Positions 1 through 64,000 of a DNA stretch of 64,000 bases are shown here, piece after piece. A program made the translations under genes and the position numbers. The DNA is taken from contig OZ220733.1 of the NCBI GenBank assembly GCA_965116875.1, forward strand, positions 768,001 to 832,000. The letters run 5' to 3'. The DNA is from Candidatus Latescibacterota bacterium. Its GTDB lineage: Bacteria > Latescibacterota > UBA2968 > GCA-2709665. The notes under the pieces are model-generated. The model made no database searches. It was not told the origin of the DNA and worked only from the letters and a program-made list of their open reading frames with translations. Numbering within the stretch: position 1 is the stretch's first letter; every line of letters begins with the position of its first letter.

Positions 1-597
1 GGACGTCAATACGGCCGCACGGCCTTTCTCCATAGGCTCGGCCTCTTCGCCCAGCGTCAGCAATTCCCGCTCGTAGTTGAATCGAACCATATTCTGTGCA
101 TGCGCGGCCAGCGCTTCAGGAGCCAGAATGCGGGTGTGGGGACAGACCGTATGGCGTTCCGTAAACAAAAAGGAAGAGACCCACCGTGCGGAGACCTTGC
201 CGCGGGCGCCGCGCGCCGTCTCCTCGACGGCTTCCCGGCTCAATACCCCGTAGGTGCGGCAGACCAGCGGCCGAACCGGATAAATCGAACATCCGCCGGC
301 GTCGGTAAGAAACGGGCACCGCGCAGGCCGTTCTTCGGTCAGAGCCAGTACGGCGTCGCGTCGTCCGGCCTCGAAGTGGTCCTGTACGTAGTCGACGATG
401 TTGAAGTACTCGACCGAATACAACGGATACATGGTTGCAAAATCCGCTTCCATTTCCTCTGTCGTGAGTTCACAGCACTGTCCCAACCGGTCGCAATGGC
501 ACGAAACGGCCGGAACCTGATCGTAGACCGCCTGGAGTCGACGGCGTTCGGGTTCCGAGAGCGACCGCGGCTCGCGCGATGGAGCGATCTGTAACAA
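1..597 (-). CDS. YkgJ family (CxxCxxCC) Fe-S/Zn cysteine-cluster protein, 3' end outside the window
   Basis: Not in the ORF track. Manual translation from the TTG at 597 is open to the window edge: MLQIAPSREP...SCHCDRLGQCC...RCPFLTDAGGCSIYPVRPLVCRTYG. The CPFL...C.IY..RP..CR.Y motif is typical of the family. Confidence 0.8.
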   Translation of the reverse strand, partial: MLQIAPSREPRSLSEPERRRLQAVYDQVPAVSCHCDRLGQCCELTTEEMEADFATMYPLYSVEYFNIVDYVQDHFEAGRRDAVLALTEERPARCPFLTDAGGCSIYPVRPLVCRTYGVLSREAVEETARGARGKVSARWVSSFLFTERHTVCPHTRILAPEALAAHAQNMVRFNYERELLTLGEEAEPMEKGRAAVLTS

Positions 598-620
598 TGG
601 TGATTTCACAGTCGAACTGC

Positions 621-2986
<2,366 letters not shown>

Positions 2987-3013
2987 CTCGCCACGGTCTC
3001 CCGGAATGGCTGA

Positions 3014-3042
3014 ATTATAGAAATCCGTCATTGGCCTGTCAA
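3014..3042 (-). promoter_or_regulatory. Consensus sigma70 promoter for the TPR-eno-ykgJ operon
   Basis: Minus strand reads TTGACA (3042-3037), 17 nt, TATAAT (3019-3014), a perfect consensus. Confidence 0.8.
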
Positions 3043-3153
3043 GCGCCAATTCCGCGAGAGTCATCGTTTTTCGCTTGACGTGTCCCCTGCTCCGCCTGAT
3101 TTTACGTGTCCGGTTGCCCGCTGCTCGATGTAAACCCGATACCCGGATTTCGC

Positions 3154-4401
3154 GTGCGTTTCAGACCCGCTCTCATTCTTCCCGGCATTCTGATGGCCGC
3201 CACCGGCGTTGGCGCCGGGGACCTCCTCACGGCCAGCCTCGCCGGCTCCAGGATCGGCGTTGGCCTTGCGTGGGCGGCCGTGATCGGCGCGCTGCTCAAA
3301 TGGACGCTGAACGAGGGTATCGCCCGCTGGCAGATGGCCACCGGTACCACGATGCTGGAAGGCTGGGTCCACCGGCTCGGCGCGTGGGTGCAGTGGGTCT
3401 TCATTGTCTACCTGATCATCTGGAGCTTCTCGGTTGGCGGCGCGCTGGTGACGGCCTGCGGCGTGGCGGGCGCCGGCCTGCTTCCCATCGGCGATCCGGC
3501 GACGTCCAAAATCGTGTGGGGAATTGTCCACTCCCTGGTCGGCCTGGCCCTGGTCTGGATCGGCGGGTTCCGCGTGTTTGAAATTCTGATGTCGGCGTGC
3601 ATCGGACTGATGTTCGTTACCGTTCTGCTCACCGCCCTGCTTCTGGGACCGGACTGGAACGCCCTGGCACGGGGCCTGTTCTTTCCTGCCATTCCGACCG
3701 GCGGCATGGGCTGGACGCTGGGCGTACTGGGAGGCGTCGGCGGTACGGTTACCCTCCTGTCGTACGGGTACTGGATCCGTGAAACCGGCAGACAGGGCCG
3801 GGAGGGCGTGTCAACCTGTCGCGTCGATCTGGCGGTGGGGTACACCGTCACCGCGCTGTTCGGCGTTGCGATGATCATCATCGGTTCGCGGGTCGCTCTG
3901 GACGGGAAGGGCGCGTCGCTGGCGCTCATCCTCTCGAGCCAACTCGAATTGGCGCTCGGGGCGCCAGGCAAATGGGCTTTCCTGCTGGGCTTCTGGGGCG
4001 CGGTCTTCTCCAGCCTGCTCGGCGTGTGGCAGAGCGACCCGTACATGTTCGCGAATTTCCTCGCGCTGCGTAAAGGGGTCTCTCCCGAAGCCTTTCAGAA
4101 GTCGGACATCCTGCGATCCGCTCCCTACCGCGCGTACCTGGTCGGTCTGGCGACTGTGCCCCTCGTGCTGTTGTGGGGCTCCGTGGCCGAGGTCCAGCTC
4201 ACCTATGCCGTCCTGGGTTCGTTCTTCCTGCCCCTGGTCGCGCTCACCCTGCTGCTGATGAACAACAGGACGGACTGGGTGGGACCCGGATTTAAAAGCC
4301 ACCCGGTCATCAATGCCATCCTCGTTGCCACCCTTCTGTTCTTCGGATACACCGGCGCGAAGAAAGTCGTTGACACGCTAGGCCCGATTCTGGGCGGCTG
4401 A
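3154..4401 (+). CDS. NRAMP/MntH-like (YcsG-type) divalent metal or solute transporter
   Basis: PGILMAATGVGAGDL and LKWTLNEGIARWQMATG motifs, roughly 11 hydrophobic segments. GTG start at 3154 is probable; the ORF track starts at 3106. Confidence 0.85.
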   Translation: MRFRPALILPGILMAATGVGAGDLLTASLAGSRIGVGLAWAAVIGALLKWTLNEGIARWQMATGTTMLEGWVHRLGAWVQWVFIVYLIIWSFSVGGALVTACGVAGAGLLPIGDPATSKIVWGIVHSLVGLALVWIGGFRVFEILMSACIGLMFVTVLLTALLLGPDWNALARGLFFPAIPTGGMGWTLGVLGGVGGTVTLLSYGYWIRETGRQGREGVSTCRVDLAVGYTVTALFGVAMIIIGSRVALDGKGASLALILSSQLELALGAPGKWAFLLGFWGAVFSSLLGVWQSDPYMFANFLALRKGVSPEAFQKSDILRSAPYRAYLVGLATVPLVLLWGSVAEVQLTYAVLGSFFLPLVALTLLLMNNRTDWVGPGFKSHPVINAILVATLLFFGYTGAKKVVDTLGPILGG

Positions 4402-4402
4402 T

Positions 4403-4480
4403 CGCCTTGTGTCCCTGGCAAGCATCATCGTTGGTACACAAGGCGGATCGTGCGACCGGAAGAATCGGTCGCACGATCCG
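4403..4480. terminator. Paired hairpins between convergent genes (probable terminator or REP-like element)
   Basis: Perfect 15-bp stem CGGATCGTGCGACCG (4444-4458) / CGGTCGCACGATCCG (4466-4480), plus a 10-bp stem CGCCTTGTGT (4403-4412) / ACACAAGGCG (4436-4445). Confidence 0.55.
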
Positions 4481-4635
4481 TTCATGGGGATTGCCAGCTT
4501 CGAACGGTATTCCCTATTCCCCGATTGGAAAGCCGACACCGATTTGAAAAATGAGATTTCGGTTTTTGATGTCCTCGTCGCCGGTCTCGTCAACCGCAAG
4601 AAGCCCGAGCGTGTAGCGCAAGTCCACCGAGACGG

Positions 4636-5613
4636 TCAGTCCAGGACGCGGTCCTGTCCGGCCGAGGCCTCGTCGAGAAGGGCCCGGTCCTCCGGCGTGA
4701 TCGACCAGCCTACGGCGCCGGCGTTCTCCTCCATGTGAGCCACCGTGTCGCCGCCGGTGATCGCGGCCGTCACCTCGGGGTGGGAGAGCACCCAGTTGAT
4801 CGCCGTCTGCGCCACGGTGCGGCCGTGGGCGCCGGCGATCTTTCGCAGAATTTCAAGGGTCCGGCCCGCCGGCTCGTTGAGATCCTTCTCCAGGGCTTCG
4901 GCGCGGCCCCTGGCGTAAAGGGTGCCTTCAGGCGGTGGTTCTCCGGGGGTGTACACGCCGGAAAGCAGGCCCACCCCCAGGGGGCTGTAGGTCATGACCC
5001 CGAACCTCCGGTCGCGCTGCGCCGGCCACATCTCATGCTCAAGCTCGCGGTTGAGGAGGTTGTAGGGGTTCTGGATGCATATGAGGGGATCGAGCCCGAG
5101 GCGGTCCTGCGTCCACAGCGCCTTGAGTACCTGCCAGGCCTGGAAGTTGGAAACGCCCACGTAGCGCGTCTTGCCTGCTCGCACCACGTCATCGAGGGCG
5201 CGCAGGGTCTCCTCGAGGGGCGTCTCCTCGTCGTACACGTGCAGGATATAGATGTCAATGTGATCGGCCTGGAGGCGGGCCAGGGTGCGGTCGATCTCCC
5301 GCAAGATGTGATAGCGCGACAGGCCGGCGTCGTTGGGCCCCTCGCCGATGCGGCTGGCGACCTTCGAGGTCACCACAAGGTCGTCGCGGTGCCGCTTGAG
5401 AACGCGCGCGAGTAGCTGCTCCGACGTGCCGCGGGTCTCGTAGGCGTCCCCGAGGCCGTAGACGTTGGCGCAGTCAATGAAGTTGATTCCGAGCTCGATA
5501 CCCCGTTCGATGACGCGTTCCGCCTCGTCGACGTTGTCCTGCCCGCGCAGGCCCAGTCCGTAGGCCAGGCGCGACACCTTCAGGCCGGAATGGCCGAAAT
5601 TGACGTATTCCAT
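4636..5613 (-). CDS. Aldo/keto reductase
   Basis: MEYVNFGHSGLKVSRL, GINFIDCANVYG, DHIDIYILH, GKTRYVGVSNF, YSPLGVGLLSG. ATG at 5613 follows GGAG. Confidence 0.95.
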   Translation of the reverse strand: MEYVNFGHSGLKVSRLAYGLGLRGQDNVDEAERVIERGIELGINFIDCANVYGLGDAYETRGTSEQLLARVLKRHRDDLVVTSKVASRIGEGPNDAGLSRYHILREIDRTLARLQADHIDIYILHVYDEETPLEETLRALDDVVRAGKTRYVGVSNFQAWQVLKALWTQDRLGLDPLICIQNPYNLLNRELEHEMWPAQRDRRFGVMTYSPLGVGLLSGVYTPGEPPPEGTLYARGRAEALEKDLNEPAGRTLEILRKIAGAHGRTVAQTAINWVLSHPEVTAAITGGDTVAHMEENAGAVGWSITPEDRALLDEASAGQDRVLD

Positions 5614-6084
5614 GCGCTCCTCCCTGTACTCTCCCGTTATCGGACAGCTCCGAAGCGTTGAAAATGCCTTCGAAATCCAGTCTGTTCTCGCGATAATATT
5701 TCGTTCCGCGACGGTCCCGGAACGACGTTCAGCAGACATCTAACTTATCGCAAATCCCGCCGCAAATCTATTCCTTTTCGCGGCTCGTCTTACCGACCCA
5801 ACCATTACCACGGAGTTGAATCGTGTCCGCGTCCGGCCCACTTGACGTGTGAAGAATGACGCAAGCTGTAAATGCAATTTCACGTCGGACGGAACTCTCC
5901 CCGGGGTGTCGCGAAAACTGCAACAAGATACGCCTGTCCATCATCCGGTCGCGCCAGACGACCCCATGCGGTTGCCCACCCTCCCGTCGCTGACGTTGTC
6001 AACGGACAGGACAGGATAACCGTTTCCACCCTGCGAAACCTGGCATGAAGCAATCAGCGATGCAAAATGGAGATGAGCCTCAAT

Positions 6085-7434
6085 CTACGTACCGAACGCA
6101 TCCACAAACTTGAAAAAGTCCGCGAAATCCACGGTGCCGCTCCCGTCCAGATCGAACTTCGCGTTCGTGCTGCCGTACGCGTCGGCAAAGAGGAAGAAAT
6201 CCACGAAGTCGGTCCGGCCGTCGCCGTTGAAGTCTGTTGAGGCCGGACCCTGCACCAGCGGTGTACCGATACGGACGGCCGACCACGATCCGGGTCCCCT
6301 GTTGGTGACCGCACGCAACTGCAGGTCGTACCGGGCGCCGCCCGCCAACCCGGTCACCTCGTACGTCAGCGTGCCGGAACCGGTTGTCCGGACGTACCGC
6401 AATACAGTCCAGTTGGCTTCGGCCTTGTCCGGGGCGTCGCTGCGAATGTAGCGCACGTCGTAGCCGGTAATAATCACGGTGCCGGTTTCGATCGGAGGTT
6501 CGCGCCACGAGATGGTGAGCGAGCCGGTTCCGGCTGTGACCGAAAGGATGGCCGGCGCGTCCGTGCGGAGCGTGAGGTCATAGGCATACAGCTTCTTGTC
6601 CACGTAGTCGGCCACCCACATCGTCGTGCCGTTCGACCAGATCCCGACCGGGTGGCTGTTCCCGGCGGCATTCAGCGAATTGACGTCCCGAAAGGGGTTC
6701 CGGCCATAGTGCGTCAGATCGTACGCATAGATCTTCGCGTCGGCGTAGTCCGCCACCCACATCGTCGTGCCGTCGGACCAGATTCCCTGCGGGTGGTGGT
6801 TCCCGGCGGACCCAAGCGCACTGATTTCTCTCCCGAGATCTGCAACCTCGAGCTCCATGTCATAGGCATACAGCCTGGCGTCGGTGTAATCGGCCACCCA
6901 CATTGTCGTGTCGTTCGACCAGATACCCTCCGGGTTGTCGTTTCCGTTACGCTCCAGCCCGTTGACGTCATTGTCTGCGCTCCGGGCTCCGGTTGACATA
7001 TCGTAGGCATAGATCTTCTCTCCGAACCACGGGTCGTCTGCCACCCACATCGTCGTGCCGTTGGACCAGATGCCCTCCGGGTCGTCGTTTCCTGCGGCCG
7101 CCAGCGTATCGAAATCCTTGTTGGCTGCGCGCGCGCCGGAAGCCAGGTCATAGGCATACAGCTTCCCGTCAGCCTTGTCGGCCACCCACATTGTCGCGCC
7201 GTCCGACCAGATGCCCTCCAGGTCGTCGTTTCCCGCGGCCGCCAACCCATCGATATCCTTACCCGCGTCCCGGGCGCAGCACTCGCCACCGAAGATTTCC
7301 TGCCGCGAATGCAACTTTACCTCCTCATGGCCGCCAACCGGCACGTTGTTGCCCGTATCCGGATGGATCCACGACGCTGACGTGGCCGCCAGAAAGGAGG
7401 CGATAAACCCGATTCTGAAGATTCTGCTTCTCAT
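6085..7434 (-). CDS. Secreted protein: five-repeat beta-propeller (GIWS.GTTMWVAD repeats) + fibronectin type III + C-terminal dockerin-like EF-hand pair
   Basis: Signal peptide MRSRIFRIGFIASFLAATSAS. Five repeats of about 47-50 aa. FN3 motif LTISW..P....ITGYDVRY...GL..G.RY..Q.RAV. C-terminus TDFNGDGRTDFVDFFLFADAYGSTNAKFDLDGSGTVDFADFFKFVDAFG. Confidence 0.85.
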   Translation of the reverse strand: MRSRIFRIGFIASFLAATSASWIHPDTGNNVPVGGHEEVKLHSRQEIFGGECCARDAGKDIDGLAAAGNDDLEGIWSDGATMWVADKADGKLYAYDLASGARAANKDFDTLAAAGNDDPEGIWSNGTTMWVADDPWFGEKIYAYDMSTGARSADNDVNGLERNGNDNPEGIWSNDTTMWVADYTDARLYAYDMELEVADLGREISALGSAGNHHPQGIWSDGTTMWVADYADAKIYAYDLTHYGRNPFRDVNSLNAAGNSHPVGIWSNGTTMWVADYVDKKLYAYDLTLRTDAPAILSVTAGTGSLTISWREPPIETGTVIITGYDVRYIRSDAPDKAEANWTVLRYVRTTGSGTLTYEVTGLAGGARYDLQLRAVTNRGPGSWSAVRIGTPLVQGPASTDFNGDGRTDFVDFFLFADAYGSTNAKFDLDGSGTVDFADFFKFVDAFGT

Positions 7435-7578
7435 GTAATGGTGCCTCCGGGTCAACGAATGTGCAGAATACGACCACCTGAGCCGGTTCCGGTTCGTGAC
7501 TGGCGGTTGCACGACTTTCGAACGGATACGTTGGGATTCAAACCGGACAGTTCCAATCGGCGACGGCGCCAGAATCGC

Positions 7579-10503
7579 CTACGCGCCAAATGCATCGACG
7601 AATCTGAAGAAATCGGCGAAGTCGACCGTGCCGTTTCCATCCAGGTCGAATCTGGCGTCTGTGCTGCCGTACGCGTCAGCGAAGAGGAAGAAGTCCACGA
7701 AATCAGTCCGTCCGTCGCCGTTGAAATCAGTCGAGGCTTGTCCTCCGGTTACGCCACTGCCGAATATCTCCAGAGGCAGATCGGAGGACTTGACGAGGGT
7801 GTAGCCAAAATGGCCATTGGGCAGTCCCGGTAATGTGCCGATATTGACGGTAACCGCCGCGGTCGTGCCGGAGGTGCGTGCGACGGTCAGTGGCTGGCTC
7901 TCGACGCTACCCCTGGAAATCGCGACAGTCGTTGCGCCGCCGCTGATGCTGCCGTTCGCGACGGTAAGCGGCAGGACAATGTTAAAAGGAGCGCCGGCAG
8001 GGGCCACTGCCTTGAACTGCCCTTCTCCGGTTTTCTCCAGGGAAACGTTGAACGGCAGGGGATTGACTGCGTTGCCGTCCAGAGAAAGCCTGTTCAACCC
8101 GGTCAGTCCATCAAAAATGCTATCGGGCAGCGCTGTCAGCCGGTTGCCGATCATGCGCAGGTCCGAGAGTGCGGCCAGTCCTTCAAAGAGGCCCGACGGC
8201 AGCGTTGTCAACTGGTTCAGGCCGAAGCGGAGCGTTTGCAGGGACGATAGCCCGGAGAAAATGTCCTCAGGCAGGCTCGTGAGTTGGTTGCCATACAATA
8301 AAAGTTCCTCCAAACCCGCGAGCCCATCGAAGTCTCCGGATTTCAAGGACGTGATACCCTTGTCGTTGAGGTAAAGCGCCGTAATTCCATCCAGGTGAGT
8401 CGCCGTAACTTCCGCATAGTTCGAGACGTTTGGATCGTTTAGACGGACAACGCCGAGAATCGCTTCTCGCACCTGCGACGTGCGCTGGCTGACCGGAGTT
8501 ATCGAAGCGGCCCACTCGGACACATCCCAGAATTTGATCTGCCTGCTATTCGGCCTCGCATCATTGCCAATGAGCGTTCTTCCGTTTGGTGAAAACAACA
8601 GGCGCCGCACGCCACCCGGCCCACCTGAGATAGACGCCAGGAGTTCGCTCTTGGAAATGTCCCATAGTTCAATCAGACCGAAGGCCGTCACCGCGAGAAC
8701 GGTACCATCCGGCGAAAACACCGGATATGCGCGATTGTAATCGCTCATATCATTCACGGCCCCGGTCTGTGATCCTGTTGCCAGATCCCAGAGCTTGACT
8801 GCCCATGAAATAGGTGACGCGAGAAGCGTCCCATGCCTGGAAATCGCTACTGCTCCTTTTGCTCCAGTCTCGATGGTCGATATCGGGGTTTCTGTAGACA
8901 CGTTCCAGAGCCTGACGGTGCCGGTATTCGACACGGAAGCAAGCTTCCCATCGCCCATAAAGGCGACTTTGCCTATTCTTTCGGCGTGTCCTTCAAGGGT
9001 CGTGCGGGTTGCCCACGTCGCCACGCTCCACAACTTTACCGTGCGGTCGAATGATCCGGAAGCGAGCATCGAACCATCCGGCGAAAAGTCCAGAGATACG
9101 ACTTGATCCGTATGGCCTCCGAGCGTCGCGACCTCTGCTTTGCTGGTCACGTTCCACACTTTGATAGCGCCCTCCCGGGACCCTGCGGCGAGCAGCGTCC
9201 CGCCGGGAGAAAACGCTACAGCATAGATCGTGTTGGCCGAATGGCGAAAGGTGGCTATCGTCTCCCTTTTCGCAGCGTCCAACAACTCCACTCCGCTGCC
9301 GCCTATTGCAAGAAACACGCCGTCAGGAGACATCGCCAGACTGCCGATGTCATATTGATGAGGCATGTCGATTGTGGCGATATGCTGCGGCGAGTGTCCC
9401 GCCTCGAGGAAAAAGCGTATGGGACTGACAGTGCTGGTCCTGTTCCCATTGGTATCGACTGCGACAACATGTATAGGATGCTGAACCGTGTTGGAAAGCG
9501 TCGTATGCGCTTCCGCCACGGTGCCGACGTTGTCAGACGGGAGCCTGCCGTCAAAGCTGAATTCAACGACGGTATCCGTTTCGCCGGACAATCCGTCACA
9601 CGCTTTCACTTCGGGGGTGCCACCCAGAAAGGGGTTCCTGGGGCGAACGAACAGGATGACCTGGTGAAGACCATCGTCATCGCTGACTCTCAGCTGGACG
9701 GGTGTACTCACTGAACCGAACGGATACTCAGATGAAACGAGTTCAACGGTGGGCGGTGATTCGTTTTCGAGTGGTACATCGGGGTCGAAATACGGATGCG
9801 CCGCCAGAAACTCTGCGGCGCAAGCTGACAACGCGCCGGATGACCGGTCCGCGCGTCCGTACGACATGATGTACTTATCATCACGGAAGTCGTGGTGAAG
9901 GCCGAACGCATGCCCCAGTTCGTGGGCGCCGGCAAACCAGTCCCATTCGCCGTATATCATCGCCCATCCGCTGTCCTTCGTACCTGTTCCGCGTCCATGG
10001 GCGGTTCTGCTACTGACGTCCATGACAACCAGCGCGATGTTCTTCGAGTTGTCGAAGGCGCGTTTTATTTCGCCTTCCGTATATCCCCGGCTGCTATAGT
10101 GGCTGTCCGCATAGTCCCCATCGATGCGATGAACGACCGGATCGCCCTGGTCATCGGTTTCAACCTGGAAAGTCGTGTCTCCGTATCCGAGCGCCTCCAT
10201 CTGCTCGCCAAAGAACGTCTGAAGATCGAGAATCCCCGCTTTCATCGAATCCACGACTTCGGTGCGGTACGGCCGGTCGTTCGGCAGGAAATAGAAGAGA
10301 CGCACTGTGCGGGGTTCCCCCACGTTCAGGTCGGACGCCCGCTTACCGGCGGGACCCGGCTCATCGCTCTGCCAATGTTCGGGATCGAAAGGCAGGCAGA
10401 AATGCGCGCTGTCGGCAGGCACGGAAGATGCCTGGCCGTCTGACGGCGGGTGCAGAAATACAGCCAGAACTGCCAGCATTGCCATATGCGAATTCGTCTT
10501 CAC
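7579..10503 (-). CDS. Secreted multidomain protein: metzincin metalloprotease + WD40 propeller + 24-aa LRRs + C-terminal dockerin-like domain
   Basis: HELGHAFGLHH zinc motif with IMSY Met-turn. WD40 repeats (GHTDQVVSLDFSPDGSMLASGSFDRTVKLW). LRRs (NQLTSLPEDIFSGLSSL). Same C-terminal EF-hand pair. GTG start at 10503 is probable. Confidence 0.85.
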   Translation of the reverse strand: MKTNSHMAMLAVLAVFLHPPSDGQASSVPADSAHFCLPFDPEHWQSDEPGPAGKRASDLNVGEPRTVRLFYFLPNDRPYRTEVVDSMKAGILDLQTFFGEQMEALGYGDTTFQVETDDQGDPVVHRIDGDYADSHYSSRGYTEGEIKRAFDNSKNIALVVMDVSSRTAHGRGTGTKDSGWAMIYGEWDWFAGAHELGHAFGLHHDFRDDKYIMSYGRADRSSGALSACAAEFLAAHPYFDPDVPLENESPPTVELVSSEYPFGSVSTPVQLRVSDDDGLHQVILFVRPRNPFLGGTPEVKACDGLSGETDTVVEFSFDGRLPSDNVGTVAEAHTTLSNTVQHPIHVVAVDTNGNRTSTVSPIRFFLEAGHSPQHIATIDMPHQYDIGSLAMSPDGVFLAIGGSGVELLDAAKRETIATFRHSANTIYAVAFSPGGTLLAAGSREGAIKVWNVTSKAEVATLGGHTDQVVSLDFSPDGSMLASGSFDRTVKLWSVATWATRTTLEGHAERIGKVAFMGDGKLASVSNTGTVRLWNVSTETPISTIETGAKGAVAISRHGTLLASPISWAVKLWDLATGSQTGAVNDMSDYNRAYPVFSPDGTVLAVTAFGLIELWDISKSELLASISGGPGGVRRLLFSPNGRTLIGNDARPNSRQIKFWDVSEWAASITPVSQRTSQVREAILGVVRLNDPNVSNYAEVTATHLDGITALYLNDKGITSLKSGDFDGLAGLEELLLYGNQLTSLPEDIFSGLSSLQTLRFGLNQLTTLPSGLFEGLAALSDLRMIGNRLTALPDSIFDGLTGLNRLSLDGNAVNPLPFNVSLEKTGEGQFKAVAPAGAPFNIVLPLTVANGSISGGATTVAISRGSVESQPLTVARTSGTTAAVTVNIGTLPGLPNGHFGYTLVKSSDLPLEIFGSGVTGGQASTDFNGDGRTDFVDFFLFADAYGSTDARFDLDGNGTVDFADFFRFVDAFGA

Positions 10504-10574
10504 GTCAGGAGCCCCCGTCTGTGACGTATGCCCCAGGGTGAATCCGCGCGCCGAAGGCGCATTTCGCCAGGCGG

Positions 10575-12929
10575 TCATTCATGCCCTTTGAGGACATCGA
10601 CTATGCGCCCTTTCTCATCCACGACGTAGATCGGTCCCTCAGCGACACAATCTCCCCAGTTCATCAGATGCTCCGCGACGGGCTTCGCGCCTGCCGGGTC
10701 GGGAAGCCTGTATTCGTCGGCCTGGCCGACGTCGACTTGGTAGCCGTGGTCGGCCAGCGACTGAATCGAAATCCTGCTCAAAGGAACGGGCTCTGCGAGG
10801 TCCGTCCTGAAGGTTGCTGTCATCAGTTCGTCGCCGAACACCGATCCTCTCCAATGACTGCTATCTCTCTCTGCAGGTACCTTTGGGCCGCTGTAGTTCC
10901 GCCCTCCCGCATCGTCGAAGGCTCGAATCGCCCGTGGGCCGGTGAAATACACGTCACGTGCTCCGTGCACAAGGTCCAGTGATTCCCATACCGTCCCGAT
11001 CCCAAGCACGTGCCCCATCTCATGCAGGACTACGCCCGAAAGAAGGGTCTCAGACATCCACTCCAGGTCGTCCCTGTCGATGGCGATCACACCGATCTTC
11101 GTAACCACGGTACCCCGACTTCGATTTCTTTTGACAATGCGCGTTCCTCCTCTGCCAAGCGTGCCCCTGGCGCCGTCGATGTCCCCGATACCAACGAAGA
11201 TCCGCAGGTCATCCACAGTATCGTCGACGAATATTCGTGCATTCAGAAGATCGTCCCACCTGTCGAGCGGATTATCCGAGAAGTCGCTGTCCGAAATGTC
11301 TCCGGTAATGATGGACATCCAGCGTGCGGCAGCCTCGTGGAATAACGCCTTCTGGGACGCGTTGTATCCGTCGCCTGAAGAGCTTTCGACGAAGACGATC
11401 TCGATACGGAAGGGAGACGCCGCGACGGTAACGGCCACCGCGCTCGAGCAGTTGTTTCCGGTATCGGATTCACCCGTGACCGCATCCACACAGGCGCCGT
11501 AGTAGTATGCGCCGGCGGACGATGGCGCCGTCAAACCGATGGACTCGGCAACGGTCCCCGATGCCGCAAGCCCCTGCACCGCAACCGAACCAACTTCCGT
11601 ATCGCGCCTGGAAATCGTCGCGTTCGGCGAACGGAAATAACGCAGCGTTGTCGAGGGCGCCTGAGCATTTCCGCGGTTCCGCACGGTCACATTGAGCGTG
11701 AAGGACTCCCCGGTCGTCAAAGCGCTGCCGCTCCCGGTGGGCGCGTCGAGTACAAGGTCCGGACTTCCACCGCTGGAAGTCGGGATCACCTTGCCGAAAT
11801 TCCTCGCGAAGATCAGAAAATCTGAGAATCCGATTTGCCCGTCGCCGTCCAGATCGAAACGCGCGTCAAACCCCGCGTCGCCCTGCCGTTCGCCGAATCT
11901 CGACGCAAATCGCACAAAGTCGGAAAACCCGACAGTCCCGTCGCCGTCAAAGTCCGGAGACGCAATCGCGTTGAACGTGATCGCGTTCGCCGTCGTCAGC
12001 ACCTCTCTTGACGTGGTACTCCCGGCAAGTGTAACCGTCTCGATGCCGATGGAGAATTCCCTGCCCGTTACATCCGCAATCGTCTCGAACTCGGCGCGCG
12101 CAAGAAAGCCGGACGGCGCAGGCGTTACCGGCGTACCGGACGCGAAGTTGACGCCAACGGACCCTTCAGGAAGCATCAGCGGAAACGCGCTGTTCTCGGC
12201 TTCGACGAAGGTCAGAAGCGACGCGTCAAAGTCAAACCTGAGGATCATGCCGATCAAAGGCGTTCTCACATCGGCAGCGAAAACCTCCACCGCGATGGTT
12301 GCTCCCGATCCGTTGACAATGCCTGACGTGACGCGATCGTCGATCCGGTTGCCCGCGCCGCCGCCCGGTATGAGGTCAAGCGACAGAGCATCGCTGCCGC
12401 CGGCTCCGGAATGCCTGGCATTGAACGCAATCACATCTGTCGTCGTAAGTACGTCGCTGGACGTGGTACTCCCGGCAAGCGTAACCGTCTCGATGCCGAT
12501 GGAGAATTCCCTGCCGGTTACATCCGCAACCGTCTCGAATTCGGCGCGCGCGAGAAACCCGGATGACGTTAACGACACCGGCGTTCCGGACGCGAAGTTG
12601 GTGCCGATGGATCCTTCGGGAAGCGTCAACGGAAACGCGTTGTTTTCGGCCTTGACAAAGGACAGCACAGAAGCGTCAAAGTCAAACCTGAGGACCAGGC
12701 CGATCAGGGGCGTACTCACCCCTCTGGCGAATACCTCAATCGCGATCGTTTTCCCGTTTCCGGTAACCGTGCCTGAGACGACCCCGTCGTCGATCCGGTT
12801 GCCTGCTCCCCCGTCGGTAATCAGATCAAGTGTGAGTACCGCAGATGCATTGGGACCGGCAATGGCCTGACCGGCAAATGCAAGCGACGCAATCGCCACG
12901 AAAGCCAACAGAACCCGTCCTGGAAACAT
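10575..12929 (-). CDS. Secreted scaffoldin-like protein: two cohesin-like domains + internal dockerin-like domain + CARDB + leishmanolysin (M8)-like metalloprotease
   Basis: Signal peptide. Two repeats of about 145 aa (IAIEVFA..V.TPLIG..LRFDFDAS.L.FV.AEN...SGFLARAEF). Dockerin-like PDFDGDGTVGFSDF...FDLDGDGQIGFSDFLIF. CARDB (VRNRGN...YYYGACVDAVTGESDTGNNCS). M8-like HEMGHVLGIG...SHW...DELMT. Confidence 0.8.
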   Translation of the reverse strand: MFPGRVLLAFVAIASLAFAGQAIAGPNASAVLTLDLITDGGAGNRIDDGVVSGTVTGNGKTIAIEVFARGVSTPLIGLVLRFDFDASVLSFVKAENNAFPLTLPEGSIGTNFASGTPVSLTSSGFLARAEFETVADVTGREFSIGIETVTLAGSTTSSDVLTTTDVIAFNARHSGAGGSDALSLDLIPGGGAGNRIDDRVTSGIVNGSGATIAVEVFAADVRTPLIGMILRFDFDASLLTFVEAENSAFPLMLPEGSVGVNFASGTPVTPAPSGFLARAEFETIADVTGREFSIGIETVTLAGSTTSREVLTTANAITFNAIASPDFDGDGTVGFSDFVRFASRFGERQGDAGFDARFDLDGDGQIGFSDFLIFARNFGKVIPTSSGGSPDLVLDAPTGSGSALTTGESFTLNVTVRNRGNAQAPSTTLRYFRSPNATISRRDTEVGSVAVQGLAASGTVAESIGLTAPSSAGAYYYGACVDAVTGESDTGNNCSSAVAVTVAASPFRIEIVFVESSSGDGYNASQKALFHEAAARWMSIITGDISDSDFSDNPLDRWDDLLNARIFVDDTVDDLRIFVGIGDIDGARGTLGRGGTRIVKRNRSRGTVVTKIGVIAIDRDDLEWMSETLLSGVVLHEMGHVLGIGTVWESLDLVHGARDVYFTGPRAIRAFDDAGGRNYSGPKVPAERDSSHWRGSVFGDELMTATFRTDLAEPVPLSRISIQSLADHGYQVDVGQADEYRLPDPAGAKPVAEHLMNWGDCVAEGPIYVVDEKGRIVDVLKGHE

Positions 12930-13034
12930 CAGGTACACTCCCGGTCAGCTTGATGGTCGCCCGGCTGAAACCAAAGGGAATGGTTGACCCGGTACCGGAA
13001 AAAGCCACGCAGGATCAATACCACCCCATTGGTC

Positions 13035-13060
13035 GGGCGCCCACAAGGGACGCCCCAACA
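13035..13060. repeat. REP-like palindrome
   Basis: GGGCGCCCACAAGGGACGCCCCAACA, an imperfect intergenic hairpin resembling GTAG-family REP sequences. Confidence 0.45.
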
Positions 13061-13178
13061 AAGCGGCGTATGATCTTGTAGCGCAAATGGCCAATTCTCT
13101 GTCCGGCGCGGCCGCCGGAAGGCGCTGGATCTGGTACCTGGAACCGGCAGTTCGCGGTGGGGTCAACGACGATGCGGC

Positions 13179-14261
13179 CTACGAGCCAAACGCATCCACA
13201 AATTTGAAAAAGTCAGCGAAATCCACAACGCCGTTGCCATCCAGGTCAAAGCGTGGGTCCGTACTGCCGTACGCGTCGGCGAAGAGGAAGAAATCCACGA
13301 AGTCCGTCCGGCCATCGCCGTTGAAGTCAGTGGACGCTTCCGGTGGGGCTGCGTCCGGTTGCGGCATATTGTAGGCGTAGATTTTTTCATCCTCGTCGTC
13401 CGCGACCCACATGGTCCTTCCATCCGACCAGATACCGGTCGGCTCGTCGTTTCCGGCGGCGTCCAGCGTGTTGAAGTCCTTCGCCGGGACACGCCTTCTG
13501 GTCGTCATGTCATAGGCATACAACTTTTCGTCTGATTGGTCCGCCACCCACATCGTCGTGCCGTCCGACCAGATGCCCTCCGGATCGTCGTTTCCCGCGG
13601 CGTTCAGCCGATTGAAGTCTTTGCTCGGATCCCGTACCCTCGTGGCCAGGACGTACGCGTAAATCTTGTCGTTGTCTTCGGTAAACCACAACCCCTGCGC
13701 GTCGTCCGCCACCCACATCGTCGTGCCGTCCGACCAGATACCCTTTGGCTCGTCGTTTCCAGCGGCGTCCAGCGTATCGAAGTCCCTGGCCTCGACACGC
13801 TCCCTGGTCGTCATGTCATAGGCATACAACTTTTCGTCAGATTGGTCCGCCACCCACATCGTCGTTCCGTCCGACCAGATGCCCTCCGGATCGTCGTTTT
13901 CCGCGGCGTTCAACCGATTGAAGTCTTTGCTCGAATCCCGCGCCATCGTGGCCAGGCCGTACGCATAAATCCTGTCGTTGTTCTCCAAACCATCCACCCA
14001 CCTGTCCGCGTCGTCCGCCACCCACATCGTCGTTCCGTTCGACCAGAGACCGGTCGGCTCGTCATTTCCGACGGCGTCCAGCGCATCGAAGTCTTTGCCC
14101 GGGTTCCTGTCGCAACACGCCTCCAGGGCCATCTTCCGTAACGCGCCCACGTCGCCGTCGTTGCCACCACTACCCGCACGGGAATACACGAACGACGCGA
14201 GCATCACAACAACAGCGAGAGTCCATACGACCCATCTTCGCCGGGAAACGAAGTTCTTCAT
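13179..14261 (-). CDS. Secreted five-repeat beta-propeller protein (paralog of 6085-7434) + C-terminal dockerin-like domain
   Basis: Signal peptide MKNFVSRRRWVVWTLAVVVMLASFVYSRA. Five KDF..L.AAGND.P.GIWSDGTTMWVAD...K.YAY repeats. C-terminus TDFNGDGRTDFVDFFLFADAYG. Confidence 0.85.
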   Translation of the reverse strand: MKNFVSRRRWVVWTLAVVVMLASFVYSRAGSGGNDGDVGALRKMALEACCDRNPGKDFDALDAVGNDEPTGLWSNGTTMWVADDADRWVDGLENNDRIYAYGLATMARDSSKDFNRLNAAENDDPEGIWSDGTTMWVADQSDEKLYAYDMTTRERVEARDFDTLDAAGNDEPKGIWSDGTTMWVADDAQGLWFTEDNDKIYAYVLATRVRDPSKDFNRLNAAGNDDPEGIWSDGTTMWVADQSDEKLYAYDMTTRRRVPAKDFNTLDAAGNDEPTGIWSDGRTMWVADDEDEKIYAYNMPQPDAAPPEASTDFNGDGRTDFVDFFLFADAYGSTDPRFDLDGNGVVDFADFFKFVDAFGS

Positions 14262-14312
14262 CGCCGCATTCCTCCTGTCACGATTCATTCCCTCGACCAC
14301 GTCCAACTGCGT

Positions 14313-16883
14313 TCACGACCCGAACGCATCGACGAACCTGAAGAAGTCAGCGAAATCCACGCTGCCGTTTCCATCGAGATCAAAGCGGGGGTTCGTGCTG
14401 CCGTACGCATCGGCAAAGAGGAAGAAGTCAATAAAGTCCGTCCTGCCGTCGCCGTTGAAGTCGGTTGCGGCCGCAGTGGGCAGGGCGACCGGCCGCTGCG
14501 AACCCATGTCGTCGGCGTCAACGTCGCCGTCGCCGTCAAAGTCAACCCGAAGCGCGGGGTACTGGGAAGCAGTCCCGAAATCCCAGGGATCATCATTCGC
14601 GCTGTCACCGTCCAGGTCCAGATCCCAGGTGGCGTAGATGCCCCTGTACCCCGTGGGCATTTGCAACTCCGCCGTCGTCTTACCTGTACCGCCGTCACTC
14701 AGCGGCTGCCTGGAGGTCTCGGTATTCCAATAGCTACTGTTGACGTCGTTACTGCTGCTGTGGCTGACGGAGTCTCGACCCACGAGCCCGCCGACGTTGG
14801 TACCGACGCCCAAGCCCGAGACATCGCCGGTCGCGTAGCTAGCGATGACAATTCCTCCGCTTCCTCGGCCGGAACTTGCGTTTCGCCCCACCAGCCCGCC
14901 GACGTTGCTACCGTCCCAGCCCTTAATCCCACCGGTCGCGTAACTTACGGTGATTCTGGCTCCGCTGTTACCAATGGCAATGTTGTACCCCACCAGCCCG
15001 CCGATGTTGCCGTAGTCGGCCGAAACCTCAGCGGTCGCGTAACTTGCCGTGATGATGGCTCTGCTGTTGACGATGGCAGTGTTAAGCCCCACCAACCCAC
15101 CTACGTTTGCGTCGCCCCCTCCCGCCACCTCACCGGTCGCGTAGCTTGCCGTGATGATGGCTCTGGCGCTGTCGACCGCAACATTGGACCCGACCAGCCC
15201 GCCAGCGCTGCAGCCGTCCAGGCACCCCACAGTCCCTGTCGCGTAGCTGGAGACGATGCTGTCAGTGTTGACCCCGACCAGCCCGCCCGAACTGCTGGAT
15301 TCACCGCCGCCCACAACCTCACTGGTAGCGTAGCTTGCAGTAATAATGCCTCTCTCATTGCCTGATTTTGCGTTTCGCCCCACCAATCCACCCGCACTAC
15401 AACCGTCGCTCAGGCACCCCACAATCCCCGTCGCGTAGCTGTCGGCAATGCTTCCGGTATTGTGCCCAACCAGCCCACCGATGTTGGATCTGTCGTGGCA
15501 CTTCGCCGAAACGATCGCATAGCTGTCGGCGACAACTCCGCGGTTCCTACCGACTAACCCGCCGACATTGGATTCAACCCCGCCCACGGCAAGCCCCGTC
15601 GCATGGCTGGCTACTATGCTGCCGGTGTTGAACCCCACGATCCCGCCGACGGACTGGTTTTCGCCCGAGCCGGTCACGGCCAGGTCGCGTACCTCCACAT
15701 TCCGTACCTGCCCGCTGGCTTTGACATACTCGAACAAGCCAATTCGTCCCGTCGAACGGCTGATGTACAGATTGGCGATGGTGTGGCTATTGCCCTCGAA
15801 CGTGGCTGCAAAGGCTTCTATGGGCAACCAGCCCGCGCCGCTGTTCCAACAGTTGTCGTCCGCATCCACGGCCCCATCGCTGTTCGTATCGAATTGCAGG
15901 TCGGCGTTCAACTCGTACCCCAGGCAGTCGTTATTATCGGCATCGTCTGCCGTGGTGGAACAGCCCATACCCGCTGCGGCACTTGGGAATGCGGTAGCGT
16001 AGGCGGCCGAATCGGCAACGTCATCCACGGCGCCGTCGCCGTCCCGATCCCATCGGACGGCGTTCAACTGTGCCAGGCTGCCGATTTCAATCAGCCCGTC
16101 GCCGTCGCTATCGTATGAGATTTCAGATGCAGTTTCGATTGCCGTGCCGTTCACACGGATCATCAGCGCACCGTCAAATGGAGTCCATTTCGCGCCCGTG
16201 GCTGGCTGCAATTCCAGGCGCCCATCGCCAGTTTGAACGTACCGCACCCTATGTCTGGCGTTCAGCTCATTTCCTATGCTCCAATCGACCGACGCACCGC
16301 AGTGCTCGCCGTCTGAGGTTGTGTACAGGAGGTAATTGTCTTTGAATCGGTTCTGAATGACGAATTGAACATTGGCGCTGTTATCGAGCCAAACGACGTA
16401 ACTCGTGTTCGCGTGCAGGTTTATGCCGCCGACCGGCGCTTCGAAACTGTTCAACCCGCCACTCAAGTTCCCCGATTTCGTCAACTCCCCCAGGGTCGTG
16501 CCCCCCGGGACGCCGTTGTCGGACAGATTGATTTTGACGGACGGCTTGACGCTGGGGACATCGAGACTGTTTTCGATTTCGACCTCGATGCTCGTCAACC
16601 TGTAACCTGCGGTGTGGCTGCCGGTCGTGAACTCCTGGGCGAAATCGTTGGCAATCATGTTGTAGTTCCCGGTTCTCTGTCCGGTGTTACTTGCCAATAC
16701 TTGAGCGTACGCCGGTTGGGTGGCGTCTGGTGACAGGGCGACCACGACAAGCAGCCGCGCCACGAGGGCTACAAGGCGGGCGACGTGGCTCGATGAAGCG
16801 TCAGTTGACCTGTACGTCAGGCGGCGACGGAGATGCCGGGTCAGTGTGTGGAAACGAAGCGCTCTAACGCCAGAGATATTCAT
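14313..16883 (-). CDS. Secreted GLUG-motif beta-helix adhesin-like protein + C-terminal dockerin-like domain
   Basis: Many (V/I)GGLVG.N....I.ASYATG.V repeats, an N-terminal AQEFTTG...Y.LTSIEV domain, and a C-terminal TDFNGDGRTDFIDFFLF. The start is uncertain; the ORF is open to 16988. Confidence 0.8.
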   Translation of the reverse strand: MNISGVRALRFHTLTRHLRRRLTYRSTDASSSHVARLVALVARLLVVVALSPDATQPAYAQVLASNTGQRTGNYNMIANDFAQEFTTGSHTAGYRLTSIEVEIENSLDVPSVKPSVKINLSDNGVPGGTTLGELTKSGNLSGGLNSFEAPVGGINLHANTSYVVWLDNSANVQFVIQNRFKDNYLLYTTSDGEHCGASVDWSIGNELNARHRVRYVQTGDGRLELQPATGAKWTPFDGALMIRVNGTAIETASEISYDSDGDGLIEIGSLAQLNAVRWDRDGDGAVDDVADSAAYATAFPSAAAGMGCSTTADDADNNDCLGYELNADLQFDTNSDGAVDADDNCWNSGAGWLPIEAFAATFEGNSHTIANLYISRSTGRIGLFEYVKASGQVRNVEVRDLAVTGSGENQSVGGIVGFNTGSIVASHATGLAVGGVESNVGGLVGRNRGVVADSYAIVSAKCHDRSNIGGLVGHNTGSIADSYATGIVGCLSDGCSAGGLVGRNAKSGNERGIITASYATSEVVGGGESSSSGGLVGVNTDSIVSSYATGTVGCLDGCSAGGLVGSNVAVDSARAIITASYATGEVAGGGDANVGGLVGLNTAIVNSRAIITASYATAEVSADYGNIGGLVGYNIAIGNSGARITVSYATGGIKGWDGSNVGGLVGRNASSGRGSGGIVIASYATGDVSGLGVGTNVGGLVGRDSVSHSSSNDVNSSYWNTETSRQPLSDGGTGKTTAELQMPTGYRGIYATWDLDLDGDSANDDPWDFGTASQYPALRVDFDGDGDVDADDMGSQRPVALPTAAATDFNGDGRTDFIDFFLFADAYGSTNPRFDLDGNGSVDFADFFRFVDAFGS

Positions 16884-16962
16884 GACCACGTTTCGAATTG
16901 CTGTGAAACCGGATAGAAGGGCGACGCTGCGTGCTGACAAGACTGGAATCAGCCAAATGCCA

Positions 16963-17433
16963 TTATGGTTCTCTGTCACCGTCTTCATATTTCGGCTTCG
17001 CCTGATTGGCGCAATTGTGAAGATTGTTCAAAACGGGTTGGAAATCCGGTCCGTGGGAATCCCGAATTATCGATTGGAACGACGACCCGAACGCGTCGGC
17101 GACAAGGAAGAAACCCACGAAATCCGTCTTTCCACCGCAGTTGAAGTCGGTCGCTGCCGGCGCCTGACCCTGGCCGCAGCAGGACAGATCGACCCGGTCA
17201 AGGTCGTTGTTCGCAATGTGCTTCAGCCCCGGCGGGATGCAACCTTTCAACTGGTTGGCAGAGAGATACAGGTGCGTCAGATTGGTCGGGCTATCAAGTT
17301 TCGCGGGAATGGGGCCGGTCAACTGGTTATCGGAGAGACTCAGCCTAGTCAAGCTTATCAGATTGCCAGGCTCCGCCCGTATAGAGCCGGGATTCGAGGG
17401 AACATACTTGCCACCGGACAAGCCAACGTTCAC
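16963..17433 (-). pseudogene. Remnant of an LRR + dockerin-like gene
   Basis: Only about two plant-type LRRs (NQLTGPIPAKL, NQLKGCIPPGL), then a decayed first EF-hand (TDFNCGGKTDFVGFFLVADAFG). The second EF-hand is lost and there is no signal peptide. Confidence 0.7.
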
Positions 17434-17524
17434 CGACGCATTACCAGGAGCGGAAAATAGCTGACATTCATTGCTCCTCAGGCGGTGGAAAGGAACGTGC
17501 CCGGGAGGGGACGCTGCGTGGGTT

Positions 17525-17645
17525 GCGCCTGTCGAAACGAGCCTGCATGCATTGCCTGTGCTGCCTGCACTGAGCTTGCCGGAGTGCGCCTGGCGAAGTA
17601 AGCCCGTCGAATGGTCGAAGGCGCTGCCCTAAGCCTGTCGAAGAG
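17525..17645. repeat. Cluster of degenerate REP-like palindromes (GCCCTGAGCCTGTCGAAGGG type)
   Basis: GCCTGTCGAA, CACTGAGCTTGCCGGAGTG, TAAGCCCGTCGAA and GCCCTAAGCCTGTCGAAGAGG occur in tandem. Confidence 0.5.
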
Positions 17646-17797
17646 GTCGGTGAACGGTGAAAGAGGCGCCGGAACGCGGGCGTTACAACAAGCGGGGAAC
17701 TGTCGCAAAATGCGACAGTCGTGGCAGGATGACCGGCACTCGCTTCAACGCAGCCGGGCGGATGCCTCTGCCAATGAGACCAATGGGCAATGCTGTT

Positions 17798-18223
17798 TCA
17801 GTCGATCGGGTTTGCGGTGAGAAACATGGAATTCGCCAGGGACGTGAAGAAATTCTGGTATATTACGGGTTCCCTGACCGGTTGGCCGTAATACGCATTC
17901 ATGCGCACCAACACCTGCGTCGTGCGTCTCTTACGAACGGTTACTGTTAATCGAATTGGATATTTGTCAATTCTATTGGCCGTGATCGTTCCAAGCGCTT
18001 CATCTGCTTTGTCAATAACAAAGCCGAAGTCCTGAAGTGTGGCTATAATGGCTCTAAGCGTCATATTCTCGTTTGTCGTATCGAATGCGCGGGTCTGCAT
18101 GCTCCGGATTTTCAGCTGGCTCTCTAACAATTCAACCCTCGGCGACTGCTTTGTTGATGAGGCGCAGCCGGATAGCGCAACGCATACTGCCATCATCGCC
18201 ATTAATTCGCTGGAAAGTCTCAC
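17798..18223 (-). CDS. Uncharacterised lipoprotein, paralog 4 of the tandem array
   Basis: Lipobox ALSGC. Shared motifs RSMQTRAFD, ATLQDFGF.I..A...LG.I and YQNFF..L..SMFLTA..D. Confidence 0.85.
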   Translation of the reverse strand: MRLSSELMAMMAVCVALSGCASSTKQSPRVELLESQLKIRSMQTRAFDTTNENMTLRAIIATLQDFGFVIDKADEALGTITANRIDKYPIRLTVTVRKRRTTQVLVRMNAYYGQPVREPVIYQNFFTSLANSMFLTANPID

Positions 18224-18363
18224 GTCGGTATTCCCTTGCTGTGACTTGCAGAATGACTATCAGAAGCGGAAATAGCTGGCTTTCCTGGCTCTACTGCATC
18301 GGAGGATACAACCGAAATATGACGCCCCCCGTGATTTGTCGTCAAGACCGACTTTGGTACGGT

Positions 18364-18789
18364 TCAATCTACCTCATGTGCGGTCAGAAACATCGATTTT
18401 TCCAGGACGGTAAAGAACTTCTGATAAACTGACGGATTTTCGACTCCTTTAGTGTTGTATTCCATATTCGCGCGCACCAACAACTGTGTTTCATTCCTTC
18501 GGCGCACTGTAACTGACACTTGCAACCCATCTGACACTCTCGCGGCGCTTACCATTCCAAGCGCTTTGTTTGCGTCACCCACCATAAAGTCGAAATCCTG
18601 AAGCGTGGAGATTACCGACCTGAGCACTTTTATCTTATCCGTGGAGTCGAATGCACGGGTCTGAATGTTCCGCAGCCTGACTTGACTTGTATCCATCGTC
18701 ATCAGTTGCCTGTTGGGCGTTGCACATCCGGACAATCCGAATAGCATCGCGGTGGCAATTGAAGCCGTTAACATCCTGCGACGTGTCAT
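18364..18789 (-). CDS. Uncharacterised lipoprotein, paralog 3
   Basis: MTRRRMLTASIATAMLFGLSGC lipobox; RNIQTRAFD; YQKFFTVLEKSMFLTAHEVD. Confidence 0.85.
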   Translation of the reverse strand: MTRRRMLTASIATAMLFGLSGCATPNRQLMTMDTSQVRLRNIQTRAFDSTDKIKVLRSVISTLQDFDFMVGDANKALGMVSAARVSDGLQVSVTVRRRNETQLLVRANMEYNTKGVENPSVYQKFFTVLEKSMFLTAHEVD

Positions 18790-18871
18790 TCTTACCGTTC
18801 CTTTCAGAACGCTTCCCCGTATCTGTATTGGGTGGGACAAGTACTGTATCCGGCTTGCATAGCGGAGACTT

Positions 18872-19321
18872 TCAGTCAACCTCCCGAGCCGTCAGAAAAA
18901 CCGATTTTTCCAGTACATTGAAGAAATTCTGGTATACGAGCGGTTTTTTTACAGCCTTCTGATTGTATTGCGCGTTCGCACGTACCAACAGTTGGGTCTC
19001 GCCCTTTGGACGAACCGTAACAGTGATCAGAAGGGGATACGTCTTCTTTTCGAACAGCTTGTACTTTATGTCTGTTGTACTGGCGCTGACCGTGCCGATC
19101 ACTTCATTCGCTTCGTTGACGATATAGCCCAGATCCTGAAGCGCGTATATTACGGTCCTGAGCATTTTTTCTTTATCCGTCGAGTCGAATGCTCGGGTCT
19201 GCATGGTTCGCAGATTGACCTGGCTTTCTTCCATCTTCAATAGATGCTCTTTTGATGACGTGCAACCGCAAAACACGACAAGTACGAGAATGGCAGCCGC
19301 AATTTGCCCGGTAGTTTTCAT
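18872..19321 (-). CDS. Uncharacterised lipoprotein, paralog 2
   Basis: VVFCGC lipobox; RTMQTRAFD; YQNFFNVLEKSVFLTAREVD. Overlaps the upstream stop (ATGA coupling). Confidence 0.85.
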   Translation of the reverse strand: MKTTGQIAAAILVLVVFCGCTSSKEHLLKMEESQVNLRTMQTRAFDSTDKEKMLRTVIYALQDLGYIVNEANEVIGTVSASTTDIKYKLFEKKTYPLLITVTVRPKGETQLLVRANAQYNQKAVKKPLVYQNFFNVLEKSVFLTAREVD

Positions 19322-19920
19322 TTTTGTTGCCCTTCCAGAAACGCCGACTTTGACAAGAGATCGAAGAACTTTTGGTAGAATTCAGGCTCATCCAGGCTTT
19401 GGAGCCGATCCAGGTCGTCTTCCGTATTCCAGACAATCCGCTGAAACGTGACCCTCACATCGTGTGTTCTTTCGCCATTTCTCAATGCAGGACGGATAAC
19501 GATAGAGGCCCACAACTTTTGATAGTCGTCAACCGGAAATAATAGGGGGCCGTCCGGCTCCATGCCAAGCGCAGCAGCCATTCCATAGCCCAACCACATA
19601 AATGCTGTACCAAACACCTGTCCCACCCTCTGCTTTAAATCTGGATCTGCGTCTCGTTTTTTCGAGCCAACGATAAGTCCGAGGTTCGGTTCGCTCTCAT
19701 CGACAATGAATCCCAGGTCCTGAACCACGCCAGTCGCTGCCGAAAAAAGATCGGCTTCCGAAATTCCTTCGTATTTCCTTGTCTGCGAAGCCCGGTTCTG
19801 CAGCGATTCCGGCGTCAGCCTCAGGAGATGCGCGGGAAGACCACCCCCGCCGCCACAGCCTGTCAAAGTCACAGCCGCTATGACAAGTGGTATTGCTGAA
19901 CGGGTCCTTATATGGATCAT
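19318..19920 (-). CDS. Uncharacterised lipoprotein, longer and more divergent paralog 1
   Basis: VTLTGC lipobox; NRASQTRKYE; VVQDLGF.VDESE..LGLI; FYQKFFDLLSKSAFLE. Confidence 0.85.
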   Translation of the reverse strand: MIHIRTRSAIPLVIAAVTLTGCGGGGGLPAHLLRLTPESLQNRASQTRKYEGISEADLFSAATGVVQDLGFIVDESEPNLGLIVGSKKRDADPDLKQRVGQVFGTAFMWLGYGMAAALGMEPDGPLLFPVDDYQKLWASIVIRPALRNGERTHDVRVTFQRIVWNTEDDLDRLQSLDEPEFYQKFFDLLSKSAFLEGQQK

Positions 19921-19980
19921 CCCTGGGGCTCCCGTGTTTCGTGGTTTGCAACCGATATTTCGATAATGGGTTTGTACTCT

Positions 19981-20418
19981 TCAGAACCGCGACGCGTGAT
20001 AGGAGAAGTCCCTCACCTTTTTGTTCTCGTCGAATTTTATGATCACGGTAAGCGTTCTCTGGGACGTCGATTCGGCTCCGGACTTTCCGGACAATTCGGC
20101 ACCCCTGACAACCCAATCGACCAGTCCGACAAGAATAAGAGATGGAATACCGGCCGTGCTGGACGAGTATGCCTTTTCTGTGGAAATCTTGTCATATATC
20201 CACACTTCCCGCCGCTCTTCGTCGGTCGAGACGACATTCGGCGATCCAAGAGCCTGCGCGACTTCGGCGCCGCTCATCCCGACCCTGATTTCCTTCTGGA
20301 CCACTCCCACGGTCATCCGGTCGCCCTCATCATCCCGCACAGACGATCGGTGATGCTGCGCCACCATACACCCCGACAGGGTCAGTACCGTGATTGCCGA
20401 TACCAGATAGGCTTTCAT
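19981..20418 (-). CDS. SmpA/OmlA (BamE-like) lipoprotein
   Basis: MKAYLVSAITVLTLSGC lipobox; IRVGMSGAEVAQALGSPN...EVWIY...LTVIIKFDEN..V.DF pattern. GGAGG precedes the ATG at 20418. Confidence 0.75.
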   Translation of the reverse strand: MKAYLVSAITVLTLSGCMVAQHHRSSVRDDEGDRMTVGVVQKEIRVGMSGAEVAQALGSPNVVSTDEERREVWIYDKISTEKAYSSSTAGIPSLILVGLVDWVVRGAELSGKSGAESTSQRTLTVIIKFDENKKVRDFSYHASRF

Positions 20419-20643
20419 GTTCGATTCCTCCTGTTTACATGCAGACGGTTTTACGCACGTCGAGTCAAAAGCGCGGCTTAACCCGGTCACGTGCGCTTAA
20501 GTACGTTTTGCGAGGTTTTTGTCATCTTTGGGTATGGTCATAAAGAACCGGGATTCATGACCCATTTAGGGAACGCCTGGACCTGGTCAACTCCCGATAT
20601 ACCGATGTTGACGAAAAACGTCAACCGCCATCCCGGAGGCGGC

Positions 20644-23600
20644 CTACCCCGACGTGCCGAAAGCATCCACGAACTCGAAGAAGTCCGCAAAGTTCACGAT
20701 GCCGTTGTCGTCGAGGTCGTATTTGGCGTCCGTGGTGCCGAAGGCGTCCACGAAGTCGAAGAAGTCGGCAAAGTTTACGATGCCGTCGCCGTTGAAATCT
20801 GCGGTCTTCTGTCCCTGCGGCTGGCTGCAGTCCGGCAAATTGAGCTTGTCCATGTCATGTCTGGAAATTTCCCTCAATGCAGGGGGAATGCAACCTGTCA
20901 GCGAGTTACCTGCGAGATACAGCAGACCCAATCTGGCAAGGCCGCCAAGTGTCGAGGGTATGGATCCGGTCAGCCTGTTGTCGTCCAGGCGCACCTCCTG
21001 CAGCAGACTCAGATTTCCCAGTTCCGCGGGGATCGTACCGGTAAACCGGTTGCCGAATATGAGCAGTTGCCACAGTTCGGTCAGGTTGCCCAACTCTGTT
21101 GGGATTGCGCCGGTCAACTGGTTCTCGTAGAGGTTCAGTATCTGCAAGCGGCGCAGGGTACCTACCCATGACGGGATATTACCGGTCAACCCATTGATCT
21201 GAAGGGCCAACTTTCGCAGGTTGGTCAGGTTTCTCAGCTCCGCCGGGATGGTACCGGTCAACAGGTTGCTCGGAAGAACCAGATGGGTCAGGCCGGTCAT
21301 CGAACCCAGTTCCGCAGGTATGGTCCCGGTCAACTGGTTGTAGCCAAATTGCAGGGCGTTCAGGCCGGTCAGGCGGCTCAACCCGGCCGGTATCGTCCCG
21401 TTCAAACCCTTGTTCCAGAGTCTCAAATTCGTGACGCGTTGGGGCGTACCGCTGATTGTGACACCGTCCCACGTCGCAATCGCAGTATTCTCCGACCAGT
21501 TCAGCGTCGCTGTCCCTCTCAGGGGATCCCGCGCCTCCAACAGCACATTGCAGTCGGAGACCAGCCACGGATTGGCGGCAGGGTTGGGTACAGCGCTTCC
21601 GGTCGCGCACGGGCCCTGCGGCGCCGGAGGCGTGGGAGCGGGGGCAACCGCGAGGGCCAGACCGGATGGATTGGACAGACCGTCGGCTCTGGCCACGAGG
21701 TCTTCGACATTCGACCCGTCGAGGTTGGCGCGCTGAATCTTTGCAAAGCCGCCGTTGGTCCAATACATCTTGGCGCCCGCCAGATCCAGCACGAGTTCGT
21801 AGGGTTTATCCAGACCGCGGGTAATCAGGTCTTCGACATTCGATCCGTCGAGGTTGGCGCGCTGAATCTTGTCTGCGTTCAAGTTCGTCCAATACATCTT
21901 GCCGTGCACCACGTCCAGCGCCAGGCCGCTGGGACCGTCCACACCACTGGTGATGAGGTCTTCAACATTCGAGCCGTCAAGGTTTGCACGCTGAATCTTG
22001 TGCCAGGACGAATCCGTCCAGTACATCTTGCCGTTCGTGACGTCCAGTGACAGCCCGCCTGGACTGTTCAAATTGCGGGTGACGAGGTCTTCGACATTGG
22101 AGCCATCGAGGTTGGCGCGCTGGATCCTGTCCGTGCCCCAGTCCGTCCAGTAGAGCTTACCGCCGGGCACGTCCAGCGCCAGCCAGACCGGTGCCCGACC
22201 GCTGGTGACCACGTTTTCAATATTCGATCCGTCGAGGTTGGCGCGTTTGATCTTGTTTCTTTCCCATTCCGTCCAATACATCTTGCCGCCATCCACGTCC
22301 AGCACCAGCCCGACCGGCCCATCCAGTCCGTCGGTTTCGGTGACCAGGTCTTCGACATTGGAGCCATCGAGGTTGGCGCGCTGAATCTTGTCTTTGCTCG
22401 CGTCCGTCCAATAAAGCTCCGGATTCGCCTGCGGTTCGTTCACATCGGTCAGGTTGATCGTCACGTCTATCGTGGCACTGCCGCCCTGGCCGTCGGACAC
22501 CCGCACCGTCACCTCGTAGCGGTTCTTCACGTCGTAGTCGTAGATGACGCCCGTTTTGGTCTGCAACTGGCCGCTGGTTGAGACGAGGACGAAACTCGCG
22601 GCATCCGTACCCTCCAGGCTGTAGGAGAGTGTTCCACCGTCGCCATCCGTCGCACGAATCGGGCCGCCGACGTTCTGTCCCGCTGGCGTATTCTCTGCGA
22701 AGCTGCGCGTTGTGCTGGCGCCTTCGCTGAACGTCGGTACCTGATTCGTCTCTCCGCCTACCTCCGCGGTAACCGGCAACTGCGCCGTCAGCGACGCCCC
22801 ACTGTAATTCGCGATTGCCCCGGCGCCCACCGTGAACGTCAGCGTGCCGTCGGTGTCAATGTCGCCGTTAAAGGTCAGCGTGACTGTCACCTTCGTGTCG
22901 CTCGCACGCTGCACGCCGAACGTGCCGACGCTCACGCCGGTGATTCCTGAGACAGTCACACCACGCCGCACATCGAAAACCGAACTCGCGTACTTTCCTC
23001 CCGTAAGTGTCAATGTGACGACGCTGCCGTTCAGCGTCGCTTCCGTCAACGGAGACACCGTCGTCGCCGTCACCGATTCCATCCCCGCGGTAACCGGCAA
23101 CTGCGCCGTCAGCGACGCCCCGCTGTAGTTGGCGATGGCCCCCGCCGTCACCGTGAACGTCAACGCGCCGTCCGCGTCGATGTCACCGCTGAACGTAAGC
23201 TCAACCGTCACCTTCGTGTCGCTCGCACGCTGCACGCCGAACGTGCCAACGCTCACGCCGGTGATTCCTGAGACAGTCACACCACGCCGCACATCGAAAA
23301 CCGAACTCGCGTACTTTCCTCCCGTAAGAGTCAATGTCACGACACTGCCGTTCAGCGTCGCCTCGGTCAATGGAGACGGCGTCGACGCCGTCACAGATTC
23401 CATCCCCGCGCTCACCGGCAGTGTCGCGATGAGTGCGGGACCGCTGTAGTTCGCGATCGCGTCCGCGCCCACGGTGAACGTCAACGTGCCGTCCGCGTCG
23501 ATGTCGCCGTTGAAGTCCAGTTCAACCGTCACCTTCGTGTCGCTCACACGCTGGATACCGAACGTGCCCACGCTCACGCCCGTAATCCCCGATACGGACA

Positions 23601-25761
23601 CACCGCGCCGGACGTCGAAGATAGAACTCGCGTAGGAACGACCCGAAAGCGTGAGTGTCACAACGCTCCCGTTCAACGTCGCCTCCGTCAAGGACTGCGC
23701 CACTGTCGCAACAACGGTTTCCTCCAGGGCAACTACATGTACCTGGTCCGTAAGCGCGGGACCGCTGTAGTTCGCGAGTGCCCCCGCGCCCACGGTGAAT
23801 GTCAACGTGCCGTCCGCGTCGATGTCGCCGTTGAAGTCCAGTTCAACCGTCACCTTCGTGTCGCTCACACGCTGCACCCCGAAAGTGCCTACGCTCACGC
23901 CGGTAATTCCCGACACCGACACCCCGTCGCGGACGTCGAAAGTGGAACTCGCGTATCTCGCCCCGGTAAGCGTCAACGTCACCACGCTCCCGTCCAGTGT
24001 TGCCTCCGTCAATGGCGAAACCGTTGTAGCGGTAACCGATTCCATCGCCGCGGCCACTGACAGTTGTGCCGAGAGCGCGGGCCCGTTATAATTCGCGAGT
24101 GCCCCCGCGCCCACGGTGAACGTCAACGTACCGTCGCTGTCGATGTCGCCGTTGAAGTCCAGTTCAACCGTCACTTTCGTGTCGCTCACACGCTGCACCC
24201 CGAAAGTGCCTACGCTCACGCCGGTAATTCCCGACACCGACACCCCGTCGCGGACGTCGAAGGTAGAACTCGCGTATCTCGCCCCGGTAAGCGTCAACGT
24301 CACCACGCTCCCGTCCAGCGTTGCCTCCGTCAATGGCGAAACCGTTGTGGCGGTAACCGATTCCATCGCCGCGGCCACTGAAAGTTGTGCCGAGAGCGCG
24401 GGCCCGTTATAATTCGCGAGTGCCCCCGCGCCCACGGTGAACGTCAGCGTACCGTCGCTGTCGATGTCGCCGTTGAACGTCAGCTCAACCGTTACCACCG
24501 TATCACTCTTGCGCTGCACGCCGAACGTGCCCACACTCACACCCGCAATACCCGACACGGACACCGCATCTCGGACGTCGAAAATGGAACTCGTGTATTT
24601 TCCTCCGGTGAGCGTCAACGTTACCAGACTCCCGTTCAGCGTCGCTTCGGTTAACGGTGATGCCGTTGTTGCCGTCAACGTCTCCATGGCAGCACTTACC
24701 GGCAACTGCGCGGTCAGTGCGGACCCGGCGTAATTCGCGATCGCGTCCGCGCCCACCGAGAACGTCAACGTGCCGTCGCTGTCTATGTCGCCGTTGAACG
24801 TCAGCTCAACCGTTACCACCGTATCACTCTTCCGCTGCACGCCGAACGTGCCAACGCTCACACCGGCAATGCCCGATACGGACACACCGTCACGAACGTC
24901 GAAGATCGAGCTCTCATATGTGCCACCAGTCAGCGTAAGCGTCACCACGCTCCCATTCAGCGACGATTCGGTCAACGGCGACGTCGTCGTCGCCGTCACC
25001 GATTCCATCCCCGCGCTCACGGTCAACTCCGCGGTCAACGCGGCGCCGTTGTAGGACTCGATCGCGTCGGCGCCCACCGTAAACGTCAGCGTACCGTCGC
25101 TGTCGATGTCGCCGTTGAAATCCAGCTCAACCGTCACCCTGGAATCGCTCACGCGTTGCACGCCGAACGTGCCAACGCTCACACCGGCAATGCCCGATAC
25201 TGAAACGCCGTCACGAACGTCGAAGATCGAACTCTCGAAAGCTCGTCCGGAAAGCGTCAACGTCACCACGCTCCCGTCCAGCGTCGCTTCGGTCAACGGC
25301 GACACTGTCGATGCCTCCACCGTTTCTTCCACCGACGGGATAGACAAATCTCTCGTTAGCGCGGCGCCGTTGTAGGACGCGATGGCTCCCGCGCCAACCG
25401 TGAACGTGAGCGTTCCTTCTTCGTCGAAGTCTCCGTTGAAGTCCAGTTCTATCGTCAATTTGGTATCGCTTGCACGCGTTATCCCGAACGTCCCCACGCT
25501 AACGCCTGCAATCCCCGATACCGTTACCGCCCGACGGATGGAGAAGATAGACCGCTCGAAAGTACGCCCGGCAAGCGTCACGGTAACCTCGCTGCCATCC
25601 AGCGTCGCCTCGGTCAACGGACTTGACGTCGACACGGTGATCGACTCCTGAACCGCGGGAACGGGAACCTGGGCGTATCCCGAAACCGGCAGGGCGAATG
25701 CCGCCACAACGACTCCCAACGACATCAAGGCGAATCGCCAATTCTCAACTCTCCGTTTCAT
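20644..25761 (-). CDS. Large secreted adhesin: nine 107-aa repeats + cadherin + YWTD (LDL-receptor class B) propeller + plant-type LRRs + C-terminal dockerin-like domain
   Basis: Signal peptide ending VSGYAQ. Nine SPLTEATL.GS.VTLTL.G...GVSVGTFG.QR.SD...GTLTFTVGA repeats. Cadherin (AENTPAG..VG...ATD.DG..L.YSL...YEVTV.VSDG...DVNE). Six YWT(D/N/E) blades. LTG.IP.ELG LRRs. C-terminus ADFNGDGIVNFADFFDFVDAFG. Confidence 0.85.
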   Translation of the reverse strand: MKRRVENWRFALMSLGVVVAAFALPVSGYAQVPVPAVQESITVSTSSPLTEATLDGSEVTVTLAGRTFERSIFSIRRAVTVSGIAGVSVGTFGITRASDTKLTIELDFNGDFDEEGTLTFTVGAGAIASYNGAALTRDLSIPSVEETVEASTVSPLTEATLDGSVVTLTLSGRAFESSIFDVRDGVSVSGIAGVSVGTFGVQRVSDSRVTVELDFNGDIDSDGTLTFTVGADAIESYNGAALTAELTVSAGMESVTATTTSPLTESSLNGSVVTLTLTGGTYESSIFDVRDGVSVSGIAGVSVGTFGVQRKSDTVVTVELTFNGDIDSDGTLTFSVGADAIANYAGSALTAQLPVSAAMETLTATTASPLTEATLNGSLVTLTLTGGKYTSSIFDVRDAVSVSGIAGVSVGTFGVQRKSDTVVTVELTFNGDIDSDGTLTFTVGAGALANYNGPALSAQLSVAAAMESVTATTVSPLTEATLDGSVVTLTLTGARYASSTFDVRDGVSVSGITGVSVGTFGVQRVSDTKVTVELDFNGDIDSDGTLTFTVGAGALANYNGPALSAQLSVAAAMESVTATTVSPLTEATLDGSVVTLTLTGARYASSTFDVRDGVSVSGITGVSVGTFGVQRVSDTKVTVELDFNGDIDADGTLTFTVGAGALANYSGPALTDQVHVVALEETVVATVAQSLTEATLNGSVVTLTLSGRSYASSIFDVRRGVSVSGITGVSVGTFGIQRVSDTKVTVELDFNGDIDADGTLTFTVGADAIANYSGPALIATLPVSAGMESVTASTPSPLTEATLNGSVVTLTLTGGKYASSVFDVRRGVTVSGITGVSVGTFGVQRASDTKVTVELTFSGDIDADGALTFTVTAGAIANYSGASLTAQLPVTAGMESVTATTVSPLTEATLNGSVVTLTLTGGKYASSVFDVRRGVTVSGITGVSVGTFGVQRASDTKVTVTLTFNGDIDTDGTLTFTVGAGAIANYSGASLTAQLPVTAEVGGETNQVPTFSEGASTTRSFAENTPAGQNVGGPIRATDGDGGTLSYSLEGTDAASFVLVSTSGQLQTKTGVIYDYDVKNRYEVTVRVSDGQGGSATIDVTINLTDVNEPQANPELYWTDASKDKIQRANLDGSNVEDLVTETDGLDGPVGLVLDVDGGKMYWTEWERNKIKRANLDGSNIENVVTSGRAPVWLALDVPGGKLYWTDWGTDRIQRANLDGSNVEDLVTRNLNSPGGLSLDVTNGKMYWTDSSWHKIQRANLDGSNVEDLITSGVDGPSGLALDVVHGKMYWTNLNADKIQRANLDGSNVEDLITRGLDKPYELVLDLAGAKMYWTNGGFAKIQRANLDGSNVEDLVARADGLSNPSGLALAVAPAPTPPAPQGPCATGSAVPNPAANPWLVSDCNVLLEARDPLRGTATLNWSENTAIATWDGVTISGTPQRVTNLRLWNKGLNGTIPAGLSRLTGLNALQFGYNQLTGTIPAELGSMTGLTHLVLPSNLLTGTIPAELRNLTNLRKLALQINGLTGNIPSWVGTLRRLQILNLYENQLTGAIPTELGNLTELWQLLIFGNRFTGTIPAELGNLSLLQEVRLDDNRLTGSIPSTLGGLARLGLLYLAGNSLTGCIPPALREISRHDMDKLNLPDCSQPQGQKTADFNGDGIVNFADFFDFVDAFGTTDAKYDLDDNGIVNFADFFEFVDAFGTSG
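22760..25650 (-). repeat. Intragenic tandem array of nine 321-bp units
   Basis: The period of 321 nt is visible, for example in the antisense ORFs starting at 23795, 24116 and 24437. Units 5/6 and 8/9 are nearly identical in DNA. Confidence 0.9.
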
Positions 25762-25774
25762 AAGTCAGCATCCT

Positions 25775-28700
25775 CTATTCAAAGGTGCCCCTGGTGACGC
25801 GTCCGCTCTCGATGCTGCATCCGCCGGAAGAAACACAGGTATAACGGGTTCCATCCTGAAGCTCGATCAGACCGCCGTTCTGGAAGCTGAGTACGGCGCG
25901 CCCCCCACTGATTGTAAGGCTCGCATTCCGAATGAGCCTGGGCACGAAGAAGCCGGTGGGGAAGTTCGGAAGCACATCACCGACGCCGTAGGTTCCGCCG
26001 CTGCTGCTACCGCCTGAGGCGCCTATGGCCAGTCCCGACGGATCCACAAGCCCGTTGGAACTGGTGAGCAGGTCTTCGACGTTGGAGCCGTCCAGGTCCG
26101 CGCGCTGGACCTTGTCGGCATCCACGTCCGTCCAGTACATCTTGCCGCCGGACACGTCCAGGTCCAGCCCGTTCGGGCTCGTCAGGCCGCTGGTGACCAG
26201 GTCTTCCACGCTGGAACCATCCAGACCGGCGCGCTGGATCTTTTTTGTGCCGCGATCGGTCCAGTACATCTTGCTCCCGGACAGATCCAGGGCCAGGCCG
26301 GTGGGGCTGCTCAGTCCGCTGGTCACGAGGTCTTCCAGGTTGGCGCCGGTCAGGTCCGCACGCTGGATCTTGTCCGACCCGGGATTCGTCCAGTACATCT
26401 TGCCATTGGCCACGTCGAGTGCGATTTCACCAGGAAATGCCAGACCCGCCAGCGTGAGCAGGTCTTCAACGTTGGAACCGTCGAGGTCCGCGCGCTGGAT
26501 CTTGCCGTTCTGCCGGTCCGTCCAGTACATCTTGCCCCCGGACACATCGAGCGCCAGACCGTACGGCACGCTCAGGCCGCTGGTAATAAGGTCCTCGACG
26601 TTGGCGCCGTCCAGGTCGGCCCGCTGGATCTTTGCCGTACCCGCGTCCGTCCAGTACATCTTGCCACCGGCCATATCCAGGGCCAACCCGTCCGGGCCGT
26701 TGAGTCCGGCGCCGCTGACCAGATCCTCGACGTTCGAGCCGTCCAGGTCCGCGCGCTGGATCTTGTCCGTGCCCCAGTCCGTCCAGTACAGTTTCGACGT
26801 TCCCGTGGCGGGTGGCGTCGTCGCCGCAACAGTAATGCTCACCGCCGCGGAGCAGTTGTTTCCGGTATCGGATTCACCCGTTACCGCATCCACGCAGGCC
26901 CCGTAGTAGTAGGTGCCGGAATTCGATGGCGCCGTCAGGTCAATCGCCAAAGCCAGATCAATCGATCCGGGATTCCCTCCCGACGCCGCAAGGCCGTTCA
27001 CCGCGTCCGTTCCAACTTCCGTGTCGGACGTTGAGATGCTCGCGTCGACCGACATATAGTAGCGCAACGTCGTAGCCGCCGACATCTGATCGCCCTGGTT
27101 GCGAACTGACGCGCCCAGCCTGAAGGTGTCGCCGGCAGCCGGGCTGCTGTTGCTGACGAAAGGCGATACGACAACCAGGTCGGCACTGCCTCCACCCCCG
27201 CCGCCGGAACCGCCACCCCCGCCGCCAGACGCCGTCGCCAGGGCCAGACCCGACGGGTCCACCAGCCCGTTGGCTCCGGTTACCAGGTCTTCCACGTTGG
27301 AGCCGTCCAGGTTGGCGCGTTGAACCTTATTCGTGCCGGTGTCGGCCCAGTACATTTTCCCTCCGGACACGTCGAGAGCCAGGCCATTCGGTCGATTCAG
27401 GCCGCTGGTGACAAGGTCTTCGACATTGGCCCCACTGAGGTCCGACCGCTGGATCTTGTCCGAGCGCCGGTCCGTCCAGTACATCTTGCCGCCGGATATA
27501 TCAAGTGCGATCCCGGTCGGACTGTCTACGCCCCTGGTGACGAGGTCTTCGACTCCTGATCCATCCAGGTTGGACCGCTGAATCCTGTTCGCGCCCGGAT
27601 TGGTCCAGTACATCTTGCCGCCAGACACGTCCAGGGCCAGACCGCCGGGAAACGTCAGACCGCTGGTGATCAGGTCTTCCGCGTTGGCGCCGTTGAGGTC
27701 GGCACGTTGTATCTTGTTCGTCTGCCGGTTCGTCCAGTACATCTTGCCGCCAGACACGTCCAGGGCCAGACCGTACGGTATTCCCAGGCCCGTTACCAGG
27801 TCTTCCACGTTCCCGCCATTGAGATCAGCACGCTGGATCTTGTTGGCGCCCGCATCCGTCCAGTACATCTTGCCGCCTGCCATATCCAGCGCCAAACCGT
27901 CCGGCCCGTCCAGTCCGCCGCCGGAGACCAGGTCTTCCACCCCCGAGCCGTCCAGGTTGGCGCGCTGGATCTTGTCGGTTCCCCAGTCCGTCCAGTAGAG
28001 TTTGGACGCTCCAGGGGTGGGCGGTGGTGGCGCCGCAGCAACCGTCAGGGCAACGGCAGGCGAACAGTTGTTCCCCGTATTGGACTCGCCGGAAACCGCG
28101 TCGACACACGCGCCGTAGTAGTAGGTTCCCGAACTGGAAGGCGCCGTCAGGTTGATCGACTCTGCGCTGACGCCGCCGGCGGAGAGTCCGCTCACCGCGT
28201 CAGTGCCTGCTTGCGTGTCGCTGGTGTTCACTGTCGCGTCGGTCGAACGGTAGTAGCGCAAGGTCGTCGCGGCAGACGATCCGTTACCCTGGTTCCGGAC
28301 TGTCGCGCCAAGCGTAAAGGTCGCCCCGTGCGATACGCGACTGCTGCTCAGGGAGGGGGACTGAACGACCAGATCCGGGTTGCCGCTACCACCACCCCCA
28401 CCGCCCGGCGATGGCGGTGGACCTCCAAAGCTCTGCGCGAAGATCAGAAAATCCGTAAAGTCAACCGAACCATCGGAATTCAGGTCCTGTGCGGCATTGT
28501 ACCTCCCGTCGCCCTGCCGCGACCCGAACGCGCCCGCAAAAATCAGAAAGTCCGAAAATCCGACGAAATCATCGCCGTCGAAGTCTGGAGAGGGCGCCGA
28601 GTTAAACGTAACCTCACTGCTTGTCCTGAGTTCGTCGCTCGAGGTGGGACTTTCCGCGAGGGTAACCGACTCGATGCCAATGGCGAACTCCCGGCCGGTT

Positions 28701-29110
28701 ACGTCCGCAACGGTCGTAAACTCCGCACGCGCCAGAAACCCGGAAGCCGCCAGTGTGACGGGGCTTGACGCCGCCAGGTGGGTGCCGATGGAACCCTCCG
28801 GAAGCGACAGTGGGAACGCGCTGTTTTCGACCTCTTCATACGACACCAGCGAAGCGTCGAAGTCGAATTTCAGGATCATTCCGGCCAGGGACGTCCGCAC
28901 GCCGGTCGCGAATACCTCAACGGCGATGGTTGTGCCCCGACCGGAAACTGTTCCCGACGTGACCCCGTCATCCGTCCGGTTACCGGCGCCTCCACCGGGA
29001 ATCAGGTCAAGCGACAGGACGACATTGGCATTGGCGCCGGCGAAAGCCTGTCCGGAAACGACGACGACCGCGAGGGCGGCAATCAACAACAGAATCCGTT
29101 TGGGAAGCAT
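25775..29110 (-). CDS. Secreted scaffoldin-like protein: cohesin-like + internal dockerin-like + (CARDB + YWTD propeller) x2 + small Cys-pair C-terminal domain
   Basis: Signal peptide ending GQAFA. Cohesin-like domain homologous to that of 10575-12929. PDFDGDDFVGFSDFLIF...QDLNSDGSVDFTDFLIF. Two CARDB domains, and two sets of six GKMYWT...KIQRADL.G.NVEDL repeats. Confidence 0.85.
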   Translation of the reverse strand: MLPKRILLLIAALAVVVVSGQAFAGANANVVLSLDLIPGGGAGNRTDDGVTSGTVSGRGTTIAVEVFATGVRTSLAGMILKFDFDASLVSYEEVENSAFPLSLPEGSIGTHLAASSPVTLAASGFLARAEFTTVADVTGREFAIGIESVTLAESPTSSDELRTSSEVTFNSAPSPDFDGDDFVGFSDFLIFAGAFGSRQGDGRYNAAQDLNSDGSVDFTDFLIFAQSFGGPPPSPGGGGGGSGNPDLVVQSPSLSSSRVSHGATFTLGATVRNQGNGSSAATTLRYYRSTDATVNTSDTQAGTDAVSGLSAGGVSAESINLTAPSSSGTYYYGACVDAVSGESNTGNNCSPAVALTVAAAPPPPTPGASKLYWTDWGTDKIQRANLDGSGVEDLVSGGGLDGPDGLALDMAGGKMYWTDAGANKIQRADLNGGNVEDLVTGLGIPYGLALDVSGGKMYWTNRQTNKIQRADLNGANAEDLITSGLTFPGGLALDVSGGKMYWTNPGANRIQRSNLDGSGVEDLVTRGVDSPTGIALDISGGKMYWTDRRSDKIQRSDLSGANVEDLVTSGLNRPNGLALDVSGGKMYWADTGTNKVQRANLDGSNVEDLVTGANGLVDPSGLALATASGGGGGGSGGGGGGSADLVVVSPFVSNSSPAAGDTFRLGASVRNQGDQMSAATTLRYYMSVDASISTSDTEVGTDAVNGLAASGGNPGSIDLALAIDLTAPSNSGTYYYGACVDAVTGESDTGNNCSAAVSITVAATTPPATGTSKLYWTDWGTDKIQRADLDGSNVEDLVSGAGLNGPDGLALDMAGGKMYWTDAGTAKIQRADLDGANVEDLITSGLSVPYGLALDVSGGKMYWTDRQNGKIQRADLDGSNVEDLLTLAGLAFPGEIALDVANGKMYWTNPGSDKIQRADLTGANLEDLVTSGLSSPTGLALDLSGSKMYWTDRGTKKIQRAGLDGSSVEDLVTSGLTSPNGLDLDVSGGKMYWTDVDADKVQRADLDGSNVEDLLTSSNGLVDPSGLAIGASGGSSSGGTYGVGDVLPNFPTGFFVPRLIRNASLTISGGRAVLSFQNGGLIELQDGTRYTCVSSGGCSIESGRVTRGTFE

Positions 29111-29256
29111 CGGGGAACACTCCTTTGTTTCGACGTCGATTTCATTCCGGCAACTCTACCGGGGTTGGGATTCGAATCTTGGCTCGCGACGTCGCGATTG
29201 AATCTCCTGCGCGTACGATGTCGACTGGATTCAGAATCGTGGAATTGCAGTCAGGC

Positions 29257-30066
29257 CTACTTCAACAACAGCATCCTCCTGGTCGCTGAGAAACTGCCCG
29301 CCTGTATCCGATACAGATAGATGCCGCTGGCCACGCGCCGGCCCAGCGCGTCCGTCCCGTCCCACGTCGCGGTAAAAGACCCGGCGTTTCTGCGTTCGTT
29401 CACCATGACGCGCACCTCCTGGCCGATCAGATTGTATATCGCCAGCCGAACCATTCCCGCCTCCGGCAACTGGTAGCCGATCGCGGTGGAGGGGTTGAAT
29501 GGGTTGGGCATATTCTGCTCCAGATTGAACCGATCCGGCAGCGGCTTCAGATCGCCGATTTCGGCGTGATGCAGCATGTCGACGGCACCATCCAGGCCCA
29601 CCAGAACGCTTTCCGATACCTGAAAGTCGGACGACAACGGCGTTGCGCTCGTCCTGAACACAAGCTCGACGAGCTTCCCGCCGCCACTGGCGCCCCGGCC
29701 GTCGATCTTCACCGCGCCAATATCCACCTGCCCCGGCGTCCGGTTCGACGAGAGGAACAGGGTCTCCTGACCGGAACCGGATTTCAGCAGGTTGCCGTCG
29801 AGTTCCGTGGCACTAACGAACTCATACTTCAAGGGATCGTATTGCAGCGAAAACCCGTATCCCTTCAGATCACTGGTCTGCGCCACCGACACGAGCATTT
29901 TCAGAACGCCACTTTCCGCGTCCGGATCGTTCACGCGCTCCAACTTGAGCGTAGCGCCGGAGTTCCGACCTCCGGTAATGGTCAGCCCGCGGGTCATGTC
30001 CCCGGCGAATACCTGGCCGATCAACACAAACGCCGCACAAACGGATGTAACGATTCGAGTCCACAT
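29257..30066 (-). CDS. Small cohesin-domain protein with FlgD-Ig/T9SS-like C-terminal sorting domain (putative anchoring scaffoldin)
   Basis: Strong RBS AAGGAGG before MWTRIV...VFAG signal peptide. Cohesin-like LKGYGFSLQYDP.KYEFV...G.G.LVELVF. C-terminus FNLEQNMPNPFNPSTAIGYQLP....VRLAIYN..GQ.VR.......AG.....WDGTD..G..VASGIYLYRI.AG.F...RRMLLLK. Confidence 0.85.
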   Translation of the reverse strand: MWTRIVTSVCAAFVLIGQVFAGDMTRGLTITGGRNSGATLKLERVNDPDAESGVLKMLVSVAQTSDLKGYGFSLQYDPLKYEFVSATELDGNLLKSGSGQETLFLSSNRTPGQVDIGAVKIDGRGASGGGKLVELVFRTSATPLSSDFQVSESVLVGLDGAVDMLHHAEIGDLKPLPDRFNLEQNMPNPFNPSTAIGYQLPEAGMVRLAIYNLIGQEVRVMVNERRNAGSFTATWDGTDALGRRVASGIYLYRIQAGSFSATRRMLLLK

Positions 30067-30368
30067 AACTACCTCCTTTTTGTCACCCGAACGGTGACGT
30101 GGTGAGTACTGCCGACCACGTGGCCTTGAATACCGGTTTTCCGATCCAAAGAACTCGGAATCCAGGAAACAAGCCTCTCGTCCAAAATCACGAACGTCGT
30201 TTATTGAAATCGAGCTCAATCCGGCATTCGTCAGAACAGGCACAATCTTACTCACTGACTCGCCAACGCCGGCCTGAATCCGGTATTGAGACTCCGACTT
30301 CATTTGCTCCCACCCTTGCCAGACGGGCGAGGTGTTCTGCCGAACGCCTCCTTCCGTTCCTCAATGGG

Positions 30369-32273
30369 TCAATCACCAATGATGCCGCCGGCTTCCGGCC
30401 ACCGTCCCCCGTACTTCTCCCCCACAGCGTGGTGTAGCCCCGGTTTCTTCTTGCTCACCGCTGGCTTCGACGCACCAAATGACACATCGACGCCTCTGCG
30501 CCGGAGATCCGGAATGTGCACGTTGATCGAGGTCGCATTCAGTGGGTTATTCCTCACATCCAGGAGATCACCGCTGCCCATTCCGGTATTTGCAACGAGT
30601 GGCGCGAGATCCGAAACCTGGTTGCTTTCGAGATCCAGCCACTCCAGACGAGTCAGACCCGACAACGCAGACACATTTGATATGCTGTTGCCGGCAAGCC
30701 ACAACCACTCGATGTTTCGCAAAGTCGATAGTGCAGACACATTCGATATACTGTTGTCGTCAAGATCCAGAAACTCCAGACGGGTCAGACCCGACAGGGC
30801 CGATACGTTCGATATGCTGTTGCCGGCAAGCCACAATATACTCAGTTTGGTCAATTTAGATAGTAAAGACACATCCGAGATGCTATTGTTATCAAGATCC
30901 AACACTTCCAGACGAATCAGGCCCGATAGAGCCGATACATTCGAGATGCTGTTGTCCGAAAGACCCAGTCCTGTCAGGTTGATCAGATACGAAAGCGCAG
31001 ATACACTGGAGATGCCGTTGTCGGAGAGATCCAGGATTTCCAGACGGGTCAAGTCCGACAGCGCCGAAACATCGGATATCCTATTGCCCGCAATTCCCAA
31101 CACGCTCAGGTTGGTTAAGTTTAATAAGACAGACACAAGCGCAGACGTACTGGGAAAGCTGTTGTAGCCAAGGCCCAGGGTATCCAGACGGGTCAGACCC
31201 GAGAGGGGCATGACGTTCGAAATGCTGTTTTCGGAGAGATCCAGGAATTCCAGGCGGGTCAAACCCGACAAGGGCACAACGTTCGAAATGCGGTTGTCTG
31301 AAAGATCCAGCCGCTTCAGGTTCACAGCAGCTTCCAGCCCGGTCAGATCGCCGATCGACTTCGAGTATGCCTCAAGGCGAGTCAGGGTAGCCATCTCCGC
31401 CGGAGTGACCGGCGCACCCCGTGGCTTCCCTAGACTGTCGGTAATAATGGTACGCAGGGTTACGTCCGGAACGGAAACTTCATTTGGGCCATCACCGCCC
31501 GGCGTTCCATTGACCGAAAGGGTATTCTCACTGACGTACTTGCCCCTTACTCCGTTGATCGTGATTTCCGCTGCCAATCTGTATTCACCCGGGCTGGAGG
31601 GTGAATAGGAACACAGACCGGCGCGCTCCGTACCCGAAACGTCGACCCATGTCTGTCCATCCTTGCGCTGCCACTTGGACGTATGAGTCGTGTAAACGAC
31701 ACCGTTGACATTAGCGTTGTTCCAATGGATACATCTTCCAACCGATATGAAGCCAAACTGGACCCGACCGTCGGATACTCGAAGACCTGCCAGAGGCTTA
31801 TAATCCGCGGCGGGCGTCGTTGGACCACCCTCACCAGAGGTCGGAACCTGACTGCCGAATGCGCCCGCAAAGATCAGAAAATCCGAGAAGGCAACGGACC
31901 CATCGCCGTCCAGATCGAACCGCGGATCATACCGCGCATCGCCCCGGCTGGACCCGAAACTGCCCGCGAATGCAAGGAAGTCGGGAAACCCTACCGTCCC
32001 GTCGCCGTCGAAGTCTGGCGACGGTGCGGTGTTATGCGAAATCTGTCCTTCCAACAAAAGCTTCGACGCGACACTGGTTGTGTCCTTCGGAGGAACCACG
32101 ATCGTCGAGGCTTCGCCACTGGTCACGCTACCCCATGCGTCGCCGGCATCGAGCCCTAGAATCCTCTCGGCGTTAGCAATGGGGCCGGCGAAACCAGGAG
32201 CTGCAACAGCATATACCGCTGTGGCAGCTATCATCAAGGGCATTATAAGAGTCATTGGCGACTCACTCCGCAT
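30369..32273 (-). CDS. Secreted protein: N-proximal dockerin-like domain + unnamed Ig-like domain + internalin-like 22-aa LRRs
   Basis: PDFDGDGTVGFPDFLAF...FDLDGDGSVAFSDFLIF; internalin-like cap VPDVTLR..I...LGK; repeated L.L..NSISNVSALSGLTRLE. Confidence 0.85.
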   Translation of the reverse strand: MRSESPMTLIMPLMIAATAVYAVAAPGFAGPIANAERILGLDAGDAWGSVTSGEASTIVVPPKDTTSVASKLLLEGQISHNTAPSPDFDGDGTVGFPDFLAFAGSFGSSRGDARYDPRFDLDGDGSVAFSDFLIFAGAFGSQVPTSGEGGPTTPAADYKPLAGLRVSDGRVQFGFISVGRCIHWNNANVNGVVYTTHTSKWQRKDGQTWVDVSGTERAGLCSYSPSSPGEYRLAAEITINGVRGKYVSENTLSVNGTPGGDGPNEVSVPDVTLRTIITDSLGKPRGAPVTPAEMATLTRLEAYSKSIGDLTGLEAAVNLKRLDLSDNRISNVVPLSGLTRLEFLDLSENSISNVMPLSGLTRLDTLGLGYNSFPSTSALVSVLLNLTNLSVLGIAGNRISDVSALSDLTRLEILDLSDNGISSVSALSYLINLTGLGLSDNSISNVSALSGLIRLEVLDLDNNSISDVSLLSKLTKLSILWLAGNSISNVSALSGLTRLEFLDLDDNSISNVSALSTLRNIEWLWLAGNSISNVSALSGLTRLEWLDLESNQVSDLAPLVANTGMGSGDLLDVRNNPLNATSINVHIPDLRRRGVDVSFGASKPAVSKKKPGLHHAVGEKYGGRWPEAGGIIGD

Positions 32274-33210
32274 CAATGGCCAATCCGTTTAAAGACACTG
32301 GGAGCATAGGCACGCGGGCGAATGAGGCGCTCGGATCGCGGTCGGTACCTGACCGCAGCCAGCAGCGGTGAAATGACGCCTGGCAGCCTTGAGAGAAAGA
32401 CAGCAGTGCCCCTCTCGAATACGTTCAACTGCACACAAATCCGCAGCAGGAGGAATGTCGCCGATATGAGAAGGAAGGGACGACCTGGAGCTGCCTAAAG
32501 GCTGGCCGGGCAATTCGGTCGCACCGGCGCTTCGACAAGGGAAGGAAAGCGGGAGGGGAAGATCTGTTTTGAGACGCTCTGCGCGATTCTCGTGGGCAGC
32601 GTGTCGCGATCGCCGAAACCATACGGGCTCCGGGACAATGGCCGTTTCGACCGGCCACACACCCAGTTGTTCGAGTACCATGTCCATTCCCTCCCTTTCA
32701 CCTACGACAGCTCGATCCAGAACCCAGGACTTTGCGTCAGTCACGGTTACTGCCTGCCCAGGTGTGCCCGGACTGAGAGCAAGTTGGAAAGGAAATGCCG
32801 AATCCATCTGCCGACTACGGTTTCGGCCACGTTTCGAGATGAAGTTATCGCGGCAAATGCCGCGCGAGACCATTCAGTCAAGAAACAAAGTGTTATCGAC
32901 CTGGTACCCTGGCTCCTTTCTATAGAGATCCTTCAGGGGAATCGTACCATAGTGGACCTGAAACTGCCCCGCGCGAACGCCAATGCGCCATTGGATCTGA
33001 AAATTCGCATTTTGGCTTGTTGCCGAACCTTCAGGTTGGTCACGTAGCGAATTCGGAGAAAGTGACCGCCGCAAGAGGACTTACCCGATCAATTGTGTGA
33101 AACAGCCGTGAGGTCGAGGCCGGGCTAAATCCTGACTCATACGTATACACGTTGCAGATCTTCTGAAAATAACTTTTGAATCTGAACTGAAGTCAAGATC
33201 TAGGGTTTGT

Positions 33211-33918
33211 TCAAACGTCCCGGACTTGTCGCAGTTTCCAATTTCTGCGGTATTTGGTCGGGCTGTCGCCGTATTTCTCTTTAAACACCTTGCTGAACGT
33301 CGACAGAGATCCGAAGCCGCAGAGATAGGCGATTTCCGAAATGGAAGCCGTGGTTTTCTTGAGTGCTTCTTCGGCCTTGGCCAAACGGACATTCCTCAGA
33401 CTCTTGCTGAACGATTCTCCGAGATGCAACCTGAATAGGGCGTATCCGTAGGACTTGGAGAACCTGAAATAACGGACGACGTCTTCGAATTTCAGGTTGG
33501 GATTGCTGTGGTTGTCTTCGAGAAACGACTCCAGCCGGCTCTTCCACAGATCCTGCAAGGGCATATATTTCCTGATGTTCGCCAGGAATGCATCTTTATC
33601 GATCGGCTTGTCAAATACGCTCATTGTGAACGGCTTGTGCACTTCCTTGTCTGGCTCAAGGGTTCCCAGGCTTGTCACGAGCAGCACCGACGTCTGGGTC
33701 TCCTCGGCCTTCACGCCCTCCAGAAACGTAATCCCGTCCTGGTCCTCCACGCATACTTCGACCACGGCTAGGTCGATCTTTTCTCTCCTCAGTAATTCAA
33801 GGCCCTTCGGTCCGTTTTCCGCGGTGACGATTTCATAGGGTTCTTCTTTCAGGTATCCTGCAAGCTCCGACGTTACGTCCGGGTCTCGGTCCACGATCAA
33901 GATTTTCCGCTTTTCCAT
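33211..33918 (-). CDS. AraC-family regulator with atypical (Asp-to-Glu) receiver domain
   Basis: Receiver-like KILIVDRD...IDLAVVEVCVEDQDG. AraC HTH SISEIAYLCGFGSLSTFSKVFKEKYG.SP..YR. Confidence 0.9.
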   Translation of the reverse strand: MEKRKILIVDRDPDVTSELAGYLKEEPYEIVTAENGPKGLELLRREKIDLAVVEVCVEDQDGITFLEGVKAEETQTSVLLVTSLGTLEPDKEVHKPFTMSVFDKPIDKDAFLANIRKYMPLQDLWKSRLESFLEDNHSNPNLKFEDVVRYFRFSKSYGYALFRLHLGESFSKSLRNVRLAKAEEALKKTTASISEIAYLCGFGSLSTFSKVFKEKYGDSPTKYRRNWKLRQVRDV

Positions 33919-34041
33919 TGCGTTGGATCCCCCTCCACAATCAGAGTTGCCAGACTTCAGGCCATTCGAATCACCCGCGCAATGGCCCTGGGGAATCTCC
34001 GGATTATGGCGCTCCGGAGCGGTCCAATGCGGCGCACACTA

Positions 34042-34071
34042 AGAATATCAGCGTCGGAAATACGTTGTCAA
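34042..34071 (-). promoter_or_regulatory. Putative sigma70 promoter for the downstream araC
   Basis: TTGACA (34071-34066), 18 nt, TATTCT (34047-34042), with an extended -10 TGn. Confidence 0.55.
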
Positions 34072-34094
34072 GAACGCAAGTTTGTTCTGGAGTA

Positions 34095-34793
34095 CTAAAT
34101 TTGTCCCAGTTTCCAATTTCTGCGATACGTGGTTGGATTCAGGCCGATTTTTGCCTTGAAGACCTTGCTGAACGTGGAGAGTGAAGCAAAGCCGCACTGG
34201 TATGCGATCTCCGAAATGGAAGCTGTGGAATTCTTCAGCGCCTGCTCTGATTTCGCCAGACGGATTCGCCGGAGCCGGACGCTGAACGATTCTCCCAGAT
34301 GCTGCCTGAACATCCGATAACCGTAGCTCCGGGAGAACCTGAAATGACGCTCCACGTCCTCGAATTTCAACTCCGGATTGCTGTAATTGCGTTCCAGAAA
34401 CGAATCCACGCGGTGCTCCCACGTATCCTGCGTGGGCAGACAATTGCTTATACTGGCCAGGAACGAATCCTTCTCCATTGGCCTATCCAATAGACTCACG
34501 GCGTAGGCCCCGTTCGATTGCCTCGATGACTCCAACTTTCCAAACCTCGTCACGAGCAACATTACCGTACCGATTTCCTCGGCCCGCACCCCGTTCAAGA
34601 GTGTCGTGCCCGCCAGGTCCGGCACACACGCCTCGACGACGGCAAGGTCGATCTTCTGGTTTCTGACGATTTCAAGGCCTTCCTGTCCGTTTTCGGCGGT
34701 CACGATCTCATAGGGTTCTTCCTTGAGGAAACCCGCGAGTGTCGAGGTTTTCACCGACTCACGACCGACGATCAATATGCTCCGCTTTTTCAT
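34095..34793 (-). CDS. AraC-family regulator with atypical receiver domain (tandem paralog)
   Basis: MKKRSILIVGRE...LKEEPYEIVTAENG...IDLAVVEACVPDLAG; SISEIAYQCGFASLSTFSKVFK. Confidence 0.9.
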   Translation of the reverse strand: MKKRSILIVGRESVKTSTLAGFLKEEPYEIVTAENGQEGLEIVRNQKIDLAVVEACVPDLAGTTLLNGVRAEEIGTVMLLVTRFGKLESSRQSNGAYAVSLLDRPMEKDSFLASISNCLPTQDTWEHRVDSFLERNYSNPELKFEDVERHFRFSRSYGYRMFRQHLGESFSVRLRRIRLAKSEQALKNSTASISEIAYQCGFASLSTFSKVFKAKIGLNPTTYRRNWKLGQI

Positions 34794-35519
34794 GTGTTCA
34801 CTCCCTGGTAGAAATACGGGTTGCCTGTATCCACGGCGCACAGACGCGCCGGGCACGCACAGTTCGACGTCTCCGGAATACGGCGGTCTACAGCCGGCCG
34901 TTACATCGCACGTTCAGATCGCGCGCGCCGAAAACGGGAATGAATACAGGTATGGAGGAAGTTGAATCGGGAGAGGATGGAGCCTGATCGCCTGCGGAAC
35001 TACCGGGAGAGGGTGCGAACCGGCTGATCTGCGAGTGAAGCGACCGCGAGGAAATGGAAAATACCGGGCCCGGCACACTGGCGGTGCTGAGCGTGAAGGC
35101 GGGAAATCTGGGAGAAAATGCCATAGTCAATTTCGCGAACGGTTCAGTAAATTGGTGTAATTGCTGGTGTCGTGCCGTTTGCGAGGATTCATCTCGAAAA
35201 CCCGTCGACTCAGCATCCAATTTACACAATTATATGTTTTTACAACACTTAAAAACAGTTCGCGCTATTGATCCCGGCGATCTCCTCACGATTGATTACA
35301 AAATGCGTTGGTCTGAATAACGGGCTGAAGGAATCCGGGACGAGCTACGCCACTCAACCCCGGACAACCGTGATTTCCGTCAACTGTAGGGCTTCACACG
35401 CCCTTGTCCCGCATGAAGTTCCAAAAAAAAATGCATCGGATGATAAGTATATAAATAACCGAAACTTATAATTTCATATCTTTTTCGCAACGATCATAAA
35501 CCCTTCCTTGCGATCCGAT

Positions 35520-38500
35520 TCATCGGTATACGATCAACCGCTCTTTCTCGCGCACCCGTTTCCGGCCGTCGTCTGCGGTTACCGTGTAGAGGTATACGCC
35601 GTTGGCCAGCAGGTGACCGTCCGCGTCCCGCCCGTCCCATCGAACCTGATTATACCCCGCCCGCCCCGGAGCGCCATCCAGAATTCGGATCAGTCTTCCG
35701 GAAACGGTAAAAATGCGGATCACCACCTCCGCCGGCCGGGACAGAATGTACGTGAATTCCGTCGCCTCGGCGGTCGGGTTCGGGACGTTCAGCACCCTCT
35801 CGATGGCCAGGTCCGACGATACCTGAAATGCAATGGACTTCTCCGCGGGGCCGTTCCCCAGCCGGTCTGTCCCGGAAACCGAAAGCGTGTAGCGGCCGTC
35901 ATCCAACCGCGGTGACCAGGTGAATTCCAGAGACGTCCCGTCTTCTTTCCGATCCGACACCCGGTCCGACCTGAGCACATCCGAGATTTCATCCTCGGGT
36001 CCCACAAGCACAATCCGCACCGATCCGGCGTCTATGCCGCTCGAGTCCCGGAACACGGCGGAGAACTTCGGCGTCGACGGGAGAAAGTCATCCGGCCTGA
36101 CCTCCCCCGCGGCATCCAGCGCGACCAGGACCAGTGCGGGCCCCGTCCGATCGTCGCTGGGACGGACCTCGACGGTTTCGTCCGCCGTGGTCTCTCTTAC
36201 GTAATGGCTGCGGCGACCCGAGAGGTCCTCGAGCCGGGCCGTTACGACGTTCGTACCTGCAAATCTCGCGGTATTCCAGACGAGGGATACGGACGTTGTT
36301 TCACCTGCGGGCGTTTCTTCGGGAACCGACGCGCGTCCGATCAGCCGTCCGGTTTCGGACGCACCGCTGTAAAAGGCGACAACCGCGCCCGGAACCCGAT
36401 CCAGGGGACCCATGTTCCGGGCCTGGACCGTCAACCGCACGGGATCCAGTTCATCAACTTCGAGGGGCGCAGCGTTCAGCCCGGACAGCGCGAGATCGGA
36501 CTGCGGCCGGTAACGGACCTGCCATCCCGTCAATCCGGCGGACGGTCCCAGTTCCTCTCCGAACAACCGGACACGAACCAGGATTCGGTCTTCCTTCAGG
36601 TCGCCAAGGTGAATCTCTTCGCCTGCGTCCAGGCCCGCCCAGTCGGCCAGCGGCGCGAATCCGCCCGACGGAGACGCGCCGAGCAGTTCCACTTCCGCCC
36701 GCCCGCCCGGGGCATCCCGGACGTCGAGCGTCAGTGCGTGCCATGCCCCGGCCGGACCGATCGGCTCCGACGTCAGCGTCCCGTACGGGGGCAGCGTCTT
36801 CCCCGCGTACCGGTAGATCATCGGACCATTGAGCTGGCCCATCCACACCTTGTTGTTGATCCAGTCGTACTGCCCGGTCAGAATATCGGTCTCGGCCTGA
36901 TCGCTTTCATATTCCTCGATGAATTCCCCGTTCCGGGCGTCAACCACCCGCACCCGATGGGTCAGCCCGGTACCGAATTCTATCAGATACAAATACCTAC
37001 CGTCCGCAATCACGCCGTCTGTCACCAGGTACGCAAACCCGGTCTCTGTCGGCCCCACGGTGAATTCCCGTTCCAGCCGCCAGCCATTCGACGGATCGAA
37101 CACACGCACCGACCAGCCCGCGCGCTGGACACCGTCCACGGCCGCCGCGAGATTGTAGATATATGCGCCGTCCGACGTGATCAGCGAGTGCCCGTCAAAC
37201 ACCAGCCCGGTCCGGAACTCCATCAGCCCCTCCGGCACCTGCACGCGGTCCACAACCCCCGTTGACGGCGCAATACGCGCCAGTTCGCGATCCCGCCTGT
37301 TGTCGGCATAGATAAATCCGTCGCTATGATAGGATGCGGAAACCCCGAGAACGGGCTTCTCCGCAAGGACGCCGTGATTCTGTCCGGCCCGCGTGCCCCG
37401 AAATCCGGTACCAATCCGCTCGAATATATCCGTCCCCGGATAGACTGCCGTAGGTGAATAGAACCGGTTCACGTAAAGGTAAGCGCCGTCGGTACACAAC
37501 ACGCCCGTGCCGCGGACGCCCTCCGCGGCGAACGCCTCTTCCCTCGTGTCCGCGTTCAATCTCAGGGGCGGCGGATCGACCACCCGGGAAACCGCGCCCT
37601 CAGCCAGCCGAACGTCTCTTCCGTCTGCCCACCGGAAAGCGCCGGAGGCGTCCTGTTGCCACAGGACCTCGCGCGCGGGCGCGGCGGACTGCACGGTGAA
37701 CTCCATGATGGCGGACCATGCGCCGAATTCGTCACCCTCTCTCACCCGGGCCCGCCAGTAGTAGGTTCCGGGAGCGGGCTCCGGCATTTTCCACAACACG
37801 AACCCCTCTCGGCCCCCGACGTTTCCGGAACGAATCACGCCCGGCCCGTCGAACGCAGGCAGGCCACTCACCTCGAACTCTCCGTAAACCTCCCCGGCGG
37901 CGGTACCGGCGCGGACGGCCAAACGCACCGCGGAAGCGGGTACGACCTGGCTCTGCCCTGGCATCGTGGGCACGGCAGACAGCGTCCCGGATACCTCCAG
38001 CTCAACCTCCGCCTGGTTGTTGGCTTCATCCAACTCCGGAATCTCATCGTCAGGATCCACCGTAAGCGTTAGCAGATGCCTCCCCGCGCGGCCGGCCAAC
38101 GGCCACAGCACCGCTGTACTGTCCCGGTGGCCGAAGGCGGGGAAAACGCCCGAAAACAGCGTATCCGCCACTCCCCGGTCCAGATTGCGGTCCACCAGAA
38201 CAGCAGCGGGACCCTTGCGAGGGGTGATCCCGGCGTTTTCTATCCGGAACGCGATCCGGACCGAGTCTTCCACGGTCAACCGGGTCGTCCGCTCGACCCG
38301 CAGGCTCCCGGAATCCAGTGCGAAGTCGGGATTCGGCAATATGGCAAGCTCCTGTGCCGGGTCTCCAATCAACTGCATGCCAAGGGTAAGCGTTTTCAGC
38401 TCAGGGAAACGCGTGTCCAGCGCAGCCTTCGCAATTCCCAGACCGGCGCCGAATTCGCGGACGCCGTCTCTGAAGAACGCGCCAAACAGACGGTCGTTCA

Positions 38501-41288
38501 GGAAGTCGTTGGTGATCACGGCCGCGAGTGCGGAAGCCGAGATATACGCGATCGAGCCTCCGTCCGCCTTTGCAGTCATTTCCTCCGCCAGGCACGTGAA
38601 TCTCGGATCCGAGAATTGTCCGTTCAGGCAGGACAGCGCAACCACGATCGGCAATCGGTCCGCATTGACGATCTGGCGCATATAGTTATAGCTTTCTCTC
38701 TGCGAACTTCCTCTCAGGAACCGCGCCATTCCCGATACGCTTCCGTGCCCCAGGAAATTCACCAGCAGCCGACCCTCGTTGATCTGGCGGATGACTTCGC
38801 CCGTGTCCTCGTTGGGTTCAGGTCCGATGTCCTCGCCGTTGTAGACTTTGAAGGACTCCAACCCCAGCGGCTCGGTGTAACTCGTCGACAGCCGGTCGCT
38901 GGGGGAAGTGAAGATTGACAATGGATCGTAGTTGGCCATAAACAGCGCCCGGTCCCGCCACCGGTCGTGCGGCGCCTGGTCGTAGGCGACGATTTTGCGG
39001 ACCAGGGCCGCCGCCGCCCTTCGGGTAGCCACCGGTAGCCGGCCCACGAACACATCCTGGAACAGATCGTCTTCAGGACCCGCAACGGCGCCGAAGAAGT
39101 GGTCCGTGTACGTCAGCCCCCTTCTTACGGACTGGAAGGGAAGCGAGGGAACAACGGACCTGTCCACGTGACGCTTCACAACGGATGCGTCAAAGTTGCG
39201 CCGGTAGTCGAAACTGTCCGGACCGAATAACAGGAGGTAGGTGGGTCGCCGCGTCCAGTTTTCGAAGGCGTGTCGCACGAATCGGCGGATTGCCCGCGGC
39301 TCGAAATGCCCGAAAGAAAATGCGTCGTAAATGTCCGTAACGTCCACGACCTGAGCCTGCAGCCCCCGCCCACGCCGGTGATCCGCCAGCCGCCCTGCCG
39401 CCTCGAGAAACCGGGGATGGGCGACAATTACGTAGTCGGCGCCCTCCTGCCCGAACGCCGGCACCCTGGCGGCTTCCCCGGCCGGCGCCCTTGCGATGGC
39501 TTCTGAATCCATCGCGACAAATCGTCCGGATACGGCCGGCAGTTCGAATCGGGCGTGAAATCCCGCATCCCCCCGCGTCACCTCGATTTGCCGTATCCTT
39601 CGCGCCGCGGCGACGTCGTAGACGGTCACGTCGGCGTCACGAAAACCCGAGATCGAGAAGGTGCGGCCATCGTCGGTCTCATCCGGCGCGAACTCCAGCT
39701 TGCCGTCTACGCATTCAAAACGCCGGGAATATGCGACCTCCACCCAGTTGAGGTACACGTGTTCGATATAGTCGGCCGGAAAATCCGCGGCTCCCGGCGT
39801 CGCGAGCGTCACCCGGGTCGTTTCGTCGAGCTCCGACACCGGTACCGCACCCTCGGCAACAAACCTTCGTTTCCCGTCCCACCGGTCGTCAGCCACAACC
39901 GTGCCGCCGGCAAGCCGCACGACCGTACGATGATCGGGATCGAAACGTCGCCTGAAGGTCAGTCCGTGCATCCCCACGCGAACGCGGGCCGTCGTTCCCG
40001 GAGTGCGGTCCAACCCCGGCAATGCGACGGGAACGGTCACGGGGTACTCGCCGATGTTCTGAAGACCCGTACCCGGCCTGCCCGGCGAGCCCGTCCGTCC
40101 CCAGTACCAGTGGTCGCGATTCGCGTCCGGAGCGTCTCCGAGCGGATCGTAGAGCGAGTCGACCTCGGCGTGGACCCTGTGCGTAAACAGGGCAACCGGC
40201 GGATATCCGCTCCCGGGAGAACCGTCCACCTCCTCAAAACGCATGCCGGGTCTGCCTTCAAGCGTGAGCCAGTAGACCTGTTCCCGTCCCAGTTCATGCT
40301 CGAAATTCCGGTCCGGCGTGCGTCGGTATTCGCCATAGAAGATCGCGCCCTCGCCCTCGCCAGTCACACCGTCTCCATCGTCCCGCACGTCGACAGGCAC
40401 CTCCTGACCGTTCAGATAGATCTTCAGGCGCGCCAAATCCCCCGTCTGAAGAGCGATGCCCGCATCCGAAAACCACGTCGCGTCCAGCCGATACAGCCCG
40501 TCATCCCGTATCCGAATCTTGTAGTAGTCGGCCGCCGGATCCAGGTTTTCCGAAATCCGCGGCTTCCTGAGCCCTTCGCCCGGTTCGGCCCGGCCCCTCC
40601 AGGGCCGTGCCTGATCCGCGTTCAACAATGACGTTTCGTAGAGTCTCTCAAACCCGCCGCCAACGCCTTCATCCGAAGGCGAAACACCGATGGAGCGCTC
40701 ATCACGCAGGAACCGTACGTACACCCGGAGCTTGCGGGCGACGAGAAGCTGCTGCCGCGCCGGATTGTACTGGATGGGCCTCAACGAAATTCCGGCGACG
40801 CGCTGGTCCCGCATGACGCCAATGCGGGTCACCACCGCCTGTTGTTCGGGATAAAGGACGTCGGTGGCGTAAAAACCCGCATCCGGCTCGTAGACCTCAT
40901 CCTCGGTCCCGAACGCCCCCCGGCCCGTCGACCCGGGCTGCGGCGCAGGCAAAAGCAGCACCCCCGAAATCTCGTCGTACTCCGCTTCTACAACCGAAAC
41001 CGCAACCCTCGCACCGAAGGGCACACCCAGCAGCGTCCCGCGTACAGGCACCGCCGGACGCCCGGGTTCGGGCAAAATCATTCCCCCCGGCAACTGAACC
41101 TGTGTGTAGGAGACACCTTCAAGCTGTACGGGTTGAAGCTGAACGTCCAATCCGTCCACCTCGATCTCGACTCCGTCCGCGCCCGTTCGCACCAGCCGCG
41201 GCTCACCTCCATAGGCATTGGGTGTCCAATCAGGAATCAGGAGCGCCACAGGGCAGAACACACAAACTAGCAGGAAACGCGTCACCAT
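35520..41288 (-). CDS. Gingipain/PorU-like C25 cysteine peptidase with propeptide, CARDB domains and FlgD/T9SS-like C-terminal domain
   Basis: C25 propeptide (EPGRPAVPV..LLGVP; RDQRVA.I...PIQYNP). YKIRIRDDGLYRL; ADYVIVAH..F; YLLLFG; VFVGRLP. Catalytic dyad motifs NFLGHG and LSCLNGQF. C-terminus NVPNP...IFTVSGRLIR...WDGRD.DG..LANGVYLY. Confidence 0.9.
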   Translation of the reverse strand: MVTRFLLVCVFCPVALLIPDWTPNAYGGEPRLVRTGADGVEIEVDGLDVQLQPVQLEGVSYTQVQLPGGMILPEPGRPAVPVRGTLLGVPFGARVAVSVVEAEYDEISGVLLLPAPQPGSTGRGAFGTEDEVYEPDAGFYATDVLYPEQQAVVTRIGVMRDQRVAGISLRPIQYNPARQQLLVARKLRVYVRFLRDERSIGVSPSDEGVGGGFERLYETSLLNADQARPWRGRAEPGEGLRKPRISENLDPAADYYKIRIRDDGLYRLDATWFSDAGIALQTGDLARLKIYLNGQEVPVDVRDDGDGVTGEGEGAIFYGEYRRTPDRNFEHELGREQVYWLTLEGRPGMRFEEVDGSPGSGYPPVALFTHRVHAEVDSLYDPLGDAPDANRDHWYWGRTGSPGRPGTGLQNIGEYPVTVPVALPGLDRTPGTTARVRVGMHGLTFRRRFDPDHRTVVRLAGGTVVADDRWDGKRRFVAEGAVPVSELDETTRVTLATPGAADFPADYIEHVYLNWVEVAYSRRFECVDGKLEFAPDETDDGRTFSISGFRDADVTVYDVAAARRIRQIEVTRGDAGFHARFELPAVSGRFVAMDSEAIARAPAGEAARVPAFGQEGADYVIVAHPRFLEAAGRLADHRRGRGLQAQVVDVTDIYDAFSFGHFEPRAIRRFVRHAFENWTRRPTYLLLFGPDSFDYRRNFDASVVKRHVDRSVVPSLPFQSVRRGLTYTDHFFGAVAGPEDDLFQDVFVGRLPVATRRAAAALVRKIVAYDQAPHDRWRDRALFMANYDPLSIFTSPSDRLSTSYTEPLGLESFKVYNGEDIGPEPNEDTGEVIRQINEGRLLVNFLGHGSVSGMARFLRGSSQRESYNYMRQIVNADRLPIVVALSCLNGQFSDPRFTCLAEEMTAKADGGSIAYISASALAAVITNDFLNDRLFGAFFRDGVREFGAGLGIAKAALDTRFPELKTLTLGMQLIGDPAQELAILPNPDFALDSGSLRVERTTRLTVEDSVRIAFRIENAGITPRKGPAAVLVDRNLDRGVADTLFSGVFPAFGHRDSTAVLWPLAGRAGRHLLTLTVDPDDEIPELDEANNQAEVELEVSGTLSAVPTMPGQSQVVPASAVRLAVRAGTAAGEVYGEFEVSGLPAFDGPGVIRSGNVGGREGFVLWKMPEPAPGTYYWRARVREGDEFGAWSAIMEFTVQSAAPAREVLWQQDASGAFRWADGRDVRLAEGAVSRVVDPPPLRLNADTREEAFAAEGVRGTGVLCTDGAYLYVNRFYSPTAVYPGTDIFERIGTGFRGTRAGQNHGVLAEKPVLGVSASYHSDGFIYADNRRDRELARIAPSTGVVDRVQVPEGLMEFRTGLVFDGHSLITSDGAYIYNLAAAVDGVQRAGWSVRVFDPSNGWRLEREFTVGPTETGFAYLVTDGVIADGRYLYLIEFGTGLTHRVRVVDARNGEFIEEYESDQAETDILTGQYDWINNKVWMGQLNGPMIYRYAGKTLPPYGTLTSEPIGPAGAWHALTLDVRDAPGGRAEVELLGASPSGGFAPLADWAGLDAGEEIHLGDLKEDRILVRVRLFGEELGPSAGLTGWQVRYRPQSDLALSGLNAAPLEVDELDPVRLTVQARNMGPLDRVPGAVVAFYSGASETGRLIGRASVPEETPAGETTSVSLVWNTARFAGTNVVTARLEDLSGRRSHYVRETTADETVEVRPSDDRTGPALVLVALDAAGEVRPDDFLPSTPKFSAVFRDSSGIDAGSVRIVLVGPEDEISDVLRSDRVSDRKEDGTSLEFTWSPRLDDGRYTLSVSGTDRLGNGPAEKSIAFQVSSDLAIERVLNVPNPTAEATEFTYILSRPAEVVIRIFTVSGRLIRILDGAPGRAGYNQVRWDGRDADGHLLANGVYLYTVTADDGRKRVREKERLIVYR

Positions 41289-41293
41289 ATTTT

Positions 41294-43009
41294 TTACCTT
41301 GTTTCGATTCGAAGCTGCAATCCGCCGATCCCTCCGCGGTCGAAGATCACCACGCGGTCGCGTCGGCCCGTTTCGAGTACAAACTCGGCCTGTCCGGGGC
41401 CATGATACCGGGATTCGCCCCACGGCTTCCTGATTACCGTGGGGCGCAGCCTGCCGTCTGCCCCGTATAGCGATCCGGCGTCCGCCTGCCCGTGCGCCGA
41501 GAAATAACCGCCGTTCCTGACGTCGATTCTCCAGTGTTTTGGACCCATCCGCGTGACCCCGGTCTCAAAGCCGCGTGGATCCGTAAGCCAGCAATGGTTC
41601 ACGGCAACCACGGGCGTTTCGACACCCGTGCGGACCACCAGCGCCTGGCTCAATCCAAATGCGTACAATGGTATTTCGCCGAGGCTGCCCGGCGGACTCA
41701 ATGCGGAAGGCACGTTGAGTACATAGAGTGTTCCTCTGTCTTCTTTCGTGAGCGGCGTCAGCGTATCCAGGACGTTCTCGCTCAGGACGGAAGCTTCCCG
41801 CCAGAACCATCCCTCGCGCGCAAGCACCAGGCCATAGTAACCCACCAACGCCGCCAGAAGCAGGTTCCTGCATCGCAGAACAGCCCTTCGGTCCGGCTTC
41901 CACGCAGCCCAGACATTTGCAACCGCAATGCAGAAGAACACGGAAGGCAGGTAGAGATACCACCGGTGAACCCGTCCCAGAACGGGCGCCAGACTGACCA
42001 GGGTCATCCCGCCAAGGTACAGCGTGTCCCGAAGCACCCGGCGCGGCCGGCCGGACAACCAGAACACGACGGCGGTCGCCGCCAGCAGAACAATACCGAA
42101 AAGCCGGAAATCCGCCATCCCCATTTTCGCACCGGACTTGAGCACGTCCATGCCGAGGCCGGACAGCGTCAGGTTCCGGTCCGGAATCCCGGAGAGTATC
42201 CCGCCCAGAACGATCCAACGCGCGCACAGGTAGATGCCCATGGCCAGGCCACAGCACAATAGCGCCCTGCGCGCTGTCGCGGATCGGACCGTCCTGACTT
42301 GACAGAACAGGACCAACATGACGGCCGGCAGGGTCAGCGCCATTTCCTTCGAAAAGAAGGCCAGCAGGGAACACAGGCCCCCACCCGCGAGCAGTCCGGG
42401 AGACGGGCGTTCCATGTAGGCCAGGAACAGGAGAAGCGCAGAGAGATAGAACAGCGCACAGACGGAGTCCGTGCGGCCCACGATCCAGAATACGGTATCG
42501 ACGTGGACGGGCAACACAAGGAAGAGGAAGAGCGCCGTCCAGGCGGCCAATGCCCCATTCGTCAGGCGCCGTGCCACCAGATAGACCAGTATCCCGCAAA
42601 AACAATGGATCAGTACATTGACAACGTGATACGGGAGCGGATCGTATTCCGCCAGCAGAAAGGTGCCGTAGAGCGTCATGGCGACAACCGGACGATAGTA
42701 TCCGCCGGCCCCCGTGAGCCCTGTCCAGCCCGTGGTGAGAATCGATCGTATTCCCTTTTCGCACAGACGGAGGTGCCCCCAATCGTCGTCCAGCAGCGAC
42801 ACGCCGGAAGACAGCCACGCAATCAGGACGACGGCCAACCCGAACGCCAGAACGCCCGCGCAGGTCCAGCCGGAGGAACCGAGCTCCCTCAAGGAGACAC
42901 CCAAAATAAAAAAACCGGCGTACACCCAGCCCCGTCCATGCCGACAGTCGGCCCTGGACGGTCTAACGCCAGTTGACGAAATTTCATATGTCGGATCGCG
43001 ACCGTGCAC
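41294..43009 (-). CDS. GT-C fold membrane glycosyltransferase (PMT/ArnT/TMTC-like)
   Basis: LLDDDWGHL, YYRPV, YHVVNVLIH, PVHVDTVFWIVGR and SKEMAL motifs, with many transmembrane segments. The start is uncertain. Confidence 0.75.
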   Translation of the reverse strand: MHGRDPTYEISSTGVRPSRADCRHGRGWVYAGFFILGVSLRELGSSGWTCAGVLAFGLAVVLIAWLSSGVSLLDDDWGHLRLCEKGIRSILTTGWTGLTGAGGYYRPVVAMTLYGTFLLAEYDPLPYHVVNVLIHCFCGILVYLVARRLTNGALAAWTALFLFLVLPVHVDTVFWIVGRTDSVCALFYLSALLLFLAYMERPSPGLLAGGGLCSLLAFFSKEMALTLPAVMLVLFCQVRTVRSATARRALLCCGLAMGIYLCARWIVLGGILSGIPDRNLTLSGLGMDVLKSGAKMGMADFRLFGIVLLAATAVVFWLSGRPRRVLRDTLYLGGMTLVSLAPVLGRVHRWYLYLPSVFFCIAVANVWAAWKPDRRAVLRCRNLLLAALVGYYGLVLAREGWFWREASVLSENVLDTLTPLTKEDRGTLYVLNVPSALSPPGSLGEIPLYAFGLSQALVVRTGVETPVVAVNHCWLTDPRGFETGVTRMGPKHWRIDVRNGGYFSAHGQADAGSLYGADGRLRPTVIRKPWGESRYHGPGQAEFVLETGRRDRVVIFDRGGIGGLQLRIETR

Positions 43010-43075
43010 CGGAGGGTTCGCCCCGGCCGCTATCGCGACCCAGGTACGCGAACCGTTGTGCCGACGATCGATCTG

Positions 43076-44050
43076 CTAGGATTCGAAATAGCTGATGATG
43101 CGCCGGAGTGTGTTGTCGAGGCTCATTTTCGGCTCGTAATTCACGAACGATCTGATTTTGGAGAGATCCGGCACCCGATAGTTGAGATCTTCGTACGATC
43201 CCTTTGCGAATGCCTTGTCGTAAGGCACGAATTCAATAGGCGCATCGCTTTCCGTCAGTGCCTTGACCTTGTGCGCCAGTTTTACTATGCTGGTTTCGTT
43301 GGTCGAAACGTTCCCGCCCAGATTGAAGATTTCACCCGGCGTGTCGGGATGTTCAGCCAGCGCGACCAGTCCGTCGAGTGCGTCTTCGATATCGGTAAAG
43401 CAGCGCCGCTGTTCCCCGTCGCCGTACACGGTAATGGGGTGGCCCAGGAGCGCCTGCTTGACCATTCGCGGTACAACCATCCCGTAATCGCCGGTCTGCC
43501 GGGGCCCGATGACGTTGAAAAAACGCACAATGAGCATCGGCAGTTTCTTTTCACGCCAATACGACAGCCCCAGCATCTCGTCCACCGCCTTTGTCGTGGA
43601 ATAGATCCAGCGGTCGACGGTAATGGGCCCGAGCAATCGATCGTCGTTTTCCTGGAACGAGACCTTTCCGTTCTTCTTGCCGTACACCTCGGACGTCGAC
43701 GCGAGCATGACGCGCTTCTTGTCTCTGTTGGCGAGTTCCAGGACGTTTTCGGTGCCCCTGATGTTGGTTGTCAGTGAATGCAGCGGATTGTCGATGATGT
43801 AGTTCACACCCACCGCAGCGGCAAGGTGATAGATCGTATCGCACCATTCCACCAGCGGACGCAGCGTTTCCGACTCCAGTATCGTACCCACCTTGATGTT
43901 GAACCGGGGATTGGACTCAAGGTGGTGGATGTTGTTGTAGTCTCCGGTGGAAAGATCGTCGAGTACGGCAACTTCGTCGCCGCGCCTCAAATGCCGTTCG
44001 GCCAGATGTGATCCAATAAACCCCGCCCCGCCGGTTATCAACACCTTCAT
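43076..44050 (-). CDS. NAD-dependent nucleotide-sugar epimerase/dehydratase
   Basis: MKVLITGGAGFIGSHL; HLAAAVGV; ASTSEVYG; YSTTK; RFFNVIGPRQ. Confidence 0.93.
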   Translation of the reverse strand: MKVLITGGAGFIGSHLAERHLRRGDEVAVLDDLSTGDYNNIHHLESNPRFNIKVGTILESETLRPLVEWCDTIYHLAAAVGVNYIIDNPLHSLTTNIRGTENVLELANRDKKRVMLASTSEVYGKKNGKVSFQENDDRLLGPITVDRWIYSTTKAVDEMLGLSYWREKKLPMLIVRFFNVIGPRQTGDYGMVVPRMVKQALLGHPITVYGDGEQRRCFTDIEDALDGLVALAEHPDTPGEIFNLGGNVSTNETSIVKLAHKVKALTESDAPIEFVPYDKAFAKGSYEDLNYRVPDLSKIRSFVNYEPKMSLDNTLRRIISYFES

Positions 44051-45255
44051 GCGTACTTCCCTTCCCAGCAGTCGCCCGGAGAACCGCCTCCGGTCCGCTT
44101 GTTTTCGGATAGCCTACGATAGAGGTGGCTGAAATCCTCCGTCAGTCTTTTCATCCCGAACGAGTCAACGATTCTGCGCCGCTCTTCAACGGAAATCTTC
44201 CGCCGTTCCCGTAACGCCCGCTGAATCCCTGCGGCAAGCGCCCTGGCGTCGCCGGGCGCGACCATCAGGCCAATCCTCTCGCACCGAAGCAAATCGGGCA
44301 CGCCGCCCACACGAGTGGCAACCACGTAACATCCGCATGCCACCGACTCCAACAGCGCAACCGGCAACCCCTCGTGATGCGAAGACAGCACCGAAAGATC
44401 GAGGGAACCGTATATGCGCGCCATGTCGTCTCGAAAACCCGTAAACCGGACGCTGTCCCCGAGTCCTGTTTCTCGCGCCGCACACTCGAGTTCAGCCCGC
44501 AACTCACCGTCGCCCACCACGACGAACCGGACATCCGGCAGCGCCTCGACCACCTGTTCGGCGGCGGACAGAAAGATGTCGACGCCCTTGATCGGCACAA
44601 GCCGCGCCACAAGACCGACAAGCCTCGTCGAGGCGCCGAAACCCAGTTCCTCGCGGAAGCCCGCATCGCCCCTTTTCCGGTTCAGAAACGGTTCCAGATC
44701 CACACCCAATGGAACGGTGCGGATTCGGGACGGCGTCCCGACACGGTCGGCCAAGAGTTCATCGCGTTGCAGTTCCGAGACGGCAACCAGAAGGTCGGTG
44801 CGGCGTGCCAGCAGCCTCTCCACAAGCAGGATCAGGCTGGTCTTCCAGGCCGAAAAATAGCCTTTGAAAACCAGACCGTGAAACGTATGCAGCGTTACGG
44901 GTACTCCGGCCAGCCAGGCCGCGATACGCCCAACCACGCCCGCTTTCGACTTGTGGGTGTGGACAATCTCCGGGCGAACGCGCCTCAACAGACGATACAG
45001 CGCGACGAGCACCCGGATATCGCGAATCGGTACAATCGCCCGGCTGAACCCGGGCATCTCCAGGGGTTGAATTCCGGAACGGCGGATCACGTCATCCATT
45101 TCGGCTTCGCCGGGTGCGACCTGCCCTTTGACCACGGTGGAACGATAACCCCGGGACTCCAGCGCCCTGGAAAGAAAGAGCAGATAGGGCGTTGGGCCGC
45201 CAACGTTCAGGCGATCGATAATTTGAACCAGTTGAATCGGCGTTTGCGCCGGCAA
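44047..45255 (-). CDS. GT4 family glycosyltransferase
   Basis: RLNVGGP, VHTH..KAG..GR, HTFHG, VARLVPIKG, EGLPVALLE. Confidence 0.92.
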   Translation of the reverse strand: MPAQTPIQLVQIIDRLNVGGPTPYLLFLSRALESRGYRSTVVKGQVAPGEAEMDDVIRRSGIQPLEMPGFSRAIVPIRDIRVLVALYRLLRRVRPEIVHTHKSKAGVVGRIAAWLAGVPVTLHTFHGLVFKGYFSAWKTSLILLVERLLARRTDLLVAVSELQRDELLADRVGTPSRIRTVPLGVDLEPFLNRKRGDAGFREELGFGASTRLVGLVARLVPIKGVDIFLSAAEQVVEALPDVRFVVVGDGELRAELECAARETGLGDSVRFTGFRDDMARIYGSLDLSVLSSHHEGLPVALLESVACGCYVVATRVGGVPDLLRCERIGLMVAPGDARALAAGIQRALRERRKISVEERRRIVDSFGMKRLTEDFSHLYRRLSENKRTGGGSPGDCWEGKYA

Positions 45256-45438
45256 AGGATCCGCCGGCGTGCCGACTCCACAGGTGGCACCACCATGATC
45301 GGATTGGATAATCGGGCTCCGACGCCGGAATCAGCGTTTCAAATATAAACACCCTGTGATAAACCGGCAATGCAAAAGTTAATTTGTAATTATAAGTGTG
45401 TTGAATAGATGTGTACGGACAACCCGGACGATGCCCGC

Positions 45439-46527
45439 TCAAAACTGTGCCCGGGCCGCCGAATTCAGGATCTGCAACAGCCTCCGGCTGCTCCGGTTGA
45501 GGGAATAACACGCTTCCATTTTTGCCCGTCCGGCCTTGCCCAACCGATGCCGAAGCGCACGATCATGAATCAGCCGATCCAGACAGGACACCCATTCGTC
45601 GTGGGTGCCTGCACAATAGCCGTTGACGCCGTCCTCCACGATTTCGCGGTTAATCCCCACCGGGCTGCTTACAGCAGGAATACCCATCGAGAGGTATTGC
45701 AGAAGCTTGTACCCGCCCTTGCCCCGGGTCCACGGATCGTCGGGCAGCGGCATCAGGCCGATATCGAAGCCGCGCATGTCCTGAACCTCGGTCTGCAGGG
45801 ACCACGGGCGCCATTCCATCGGCACGGCATCGGTGCGAAAACCGCCCTCGCCGATCAGACAGAGCCTGAGATTGGAGTGCCGGACGCCCAACTCGGCCAA
45901 AGGCTCCCGGATCAGCTCCAGGTACGGAGCGGACGTGTAACTGCCAATCCAGCCGAGAACCACACCGTCGCATTCCCCGTCTGCTCTGCCGGGCGAATAC
46001 CGCTGTGTGTCGATCGGCCCGGTGATGATTGATATCCTGGGACAATACCGTTCGGCATAAGCGGCCGTGTAGGTGTTTTCGACGACGGCCCCGGATGCCG
46101 CACGAAGCATCCGCGCCAACCCTCGCGAGTGATGCCACGTTCGGAGCCTCGCCATCCAGTCTTCACCGGGCGCCTCGGTCGTGAAAATCGCGTCGTCGAA
46201 ATCGAAGATGACCTTCTTTGAAAAGAGCCGCAACAGCCAGGCGACGGGCGCGCAGAAAAAAACCCGCTGCACAAACACAACGTGGTACCGGGGCGCCGAC
46301 CCGAGGGTGCGCAGCCCCGCCAGGAGCGAGCGCCACCACACCCATGTATAGTGGATCAGGCGCCCGATTCCTCTCCTGGAGTACGTCCAGGTGGAGATCC
46401 GGTCGGGCAAGACAACCGATACGTCGGCCTCTACGCCATTGGCTCTGAGGAAGGGGAGATAGTCGAACACGCGTGTACGGCTGGCGGCGAACCGGGGCCC
46501 GGTGAGCGCGACGAAAAAAACTCTCAA
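45439..46527 (-). CDS. GT4-like glycosyltransferase
   Basis: ASRTRV, FDFDDAIF, LGWIGS, DIGLMPL.D..W..GK.GYKLLQY..MG.P.V.SPVG.N. Confidence 0.9.
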   Translation of the reverse strand: MRVFFVALTGPRFAASRTRVFDYLPFLRANGVEADVSVVLPDRISTWTYSRRGIGRLIHYTWVWWRSLLAGLRTLGSAPRYHVVFVQRVFFCAPVAWLLRLFSKKVIFDFDDAIFTTEAPGEDWMARLRTWHHSRGLARMLRAASGAVVENTYTAAYAERYCPRISIITGPIDTQRYSPGRADGECDGVVLGWIGSYTSAPYLELIREPLAELGVRHSNLRLCLIGEGGFRTDAVPMEWRPWSLQTEVQDMRGFDIGLMPLPDDPWTRGKGGYKLLQYLSMGIPAVSSPVGINREIVEDGVNGYCAGTHDEWVSCLDRLIHDRALRHRLGKAGRAKMEACYSLNRSSRRLLQILNSAARAQF

Positions 46528-46605
46528 GGCAGGAAGACTCCTTGAATATAAACACGGAAATTCGGGGAATCAATGGAAAACGGCGCGTCTACCGGGAACC
46601 CGATG

Positions 46606-47448
46606 TCAGGTAGCAAGCCACGATTCGGCCGGTTCCCGTTCGAGAAGATCGAACAACCTGCGATTTTCTTCGTGGTAGATTCCGTGCAGATGCCGAAGGA
46701 CGGACTCGCTGGGGCGGTAATCGCTCTCCGGCAAGAGGCGCCCCAGAATGCTTGTCACCGGAGACAGGATCGGAAAGTAATAGCGGGCGATCAGGTGTAC
46801 TTTGCAGGCGTCGAACCGGTTGACCTTCTGCGCCATTCCCGAAAATTGAAAGCCGTCGTCAATTTCCAGAAATGCACAGACCTTCTTCAGGCCCTCGCCC
46901 GGTCGCTGTACGATATCCTCTTCAAAGAAAAGCACCAGGATCTGATCCCGTCTGAAAAGATTCAGATAGGCGGTGAGCAACGTAAAGAACCGCCCCACCT
47001 CGAAAACTCCGAACCCGTCCAACAGGACGGATTTCTCGCCCGCCAGGAGATCGTCCATTCGATGCAGAGGCGAAATCCGGCCGGTCCTGATCAGATGCTT
47101 TGCCGCCGAGACCGCGCGGTCCACCGGATTCTTGAGGGTAACGATCAGTTTCACGTCGGGCAGATGTCTGTGGATATGCCGGTGCACGTCCGGCAGGTGA
47201 CCTTCACCTCCTCGTCCGTCGGCCCAGAAATAGTCCGGCGTTTTCTCGCCCACCCGTCTTCTGTTTTCCGCTCCTTCGAAATGACGGGCATACCATTCCA
47301 TCCCCTTTTCGTAATTGCCGGCCTTGTCGAAGAAATGAATCTCCCGATCGGCCATGTACACCTCGGGGTGCTGCCGAAGCATGGCGGCCAACCACGTCGT
47401 TCCGCATTTCTGCGCGCCGATAATCAGGAAATCCGGCCGTCGCGCCAT
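46606..47448 (-). CDS. PAPS-dependent sulfotransferase
   Basis: 5'-PSB loop PDFLIIGAQKCGTT; EIHFFD; GEKTPDY; KLIV.L.NPVDRA.S. Confidence 0.9.
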   Translation of the reverse strand: MARRPDFLIIGAQKCGTTWLAAMLRQHPEVYMADREIHFFDKAGNYEKGMEWYARHFEGAENRRRVGEKTPDYFWADGRGGEGHLPDVHRHIHRHLPDVKLIVTLKNPVDRAVSAAKHLIRTGRISPLHRMDDLLAGEKSVLLDGFGVFEVGRFFTLLTAYLNLFRRDQILVLFFEEDIVQRPGEGLKKVCAFLEIDDGFQFSGMAQKVNRFDACKVHLIARYYFPILSPVTSILGRLLPESDYRPSESVLRHLHGIYHEENRRLFDLLEREPAESWLAT

Positions 47449-47461
47449 GTCTGAATCCTTT

Positions 47462-47557
47462 CAGCCCGTTGAGAAAGTCCATCCGGTCCGCGGCCGTACT
47501 CAAAGCGTTGCCCGGCCTCGCGCGCGGGAACGCACCGGTCATCTTAAAAACAGCTTC
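47462..47557. mobile_element. Chimeric MITE-like remnant (family B left end + family A right end)
   Basis: Starts CAGCCCGTTGAGAAAGTCCATCCGG (as at 63750) and ends CGGGAACGCACCGGTCATCTTAAAAACAGCTTC (as at the end of 60860-61021). Confidence 0.6.
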
Positions 47558-47673
47558 ACACCTGTCCAAAAACGGGTGTGGTTACCTGCGAAAGTGTGCG
47601 AAATATAAGGATGGAAAATTCGCCTTTGTTCTTCCGTATATTTTCGACATTCAGGTCCCCGGGTAATTGCGAA

Positions 47674-49134
47674 TCAAGGCTGACGCCGGATCGATCCGGC
47701 CAGACGCAGTGCCTCTGCGGCGGTCTCCTTCGAGAAAAAACGCAAAGCGAGCGGGTACGCAATCGCGCCCGCTACCACGCAGGACGCAATCAACGCCGTA
47801 TCCGACAGTACGCCAGTCGCCAGCCACTTGCAACCGGCCACCACCCCCGTCATCAGTACACAGCCCAGCGCACCGGGAACCAACGCCCTGAGATACTCAC
47901 CAAAGGACATTCGCGCCAGCCGGTTCACGATTCCCTGCGAGGCCGCGGTCAGGACCAGCACGCCGAGGCTTACCGCAAGCGCGGCTCCGGTTATCCCGCC
48001 GGAGATGCCGAACCACAGGGCCGCGAGCATAAAGACGGCGCCGGCGATGTTCCATATCAGCGCAAGACCGGTACGGCCCATGGCTGAAAAGACCAACCCG
48101 GCGGGGGACGCGACGGAACGAAGCGCTCCGGCCGGACTGAGCACCTGAAGTACCACCGCCGCGGGCGCCATCTCCGCCTCAAACAGCAATACGAGCCCCG
48201 GATGCGCCAGAAGGAAAAATCCCGCCATAATCGGAAAAACGAGTATGGCGACGTACTTCACAGTGGAGAGATAGGCCCGGCCAAGCCGGTCGACGTCATC
48301 CTGTAGAGCGGAGAAAGCGGGAAACGTCACCTTCGCGACGGCCTGAACCACACGGGTCTGCGGAAATGCGATGAGGCGGTACGCCAGTCCGTAGTAGCCC
48401 AGCGCCTCGATCCCAAGGAACCTGCCGATCAGCAGATAGTCCAGGTTCTGCTGGACGTAGCCCACAAGCCTTGAACCCGTCCACTTGCCTCCAAACCCGA
48501 TCAACACCCGGACGTCCGCGGCGCTGAAGGTACGGACAGGGTTGAAAGGGCAGAAAACCCAGGGACCCAGACCCAGAATCGCATGGCGGACCACAAAGGC
48601 CCAGACGAGACTCCACACCTCGTATCCCCACAGGGCCAGCGACACCATGGTCATTCCGCTCGAAAACGCCGCACAAACATCCAGAATCGCCAATTGTCCG
48701 AAACGAAACGTACGCTCCATCCGTGCCCGGGGTACGGCGCCGACACCCGCGAATACCAGCACCGACGCCATAGCCGGGAGAACCGCGGAAACCTGCGGAT
48801 CATCAAAAAAAAGTCCGCCCCAGAATCGGGCGGTCAGATAGAGGAGGGCGGCCAGCGGACACGAGATGATCAGGCCCATCCAGAACGCCGCGGCAAGATG
48901 CGCTCCTTGCGCATCGCGCTTCTGAATGAGGGCTCTCCCGAGGCCCATTTCCGAGGCCAGGATCCCCACTCCCACAATCGTGGCCGCGGCGACCTCCGTA
49001 CCGAAAGCCCTGGAGGGTTCGCTCAGATGCCGCACCACCAACCCCAGCGCGCCCACCTGAATCAGATAACCGGCGCCCTGTGCCAGGCCGGTCCACGAGA
49101 AAGCCCGGACGGTTGCGCGACGCAGGTCGGTCAT
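47674..49134 (-). CDS. wzx: Wzx/WzxC polysaccharide flippase
   Basis: EMGLGRALIQK, D.LLIGRFLG...LGYYGLAY, VTFPAFS.LQDD; roughly 12 transmembrane segments. Confidence 0.9.
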   Translation of the reverse strand: MTDLRRATVRAFSWTGLAQGAGYLIQVGALGLVVRHLSEPSRAFGTEVAAATIVGVGILASEMGLGRALIQKRDAQGAHLAAAFWMGLIISCPLAALLYLTARFWGGLFFDDPQVSAVLPAMASVLVFAGVGAVPRARMERTFRFGQLAILDVCAAFSSGMTMVSLALWGYEVWSLVWAFVVRHAILGLGPWVFCPFNPVRTFSAADVRVLIGFGGKWTGSRLVGYVQQNLDYLLIGRFLGIEALGYYGLAYRLIAFPQTRVVQAVAKVTFPAFSALQDDVDRLGRAYLSTVKYVAILVFPIMAGFFLLAHPGLVLLFEAEMAPAAVVLQVLSPAGALRSVASPAGLVFSAMGRTGLALIWNIAGAVFMLAALWFGISGGITGAALAVSLGVLVLTAASQGIVNRLARMSFGEYLRALVPGALGCVLMTGVVAGCKWLATGVLSDTALIASCVVAGAIAYPLALRFFSKETAAEALRLAGSIRRQP

Positions 49135-49150
49135 CCGGCCGCTCCTTTAT

Positions 49151-49226
49151 CAGCCCGTTGAAGAAGCCCATCCGGGCTACCTGCCTGCTGCAGGCAGGCC
49201 TGCAGAGCGACTTTATCAACGGACCG
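49151..49226. mobile_element. Internally deleted family B MITE with a palindromic core
   Basis: Ends CAGCCCGTTGAAGAAGCCCATCCGGGCTA and CCTGCAGAGCGACTTTATCAACGGACCG match the ends of 63750-63909. The core is replaced by CCTGCCTGCTGCAGGCAGG. Confidence 0.7.
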
Positions 49227-50201
49227 TTATGCGGTCTCCACTCGGGCCAACCGCACGCCGGTCCATACCGCCGCCACAATCACACAAACGACAATTGCAA
49301 GGCAGATCACGGCCGGCACGACGGCCGCCACGATTCCGCACAGGGCCAGCAGCCCGCCGGCAAGATGAATACGCCGCACCGCGCCCCTGACGGAATATCC
49401 CATTCGGACCAGCCGCTGTGCGACGTGATCCCGGCTTGCCCGCATCACGGACAGGCCCTTCCTCCGCCTCACGATACACAGGAAGACGGCTTCGAAACAG
49501 GGCACCCCCAGCACAAGTATCGTGCAGAGTTCACCCTGCACGCCCGGCATCGCTCTGGAAATCTCGACGGACATCGCGCCGAGAACGAATCCGGCAAACA
49601 AACTGCCGGCATCGCCCATATAGACCCTGGCGGGATGGGCGTTGTATACCAGAAACCCCAGAAAACCGCCCGCCAGGCTGGCGCCCAGTATCACAACCGG
49701 CGCCGCACCGCCGACCAGCCCCAGACCCGCAAGCCCAATAGAAGCAATGGCTCCGGCGCCCGCGGAGAGACCGTCCATCATGTCGAGGACGTTAAACGCG
49801 TTACACATCCAGACCAGCCATACGCCGGTCAGTACCGCGTCGACGACGGTACTCCCCGTTGTGTCGAACCGAAGCCCGTTCCCGACCGCAATGACAACCG
49901 TGAAGATCTGAAACCCAAGCTTCTGAAAGGGCGATAGCGGCCATTTGTCGTCGAAGAATCCGATCGCGCCCATTCCAAGCGCGCCGATCCAGAGGCCGGC
50001 CGGAAACGACAGCGGCGCAAAGGGAAGCAGCAGCAGGGTTGCGATCGCGATGGCCACGCCGCCAATGGGAGGGACCGACTCCGCACCGTTTCCACCGCCG
50101 GAATTCAACCACGAGGCGCGCAACGCCGCGGCACGAAGAAGAGGTGTCAGCAAAAGGGCGCTTCCGAATCCGAATGCGAGAAACAAAGCGGAGGACAACA
50201 C
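49227..50201 (-). CDS. wecA: Undecaprenyl-phosphate HexNAc-1-phosphate transferase (WecA/TagO/MraY family)
   Basis: P.IGGVAI, GFFDD, NAFNVLDMMDGL, YNAHPARVYMGDAGS, ASRDH motifs. Confidence 0.88.
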   Translation of the reverse strand: MLSSALFLAFGFGSALLLTPLLRAAALRASWLNSGGGNGAESVPPIGGVAIAIATLLLLPFAPLSFPAGLWIGALGMGAIGFFDDKWPLSPFQKLGFQIFTVVIAVGNGLRFDTTGSTVVDAVLTGVWLVWMCNAFNVLDMMDGLSAGAGAIASIGLAGLGLVGGAAPVVILGASLAGGFLGFLVYNAHPARVYMGDAGSLFAGFVLGAMSVEISRAMPGVQGELCTILVLGVPCFEAVFLCIVRRRKGLSVMRASRDHVAQRLVRMGYSVRGAVRRIHLAGGLLALCGIVAAVVPAVICLAIVVCVIVAAVWTGVRLARVETA

Positions 50202-50244
50202 GTCGCACTTCCTGGTTGCGAGCGGGACCGGCGCGGGCGTCCCG

Positions 50245-51360
50245 TCATCTGGGTTGGAAGCTCCGAACAGCGTCGATAACCTGAGCCACGTCCGTGTTTG
50301 TCATGGCCGGAAAGAGCGGAAGCGTCACCAGCTCATGCCACACCGACTCGGTTACCGGCAGCGCGCAACGATACGGTTCGTGGATCGGATAGAGATGGTT
50401 CGGATAATAGTGAACGCTGGAATCGACGTCCCGCCCGTGCAGGTGGGCGACCAGATTGTCCCTGTCCGCCACGCGCGGCACGTAGGCATGGAAGGCGCTG
50501 CTTGCGTACGGCGCAATCCCGGGCGTCCGAAGCCACGCAAGATCGGAAAACGCCTTGTTGTATTGCAGGACGATTTCCCGTCGCTGGGCGTTGGCCGACT
50601 CCAGCCTCGCCAGCTGGACCAGCCCGATTGCCGCATTCAGATCGTTCATATAGAACTTGTGACCCACTTCGGTCACTTCGTACAACCAGCGTTTCTGTTG
50701 CGGCCCGGCCGTAAACCGGTCCCAGGTGCCCTGCGGGATGCCCATCCAGCTCAGCCGTTTGAGTCGCTCGGCCAACTGCGCATCGTTTGTCGTCAGCATA
50801 CCGCCGTCGCAGGTCGTCAGGTTCTTCTGCGCCTGGAAACTGAAACACGCAATCGTTCCCAATCCGCCAACCATCCGGCCTTTGTACCTGGCGCCGCAGG
50901 CATGGGCGGCATCTTCCACAACCGGAATGTCACGGGACGCGGCGATTTCCAGAATCGGATCCATGTCGCAGGGGTGGCCGCTGTGGTGCACAACGACAAT
51001 CGCGGCCGTCCTGTCCGATATCCGCCGCGCAACGCAATCCGGGTCCAGGTTCAACGTAACGGGATCGATGTCGCAGAAAACCGGAATGGCCCCGTTCTGC
51101 AGGATGGCATGGTTGGTGGCGACGAAGGTCATGGACGTCGTCAGGACCTCGCGGCCCTCCACGCCCAGCACCTTGAGCGCCAGCAGCAATGCCGACGAGC
51201 AAGAATTTACGCTGACTGCATAGGACGTCCCGATATACTCGGCAAACCGCTTTTCGAAAGCCGCGGCTTTCGTACCTGCCCCCACCCAGCCGGACAGCAT
51301 CACCTCACGAACCGCCGCTACTTCCTCCTCGTCGAAACAGGCCCGCCAGATGGGAATCAT
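50245..51360 (-). CDS. DegT/DnrJ/EryC1/StrS nucleotide-sugar aminotransferase
   Basis: TFVATNHAI, VEDAAHACGA, FSFQAQKNLTTCDGGM (PLP lysine), LPLFP. Confidence 0.93.
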   Translation of the reverse strand: MIPIWRACFDEEEVAAVREVMLSGWVGAGTKAAAFEKRFAEYIGTSYAVSVNSCSSALLLALKVLGVEGREVLTTSMTFVATNHAILQNGAIPVFCDIDPVTLNLDPDCVARRISDRTAAIVVVHHSGHPCDMDPILEIAASRDIPVVEDAAHACGARYKGRMVGGLGTIACFSFQAQKNLTTCDGGMLTTNDAQLAERLKRLSWMGIPQGTWDRFTAGPQQKRWLYEVTEVGHKFYMNDLNAAIGLVQLARLESANAQRREIVLQYNKAFSDLAWLRTPGIAPYASSAFHAYVPRVADRDNLVAHLHGRDVDSSVHYYPNHLYPIHEPYRCALPVTESVWHELVTLPLFPAMTNTDVAQVIDAVRSFQPR

Positions 51361-52319
51361 GAAATCTCCTTCGGACCCGCACATCCCCACCGGGAACCGA
51401 AGCCGCCGCGACCTTCAGCGCCCCGGGTCAGGACCCGTCTGTACGCCTTGAGCCTCGGTCCGGCTTCCCTCCTGAATCCGGGCAATAAAAACAGAGCTCC
51501 CCAGAGCAGCGTCCTCAATATCATCTCCGGAAACGTCAGTGCAGCCAGAAGGCGACCCGCCTGATCTCCCAGGTGTTTTTTCATAACGTACAGATGACTT
51601 GCCACACCCTCCACCAGCATCCGTTCGAGCGCCTTCTTCGAACTTCGGCCTCCCGCATGGAATGCGCAAGCCTCCGGCAGATAGGCCACGGACCATCCGG
51701 CCCTACCAAGCCTGAGGCAGAGGTCAACGTCTTCATAATACATGAATATCGCGTCGTCCATGCCGCCGACCGCGCCGAACGCGCTGCGACGCATCAGGAA
51801 ACAGGCACCCGTGACCCAGCCGACCGCAGTCGGCCCACGTGAGACCCGGCAGCCGAATTTAAGAAATGGAAATACAAGATGCAACAGGAATTTACGGCAG
51901 ATTTCGCCGGCCAGCCGGGGCGCCCGACCGCAGGACCGTTGCGCCCGACCTCGCTCGTCGACAAGGCGCGGCCCCACCACACCGACCCGGTCGTGGGCTT
52001 CAAGATAATCCAACAGGCGTTCAACCGCGTCCGGCGCTACCTTCACGTCCGGGTTCAGGACGAGAATATAGGGAGCGTTGCTCAGTTGCACTCCCCGGTT
52101 GACGCCGCTGCCGAACCCGAAGTTCCCCCCCGTCTCAACCAGCCGCACAACGTCGCCAAAGGTGTCCAGCGCGTCAGGACTGCCATCCGACGACGCGTTG
52201 TCCACCACAACCACCTCCATCGGCAGGCGCTCAGTACCTGCAATCAGGCTCGCGACGCACCTGTGGAGGTCGTCACCCGAGTTCCAGTTCACCACGACCG
52301 CCGTCACCGCCGGTTTCAT
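51357..52319 (-). CDS. GT2 family glycosyltransferase
   Basis: VVVNWNS, VVVDNASSDGS, N.GFG.G.N.G, LNPD, WVTGAC, FMYYEDVDLC. Confidence 0.92.
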   Translation of the reverse strand: MKPAVTAVVVNWNSGDDLHRCVASLIAGTERLPMEVVVVDNASSDGSPDALDTFGDVVRLVETGGNFGFGSGVNRGVQLSNAPYILVLNPDVKVAPDAVERLLDYLEAHDRVGVVGPRLVDERGRAQRSCGRAPRLAGEICRKFLLHLVFPFLKFGCRVSRGPTAVGWVTGACFLMRRSAFGAVGGMDDAIFMYYEDVDLCLRLGRAGWSVAYLPEACAFHAGGRSSKKALERMLVEGVASHLYVMKKHLGDQAGRLLAALTFPEMILRTLLWGALFLLPGFRREAGPRLKAYRRVLTRGAEGRGGFGSRWGCAGPKEIS

Positions 52320-53718
52320 CCGCCTCTCCATCCAATCGGGCCAGAATGCCGAGAAAACACGCGTGCCAGAAAATCAACCGGTTGCCCATCATCGTATTGT
52401 CGCTGACAATATATACCAGCAGCGCCGCGTAGACCGCAAGAAACGCAACGCAAAACCCCTTCAGTTGCGGATCGTCGGTGCGGCGAAACATGCCGTAGGC
52501 GATCCGCAGTCCCCTGAAGAATATCCAGAGAAAAGCGATCACGCCCACAATTCCCATTCGCATCATAATCGTCAGATAGGTGTTGTCAACGCCGCCGGAC
52601 GTAAATACGTAGGGCCGGGAGTACTCGTCGAACCTCAGATAGGAGATCGTGGTTCCATGTCCTCCACCCAGTAACGGCCGCTCCCATATCTTCTCCAGCG
52701 CCAGCGCATACGCCAGCAGACGACCCTGGATCTCCAGGTCGCCCTCGGTTACGGTACGCCGCAAACGATGAGCCGCGATGTCCTCCACGCCCGCGCCGGT
52801 GAACTGCTGGAAATAATAGCCAAGGCCCAGCAGCAAGACGGGAATCAGCAACAATATCAGAAGCCGCCGTCCACGATGCCTCCCGCGGTCCAGCAGTACC
52901 AGCCCCCCCACGCAGAACAGACCGAACAACAGGCTGCCCCACATCGCGCGTCCCATCGTGACAACCAGCGCAAGACCTATAGGAACAAGAAGAAGGCCGC
53001 CAACCGTGCGCCGAACCGGCGACGTGTCGTACAGGAAAGCCGCCGCGAGAACCAGAACCCCCATCGGAAGCAGCAGCCCCTCCCGCCTGGCGACCCGGTA
53101 GAATGCCCCCGCATACGAGAGATCGACGGTCCGGACGAATTCAATAAGGTACTCTACTCCCACGACAGCCGCGGAAATCACCAGCACGGCCAGAAACATC
53201 CCGCGCCTGCGCAGGTCGAAAAAGCCCGTTACGACGAAGAACAGCACGTAGTAAAGAGGATATCGCACGTCCCGCATCACCTGCCGAACGTCCTGCCCGT
53301 AAATCAGACCCAGCCCTATCGAGGCCACCACCAGCCCGAGAAAAACCAGCATCGGACGATCCAGCCGGGTACGCCGCCAGCTCAGCTTCCGTTCCTGCAG
53401 CCATGCGACGAACGCCACACCCCATACCACCAGGAACAGCGCTTCGCAGAAGTGCAGATTCCGGGGCAGCATGAGATGCTCTTCGTAAAACTCGGAGGGG
53501 ATTACGGAGGCGATAAAGCAGAGATACAAAAGCGCGGAAGTGACTGAGGTCATCAGGGCGATACCGGAAATCACAATCAGGCTGACGGTGATTAGCGGAA
53601 TGACCTCGCCGAAACGCCAGGCGGGCAGCGCGATCAGCGCGAGTTGCGCGAGACACAGGGCCGGGATCACCCACCGTCCGTGTATCCGTGCGGTCGAGCC
53701 GCCCGATTCCATTGCCAT
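52273..53718 (-). CDS. O-antigen ligase/polymerase (Wzy_C) family membrane protein
   Basis: Multi-pass membrane protein with T.GRA.W, GR...Y..AL......PLLGGG.G and DNTYL....MGIVG. Confidence 0.85.
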   Translation of the reverse strand: MAMESGGSTARIHGRWVIPALCLAQLALIALPAWRFGEVIPLITVSLIVISGIALMTSVTSALLYLCFIASVIPSEFYEEHLMLPRNLHFCEALFLVVWGVAFVAWLQERKLSWRRTRLDRPMLVFLGLVVASIGLGLIYGQDVRQVMRDVRYPLYYVLFFVVTGFFDLRRRGMFLAVLVISAAVVGVEYLIEFVRTVDLSYAGAFYRVARREGLLLPMGVLVLAAAFLYDTSPVRRTVGGLLLVPIGLALVVTMGRAMWGSLLFGLFCVGGLVLLDRGRHRGRRLLILLLIPVLLLGLGYYFQQFTGAGVEDIAAHRLRRTVTEGDLEIQGRLLAYALALEKIWERPLLGGGHGTTISYLRFDEYSRPYVFTSGGVDNTYLTIMMRMGIVGVIAFLWIFFRGLRIAYGMFRRTDDPQLKGFCVAFLAVYAALLVYIVSDNTMMGNRLIFWHACFLGILARLDGEADETGGDGGRGELELG

Positions 53719-53741
53719 CGGTCCCTTTCCCGTTCAGCTTC

Positions 53742-55430
53742 TCAGAAAAAATTGAGGTCAAGCGTGATGCGCAGGTCGTGGATGCCTCCATCCCCGCGCC
53801 TTCCGCCCTTCAGGGGTACGTTGCCGGCTCGCGTCTGCAGGTAGGTCGCGGAAATCACGAGATCGGAGAACGGCTCCAGGACGAGGTCGACACCGGCCTG
53901 CGAACGCTTCTCCACCGCGCCGCTCAGGAACTCCCGAACCGCGGGATCCTCAGGCCGCCGGCCCAGGCGCGCGTCTCCCCCCACGTTCGTCAGCGTGCCG
54001 TCCGAATTTTCGATATTCTCTCCAAGACGCGTCCTTTCGAAGCTGAGGGTTGCAGAAACCGAGGGAGAGAACCGGTGCGTCAACCGGGCCCAGAACCGGT
54101 CTGAATTCGGGCCGGTGGGATAACCCAGGAGCGCGTCGAAATGCGTGTACGCGTTGACGTTGAACCTGTGAGAATACACGAACGGTTCGATATGCACGAA
54201 CTCGGCTCGAAAATCCGTATCCCGCAGCCCGAACGCATCCGTCCAGAACACGCCCGCTTGCGCCGCGAGCTTGTTGGAAAAGTCACCAGGGCTGAACTTC
54301 CTCAAGTCATCCATGAATAACGCCAGGTACGTCTGAAACCGTTTGACAGGGCGAAGGGATATATCCAGCCCCGCAGCCAGGTTGTCCCTGTCTCCCACCG
54401 CCATCTGTGCGGCGGTCAGTACCGATACGGGAGACGCATACAGGAATTCGAAATCCCGGTCCCCGTAAATCACCGCCTCCTGGAATCCCAGACGGACGCG
54501 CGGAGAGACATCGACCTCCACGCGATGGGCCGCAATTGCTTTGGCGCGAAGAAACGTACGGCGGTGACCGTTGTCGAACCTCGTGCGGGAAGCGTCGATG
54601 AGATCCGAATCGGCTTCCAGAAATCCGAGAACGTGGATGAAGCGCACCCGCCTGTACGCCGTCCGGAATCGAACCATTCCGAAGGACGGTGCGAACGGCG
54701 CCATGAGCAGGTTGCCGCTCCTGCCGGGCCCCCAGTCCAGGCTGCCTTTTGCCGCATCCGCAGCAAACCAGCGCGTTGCCCAAACCAGTTGGCAGGTCGC
54801 TTCACGAAAGTCGGCCGCCTTCCCCTTGAATTGTACCAGTTCCACGGGCCGGGCAAGTACGTCCGCCCTGGTCAGCCGGGGGAGGGTGCTCCATTCCCTG
54901 GCCTCGAAGTGCCGGGCGCGAAAACCGATCCGGTCGCCAAGCGTGCCGCGGACAATCGCGCCGACGTGGGTTTGAGAAACCGTCTCTCTCTCTCTGACTT
55001 CGCCCCGAAGCAGAATCAATCGCTGTCGGAAGAGCGCGTCGACGGCGACCGACGCGGACGTATCCCGCCATGAATAAAGTGTGCGCGCCAACCGCTCGAA
55101 CACGCCGGCTTCGGCTGCGGACGGGGCATGGCCCAACCGTGCGGCCTCCGTGCGGAACGAGGACAGATGTCTCCGGAGTATCGCCCTTTCCGTCCCCGAC
55201 ATCGCGGCCAGCGCATCGCCATTCCGCAGGACCTGAATCAGAAGCCGGGCGACCTCAAGACGGGTGTAGGGCCTGATCTGCGACGCGGCCGGGTCCAGCC
55301 AGCCATGGACGTCGTACCGGTCTAGCGTACGATAAACCGTATGGGTAAGCGGGACGTCCGGAGTATTGTCACCCGCGTGGACAATCCGCGACAGGGAGAG
55401 AACAGCCAGGAACAGGGTTACGGATCTCAC
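53742..55430 (-). CDS. Capsule assembly Wzi-family outer-membrane protein
   Basis: Signal peptide. VPL.H.VY..LDR, RPYTR, WGPGRSGNLL, AHRVE, EAVIYG and DN motifs, with an aromatic C-terminus (LDLNFF). Confidence 0.75.
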   Translation of the reverse strand: MRSVTLFLAVLSLSRIVHAGDNTPDVPLTHTVYRTLDRYDVHGWLDPAASQIRPYTRLEVARLLIQVLRNGDALAAMSGTERAILRRHLSSFRTEAARLGHAPSAAEAGVFERLARTLYSWRDTSASVAVDALFRQRLILLRGEVRERETVSQTHVGAIVRGTLGDRIGFRARHFEAREWSTLPRLTRADVLARPVELVQFKGKAADFREATCQLVWATRWFAADAAKGSLDWGPGRSGNLLMAPFAPSFGMVRFRTAYRRVRFIHVLGFLEADSDLIDASRTRFDNGHRRTFLRAKAIAAHRVEVDVSPRVRLGFQEAVIYGDRDFEFLYASPVSVLTAAQMAVGDRDNLAAGLDISLRPVKRFQTYLALFMDDLRKFSPGDFSNKLAAQAGVFWTDAFGLRDTDFRAEFVHIEPFVYSHRFNVNAYTHFDALLGYPTGPNSDRFWARLTHRFSPSVSATLSFERTRLGENIENSDGTLTNVGGDARLGRRPEDPAVREFLSGAVEKRSQAGVDLVLEPFSDLVISATYLQTRAGNVPLKGGRRGDGGIHDLRITLDLNFF

Positions 55431-55581
55431 GACGTCTTATCCGGAGAATCTGGACTCCGTGGAAGATCGACCTTGCACTACCGTCGATGCGGCTGTGCCG
55501 GCAGACACGCCCACCGCCACGCCCGAACCGGCGTAGAAACACCAGTTTCCCGATTCCCCGGGCCTGGCGACGGTTTGCCCA

Positions 55582-55609
55582 ATTATACCATAACCCCGTG
55601 AATTGTCAA
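55582..55609 (-). promoter_or_regulatory. Consensus sigma70 promoter of the polysaccharide/C25 operon
   Basis: TTGACA (55609-55604), 16 nt, TATAAT (55587-55582), with a TGn extension. Confidence 0.75.
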
Positions 55610-55657
55610 GCGAACGGCCTCCCACGCTCAGGTTGCCGAGCGTGTCATCGAAATCCC

Positions 55658-55686
55658 TTGACTTTACCTGCTCAACCTGCTATTAT
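55658..55686 (+). promoter_or_regulatory. Sigma70 promoter of the microcompartment operon
   Basis: TTGACT (55658-55663), 17 nt, TATTAT (55681-55686), with a TGn extension. Confidence 0.7.
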
Positions 55687-55815
55687 TCGCGTCTTGAATT
55701 CGGATTCGCACCTGTCTTCGATCCACCAGACGACCCATTCGCGTCCTGCCCCGGAAACGAGTCGCCGTTCGGCAAAACACGTCCGGGGCCGAACACGATT
55801 GCGGGACGCGTCCCG

Positions 55816-56532
55816 ATGGTACAGACATTCAAACCTGCTTCCGAATGCGCGGACTGCAAGCTGTGCCAGCGAGGGCGGGAGGCCGCGCCAGGCAACGGCT
55901 CGCCGGATATCGCCCACGTCGTCCGGGAAGTCATCGGGAGGATTCGGAACGGAAAAGAAGGCCTCCTCGAGGTTCCGGTGGGTGTCTCCGCAAGGCACTG
56001 TCACCTGGACCGTACGGCCATGGATATCCTCTTCGGGGCCGGATCGGAACTCACACCCTACAGAGAACTCTTTCAGCCGGGCGCCTATGCGGCTGAAGAG
56101 TGCGTCTCTGTTATCGGGCCCCGGCTACGCGCCATCGAGCGCGTCCGGATTCTGGGACCCGCCCGGGACTACAACCAGGTCGAATTGGCCCGTACGGACG
56201 CCATCTTTCTGGGTCTGGACCCCCCTGTGCGGGACTCCGGCGACCTGAAAGGCGCCCAGCGGGTCACTTTTGTGGGTCCAAAGGGATCCCTTACGGTGCC
56301 TGCCGCTATCCGCGCCGTCCGGCACCTCCATCTCCGCCCTGCCGACGTTGTGGAGATGGGCCTGACCGGGCGCAGCGCCGTTCGCGCTCATATCGGCGGC
56401 GAAAAGGGTCTCACCTTTGAAAACGTCAGGCTGAAAATCGACCCCGGCTATCTGCCCGAACTCCATCTGGACACCGACGACGCCAACGCGGCCGACCTTG
56501 TCTGCGGAGGCAAGGCATACATCGAATCGTAA
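55816..56532 (+). CDS. pduL: BMC phosphate propanoyl/acetyltransferase PduL
   Basis: VPVGVSARHCHL, LFQPG.YAA.E.V, VRILGP.R...QVELARTD, RHLHL, LHLDTDDANAA. N-terminal encapsulation-like helix IAHVVREVIGRI. Confidence 0.93.
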   Translation: MVQTFKPASECADCKLCQRGREAAPGNGSPDIAHVVREVIGRIRNGKEGLLEVPVGVSARHCHLDRTAMDILFGAGSELTPYRELFQPGAYAAEECVSVIGPRLRAIERVRILGPARDYNQVELARTDAIFLGLDPPVRDSGDLKGAQRVTFVGPKGSLTVPAAIRAVRHLHLRPADVVEMGLTGRSAVRAHIGGEKGLTFENVRLKIDPGYLPELHLDTDDANAADLVCGGKAYIES

Positions 56533-56694
56533 GAAGCCGTCTTAAAATTCCCTGCGGTCTTCGCACGGCTGCAAAAGCGCCGGTCGGCGTTGGTCAAACC
56601 CACCCGTATAGACAAATATGGGCGGGTTTTCCCGCCTTGACCGCCACTTTTTCGCTCGTGCTCGGGAACTCACCGGTAATTTTAAAACGGCTTC
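56533..56694. mobile_element. MITE-like element, family A, copy 1 (162 bp)
   Basis: Terminal inverted repeats GAAGCCGTCTTAAAATT / AATTTTAAAACGGCTTC. Near-identical to the copies at 58509, 60860 and 63949. Confidence 0.85.
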
Positions 56695-56721
56695 TGAGAA
56701 GCTGTACTCTTTCGCTCACCC

Positions 56722-58149
56722 ATGTCAACCAACGCGCGGATCTTCATCCTGGTGGTCTTGCTGACGCCACCGGCGGTTGCCTGTTATCACCGGGTGCAGA
56801 TGGACGATCCGTATATCACGTACCGATACGCGCGAAACCTCGCGGAAGGGCGTGGCTTCATCTATAACGAAGGCGAACGGGTGCTTGGAACCACGGCGCC
56901 GCTCTACGCCGTGCTCCTCTCCGTTCCCGGCCGGTTTTCCGGAAACTATCCGCTGATCAGCACCCTTTTCAGCGGCGCCGCGCTGGGGGCGCTTGGATGG
57001 CTGATCGGGCGCATTCTGGCAGACTTCAATGAAGGCAGGGCCGGTTTCGTCGCCGCGTTTCTGGTGGTTCTGAATCCGTATCTCGGCGACGTACTCGGCT
57101 TTGAACTGATTCTGTTCCAGGCGCTGATATTCGGCGGCTACGCGGCCTACTTTTCGGACCGCCCGAGCCTCGCGGCGCTGCTGCTTGCGCTTGGCGCGCT
57201 CACCCGCGGGGACGGACTCGTACCCGCCGGTCTCATCCTGGGACACCACCTGTGGATTCACAGGCGAGAGGCCTGGCGGCCGCTCCTTGTCTTCGCCGTT
57301 GTTGTTGGCGGGTGGTCGATCTACGCGGCGTGGACTTTCGGATCGCCCTTTCCCAATACGCTCGAGGCAAAGCGGGCCATGGGCGCAAGCGGGCTGTGGC
57401 GGTCGCTGTGGCACGGTGTTTTCTATACGGGCGGGCGTTATCTGCAGTCGTCGCCGTTGTTCGTCTGGTTCGTGCTGCCGGCGGTCCTGGGCGTGGGGAG
57501 GATGTTCCGTCTGGACAGGCGGTTTCTGCTCATCGCGGGCTGGCCGTTGCTCATCTTTGTCGGGTATTGGGCGATGGGCGTACCGGCGGCCTACAACTAT
57601 TACGCCGGACTCGTGCCGTTCCTGATGATCCTGACCGCTCTGGGCACGGTCTCGCTGGGCCGCCGGATCGCGGACAGGTTGTCCGACCGGCGTCGTCATG
57701 AAGGCCGGGTAATCGCGCTGCTTTGCGTTCCGCTTCTGGTTGCCGTCCTGGTCCCGACTGTCAGCCTGATGGGGCGGGAACCCCAGCCGAGATACCCGAT
57801 CTACAGGTCGGCGGGTGAGTGGCTCGCCGATCATACACCTGCGGCGGCTTCCGTCGGAATGGTCGAAATCGGCATCGTGGGTTTTTACAGCGACCGGTAC
57901 GTTGTGGACGTCTGCGGTCTGGTCACCCCTGCGGTCGGCCCCCATATCGCCGCGGGGGACGTTGCCTGGCCCGTCCGGACGTACAGGCCGGACTTCATGC
58001 TCCTGCACGATCCACTATGGGATTCGCTGGAAGGCCCGATTGCATCCGCGCCCTGGTTTCGGGAATCCTACAAACGCATCAGGTCCTTCGACGGCCCGCG
58101 CCCCTACAAGCTGGCCGTCTATAAAAGAAAGCAGATCGGTTCTCACTAA
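56722..58149 (+). CDS. GT-C type membrane glycosyltransferase-like protein
   Basis: [42 protein letters not shown] and G.VGFYS....VD..GLV; multi-pass membrane protein. Confidence 0.8.
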
Positions 58150-58217
58150 AGAAAAACAGGCGAGCGCCTTTCCCGTCTCGTTCTGTATCGAACACACCTA
58201 ACAGGAGGAATCGCGAC

Positions 58218-58499
58218 ATGGGTGAAGCCCTCGGCATGATCGAAACCAGAGGTCTGGTGGCAATGATCGAAGCTACCGACGCCATGGTGAAAGCGGCCAA
58301 TGTAAAGCTGGTCAACTGGGAAAAAATCGGCGCGGGCTACGTGACCGCCGTTGTCCGGGGGGACGTGGCCGCCGTCAAAGCCGCCACCGAGGCGGGCGCC
58401 GCCGCCGCCGGCAAGATCGGTGAACTGATTTCCGTCCATGTCATTCCGCGCCCTCATGGCAGCCTCGAAGACGTGCTGCCCATTGGAAAATCGTCCTGA
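58218..58499 (+). CDS. eutM: BMC hexamer shell protein (EutM/PduA-like)
   Basis: [39 protein letters not shown]; RBS AGGAGG. Confidence 0.95.
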
Positions 58500-58508
58500 G
58501 AAGCCTGT

Positions 58509-58670
58509 GAAGCTGTCTTAAAATTCCCAGCGGTCTTCGCGCGGCTGCAAAAGCGCCGGTCGGCATTGGTCAAACCCACCCGTATAGACAAATATGGGCG
58601 GGTTTTCCCGCCTTGACCGCCACTTTTTCGCTCGCGCTCGGGAACTCACCGGCAATTTTAAACCAACTTC
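58509..58670. mobile_element. MITE-like element, family A, copy 2
   Basis: GAAGCTGTCTTAAAATTCC...GCAATTTTAAACCAACTTC, 162 bp. Confidence 0.85.
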
Positions 58671-58682
58671 TGAGCGTTTATC

Positions 58683-58979
58683 ATGATTCTGGGCAAAGTG
58701 GTGGGGACGGTTGTCGCCACCCAGAAAGACAAGGGCCTCGAGGGGTTCAAGCTCCAGGTCGTGCAAACCCTGGATATGCAGACGCTGAAGCCGGGAAGCC
58801 GATTCCTGATTGCGGTGGACGCCGTCGGCGCCGGGGCCAATGAAGTCGTCCTGTGCACAAGCGGAAGTTCCGCCCGGATGACCGGCTCCACCGAAGACCG
58901 TCCGGTCGACGCGGTCGTCGTCGCCATCGTCGATTCGGTGGAAATGGAGGGTGAAACGACGTACCGGAAACACGCATGA
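58683..58979 (+). CDS. eutN: BMC vertex pentamer (EutN/CcmL)
   Basis: MILGKVVGTVVATQK...AVDAVGAG..E.V....GSSAR...PVDA.VVAIVD. Confidence 0.93.
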   Translation: MILGKVVGTVVATQKDKGLEGFKLQVVQTLDMQTLKPGSRFLIAVDAVGAGANEVVLCTSGSSARMTGSTEDRPVDAVVVAIVDSVEMEGETTYRKHA

Positions 58980-59069
58980 ATGAACCTTGACACGTAATTG
59001 TTCACCGACCTGAATGTCGAATAAATACAGATGAGCAAAGACGAATGGACGTCGAATTTCCAGGATGCC

Positions 59070-59370
59070 CGGTGAGACGGTAGACGTAAGCCGGGAGAGG
59101 GTAGAGAACCCCACGACACCCCACCACCTGGTGAGACGTAAGCCGGGAGAGGGTAGAGAACCCCACGACACCCCACCACCTGGTGAGACGTAAGCCGGGA
59201 GAGGGTAGAGATCGCCTGCCGTGTAAGGTTTCCTGCCAGGCCGCAGGCGAGTCGGAGGAACATATCGGCAAGGGCTTCTTCTACCGTCTCACCTCTACCG
59301 TCTCCCCTCATTTATTCTACCGTCTTACGTCTTGCGTCTACCCGATTTTCTCACCTCTACCGTCTCACCG
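59070..59370. repeat. Composite intergenic repeat: 2.5 x 52-bp tandem repeat bracketed by 15-bp inverted repeats and TCTACCG/TCTCACC heptamers
   Basis: Unit AGACGTAAGCCGGGAGAGGGTAGAGAACCCCACGACACCCCACCACCTGGTG starts at 59082, 59134 and 59186 (partial). Inverted repeat CGGTGAGACGGTAGA (59070-59084) / TCTACCGTCTCACCG (59356-59370). Confidence 0.85.
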
Positions 59371-59400
59371 CATTCAGGCTTTTTGTGGTCAATTTGACTG

Positions 59401-60837
59401 ATGAATCTCAACGAAGCGCAAATCAGATCTGTCGTAGAGGAAGTCGTTCGCACCCTCGCTCCGGAAGCGCAGGCCCCCGCGGTCGTCTCGTCCCGCGCCC
59501 GGACGGGCGGCAACGGGGACGACGGCATCTTCGAACGACTGGACAGCGCGATCGACGCGGCCGGCGCGGCCCAGCGCGAACTGGAAGCCCTTTCTCTCGA
59601 AGCCAGGCGCGAAATCATCGAGGCCATTCGAAAGGCGGCGCTGGACCATGCCAAGGGCCTCGCGCAGATGACCATCGACGAGACCGGTATGGGCAGAATT
59701 GCCCACAAGATCCGGAAATTCGACGTGGTTGCCCGTCTCACCCCTGGCGTCGAGGACCTGGAACCGGTGGCCTGGACCGGAGACCGCGGGCTGACCGTTG
59801 TGGAGCTGGCGCCCTTCGGCGTCGTTGCCGCGGTCACACCCTCCACGCATCCGGTCCCCACGACCGTGAACAACGCCATCAGCCTGATCGCAGCGGGAAA
59901 CAGCGCCGTATTTGCGCCCCATCCTGCCGCGAAAAACGTCTCCCAGCTGGGCATTCAGATCCTCAACCGGGCGATCGTCGACGCAGGGGGACCTCCAAAC
60001 CTGTTAACCACTGTGCACGAACCCGGTATTCAGATCGCGCAGGATCTCTTCGTCCACCCGAAAATCGATCTCGTTCTGGTTACGGGCGGGGGCGGCGTTG
60101 TCAAGGCCGCGATGCGCGCGCCGAAACGGGTCATTGCCGCGGGACCCGGAAATCCACCGGTGGTGGTCGATGAGACCGCCGACCTCGACGTGGCCGCGGA
60201 GGGAATCGTGGAAGGCGGCGCATTTGACAACAATATCCTTTGCATTGGTGAAAAGGAGATTTTCGTCGTCGAGTCCGTCGCCGACGAACTCAAGCAATCC
60301 CTGCTTGCCAGGGGATGCGTGGAGCTGGACCGCGGTCAGATAAAAAGCCTGACCGGACACGCGTTCACTGCAGACAAGGGCGGGGAACGCACCGTAAACC
60401 GGGAATTCGTGGGCCGAAACCCGCATGTTCTGGCCGAGAGCATCGGCCTGAACGTTCCGCCCGAAACGGAGTTGCTGGTTGGCGAGGTTGAATGCTCGCA
60501 TCCCTTCACGCAGAACGAGCAGATGATGCCGTTCATTCCAATTGTCCGCGTGCCCGATGTCAACGCCGGCATCGAAAGGGCCGTGGAGGCCGAGCATGGA
60601 TATCGCCACACGGCCGTCATGCACTCGAAGAACGTGGAAAACATGACCAACATGGCCCGGGCGTGCCGCTGCAGTCTCTTTATCAAGAACGGACCGTCCA
60701 CTGCCGGCGTGGGGGCCGGCGGCGAAGGATACACCTCGTTCTCCATCGCCACGCCCACCGGCGAGGGCTGCACGTCGGCCAGAACCTTCACACGCCAGCG
60801 GCGCTGCACGCTGGTCGACTATTTCAGGATCGTCTGA
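59401..60837 (+). CDS. eutE: CoA-acylating aldehyde dehydrogenase (EutE/PduP family), BMC-targeted
   Basis: ETGMG, TPGVEDL, PFGVV..VTPST.P, TGGGGVV, AGPGNPP, FDNNILCIGEKE, EQMMP. N-terminal encapsulation peptide NEAQIRSVVEEVVRTL. Confidence 0.92.
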   Translation: MNLNEAQIRSVVEEVVRTLAPEAQAPAVVSSRARTGGNGDDGIFERLDSAIDAAGAAQRELEALSLEARREIIEAIRKAALDHAKGLAQMTIDETGMGRIAHKIRKFDVVARLTPGVEDLEPVAWTGDRGLTVVELAPFGVVAAVTPSTHPVPTTVNNAISLIAAGNSAVFAPHPAAKNVSQLGIQILNRAIVDAGGPPNLLTTVHEPGIQIAQDLFVHPKIDLVLVTGGGGVVKAAMRAPKRVIAAGPGNPPVVVDETADLDVAAEGIVEGGAFDNNILCIGEKEIFVVESVADELKQSLLARGCVELDRGQIKSLTGHAFTADKGGERTVNREFVGRNPHVLAESIGLNVPPETELLVGEVECSHPFTQNEQMMPFIPIVRVPDVNAGIERAVEAEHGYRHTAVMHSKNVENMTNMARACRCSLFIKNGPSTAGVGAGGEGYTSFSIATPTGEGCTSARTFTRQRRCTLVDYFRIV

Positions 60838-60859
60838 AATCCGGCGAGGGCCGTCCTTA

Positions 60860-61021
60860 GAAGCTGTCTTAAAATTCCCAGCGGTCTTCGCGCGGCTGCA
60901 AAAGCGCCGGTCGGCGTTGGTCAAATCCACCCGTATAGACAAATATGGGCGGATTTTCCCGCCTTGACCGCCGCATTTTCGCTCGCGCTCGGGAATTCAC
61001 CGGTAATTTTAAAACAGCTTC
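60860..61021. mobile_element. MITE-like element, family A, copy 3, flanked by TTA...TTA
   Basis: 162 bp, TIRs GAAGCTGTCTTAAAATT / AATTTTAAAACAGCTTC, with a 3-bp TTA on both sides (possible target-site duplication). Confidence 0.85.
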
Positions 61022-61050
61022 TTACGTTCCAATTTCAATGCCAGGTGTCC

Positions 61051-61326
61051 ATGCAACTCGGCCGGGTCACAGGAAGAATCGTAGCCACAAGGAAAGACCC
61101 GACGCTCAATGGCGTCCGGCTGCTCGTTATCCGGCCTCTGGACCACCTCCGGAACGATCGTGGTGAAGCGCTGGTGGCCGTCGACGTGGTCAGCGCGGGA
61201 CAGGGTGAGACCGTCTACTGGGTCAGTGCGCGGGAAGCGCCCAACGCCCTGCCCGGGAAATACGGGCCGGTAGACGCCGCCATCGTCGGTATCGCCGACC
61301 GCATCGATATCCCAACCGAACAATGA
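61051..61326 (+). CDS. eutN: BMC vertex pentamer (EutN/CcmL)
   Basis: MQLGRVTGRIVATRK...VAVDVVSAG.GE.V...PVDAAIVGIAD. Confidence 0.9.
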   Translation: MQLGRVTGRIVATRKDPTLNGVRLLVIRPLDHLRNDRGEALVAVDVVSAGQGETVYWVSAREAPNALPGKYGPVDAAIVGIADRIDIPTEQ

Positions 61327-61372
61327 CCGAACCGCGCGCAGTTTTCCGGTCTTCCCCGAACCAGCGGACTCC

Positions 61373-61651
61373 ATGATTCTGGCTCGAGTCATTGGCAGCG
61401 TAGTGTCCACACTGAAACATCCGGCCTACAACGCCGCAAAACTGATGTTGGTACAACCCGTCCGGCCCGACGGCACAGACGAGAATCACACCCTGCTTGC
61501 CGTCGATGCGGCCGGCGCAGGCGCGGGCGAAACCGTCCTCGTCCTTCGCCAGGGCATTGCTGCCGCGCAGGTCCTGGGGGTGGACCGGCCGCCCATCCGC
61601 TCCGTTATCGTCGGGATCGTGGACCAGGTCGTCTGTGAGCAGCAACAATAA
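61373..61651 (+). CDS. eutN: BMC vertex pentamer (EutN/CcmL)
   Basis: MILARVIGSVVSTLKH...AVDAAGAGAGE.VLV...PIRSVIVGIVD. Confidence 0.9.
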   Translation: MILARVIGSVVSTLKHPAYNAAKLMLVQPVRPDGTDENHTLLAVDAAGAGAGETVLVLRQGIAAAQVLGVDRPPIRSVIVGIVDQVVCEQQQ

Positions 61652-61701
61652 AAACAACTCGCAGCCATCGACGATCCGGGCTGTAAACAGGTCACACCGC
61701 C

Positions 61702-62529
61702 ATGACGCTCCATCAGGCAAAACTCGATATCGTGGAAGCAGGACGCAGGCTCTACGACAAAGGTTACATCGTCTCGAGCGATGGAAACATCTCCGCCCGC
61801 TTCGACGAAGGCCGCCTGATTGTAACACCCGGCGGGCTGTGCAAAGGCAACCTGTCCGTCGAGGATCTGTGCGTTTGCGATATGGAAGGCAGGAAGATCA
61901 GCGGCGTTCGGAGTCCTTCCTCCGAAATCGGCATGCATCTGTTCCTCTACAGGGAACGGCCCGACATCAAGGCGGTCGTCCACGCGCACCCACCCACGGC
62001 GACGGGATTCTCGGTTGCCGGAATGCCGCTCACCGATTGTGTTCTGCCCGAAGTCGTGATCACGCTCGGCTCGATTCCCACGGCGAAGTACGGCACGCCC
62101 GGTGGACCGGAGATCTCCGAACCGATTCGAAAATTCGTCAAGGACTACGATGCCTATCTGCTTGAAAATCATGGCGCTACCACCGTGGGTTCCGACGTGA
62201 TGAACGCCTATTTCAAAATGGAAACCCTGGAACATTTCGCGCGAATCCTCTTTATTGCACGCCAGTTGGGCGGCGCCAATGTCCTGAACCGGGAACAGGT
62301 TGACAAACTCCTCCAGATCCGCAAACGCCTGGGCATCCGCGGACCGGATCCCGCGTGCGACGTCGGCACGGCGCCGGCCGGGGCCGACAACTCAAAAACG
62401 CAAATCCCCACACTTCGCACACGCAGCGCCTCGAGCCCTTCCGACAACCCTCCGCCGCCGAAAGACGAACTCATCACCGAAATCACCCGCCAGGTGATAC
62501 AGGAGCTCCGCACCGGGAAGCCGTTGTAA
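61702..62529 (+). CDS. Class II aldolase (fuculose/rhamnulose-phosphate aldolase-like) with C-terminal encapsulation peptide
   Basis: DGNISAR, TP.G..KG, PSSE..MH, AVVHAHPP, LLENHG. C-terminus DELITEITRQVIQELR after a Pro-rich linker. Confidence 0.9.
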   Translation: MTLHQAKLDIVEAGRRLYDKGYIVSSDGNISARFDEGRLIVTPGGLCKGNLSVEDLCVCDMEGRKISGVRSPSSEIGMHLFLYRERPDIKAVVHAHPPTATGFSVAGMPLTDCVLPEVVITLGSIPTAKYGTPGGPEISEPIRKFVKDYDAYLLENHGATTVGSDVMNAYFKMETLEHFARILFIARQLGGANVLNREQVDKLLQIRKRLGIRGPDPACDVGTAPAGADNSKTQIPTLRTRSASSPSDNPPPPKDELITEITRQVIQELRTGKPL

Positions 62530-62558
62530 AGTTCCCGGTGCGTTCCCGAGCGTCGCCT

Positions 62559-63749
62559 ATGAAAATCCTCGTCGCCAACGTCGGCAGTACGTCGTTCAAG
62601 TACAAACTCTTTGATATGACCGGCGAGACGGTGCTCGCCGAGGGGCGCCTGGAACGTATCGGCGACACGCGGTGTCCCGTGCAACATCGCATGGGGCCAT
62701 CGGAAACCCGATCCACCTGTGCGCTTCCCGATTACCCGTCTGCGATCCGGAACGTAATGGAGGCTCTCGGGAACCTGGTTGGAAGCCGCGGAGGATCCGG
62801 CCTGGATGCGGTTGGGTTCAAGACCGTCCACCTGCGCGGCGAACCGGGGACGTACGTGCTGGACGACGGGATTCTTGAGCGCATGGCCGACTACAACGAT
62901 CTTGCGCCGGCCCACAACCCCCCGTACATACAGGCTGTCCGGATCTTTCGCACGCTCTACCCGGATCTTCCTCTGATCGGGCTTTTCGAACCGGCCTTCC
63001 ACGCCACCATTCCGGATTACGCGTACACCTACAGCGTTCCTTTCAACTGGTACGAGACCTATGGCGTGCGCAAATACGGTTTCCACGGCGCCTCCCACCG
63101 GTACGTCTCGGAAAGAGTGCCACGGCTCCTCGACCGGCCCGCCGCCGGATTGAACCTGATTTCCTGCCATCTGGGCGGCAGCGCGTCTCTGTGCGCCATC
63201 AAGGACGGAAGGTCAATCGACACCACGATGGGATTCTCCGCCCAGGACGGTATTATCCACGGAAACCGGAACGGCGCCATCGACCCGTTCATCATTCCGT
63301 TCATCATGGACCGTGAAAACCTCTCTACAGACGACGTCCGACGCATTCTCACCACGGAAAGCGGCCTGGCCGGCATCTCCGGCCTAAGCGGCGACGTCCG
63401 CGACCTCGAAACGGCCGCCGATGCCGGCAACCGAAGGGCACGACTGGCCATCGAGACATTCTGCTACGGCGTGAAAACAGCCATCGGCGCAATGGCAGCC
63501 GCCCTTGGCGGAGTCGATGCGCTGGCCTTTGCGGGTGGCATTGGCGAACGGGGCGTTCACGTTCGGCGGCGCATCTGCCGGGGTCTGGAATTCCTGGGAA
63601 TTGAACTTGACCCGGGAACGAACGCCACCGGGCCTCCGGAGCGGCTGATCTCCGCTTCCGAAAGCACCGTAAAAATCGCGATTGTGACCACCAACGAAGA
63701 AATCATCGTGGCCCGCGAGACCGCGGCCCTCGTCCAGCGCATGTCCTGA
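62559..63749 (+). CDS. ackA: Acetate/propionate kinase
   Basis: MKILVANVGSTSFKYKL, APAHN, RKYGFHGASH, CHLGGSAS, DT.MGFS, F.GGIGE, TNEE. Confidence 0.93.
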   Translation: MKILVANVGSTSFKYKLFDMTGETVLAEGRLERIGDTRCPVQHRMGPSETRSTCALPDYPSAIRNVMEALGNLVGSRGGSGLDAVGFKTVHLRGEPGTYVLDDGILERMADYNDLAPAHNPPYIQAVRIFRTLYPDLPLIGLFEPAFHATIPDYAYTYSVPFNWYETYGVRKYGFHGASHRYVSERVPRLLDRPAAGLNLISCHLGGSASLCAIKDGRSIDTTMGFSAQDGIIHGNRNGAIDPFIIPFIMDRENLSTDDVRRILTTESGLAGISGLSGDVRDLETAADAGNRRARLAIETFCYGVKTAIGAMAAALGGVDALAFAGGIGERGVHVRRRICRGLEFLGIELDPGTNATGPPERLISASESTVKIAIVTTNEEIIVARETAALVQRMS

Positions 63750-63909
63750 CAGCCCGTTGAAAAAGTCCATCCGGGCTACGGCCGGCCCTTGTGGTCGAAA
63801 TACTGCGTTGCGCTCCCTCGCCGAATCGAGAGATGGGACTCGGTCGCGCGCCTTGTCTTCGACCACTATGGCTCGGCCTCGCCTGCAGAGCGACTTTTTC
63901 AACGGACTG
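63750..63909. mobile_element. MITE-like element, family B (160 bp)
   Basis: TIRs CAGCCCGTTGAAAAAGTC / GACTTTTTCAACGGACTG. Related ends occur at 47462 and 49151. Confidence 0.75.
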
Positions 63910-63948
63910 CTAACGCACGGATCCTGAAACCCATGATATCCCTTTCCA

Positions 63949-64000
63949 GATGCTGTCTTAAAATTCCCAGCGGTCTTCGCGCGGCTGCAAAAGCGCCGGT
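63949..64000. mobile_element. MITE-like element, family A, copy 4 (cut by the window end)
   Basis: GATGCTGTCTTAAAATTCCCAGCGGTCTTCGCGCGGCTGCAAAAGCGCCGGT matches the left end of the other copies. Confidence 0.8.

Follow-up and report, generated by a model that had tools for sequence, protein, structure and literature searches.

In this work, we describe a locus of ten proteins, encoded within a window of 64,000 nucleotides, as probably one of the clusters that make up a non-cellulolytic cohesin-dockerin assembly system encoded across the genome, for the surface display of repeat proteins and proteases. About 100 dockerin-tagged secreted proteins, adhesin-like or proteases, are predicted in this genome together with matching cohesins, one kind of which bears an outer-membrane sorting domain, and this combination indicates an assembly that is probably cellulosome-style and put to a use other than cellulose. 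An initial annotation had proposed the locus as a platform of this type; its domain assignments (dockerin, cohesin, T9SS sorting domain) and the non-cellulolytic character of the cargo were retained after HMM, profile and fold comparisons, but its stand-alone status was not, since the system extends over the genome in many clusters, of which the locus is one, and the locus does not form a self-contained machine. The host bacterium is a sponge-associated Gemmatimonadota, and contigs from four runs labelled sponge metagenome (four studies) cover 27-30 of the 30 bins of window positions 13000-32900 at 90-99+% likeness.

Organization of the locus

The genes and modules of the locus are presented in Table 1, where signal peptides were assigned by eye. 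A duplicated D-x-[DN]-x-D-G...F-x-D-F pair is found in eight intact, co-oriented ORFs (P1-P5, P7, P8 and P10), and the remnant P6 retains half a copy of this Ca-loop/helix tag, in agreement with the initial count of eight genes and one remnant. Among the attached domains initially proposed, those above the Pfam threshold were fn3 (P1), WD40 (P2), Glug (P5), CARDB (P3, P8), Ldl_recept_b, the YWTD family (P7, P8), and LRR (P2, P7, P10), whereas Cadherin in P7 (26.0 bits, cut-off 28.8) and Peptidase_M8 in P3 (15.2 bits, cut-off 21) fell short; giant paralogues of P3 do pass the M8 threshold, at 55.4 and 27.2 bits. The protease part of P2, assigned as a metzincin, matches PDB 8dek_B (E 3e-6) and 6z2d (E 7.5e-4), the latter named 'O-glycan protease' by its depositors, with the zinc motif aligned.

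Table 1. Features of the locus and of the neighboring upstream genes; all locus genes lie on the minus strand.
Feature	Positions	Strand	Description	Evidence
P1	6085..7512	-	47-aa-repeat propeller, FN3, C-terminal tagA dockerin (tag 6088-6252)	fn3 39 bits (Pfam); tag E 1.5e-28 (tagA HMM)
P2	7579..10578	-	Metzincin protease (HELGHAFGLHHD), WD40 propeller, LRR, C-terminal tagA (7582-7746)	WD40 117 bits, LRR_8 62 bits (Pfam)
P3	10575..12938	-	Signal peptide, two cohA, docB dockerin, CARDB, HEMGH metalloprotease (M8-like)	cohA HMM E 6e-49 and 1e-50; CARDB 40.7 bits
P3 modules	cohA 12414-12851 and 11964-12401; docB 11787-11954	-		
P4	13179..14306	-	47-aa-repeat propeller, C-terminal tagA (13182-13346)	Tag E 2e-29 (tagA HMM); repeats common to P1 (DNA repeat families D10, D11)
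P5	14313..16988	-	Choice-of-anchor R domain, GLUG repeats, C-terminal tagA (14316-14480)	Glug 75.7 bits; NF041539 53 bits; tag E 1.1e-28
P6	16963..17433	-	Remnant of LRR-tagA gene; first tag half only (about 17074-17159)	LRR_1 34 bits; half tag E 1.8e-6; DNA repeat family D15 takes in 17087-17159
P7	20644..25761	-	Nine 107-aa repeats, cadherin-like, YWTD propeller, LRR, tagA variant	Ldl_recept_b 162 bits, LRR_8 63 bits; 321-nt repeats at DNA level
P7 tag	20647-20817	-	C-terminal tagA variant	E 1.6e-24
P8	25775..29110	-	Signal peptide, cohA, docB, then CARDB + YWTD propeller, twice	
P8 modules	cohA 28595-29032; docB 28415-28585	-		
P9	29257..30066	-	269 aa: signal peptide, cohesin, T9SS type A C-terminal sorting domain	
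P9 modules	cohesin about 29533-29961; sorting domain about 29260-29529	-		
P10	30369..32276	-	Signal peptide, N-terminal docB dockerin (31839-32015), LRR	LRR_4 132 bits; tag E 6.5e-10 (tagA HMM)
Regulator 1	33211..33918	-	Receiver (Response_reg) + AraC HTH	HTH_18 72 bits, Response_reg 55 bits
Regulator 2	34095..34856	-	Receiver (Response_reg) + AraC HTH	HTH_18 69 bits, Response_reg 41 bits
PorU-like	35520..41423	-	C25 peptidase, putative T9SS sortase, own CTD	Peptidase_C25 232 bits

Two subtypes of dockerin tag

The tags fall into a C-terminal subtype with 27 residues from loop start to loop start (tagA; P1, P2, P4, P5, P7 and the P6 remnant) and an internal one with 33 (docB; P3, P8 and P10). 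An HMM built from five tagA copies scored its own members at E 1e-24 to 2e-29 and matched 98 of 48,962 six-frame ORFs (>=60 aa) from the whole genome, so the pair is not a product of chance. Against solved structures, the docB profile matched the dockerins 2y3n_B (E 3.1e-10), 4u3s_B, 4wi0_B and 5k39_B in this order, with calmodulin ranking behind them (E about 1e-3), while the tagA profile reached a solved dockerin at E 1.2e-4, no better than single calmodulin EF-loops. The two subtypes align to each other with a probability of 98.6% (hhalign, E 1.2e-15), a 6-residue linker deletion being the sole structural difference. A whole-genome six-frame search with PF00404 gave 47 places at E<=0.01; the tagA copies of the window yielded no PF00404 hit at this level in hmmscan, and the docB of P8 scored 25.9 bits with Dockerin_1 in the six-frame search and 22.3 bits in hmmscan (cut-off 22.9), and that of P3 17.7 bits in hmmscan. 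Taken together, the profile comparisons support the initial proposal that the EF-hand pairs are dockerins, indicating true dockerins in a short-linker (tagA) and a long-linker (docB) form. Among P1, P2, P4 and P5, pS between tagA copies was 0.50-0.81 and pN 0.04-0.08, which points to strong purifying selection on tagA.

Cohesin domains and the sorting domain of P9

Of the four cohesin domains of the locus, P3 contains two, and P8 and P9 one each. AF2 models of the P8 cohA and of P9 (pLDDT 78 and 79, respectively) retrieved mainly cohesins as top Foldseek matches. With VIA, the nine best rows for the cohA model were all cohesins, including 2vo8 (Z 11.8, rmsd 2.8, 124 aa), and Ig-like domains of adhesins and pilins came within 2 Z units of them; for the P9 model, ranks 1-40 were all cohesins (Z 11.8-13.8; best rmsd 3.2, 135 aa). 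Structure 2xdh was also among the matches of the cohesin fold searches. With PF00963, the P9 cohesin scored 19.7 bits, below the cut-off of 24.1, and scores above it were obtained for a cohA paralogue (26.0 bits), a P9-type paralogue (35.6 bits) and the cohA relatives P0241, P0359 and P0243 (75.8, 53.6 and 31.6 bits). Comparison of the cohA and P9-type families by hhalign revealed no significant sequence likeness (probability 6.5%). As judged from the predicted folds, the ~145-aa domains, initially described as cohesin-like, are true cohesins and belong to two families that have diverged strongly.

The C-terminal domain (CTD) of P9 scored 29.3 bits with TIGR04183, above the cut-off of 23, and its predicted fold matches the PorU CTD 6za2_A (VIA, Z 11.0), so that the earlier description of this gene as a cohesin plus sorting domain stands; P9 is predicted to be secreted, a small protein that joins a cohesin to a sorting domain of T9SS type A. 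A single PorU-like gene is present in the genome and adjoins the locus, 5.5 kb upstream of P9. Its product scored 310 bits with NF033707, below the NCBIfam cut-off of 420. In a whole-genome search with this model, all other matches were confined to the CTD tail of the model, and this gene alone matched outside it (model positions 259-749, 220.7 bits, and a second stretch at 872-1094, 75.1 bits). The SprA translocon is also encoded in the genome (630 bits). Both AraC-type genes, candidate regulators of the locus in the initial annotation, are syntenic in three (L124, L125 and L126) of the five same-genus loci where P7, P8 and P9 remain together as a block, which establishes linkage only.

A genome-wide system and its cargo

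The genome-wide tag count suggested by the initial annotation yielded at least 98 dockerin ORFs (53 tags at the extreme C-terminus, 28 N-terminal and 17 internal), together with 18 cohA cohesins and 6 P9-type cohesin genes, a ratio of dockerins to cohesin modules (about 24) of about 4 to 1. In 16 of the 17 cohA ORFs, and likewise in most relatives, only a few residues separate cohA from docB, and about 80 tagged ORFs have no attached cohesin. Four of the six P9-type genes lie beside cohA-docB genes. Synteny, also proposed as a check, was found in five same-genus genomes, where the P7-P8-P9 order is kept; in 9 of the 16 relatives' loci examined, no dockerin or cohA gene lies within 10 kb of the P9 homologue. 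Among the best 142 representatives of the cohA family, 117 have cohesin(s) followed by a dockerin, one metagenomic representative combines seven cohA modules with a dockerin, and three unite three cohA modules, a dockerin, a P9-type cohesin and a CTD in a single chain. The cohesin-dockerin system is conserved across an order of Gemmatimonadota.

The cargo survey covers, for each set, the 25 Pfam families with the most members. Outside the window lie 89 dockerin ORFs, of which 26 encode WD40 proteins; the other 63 include, among the matches listed, FGE-sulfatase (7), LRR_4 (7), fn3 (5), FG-GAP_3 (5), Big_9 (5), SGL (5), CARDB (4), Hepar_II_III_C (3) and Peptidase_S8 (2). By domain matches, the cargo is mainly of the WD40, LRR, YWTD, FN3, FG-GAP and FGE-sulfatase kinds, and metalloproteases are also present. 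The initial statement that no glycoside hydrolase is present holds for the ten locus proteins, for which Pfam listed no such family (P2 by the best 25 of its 53 families), but not for the genome, where the dockerin proteins include one GH5 (118.8 bits); with this GH5 and three heparinase II/III dockerin proteins, an absence of glycan-degrading cargo is true for the window only. The genome search did not find GH9 and gave no match for GH48, for which its control also gave no signal, and Pfam listed no carbohydrate-binding module (CBM) on any cohesin protein.

Comparison with known systems

The clostridial cellulosome (e.g., Clostridium thermocellum scaffoldins) shares with this system two-repeat Ca-loop/helix dockerin tags on secreted cargo, cohesin beta-sandwiches, a cohesin protein anchored at the cell surface (a predicted location here), primary-scaffoldin-like proteins with cohesins and one dockerin, and a tag number of about 100 per genome. 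Conversely, the host here is a Gram-negative Gemmatimonadota, the anchor is a T9SS CTD instead of SLH or sortase-LPXTG, proteins have at most two cohesins and no CBM was seen, the cargo is mostly WD40, LRR, YWTD, FN3 and proteases with one GH5 and no GH9, and the cargo proteins themselves carry the cohesin-dockerin unit, at their N-terminus.

In the Gram-positive pathogen Clostridium perfringens, NagH, NagJ and NanJ form cohesin-dockerin complexes of toxin enzymes directed at host glycans. These are likewise non-cellulosomal, with single cohesins embedded in cargo proteins and host-glycan-directed enzymes, and their structures 2ozn, 2jh2, 2vo8 and 2w1n include some of the best structural matches (2vo8 for cohA; 2w1n, the Foldseek top for P9). 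However, that set comprises a handful of proteins against about 100 here, and is not known to include a separate, membrane-anchored cohesin protein comparable to P9. A survey by Peer et al. from 2009, older than the present genomes, reportedly found cohesin- and dockerin-like modules outside cellulolytic organisms, as here, on proteases and repeat proteins and sometimes both in one protein.

Non-cellulosomal, T9SS-anchored, peptidase-carrying cohesin-dockerin assemblies have already been published for Cloacimonadota (Williams et al., 2021, PMC8542988). There, a cellulosome-like complex of 'Ca. Stygibacter', proposed from genomes only, as is ours, has one 3,755-aa scaffoldin with tandem cohesins and CBM2/CBM3, and cargo including GH18 and GH57. 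Both cases involve an FCB-group bacterium, a cohesin protein whose T9SS-type CTD would attach it to the surface, and dockerins on S8 and C25 peptidases; the present system differs in its small single-cohesin anchors, in a second, divergent cohesin family fused to dockerins, and in a cargo of mostly eukaryote-like repeats with no CBM.

Discussion

The same components could instead form a degradative, cellulosome-like machine concentrating hydrolytic enzymes (mucinase-like and M8 proteases, subtilases, FGE-sulfatase-like proteins, heparinase-like lyases and the GH5) for feeding on the glycoproteins and sulfated glycans of the sponge matrix, with the repeat domains as substrate-binding modules and not host-signalling adhesins. 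The likeness of the P2 protease to 6z2d and 8dek_B, the M8 domain of P3 and its giant paralogues, the sulfatase, heparinase and subtilase matches and the GH5 favor it, and the published Cloacimonadota analogue is interpreted in this way (PMC8542988). We nevertheless regard it as unlikely, because most of the cargo has no catalytic domain, WD40, LRR, FN3 and FG-GAP being frequent, just two of the eight tagged window proteins have a protease domain, no CBM was listed on any cohesin protein, and GH9 is absent.

Two further explanations dispense with mixed complexes. The tags could be Ca2+-dependent stabilising or matrix-binding modules, or a sorting tag, and the cohesin-like domains Ig-like spacers or adhesin domains that pair with no other protein; the excess of dockerins over cohesins, the extreme C-terminal position of 53 of 98 tags, the 'choice-of-anchor' domain of P5 and the proximity of pilin and adhesin domains to cohA would fit this, and many non-cellulosomal dockerins reportedly lack a known partner (Peer et al., 2009). 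It is quite improbable, given that the N-terminal and internal tags poorly fit a C-terminal sorting signal, that a cohesin directly followed by a dockerin is the usual arrangement in this family, with tandem arrays in the manner of scaffoldins, and that P9-type genes repeatedly adjoin dockerin genes; moreover, tagA is near-constant on unrelated cargo although synonymous sites are near saturation, as expected with a shared partner. Alternatively, cohA-docB might be a self-contained pair, acting as an intramolecular clasp or through homodimers or homopolymers that stabilise or oligomerise each cargo. The short gap between both modules speaks for it, as does Archaeoglobus, where a cohesin and a dockerin occur in a single non-cellulosomal protein, yet we find it very unlikely, as it leaves unexplained the tagged ORFs without a cohesin, the stand-alone T9SS-anchored P9 cohesins, and the proteins with 2-7 cohA modules and a single dockerin.

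In the assembly system that we favor, the T9SS would export the P9-type cohesins, and the PorU-like sortase would remove their CTD, leaving them attached to the outer membrane, where they would serve as anchors. Proteins with a dockerin tag would bind cohesins in a Ca2+-dependent manner, which at this locus would display the mucinase-like metzincin, the M8-like protease and the WD40, LRR, YWTD, FN3, cadherin-like and GLUG proteins. Since cohesin HMM counts gave no protein with more than two cohesins in the genome, small anchors plus cohesin-dockerin adaptors are likelier than one large scaffoldin; P3 and P8, with cohA followed by docB, would be such adaptors, each binding a tag and being bound by a cohesin, and would build short chains or branches. 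By analogy only, with anchoring and primary scaffoldins, we would guess that P9-type cohesins pair with docB and cohA with tagA. Such a system would present proteases and proteins with eukaryote-like repeats at the surface of this sponge-associated bacterium, where they may contact and process the host matrix.

Gene content of the locus

The genome is assembled as a single contig of 5.45 Mb, and the close relatives of the proteins encoded in the window belong to named Gemmatimonadota MAGs. Between 6085 and 32276, every long ORF lies on the minus strand, and this row of ten genes (P1-P10) is preceded upstream by two receiver-AraC regulator genes and the gene of a 1967-aa C25 peptidase. Inside the row, a stretch of lower G+C content (0.50, compared with about 0.60 around it) holds the genes of four small lipoproteins and one BamE-like gene. 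The arrangement suggests that the LRR-tagA gene now present as the P6 remnant was truncated by the arrival of these genes, or by a deletion. The four lipoprotein genes, located between P6 and P7, are paralogues of 141-200 aa with a lipobox-like Cys in each; the group is also found beside the P7 orthologue at another locus of the same genus (L124), and no Pfam family was obtained for the lipoprotein or BamE-like genes.

Features of the locus and of related regions of the contig (window positions, except for those with the prefix G000:C1, which refer to the whole contig; tagA and docB, short-linker and long-linker dockerins; cohA, cohesin-like domain of about 145 aa; CTD, type A C-terminal sorting domain of the type IX secretion system, T9SS)
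Feature	Position	Strand	Content
P1	6085-7512	-	propeller, FN3, tagA
P1 repeats	6594-7313		47-aa repeats
P2	7579-10578	-	metzincin, WD40, LRR, tagA
P3	10575-12938	-	cohA x2, docB, CARDB, M8-like protease
P4	13179-14306	-	propeller, tagA
P4 repeats	13385-14100		47-aa repeats
P5	14313-16988	-	choice-of-anchor R, GLUG, tagA
P6	16963-17433	-	remnant: LRR, half tagA
Small genes	17798-20490		four lipoprotein genes, BamE-like gene
P7	20644-25761	-	repeats, cadherin-like, YWTD, LRR, tagA variant
P7 repeats	22764-25652		nine tandem 321-nt (107-aa) repeats
P8	25775-29110	-	cohA, docB, (CARDB + YWTD) x2
P9	29257-30066	-	269 aa: cohesin, T9SS CTD
P10	30369-32276	-	docB, LRR
PorU-like C25 peptidase	35520-41423		putative T9SS sortase
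Sugar genes	43076-45255 and onward		sugar-nucleotide dehydratase/epimerase, GT4 glycosyltransferase
L139, L140	G000:C1:145283-171793		eleven tandem paralogous WD40 proteins
L182	G000:C1:2386760-2395846		protein of about 3000 aa
L183	G000:C1:2574242-2583475		protein of about 3000 aa
GH5 (in L175)	G000:C1:4397242-4398423		394-aa ORF, N-terminal dockerin

Two sets of repeats stand out in these proteins. The 47-aa repeats of P1 and P4 (GIWSDGTTMWVAD...KIYAY) probably form a propeller with a kind of repeat not described before, their sole Pfam matches, to NCH3, being short and apparently spurious, and for the P7 repeats (DNA identity 66-95%) Pfam gives no convincing family. Past the sortase gene, the dehydratase/epimerase and GT4 genes possibly belong to a surface polysaccharide cluster; the GT4 gene resembles transferases of PEP-CTERM/XrtA systems (181 bits, under the cut-off).

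Assignment of the tags to the dockerins

A duplicated loop-helix motif is carried by eight intact proteins of the window and by the remnant P6. Each of the 8 tags shows the layout of a dockerin, in which two tandem segments, a 12-residue EF-type Ca-loop and a helix each, make up about 55-70 aa, and the AF2 model of P8 displays helices at residues 159-169 and 192-200, directly after the two loops. The tags occur in two forms: tagA, which is C-terminal with a short linker and is found in P1, P2, P4, P5 and P7, plus a half copy in P6, with 65-87% identity among copies; and docB, which is internal, has a linker six residues longer, and is found in P3, P8 and P10.

A docB-containing profile retrieved the solved dockerins 2y3n_B (E 3.1e-10), 4u3s_B (1.1e-8), 4wi0_B (5.5e-8) and 5k39_B (2.3e-6), with calmodulin trailing them at E about 1e-3. 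Using Pfam PF00404 (Dockerin_1, gathering cut-off 22.9 bits), which matches 47 places of the genome at E<=0.01, the docB of P8 reached 25.9 bits in a six-frame search and 22.3 bits in hmmscan of the whole protein, and that of P3 reached 22.5 and 17.7 bits; tagA gave no match at E<=0.01. Because the tagA profile alone reaches a solved dockerin (2y3n_B) at E 1.2e-4, no better than single EF loops, the membership of tagA rests on its link to docB (hhalign probability 98.6%, E 1.2e-15). Homology to solved dockerins thereby places the window tags in this family, in agreement with the initial annotation, which had read the duplicated EF-hand pair as a dockerin.

The constancy of the tags on unrelated cargo could result from selection or from recent copying. 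The DNA identity among the tags of P1, P2, P4 and P5 is 72-78%, their pS values are 0.50-0.81, that is, near saturation, and non-synonymous change amounts to 4-8%; recent gene conversion is thus ruled out, and the constancy is attributed to selection.

Two distant cohesin families

The cohA domain (two copies in P3, one in P8) was modeled with AlphaFold2 from an alignment of 18 genome paralogues (pLDDT 78). Cohesins ranked top in Foldseek (E about 1e-5) and occupied the nine best rows of the VIA comparison, led by the C. perfringens cohesin 2vo8 (Z 11.8, rmsd 2.8, 124 aa); streptococcal adhesin and pilin domains came next, within 2 Z units of the cohesins. When the cohA profile was compared with PDB sequences, 5 of 6 matches were cohesins, the best at an E of just 0.0077. 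The Pfam cohesin model PF00963 (gathering cut-off 24.1 bits) gave no match to the cohA of P3 and P8, and passes in a cohA paralogue (26.0 bits) and in cohA relatives (75.8, 53.6 and 31.6 bits).

For P9, modeled with 36 orthologues in the alignment (pLDDT 79), VIA ranks 1-40 were all cohesins (Z 11.8-13.8), the best being 6kgc_A (Z 13.8, rmsd 3.2, 135 aa). Its profile yielded weak cohesin matches alone among PDB sequences (NagJ, E 0.08-0.4), and therefore the fold was needed for its identification as a cohesin. P9 itself scores 19.7 bits with PF00963, under the cut-off, while a P9-type paralogue within a 1748-aa protein passes (35.6 bits) and some P9 orthologues have a precomputed PF00963 assignment. 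On the predicted models, the domains of about 140 aa in both cohA and P9 adopt a beta-sandwich with cohesin jelly-roll topology, which bears out the fold initially proposed for them; as no significant sequence likeness exists between the two (hhalign 6.5%), P9 and cohA are two distant cohesin families. A complex prediction of the P9 cohesin (residues 22-180) with tagA, run for one pair without controls, gave a score of 0.21 (mark 0.32), which counts neither for nor against binding.

Sorting domain and secretion parts

The sorting domain initially assigned to the C-terminus of P9 was recovered both by sequence, with 29.3 bits against TIGR04183 (cut-off 23; residues 266-345 of a 348-aa ORF), and by structure, since its last 90 residues resemble the PorU CTD 6za2_A (Z 11.0, rmsd 2.1, 88 aa). 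The genome also encodes SprA (TIGR04189, 630 bits summed, cut-off 200), and the PorU model (NF033707) matches the C25 peptidase neighboring the row with 310 bits, under its 420-bit cut-off; across the whole genome this is the only match beyond the CTD tail of the model. With 1967 aa, compared with 1095 positions of the NCBIfam model, this putative sortase has, besides a CTD of its own, a propeptide, a CARDB-like part and some 800 additional residues. A P9-like CTD occurs on only 21 ORFs of the genome, and therefore dockerins are the commoner tag.

Genome-wide occurrence and cargo

The tagA HMM identified 98 ORFs in the genome, with the tag C-terminal in 53, N-terminal in 28 and internal in 17, and at least three more dockerins were seen by motif or alignment alone. 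Eighteen copies of cohA are distributed over 17 ORFs, in 16 of which docB follows a few residues downstream, and P9-type cohesins are present in six ORFs, five of them small and the other bearing the domain at the end of the 1748-aa protein; a cohA-docB gene adjoins 4 of these 6 genes. No ORF of this genome has more than two cohesins. The window locus is therefore part of a genome-wide system: the picture of a single-locus platform did not hold, with at least 98 dockerin ORFs in the genome, and the expected company of cohesins did, with 18 cohA copies and six P9-type ORFs.

Two proteins of about 3000 aa (L182 and L183) are arranged as cohA, docB, Big_9, FN3, cadherin, LRR and a C-terminal leishmanolysin (M8), and P3 resembles a shortened form of them. 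In another region, each of the eleven tandem WD40 paralogues of L139 and L140 ends in a docB-type dockerin.

The cargo in the window includes metzincin and M8-like proteases, WD40, LRR, YWTD, FN3, GLUG, CARDB and cadherin-like domains. The P2 protease displays the motif HELGHAFGLHHD, and among PDB entries it comes closest to 8dek_B (E 3e-6) and to chains titled "O-glycan protease"; the M8-like protease of P3 is under threshold and gave no informative match among PDB sequences, and the domain passes in the giant paralogues (55.4 and 27.2 bits). Outside the window, WD40 proteins make up 26 of 89 dockerin ORFs (Pfam counts of 15-17/51 and 11/38 in two subsets), and as redundant WD40-clan families swamped the first runs, the census was rerun without these 26. 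Among the 25 most populated of 85 families in the remaining 63 ORFs, a range from which rare families, including single glycoside hydrolases, can escape, we counted FGE-sulfatase (7), LRR_4 (7), fn3 (5), FG-GAP_3 (5), Big_9 (5), SGL (5), CARDB (4), Hepar_II_III_C (3) and Peptidase_S8 (2). The commonest cargo among the most populated families listed thus corresponds to WD40, LRR, FGE-sulfatase and fn3.

Among the Pfam families listed for the window proteins there is no glycoside hydrolase, as the initial annotation had stated; genome-wide, a cargo wholly free of glycan enzymes is contradicted by heparinase-like domains and a dockerin-bearing GH5 (118.8 bits), which is the only GH5-class match above cut-off in the genome. 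GH9 had 0 matches in the genome, and GH48 also had 0, in a search whose control was silent everywhere as well, so that this zero is uninformative.

Conservation in related genomes and presence in sponge metagenomes

Full-length P9 homologues (best E<=1e-95) were found in 21/21 other genomes of the family, usually in several copies, and in 28/31 genomes of a sister family within this order; in genomes outside it, matches weaken to 1e-65 to 1e-30, and part of them cover the CTD only. The P7-P8-P9 order is kept in five genomes of the same genus, so that the synteny looked for in related MAGs exists, and in three of them the block also accompanies AraC and PorU. In another genus three tagA genes flank P9, while 9 of 16 loci inspected have no dockerin or cohA gene within 10 kb of P9. 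When the P9 alignment was used to look for related loci, CTD peptide patterns dominated the search, and most of what it yielded were unrelated CTD proteins from FCB phyla; by HMM, a P9-type cohesin was present in 3 of 80 such loci, with a dockerin gene nearby in 0 of the 3.

Among 7,998 scored candidates, 622 proteins (E<=1e-5) begin with a cohA-docB module of the P8 type, followed by varied cargo. Of the 120 relatives listed, none has a precomputed PF00963 assignment, and the 15 with source names are all called "hypothetical protein" or "leucine-rich repeat domain-containing protein". A search of 1.84 billion cluster representatives with the cohA profile found 849 proteins (E<=1e-3), 412 of them with E<=1e-10, and one or more cohesins followed by a dockerin were observed in 117 of the 142 best new representatives: cohA-dockerin in 91, cohA x2-dockerin in 11, cohA-dockerin x2 in 7 and other arrangements in 8 single cases, including those described next. 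One metagenomic relative (P0241, 1100 aa) bears seven tandem cohA and a dockerin, and three others of about 760 aa (P0265, P0359 and P0387) join cohA x3, a dockerin, a P9-type cohesin and a T9SS CTD. These fusions bind the four module types into one system and, together with P0241, display a scaffoldin pattern that this genome is without.

Regarding habitat, contigs of four "sponge metagenome" runs, which come from four studies, span window positions 13000-32900 in 27-30 of 30 bins, with 90-99+% likeness.

Discussion

The system is likened to the cellulosome in its working, yet it lacks two defining features of cellulosomes, namely a multi-cohesin scaffoldin with a CBM and a cargo dominated by cellulases. 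Whereas a cellulosome scaffoldin combines many tandem cohesins with a CBM, ORFs of this genome reach at most two cohesins, no CBM family was listed on the cohesin proteins scanned, and tandem arrays, of up to seven, are found in metagenomic relatives only. Likewise, most cellulosomal dockerins are borne by cellulases and hemicellulases (GH48, GH9, GH5 and others), as opposed to the one GH5 and the absence of GH9 recorded here.

The nearest published idea, as set out in a study on Cloacimonadota, is a genome-inferred complex in which the scaffoldin bears a CTD and peptidases carry dockerins (PMC8542988), and a passage on Omnitrophota mentions non-cellulosomal dockerins as possible adhesins (PMC10066038). 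A literature search by listings returned no such system in Gemmatimonadota or sponge symbionts, and the words dockerin, cohesin and cellulosome are all absent from a report on coral-reef sponge MAGs (PMC8163846). New in our results are the lineage, the scale and the cargo dominated by eukaryote-like repeats, as well as a divergent cohesin family that, together with an attached dockerin, heads its own cargo, and small single-cohesin proteins as putative T9SS anchors.

Starting from the modules identified, their linkage in the genome and the T9SS parts present, the behavior of the respective families points to the following working. P9-type cohesins would be secreted and then attached to the outer membrane through their CTD by the neighboring PorU-like sortase; dockerin-tagged cargo would dock on the cohesins through Ca2+; and the cohA-docB proteins would act as adaptors, both binding and bound, forming short branched chains. 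On the model of anchoring and primary scaffoldins, we tentatively favor a pairing code in which P9 would bind docB and cohA would bind tagA. Control by the two receiver-AraC genes, initially considered probable, is putative and is suggested by conserved linkage.

At its furthest, this reasoning leads to a cellulosome-scale, T9SS-anchored and self-assembling lattice of eukaryote-like repeat proteins in sponge-symbiotic Gemmatimonadota, with a two-tier code (P9-type/docB and cohA/tagA) and cargo-fused adaptors building branched surface chains, a reading that we hold as tentative and rather doubtful as a whole. With tags of 55 aa and cohesins of 145 aa, the modules are small and can be expressed, and the candidate cohesin-dockerin pairs, together with the T9SS anchor, could serve as orthogonal components of tailor-made surface display systems in Gram-negative bacteria. 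Furthermore, a divergent cohesin family, unmarked in precomputed Pfam domain lists, is added to those known.

Sponge symbionts are characterized by their eukaryote-like repeat proteins. About a hundred repeat proteins, along with proteases and sulfatase-like proteins, share here one family of docking tags, and the same genome supplies cohesins with the predicted roles of anchors and adaptors, which gives the loose notion of host-interaction proteins the form of an assembly model that can be tested. If true, the lattice would supply the mechanism, missing so far, through which such symbionts present WD40, LRR, YWTD and cadherin-like proteins, as well as proteases, to host cells.

Follow-up and report, generated by a model that had tools for sequence, protein, structure and literature searches.

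Two dockerin classes and two cohesin types in a Candidatus Latescibacterota gene cluster: a possible two-tier display system with a T9SS anchor

A stretch of 64,000 nt from a Candidatus Latescibacterota bacterium (assembly GCA_965116875.1, contig OZ220733.1, positions 768,001 to 832,000, forward strand; the window) encodes eight dockerin modules of two classes, domains with the cohesin fold and an anchor protein, H, with a T9SS sorting domain, in a gene order that is conserved in related loci. There is about an even chance that this cluster is a non-cellulosomal two-tier cohesin-dockerin display system of a T9SS-bearing diderm, with class B dockerins directed to H and class A dockerins directed to the adaptor cohesins. 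The pairing of plugs and sockets and their assembly at the surface are what we infer; the cluster has the appearance of a device for attaching adhesin-like and protease proteins to the outer surface.

Results

A six-frame scan of the window with the strict calcium-loop pattern D.[DN].[DNS]G.{5}DF gave 15 matches, and a relaxed pattern gave 17, namely the 16 segments of eight modules and one unrelated loop. The latter lies inside E891 at 14505-14543. All matches were on the minus strand, from 6115 to 32015; none was found in the 32-64 kb part of the window and none in 50 mononucleotide shuffles. Each of the eight modules consisted of two calcium-loop and helix segments, as the Dockerin definition (Pfam PF00404) requires, and pattern scan and class-specific HMMs together placed all of them where the original prediction had located them (Table 1). 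The start of one variant class A module was corrected from 20650 to 20653. This variant represents a conserved subclass, A2, which was also present on an F-like gene in at least nine related loci. A ninth, decayed class A half-module (DFNCGG..VGFFLVADAFG), absent from the original prediction, was detected in an LRR gene fragment (dockA HMM 28.3 bits, E 6.6e-8); it has lost its second segment and carries mutations in the residues of the calcium loop.

Table 1. Genes and modules of the cluster in window coordinates; dockerin bounds obtained with the HMM of the class itself are marked HMM
Feature	Position	Strand	Dockerin module	Description
A475	6085..7512	minus	class A, 6088-6237 (HMM)	cargo; WVAD/YAYD repeats and FN3; module at exact C-terminus
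B999	7579..10578	minus	class A, 7582-7731 (HMM)	cargo; reprolysin-like M12 metallopeptidase, WD40 propeller, LRRs; module C-terminal
C787	10575..12938	minus	class B, 11793-11957 (HMM 11787-11963)	adaptor; signal peptide, adaptor cohesin 1 (12414-12860), adaptor cohesin 2 (11958-12407), class B, CARDB, HExxH region
D375	13179..14306	minus	class A, 13182-13331 (HMM)	repeat cargo; module C-terminal; dockerin_GC 26.7 bits (cutoff 29)
E891	14313..16988	minus	class A, 14316-14465 (HMM)	cargo; choice-of-anchor R domain and GLUG repeats; module C-terminal
Decayed gene fragment	16963..17433	minus	half class A module, 17080-17151	LRRs, then the half-module
F1705	20644..25761	minus	class A, subclass A2, 20653-20802 (HMM)	large cargo; about ten 95-aa tandem repeats, cadherin-like domain, YWTD propeller, LRRs; module C-terminal
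G1111	25775..29110	minus	class B, 28424-28588 (HMM 28421-28594)	adaptor; signal peptide, cohesin (28592-29041), class B, two CARDB, two YWTD propellers
H	29257..30066	minus		269-aa anchor; signal peptide, anchor cohesin (29533-30000), T9SS type A CTD (29260-29520)
I635	30369..32276	minus	class B, 31854-32018 (HMM 31848-32024)	internalin-like LRR cargo; cohesin remnant (32019-32189), then N-proximal class B
PorU-like C25 peptidase	35520..41423	minus		putative T9SS sortase, 1967 aa, with own T9SS CTD

Within the window, both positional rules of the original prediction held. Class A had been described as a C-terminal tag of cohesin-less cargo, and in all five class A proteins a stop codon followed 0-2 residues past the module and no cohesin was matched. 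Class B had been placed after a cohesin or its remnant; it directly followed two cohesins in C787 (aa 328-382), one cohesin in G1111 (aa 175-229) and a remnant in I635 (aa 87-141). The reading as a remnant is reasonable, because ahead of class B I635 still has a signal peptide along with the first strand and final ~15 residues of an adaptor cohesin, and BLASTP aligned I635 with G1111 at 60% identity over 70 aa (E 6e-27; second segment, E 6e-7). Signal peptides, but no CTD, are present on the window's dockerin-bearing proteins, which counts against the proposed surface display. Profile hits on the cargo included fn3 in A475 (39 bits), Reprolysin_5 in B999 (28.6 bits, cutoff 27), and choice_anch_R (53 bits, cutoff 30) and Glug (75.7 bits) in E891; the dockA HMM scored 97.9, 96.9 and 99.4 bits on these three proteins. 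The HExxH region of C787 showed a weak leishmanolysin-like similarity (Peptidase_M8 18.8 bits, under cutoff). No glycoside hydrolase or carbohydrate-binding module family was found among the window's nine proteins in Pfam/NCBIfam profile searches.

By profile comparison, classes A and B are homologous dockerins (hhalign probability 98.8%, E 5e-17, 44% identity), the main difference being a 6-residue linker indel. The distance from loop to loop was 27 aa in five of five class A and 33 aa in three of three class B modules of the window, and the 33-aa spacing recurred in 169 of the 174 dockerin modules of the adaptor and anchor protein sets. Both classes had D at loop positions 1 and 12 (100%) and G at position 6 (81-100%), and they share the hydrophobic helix pattern DF(F/L)xF(A/V)xxFG and two near-symmetric segments per module. 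The helix specificity residues, which had been proposed for comparison, differed consistently between the classes (58 unique modules of A, 190 of B) at loop/helix positions 9, 11, 14 and 18: position 9 was D in class A and G in class B, position 14 was F (90-93%) versus L (76-89%), and position 18 was D in class A (97% and 93% of the segments) and G/S/Q in class B. Against Pfam Dockerin_1 (PF00404, gathering cutoff 22.9 bits), the isolated class B module scored 23.8 bits in C787, 27.3 in G1111 and 17.8 in I635, while the isolated class A module remained under the cutoff in all five proteins (16.8, 18.1, 15.4, 19.9 and 16.6 bits). The class A proteins were likewise under the cutoff of 29 bits of the GC-type dockerin NF041540 (23.2, 21.9, 26.7, 21.6 and 23.8 bits, in the order of Table 1), as was C787 (18.6 bits). 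For both classes, the best sequence match among solved structures was the dockerin 2y3n_B (class A, E 2.8e-5; class B, E 1.2e-10).

The domains that had been called cohesin-like are cohesins by fold, as judged from AF2 models that superpose on solved cohesins, although Pfam misses them. The adaptor cohesins of C787 and G1111 gave no match to Pfam Cohesin PF00963 even at E <= 10, and the cohesin of H reached 22.0 bits, under the gathering cutoff of 24.1. This cutoff was exceeded by more distant relatives of either cohesin type (P0229, 28.3 bits; P0244, 38.1 bits), and PF00963 was part of the precomputed annotation of others (P0050, P0054, P0074, P0078; P0263, P0295, P0296, P0311). For aa 24-229 of G1111, comprising cohesin and class B, the model (pLDDT 94.5, pTM 0.79) had mainly cohesins among its top listed Foldseek matches (2vo8, 6kgc_A, 2vn5_A, 4uyq_A, 5aoz; E 2e-6 to 1e-4), with a target-normalised TM-score of 0.65 to 2vo8 (Foldseek PDB). 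The model of H (pLDDT 68.6 overall, 70-88 in the cohesin part) gave the cohesins 2b59_A, 6kgc_A, 2bm3 and 2xdh as top matches (E about 1e-6). The adaptor and anchor profiles were too distant to be linked (hhalign probability 0.7%). Type II cohesins were five of the ten best fold matches of the anchor model and none of the ten of the adaptor model, with overlapping E-values, so that this is a lead only.

The protein at 29257, H, had been predicted to be an anchor scaffoldin, and its architecture of a cohesin and a T9SS sorting domain above cutoff agrees with this role. TIGR04183 (T9SS type A sorting domain) scored 29.3 bits (cutoff 23) at residues 266-345 of the 348-aa ORF and FlgD_ig scored 36.6 bits; a hydrophobic N-terminal leader is visible in the translation. 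The length of H was taken as 269 aa and not as the 348 aa of the listed ORF (from 30303), the relatives, a family of 269 aa with 65-93% identity, beginning at MWTRIV. The peptidase encoded 5 kb from H (Peptidase_C25, 232 bits) stayed under the cutoff of the profile T9SS_sortase PorU (NF033707; 310 bits, cutoff 420) and is best called PorU-like, a putative T9SS sortase. A large CTD-ending ORF (~1900 aa) located 3.3-3.9 kb upstream of the anchor in six related loci (L001, L004, L008, L009, L011 and L019) is its putative counterpart.

Gene order was compared for 27 anchor genes in 26 related loci (L001-L026), the counts of which are not independent because many of the loci are orthologous. The labelled ORF next downstream of the anchor carried class B in 24 of 27 cases and was a truncated adaptor in one more; the upstream neighbour carried class B in 16 of 27. 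Class A was never a direct neighbour of the anchor (0/27) and stood second downstream in 11 loci, in nine of which its frame opened 14 nt past the adaptor stop; in the window, F1705 starts 13 nt past the stop of G1111. The common order was class B, anchor cohesin-CTD, adaptor cohesin-class B, class A, and the window has the same order, I-H-G-F. Adjacency cannot fully separate the possible pairings, because all three partners lie in one putative operon. In six loci (L018, L020-L023 and L026), the anchor was accompanied only by 33-spaced dockerins, and neither an adaptor cohesin (E >= 0.2) nor class A was present within 10 kb of it; unless class B fits the anchor cohesin, such cassettes would not be complete in themselves. 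Co-evolution across genomes, suggested as a check of the pairing, was not borne out. The anchor cohesin covaried with the neighbouring class B dockerins (Mantel r 0.57), but the anchor's own CTD did so equally (r 0.59), and the partial correlation of cohesin and dockerin was 0.25 against 0.30 for the control. As read from the sequences, this shows shared cassette history and not demonstrated co-evolution.

Among the relatives, none of 120 class A proteins carried either cohesin. A T9SS CTD was present on 43 of the 120, placed about 25 aa behind class A, so that class A persists where anchoring is already provided; to judge from these architectures, class A cannot be described simply as a tag for anchoring. 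Of the 77 proteins without a CTD, 62 ended exactly at the module, and A475 has a full-length homologue with class A and CTD (51% identity over 421 aa). The prediction that class B marks adaptors and is internal failed outside the window: 34 of 59 class-B-bearing ORFs in L001-L026 were without a cohesin, and class B was C-terminal in 14 of these 34. Further exceptions were P0181, with a short-linker dockerin straight after an adaptor-type cohesin, and at least seven proteins with an adaptor-type cohesin fused directly to a T9SS CTD (P0031, P0176, P0202, P0227, P0233, P0234 and P0242). The number of cohesins per protein was two at most. The gene order in the window and in the 26 loci gives partial support to the predicted two-tier hierarchy, which is weakened by a class B that is not adaptor-specific and a class A that is not purely anchoring.

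Discussion

In the proposed system, H would be exported by the T9SS and fixed to the outer surface by a PorU-type sortase, where it would offer one cohesin. The class B proteins C787, G1111 and I635 would plug into this anchor cohesin, and those with N-terminal adaptor-type cohesins would add sockets, two in C787 and one in G1111. Into these sockets the class A proteins A475, B999, D375, E891 and F1705 would plug. On the cell surface, this would yield two- or three-protein stacks displaying LRR, WD40, YWTD-propeller, cadherin-like and FN3 domains together with metallopeptidases.

It is unlikely, though conceivable, that the adaptors are instead self-complementary, class B binding the adaptor-type cohesin in head-to-tail chains, networks or a clasp of its own, with class A plugging into H. 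In every case, class B and adaptor cohesin are fused, the junction between them is very short and hardly varies (F146, N147, S151, then PDFDGD), the pTM of the two-domain model may mean a fixed mutual arrangement, and proteins of the alternating form dockB-cohAd-dockB(-cohAd-dockB) exist among the relatives. In Archaeoglobus fulgidus, a cohesin and a dockerin of one and the same protein recognise one another, and the A. fulgidus cohesin 2xdh was among the fold matches. Against this stand the six loci with anchor and class B cargo only, the absence of class A next to any anchor gene and the many class B ORFs without a cohesin; in cellulosomes, moreover, a scaffoldin-borne dockerin binds a different cohesin type.

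We are equally doubtful of an arrangement without hierarchy, in which both classes bind both or overlapping cohesins and differ only by descent and by position, in N-terminal leaders or at C-terminal ends. The 44% identity, common helix pattern and near-symmetric segments of the classes would fit such an arrangement, as would a covariation not above the history control, the positional exceptions (P0181 and the C-terminal class B copies) and the occurrence of the signal peptide-cohesin-class B unit as a conserved leader on >190 proteins with unrelated C-terminal domains. The strong conservation of class-specific helix residues (positions 9, 14 and 18), the two cohesin types that profiles do not link and the conserved gene order argue for a hierarchy.

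Similarly improbable is a variant in which dockerin proteins without a CTD are bound already in the periplasm by cohesin-CTD carriers, namely H and its paralogues, pass with them through the outer membrane in folded complexes and are finally anchored via the lipid-linked end of the carrier. If this were true, the cohesin-dockerin pair would act both as a surface tether and as a secretion signal that can be detached, and the class A relatives with a CTD would be the self-sufficient ancestral form, the CTD having been lost, or never acquired, in the lineage of the window.

Least probable of all is that class A is a calcium-binding stalk or spacer ahead of an ancestral T9SS CTD, left C-terminal after loss of the CTD and not a cohesin ligand, since the class A-CTD order in 43 of 120 relatives, the occurrence of one cargo family in both forms, the scores under the Dockerin_1 and dockerin_GC cutoffs and the calmodulins that follow the one dockerin among the PDB sequence matches of class A are opposed by its clear homology to class B, two of whose three modules in the window exceed the Pfam cutoff, by the 62 of 77 CTD-less proteins ending exactly at the module, by class A genes directly after adaptor-cohesin genes in 11 loci and by the high conservation of exposed helix residues.

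The two-tier display system resembles the multi-tier cellulosomes of Firmicutes (Acetivibrio cellulolyticus ScaA/ScaB type) in its two dockerin classes, two very different cohesin types, adaptors with cohesin and dockerin and a separate cell-bound cohesin protein. Cellulosome anchors are held by SLH repeats or sortase, whereas the host here is a diderm of the FCB group and its anchor is held by a T9SS sorting domain; an X-module precedes type II dockerins in cellulosomes, and here the adaptor cohesin stands in its place. The adaptors of the cluster carry one or two cohesins and are themselves cargo, and class B also occurs on many cohesin-less proteins. Identity as a cellulosome was rejected, the nine proteins having no glycoside hydrolase or CBM and no protein more than two cohesins; the cluster would rather be a non-cellulose relative of the cellulosome, the adaptor scaffoldins of which are treated in the accessible part of PMC4959524.

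A cellulosome-like system proposed in silico for Candidatus Stygibacter (Cloacimonadota), also of the FCB group, comprises, as far as the accessible text of PMC8542988 describes it, signal-peptide proteins ending in dockerins and a cohesin protein with a conserved C-terminal domain for cell-surface attachment. According to the same text, its single tier consists of one scaffoldin (3,755 aa) in which tandem cohesins are combined with CBM2/CBM3, and of glycoside hydrolase and peptidase cargo; by comparison, the window has a single-cohesin anchor, a second tier of adaptors, two dockerin classes and a cargo of repeat/adhesin-like proteins and metallopeptidases. Across bacteria and archaea, proteins with no part in cellulose degradation also carry cohesin and dockerin modules (Peer et al. 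2009, as cited in the accessible part of PMC8542988), and the cluster is alike in this respect.

Class A also resembles the family NF041540 ('GC-type dockerin domain-anchored protein'), aligning over positions 3/4-63/64 of 67 in five of five cargo proteins, but it is shorter, with about 47-49 residues across about 60 model positions. The choice-of-anchor R domain of E891 relates the cargo to the 'choice-of-anchor' domains of NF041539. A few distant class-A-like tags were also observed on PF00150 cellulase-family proteins (P0490, P0491 and P0495).

Dockerin modules of the window

A six-frame scan with the dockerin calcium-loop pattern yielded 15 strict and 17 relaxed matches, all of them minus-strand and within 6115-32015; the remaining half of the window gave none, nor did 50 shuffled sequences. 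Sixteen of the 17 relaxed matches paired into eight modules. Five of these, with a loop spacing of 27 residues, were protein-terminal (class A, short linker; A475, B999, D375, E891 and F1705), and three, with a spacing of 33 residues, were N-proximal (class B, longer linker): aa 328-382 and 175-229 of the adaptors C787 and G1111, and aa 87-141 of the LRR protein I635. Proteins are named by their length, and the genes concerned are all encoded on the minus strand. The original prediction had placed eight modules of two classes in this region, and our own HMMs agreed with its positions within a few bases. It had also confined class A to cohesin-less cargo and placed class B behind a cohesin or its remnant. 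Within the window both were borne out: no class A protein carried a cohesin, C787 and G1111 had a cohesin directly before class B, and the corresponding stretch of I635 is a remnant which retains the leader and the first and last strand of an adaptor-type cohesin. A decayed LRR-class A cargo gene, resembling the C-terminal end of F1705, was found at 16963-17433; our HMM detected a dockerin half-module in it, with mutated calcium-loop residues and the second segment lost.

Features of the window
Feature	Coordinates	Strand	Remark
A475	6085-7512	minus	class A cargo
Repeats of A475	6400-7350	minus	~45 aa each
B999	7579-10578	minus	class A cargo
C787	10575-12938	minus	adaptor (cohesin and class B)
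D375	13179-14306	minus	class A cargo
Repeats of D375	13340-14150	minus	~45 aa each
E891	14313-16988	minus	class A cargo
Decayed cargo gene	16963-17433		LRR-class A
Dockerin half-module	17080-17151		in decayed gene
Low-GC island	17798-20490		GC 0.50 vs about 0.60
Small protein 1	17798-18223		141 aa, paralogous to 2-4
Small protein 2	18364-18879		171 aa
Small protein 3	18872-19321		149 aa
Small protein 4	19318-19920		200 aa
Small protein 5	19981-20490
F1705	20644-25761	minus	class A cargo
Repeats of F1705	22762-25650	minus	aa 40-1000, ~10 tandem copies of ~95 aa
G1111	25775-29110	minus	adaptor (cohesin and class B)
Cohesin-class B pair of G1111	28424-29041	minus	aa 24-229, junction very short
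H	29257-30303 as listed; 29257-30066 from comparison with relatives	minus	anchor (cohesin and sorting domain), 269 aa by the latter
I635	30369-32276	minus	class B protein, LRR
Response regulator 1	33211-33918		AraC-type DNA-binding domain
Response regulator 2	34095-34856		AraC-type DNA-binding domain
PorU-like	35520-41423	minus	C25 peptidase, 1967 aa
Surface-polysaccharide cluster	41294-55430

Profile comparison of the two classes with hhalign gave a probability of 98.8% (E 5e-17, 44% identity) with a six-residue indel in the linker, indicating that class A and class B are homologous. Against Pfam Dockerin_1 (cutoff 22.9 bits), the isolated class B modules of C787 (23.8 bits) and G1111 (27.3 bits) scored above and that of I635 (17.8 bits) below the cutoff, and all isolated class A modules (15.4-19.9 bits) scored below it. 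Class A also fell just short of the NCBIfam 'GC-type dockerin' cutoff of 29 (21.6-26.7 bits). Both classes are called dockerins because of their homology and motif, and class A is, judged by these comparisons, a short-linker dockerin variant that is under-scored by current models. Plain EF-hand proteins were rejected: among solved-structure sequences the best match of both classes was a dockerin (2y3n_B), followed by calmodulins, and every module consists of two segments in tandem.

A comparison of helix residues, which had been proposed with the original prediction, separated the classes at positions 9, 11, 14 and 18 (58 class A and 190 class B modules, all unique; percentages refer to segments 1/2). 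Class A carries D at position 9 (67/93%), A or V at 11, F at 14 (90/93%) and D at 18 (97/93%), followed by a linker of five residues (TDxRF); class B carries G (88/59%), S, L (76/89%) and G, S, Q or R at these positions, with a linker of 11 residues (xQGDxxYxARF). In clostridial type I dockerins, the contact positions are 10, 11, 17, 18 and 22. If these apply here, positions 11 and 18 would belong to the recognition face. F1705-like cargo carries a conserved subclass of its own, A2 (IVNF..FFDF), distinct from subclass A1 on other cargo, so that there may be more than two specificities.

Cohesins of the adaptors and of the anchor

The isolated adaptor cohesins gave no Pfam Cohesin match, even at E <= 10, and the cohesin of H reached 22.0 bits, below the cutoff of 24.1. 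The AlphaFold2 model of G1111 aa 24-229 (pLDDT 94.5, pTM 0.79; 32 aligned sequences) had mainly cohesins among its top listed Foldseek PDB matches. The model of H was weaker (pLDDT 68.6 over the full model and 70-88 within the cohesin), with cohesins likewise first among its matches. Type II cohesins accounted for five of the ten best fold matches of H and for none of the ten best of the adaptor; since the E-values of the two overlap, the type II likeness of H is no more than a lead. Pairwise identity among the three adaptor cohesins was 67-76%. Between the adaptor and H profiles, hhalign detected no similarity (probability 0.7%); by this measure the adaptor and anchor cohesins are very divergent, and the profile comparison tells no more. 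Only 196 representatives among 1.84 billion proteins matched the adaptor-cohesin profile at E <= 0.001. When 38 more distant relatives were scanned, two exceeded the Pfam Cohesin cutoff and four had T9SS sorting domains. The ESM Atlas returned unnamed clusters only, one of which (at 0.89), with Cohesin on 18% of its members, is a lead only.

The very short junction between cohesin and class B in G1111 is nearly invariant (F146, N147, S151, then PDFDGD). The modelled pair may form a rigid unit and would then resemble the X-module-dockerin dyad known from type II dockerins.

H matched the T9SS type A sorting domain (CTD) with 29.3 bits (cutoff 23). H is one of a tightly related group of 269-aa proteins (65-93% identity among the matches listed), which public records call 'T9SS type A sorting domain-containing protein' and which derive from MAGs of Gemmatimonadota or Candidatus Latescibacteria. 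The neighbouring 1967-aa protein, a C25 peptidase, carries its own sorting domain and resembles PorU with a score below the cutoff.

Architectures in related proteins

The adaptor and anchor queries fetched 378 proteins. An adaptor cohesin followed by class B was the architecture of 158 of them, two adaptor cohesins followed by class B of 33, an anchor cohesin with CTD of 112, and one or two adaptor cohesins with a T9SS CTD of seven. The 33-residue spacing occurred in 169 of the 174 dockerin modules in these sets; in one protein, P0181, an adaptor cohesin was immediately followed by a complete dockerin with a short linker.

The class A tag found 122 relatives, of which 120 were listed, all between 206 and 657 aa in size, and none of the 120 contained a cohesin. 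Class A stood alone in 77, being exactly C-terminal in 62 of these, and in 43 (within P0440-P0498) it was followed, after about 25 residues, by a T9SS sorting domain. Forms with and without this domain occur in one cargo family: A475 and P0446 were 51% identical over 421 residues, and P0446 runs on into a linker and sorting domain. A third of the relatives retain class A beside a sorting domain, so its role cannot be anchoring alone. The relatives carrying both might come from genomes other than those with anchors and adaptors.

Gene context and proposed pairing

Full- or near-full-length relatives of H were found in 26 loci (27 anchor genes) from about a dozen MAGs labelled Candidatus Latescibacterota or Gemmatimonadota, each genome having several copies. 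Downstream of the 27 anchors, the first labelled ORF was an adaptor in 19 cases, a class-B-only protein in five and a truncated adaptor in one, and the upstream neighbour carried class B in 16. Class A was never a direct neighbour of the anchor; it was second downstream in 11 cases, its frame opening 14 nt past the adaptor stop in nine of these. Many of the loci counted are orthologous, and all three partners share one putative operon. The window has the same order, I635-H-G1111-F1705, G1111 and F1705 being 13 nt apart. Six loci (L018, L020-L023 and L026) had an anchor with only 33-spaced dockerins, and neither an adaptor cohesin nor class A within 10 kb. Gene context is the main support for the pairings that we infer, namely class B with the anchor cohesin and class A with the adaptor cohesin.

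The original prediction had arranged these pairings in two tiers, with class B as the tag of adaptors. Gene order in the window and in the 26 loci favours the two tiers, but class B did not prove to be an adaptor mark: 34 class B modules occurred in cohesin-less ORFs of the loci, 14 of them C-terminal and 19 near the N-terminus. Co-evolution, which had been named as a further check, was indecisive. Mantel tests covered 25 anchor genes; for the other two of the 27, no neighbouring class B module of 50 aa or more was found. The anchor cohesin correlated with the neighbouring class B (r 0.57, p 0.0006; partial 0.25, p 0.05), but the control, CTD against class B, did equally well (r 0.59; partial 0.30, p 0.01), so that co-evolution could not be told from shared history. 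A three-chain prediction with the G1111 adaptor cohesin, the H cohesin and the A2 dockerin of F1705, each with its own alignment, scored 0.02 against a mark of 0.32 with a tool calibrated on pairs and run without controls; its verdict was no answer, so the result bears on binding in neither direction.

Several anchor paralogues were present in each genome. Three divergent anchors, in L020, L022 and L023 (70%, 64% and 59% identical to H), were flanked by the class B subtypes VNLADF and VDLADF, which deviate in their loop and helix residues. By eye, divergent class B flanked three of the nine anchor genes listed at <= 72% identity and was almost absent from nearer anchors, apart from one stray single-segment module in L015. 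There could be several orthogonal anchor-dockerin pairs, for which this small and non-independent sample gives a lead only.

Proposed surface assembly

H would most likely be exported by the T9SS and fixed to the cell surface. Class B proteins would dock on its cohesin, and those with an adaptor cohesin of their own would take on class A proteins. A hydrophobic leader of the signal-peptide type was seen by eye at the start of each of the nine proteins between A475 and I635 inclusive. Proteins pass through the T9SS in folded form (PMC9251779), and co-export of dockerin proteins with a cohesin-CTD carrier is therefore conceivable; the accessible portion of that article describes no piggyback transport for this system.

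The proposed arrangement would work like a cellulosome with adaptor scaffoldins, as a small two-tier version, but differs by its T9SS anchor. A cellulosome proper was rejected, as glycoside hydrolases and CBMs were absent and no protein had more than two cohesins. The nearest published proposal found, as outlined in the accessible part of PMC8542988, concerns Candidatus Stygibacter (Cloacimonadota) and has one tier, with a 3,755-aa cohesin-CBM scaffoldin carrying a CTD. Full-text searches found no paper on such a system in Latescibacterota or Gemmatimonadota, and nothing relevant on dockerin combined with Latescibacter*, Gemmatimonadota, or sponge and eukaryotic-like proteins.

If the wiring is true, cohesin-dockerin assembly is not limited to cellulose-degrading Firmicutes, and a diderm lineage with T9SS would use it to display adhesin-like repeat proteins and proteases on its surface in varying combinations. 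This would involve a cohesin family invisible to Pfam, as sparsely represented as the profile search indicated, and several possibly orthogonal plug-socket pairs usable in protein engineering. A concrete question would then be how proteins without a sorting domain, such as the dockerin proteins here, cross the outer membrane and arrive at the surface of a T9SS organism.

Further features of the locus

The ORFs of C787 and B999 overlap by 4 nt as listed; the signal peptide of B999 begins at the second in-frame Met cluster, so the true gap may be about 90 nt. The F1705 repeats matched no Pfam family confidently, and two neighbouring copies were identical over long stretches. The repeats of A475 and D375 (GNDxPxGIWSDGTTMWVAD..KxYAYD) gave 27-35 bits with Pfam NCH3, over matched stretches of 18-21 residues of which none passed singly, and are probably a new propeller-like repeat and not an NCH3 domain. 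Matches to internalin, XopL and similar families were rejected, as they lay far below the cutoffs and arose from the LRRs alone.

The low-GC island divides the dockerin gene cluster into two parts. Its five small proteins, none with a Pfam match, showed by eye a lipoprotein-like leader with G-C at its end, and the first four share the motifs MQTRAFD and LQDFGF. Two response regulators lie between I635 and the PorU-like gene; the ORFs scanned included no identifiable sensor kinase. Directly beyond the PorU-like gene, the surface-polysaccharide cluster comprises a PMT_2-type transferase, an epimerase, GT4 and GT2 transferases, a sulfotransferase, a Wzx-type flippase, a DegT aminotransferase, a Wzy_C ligase/polymerase and Wzi. 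In Porphyromonas, T9SS cargo is attached to a surface lipopolysaccharide, and the adjacency of the PorU-like gene and the polysaccharide cluster may be meaningful.
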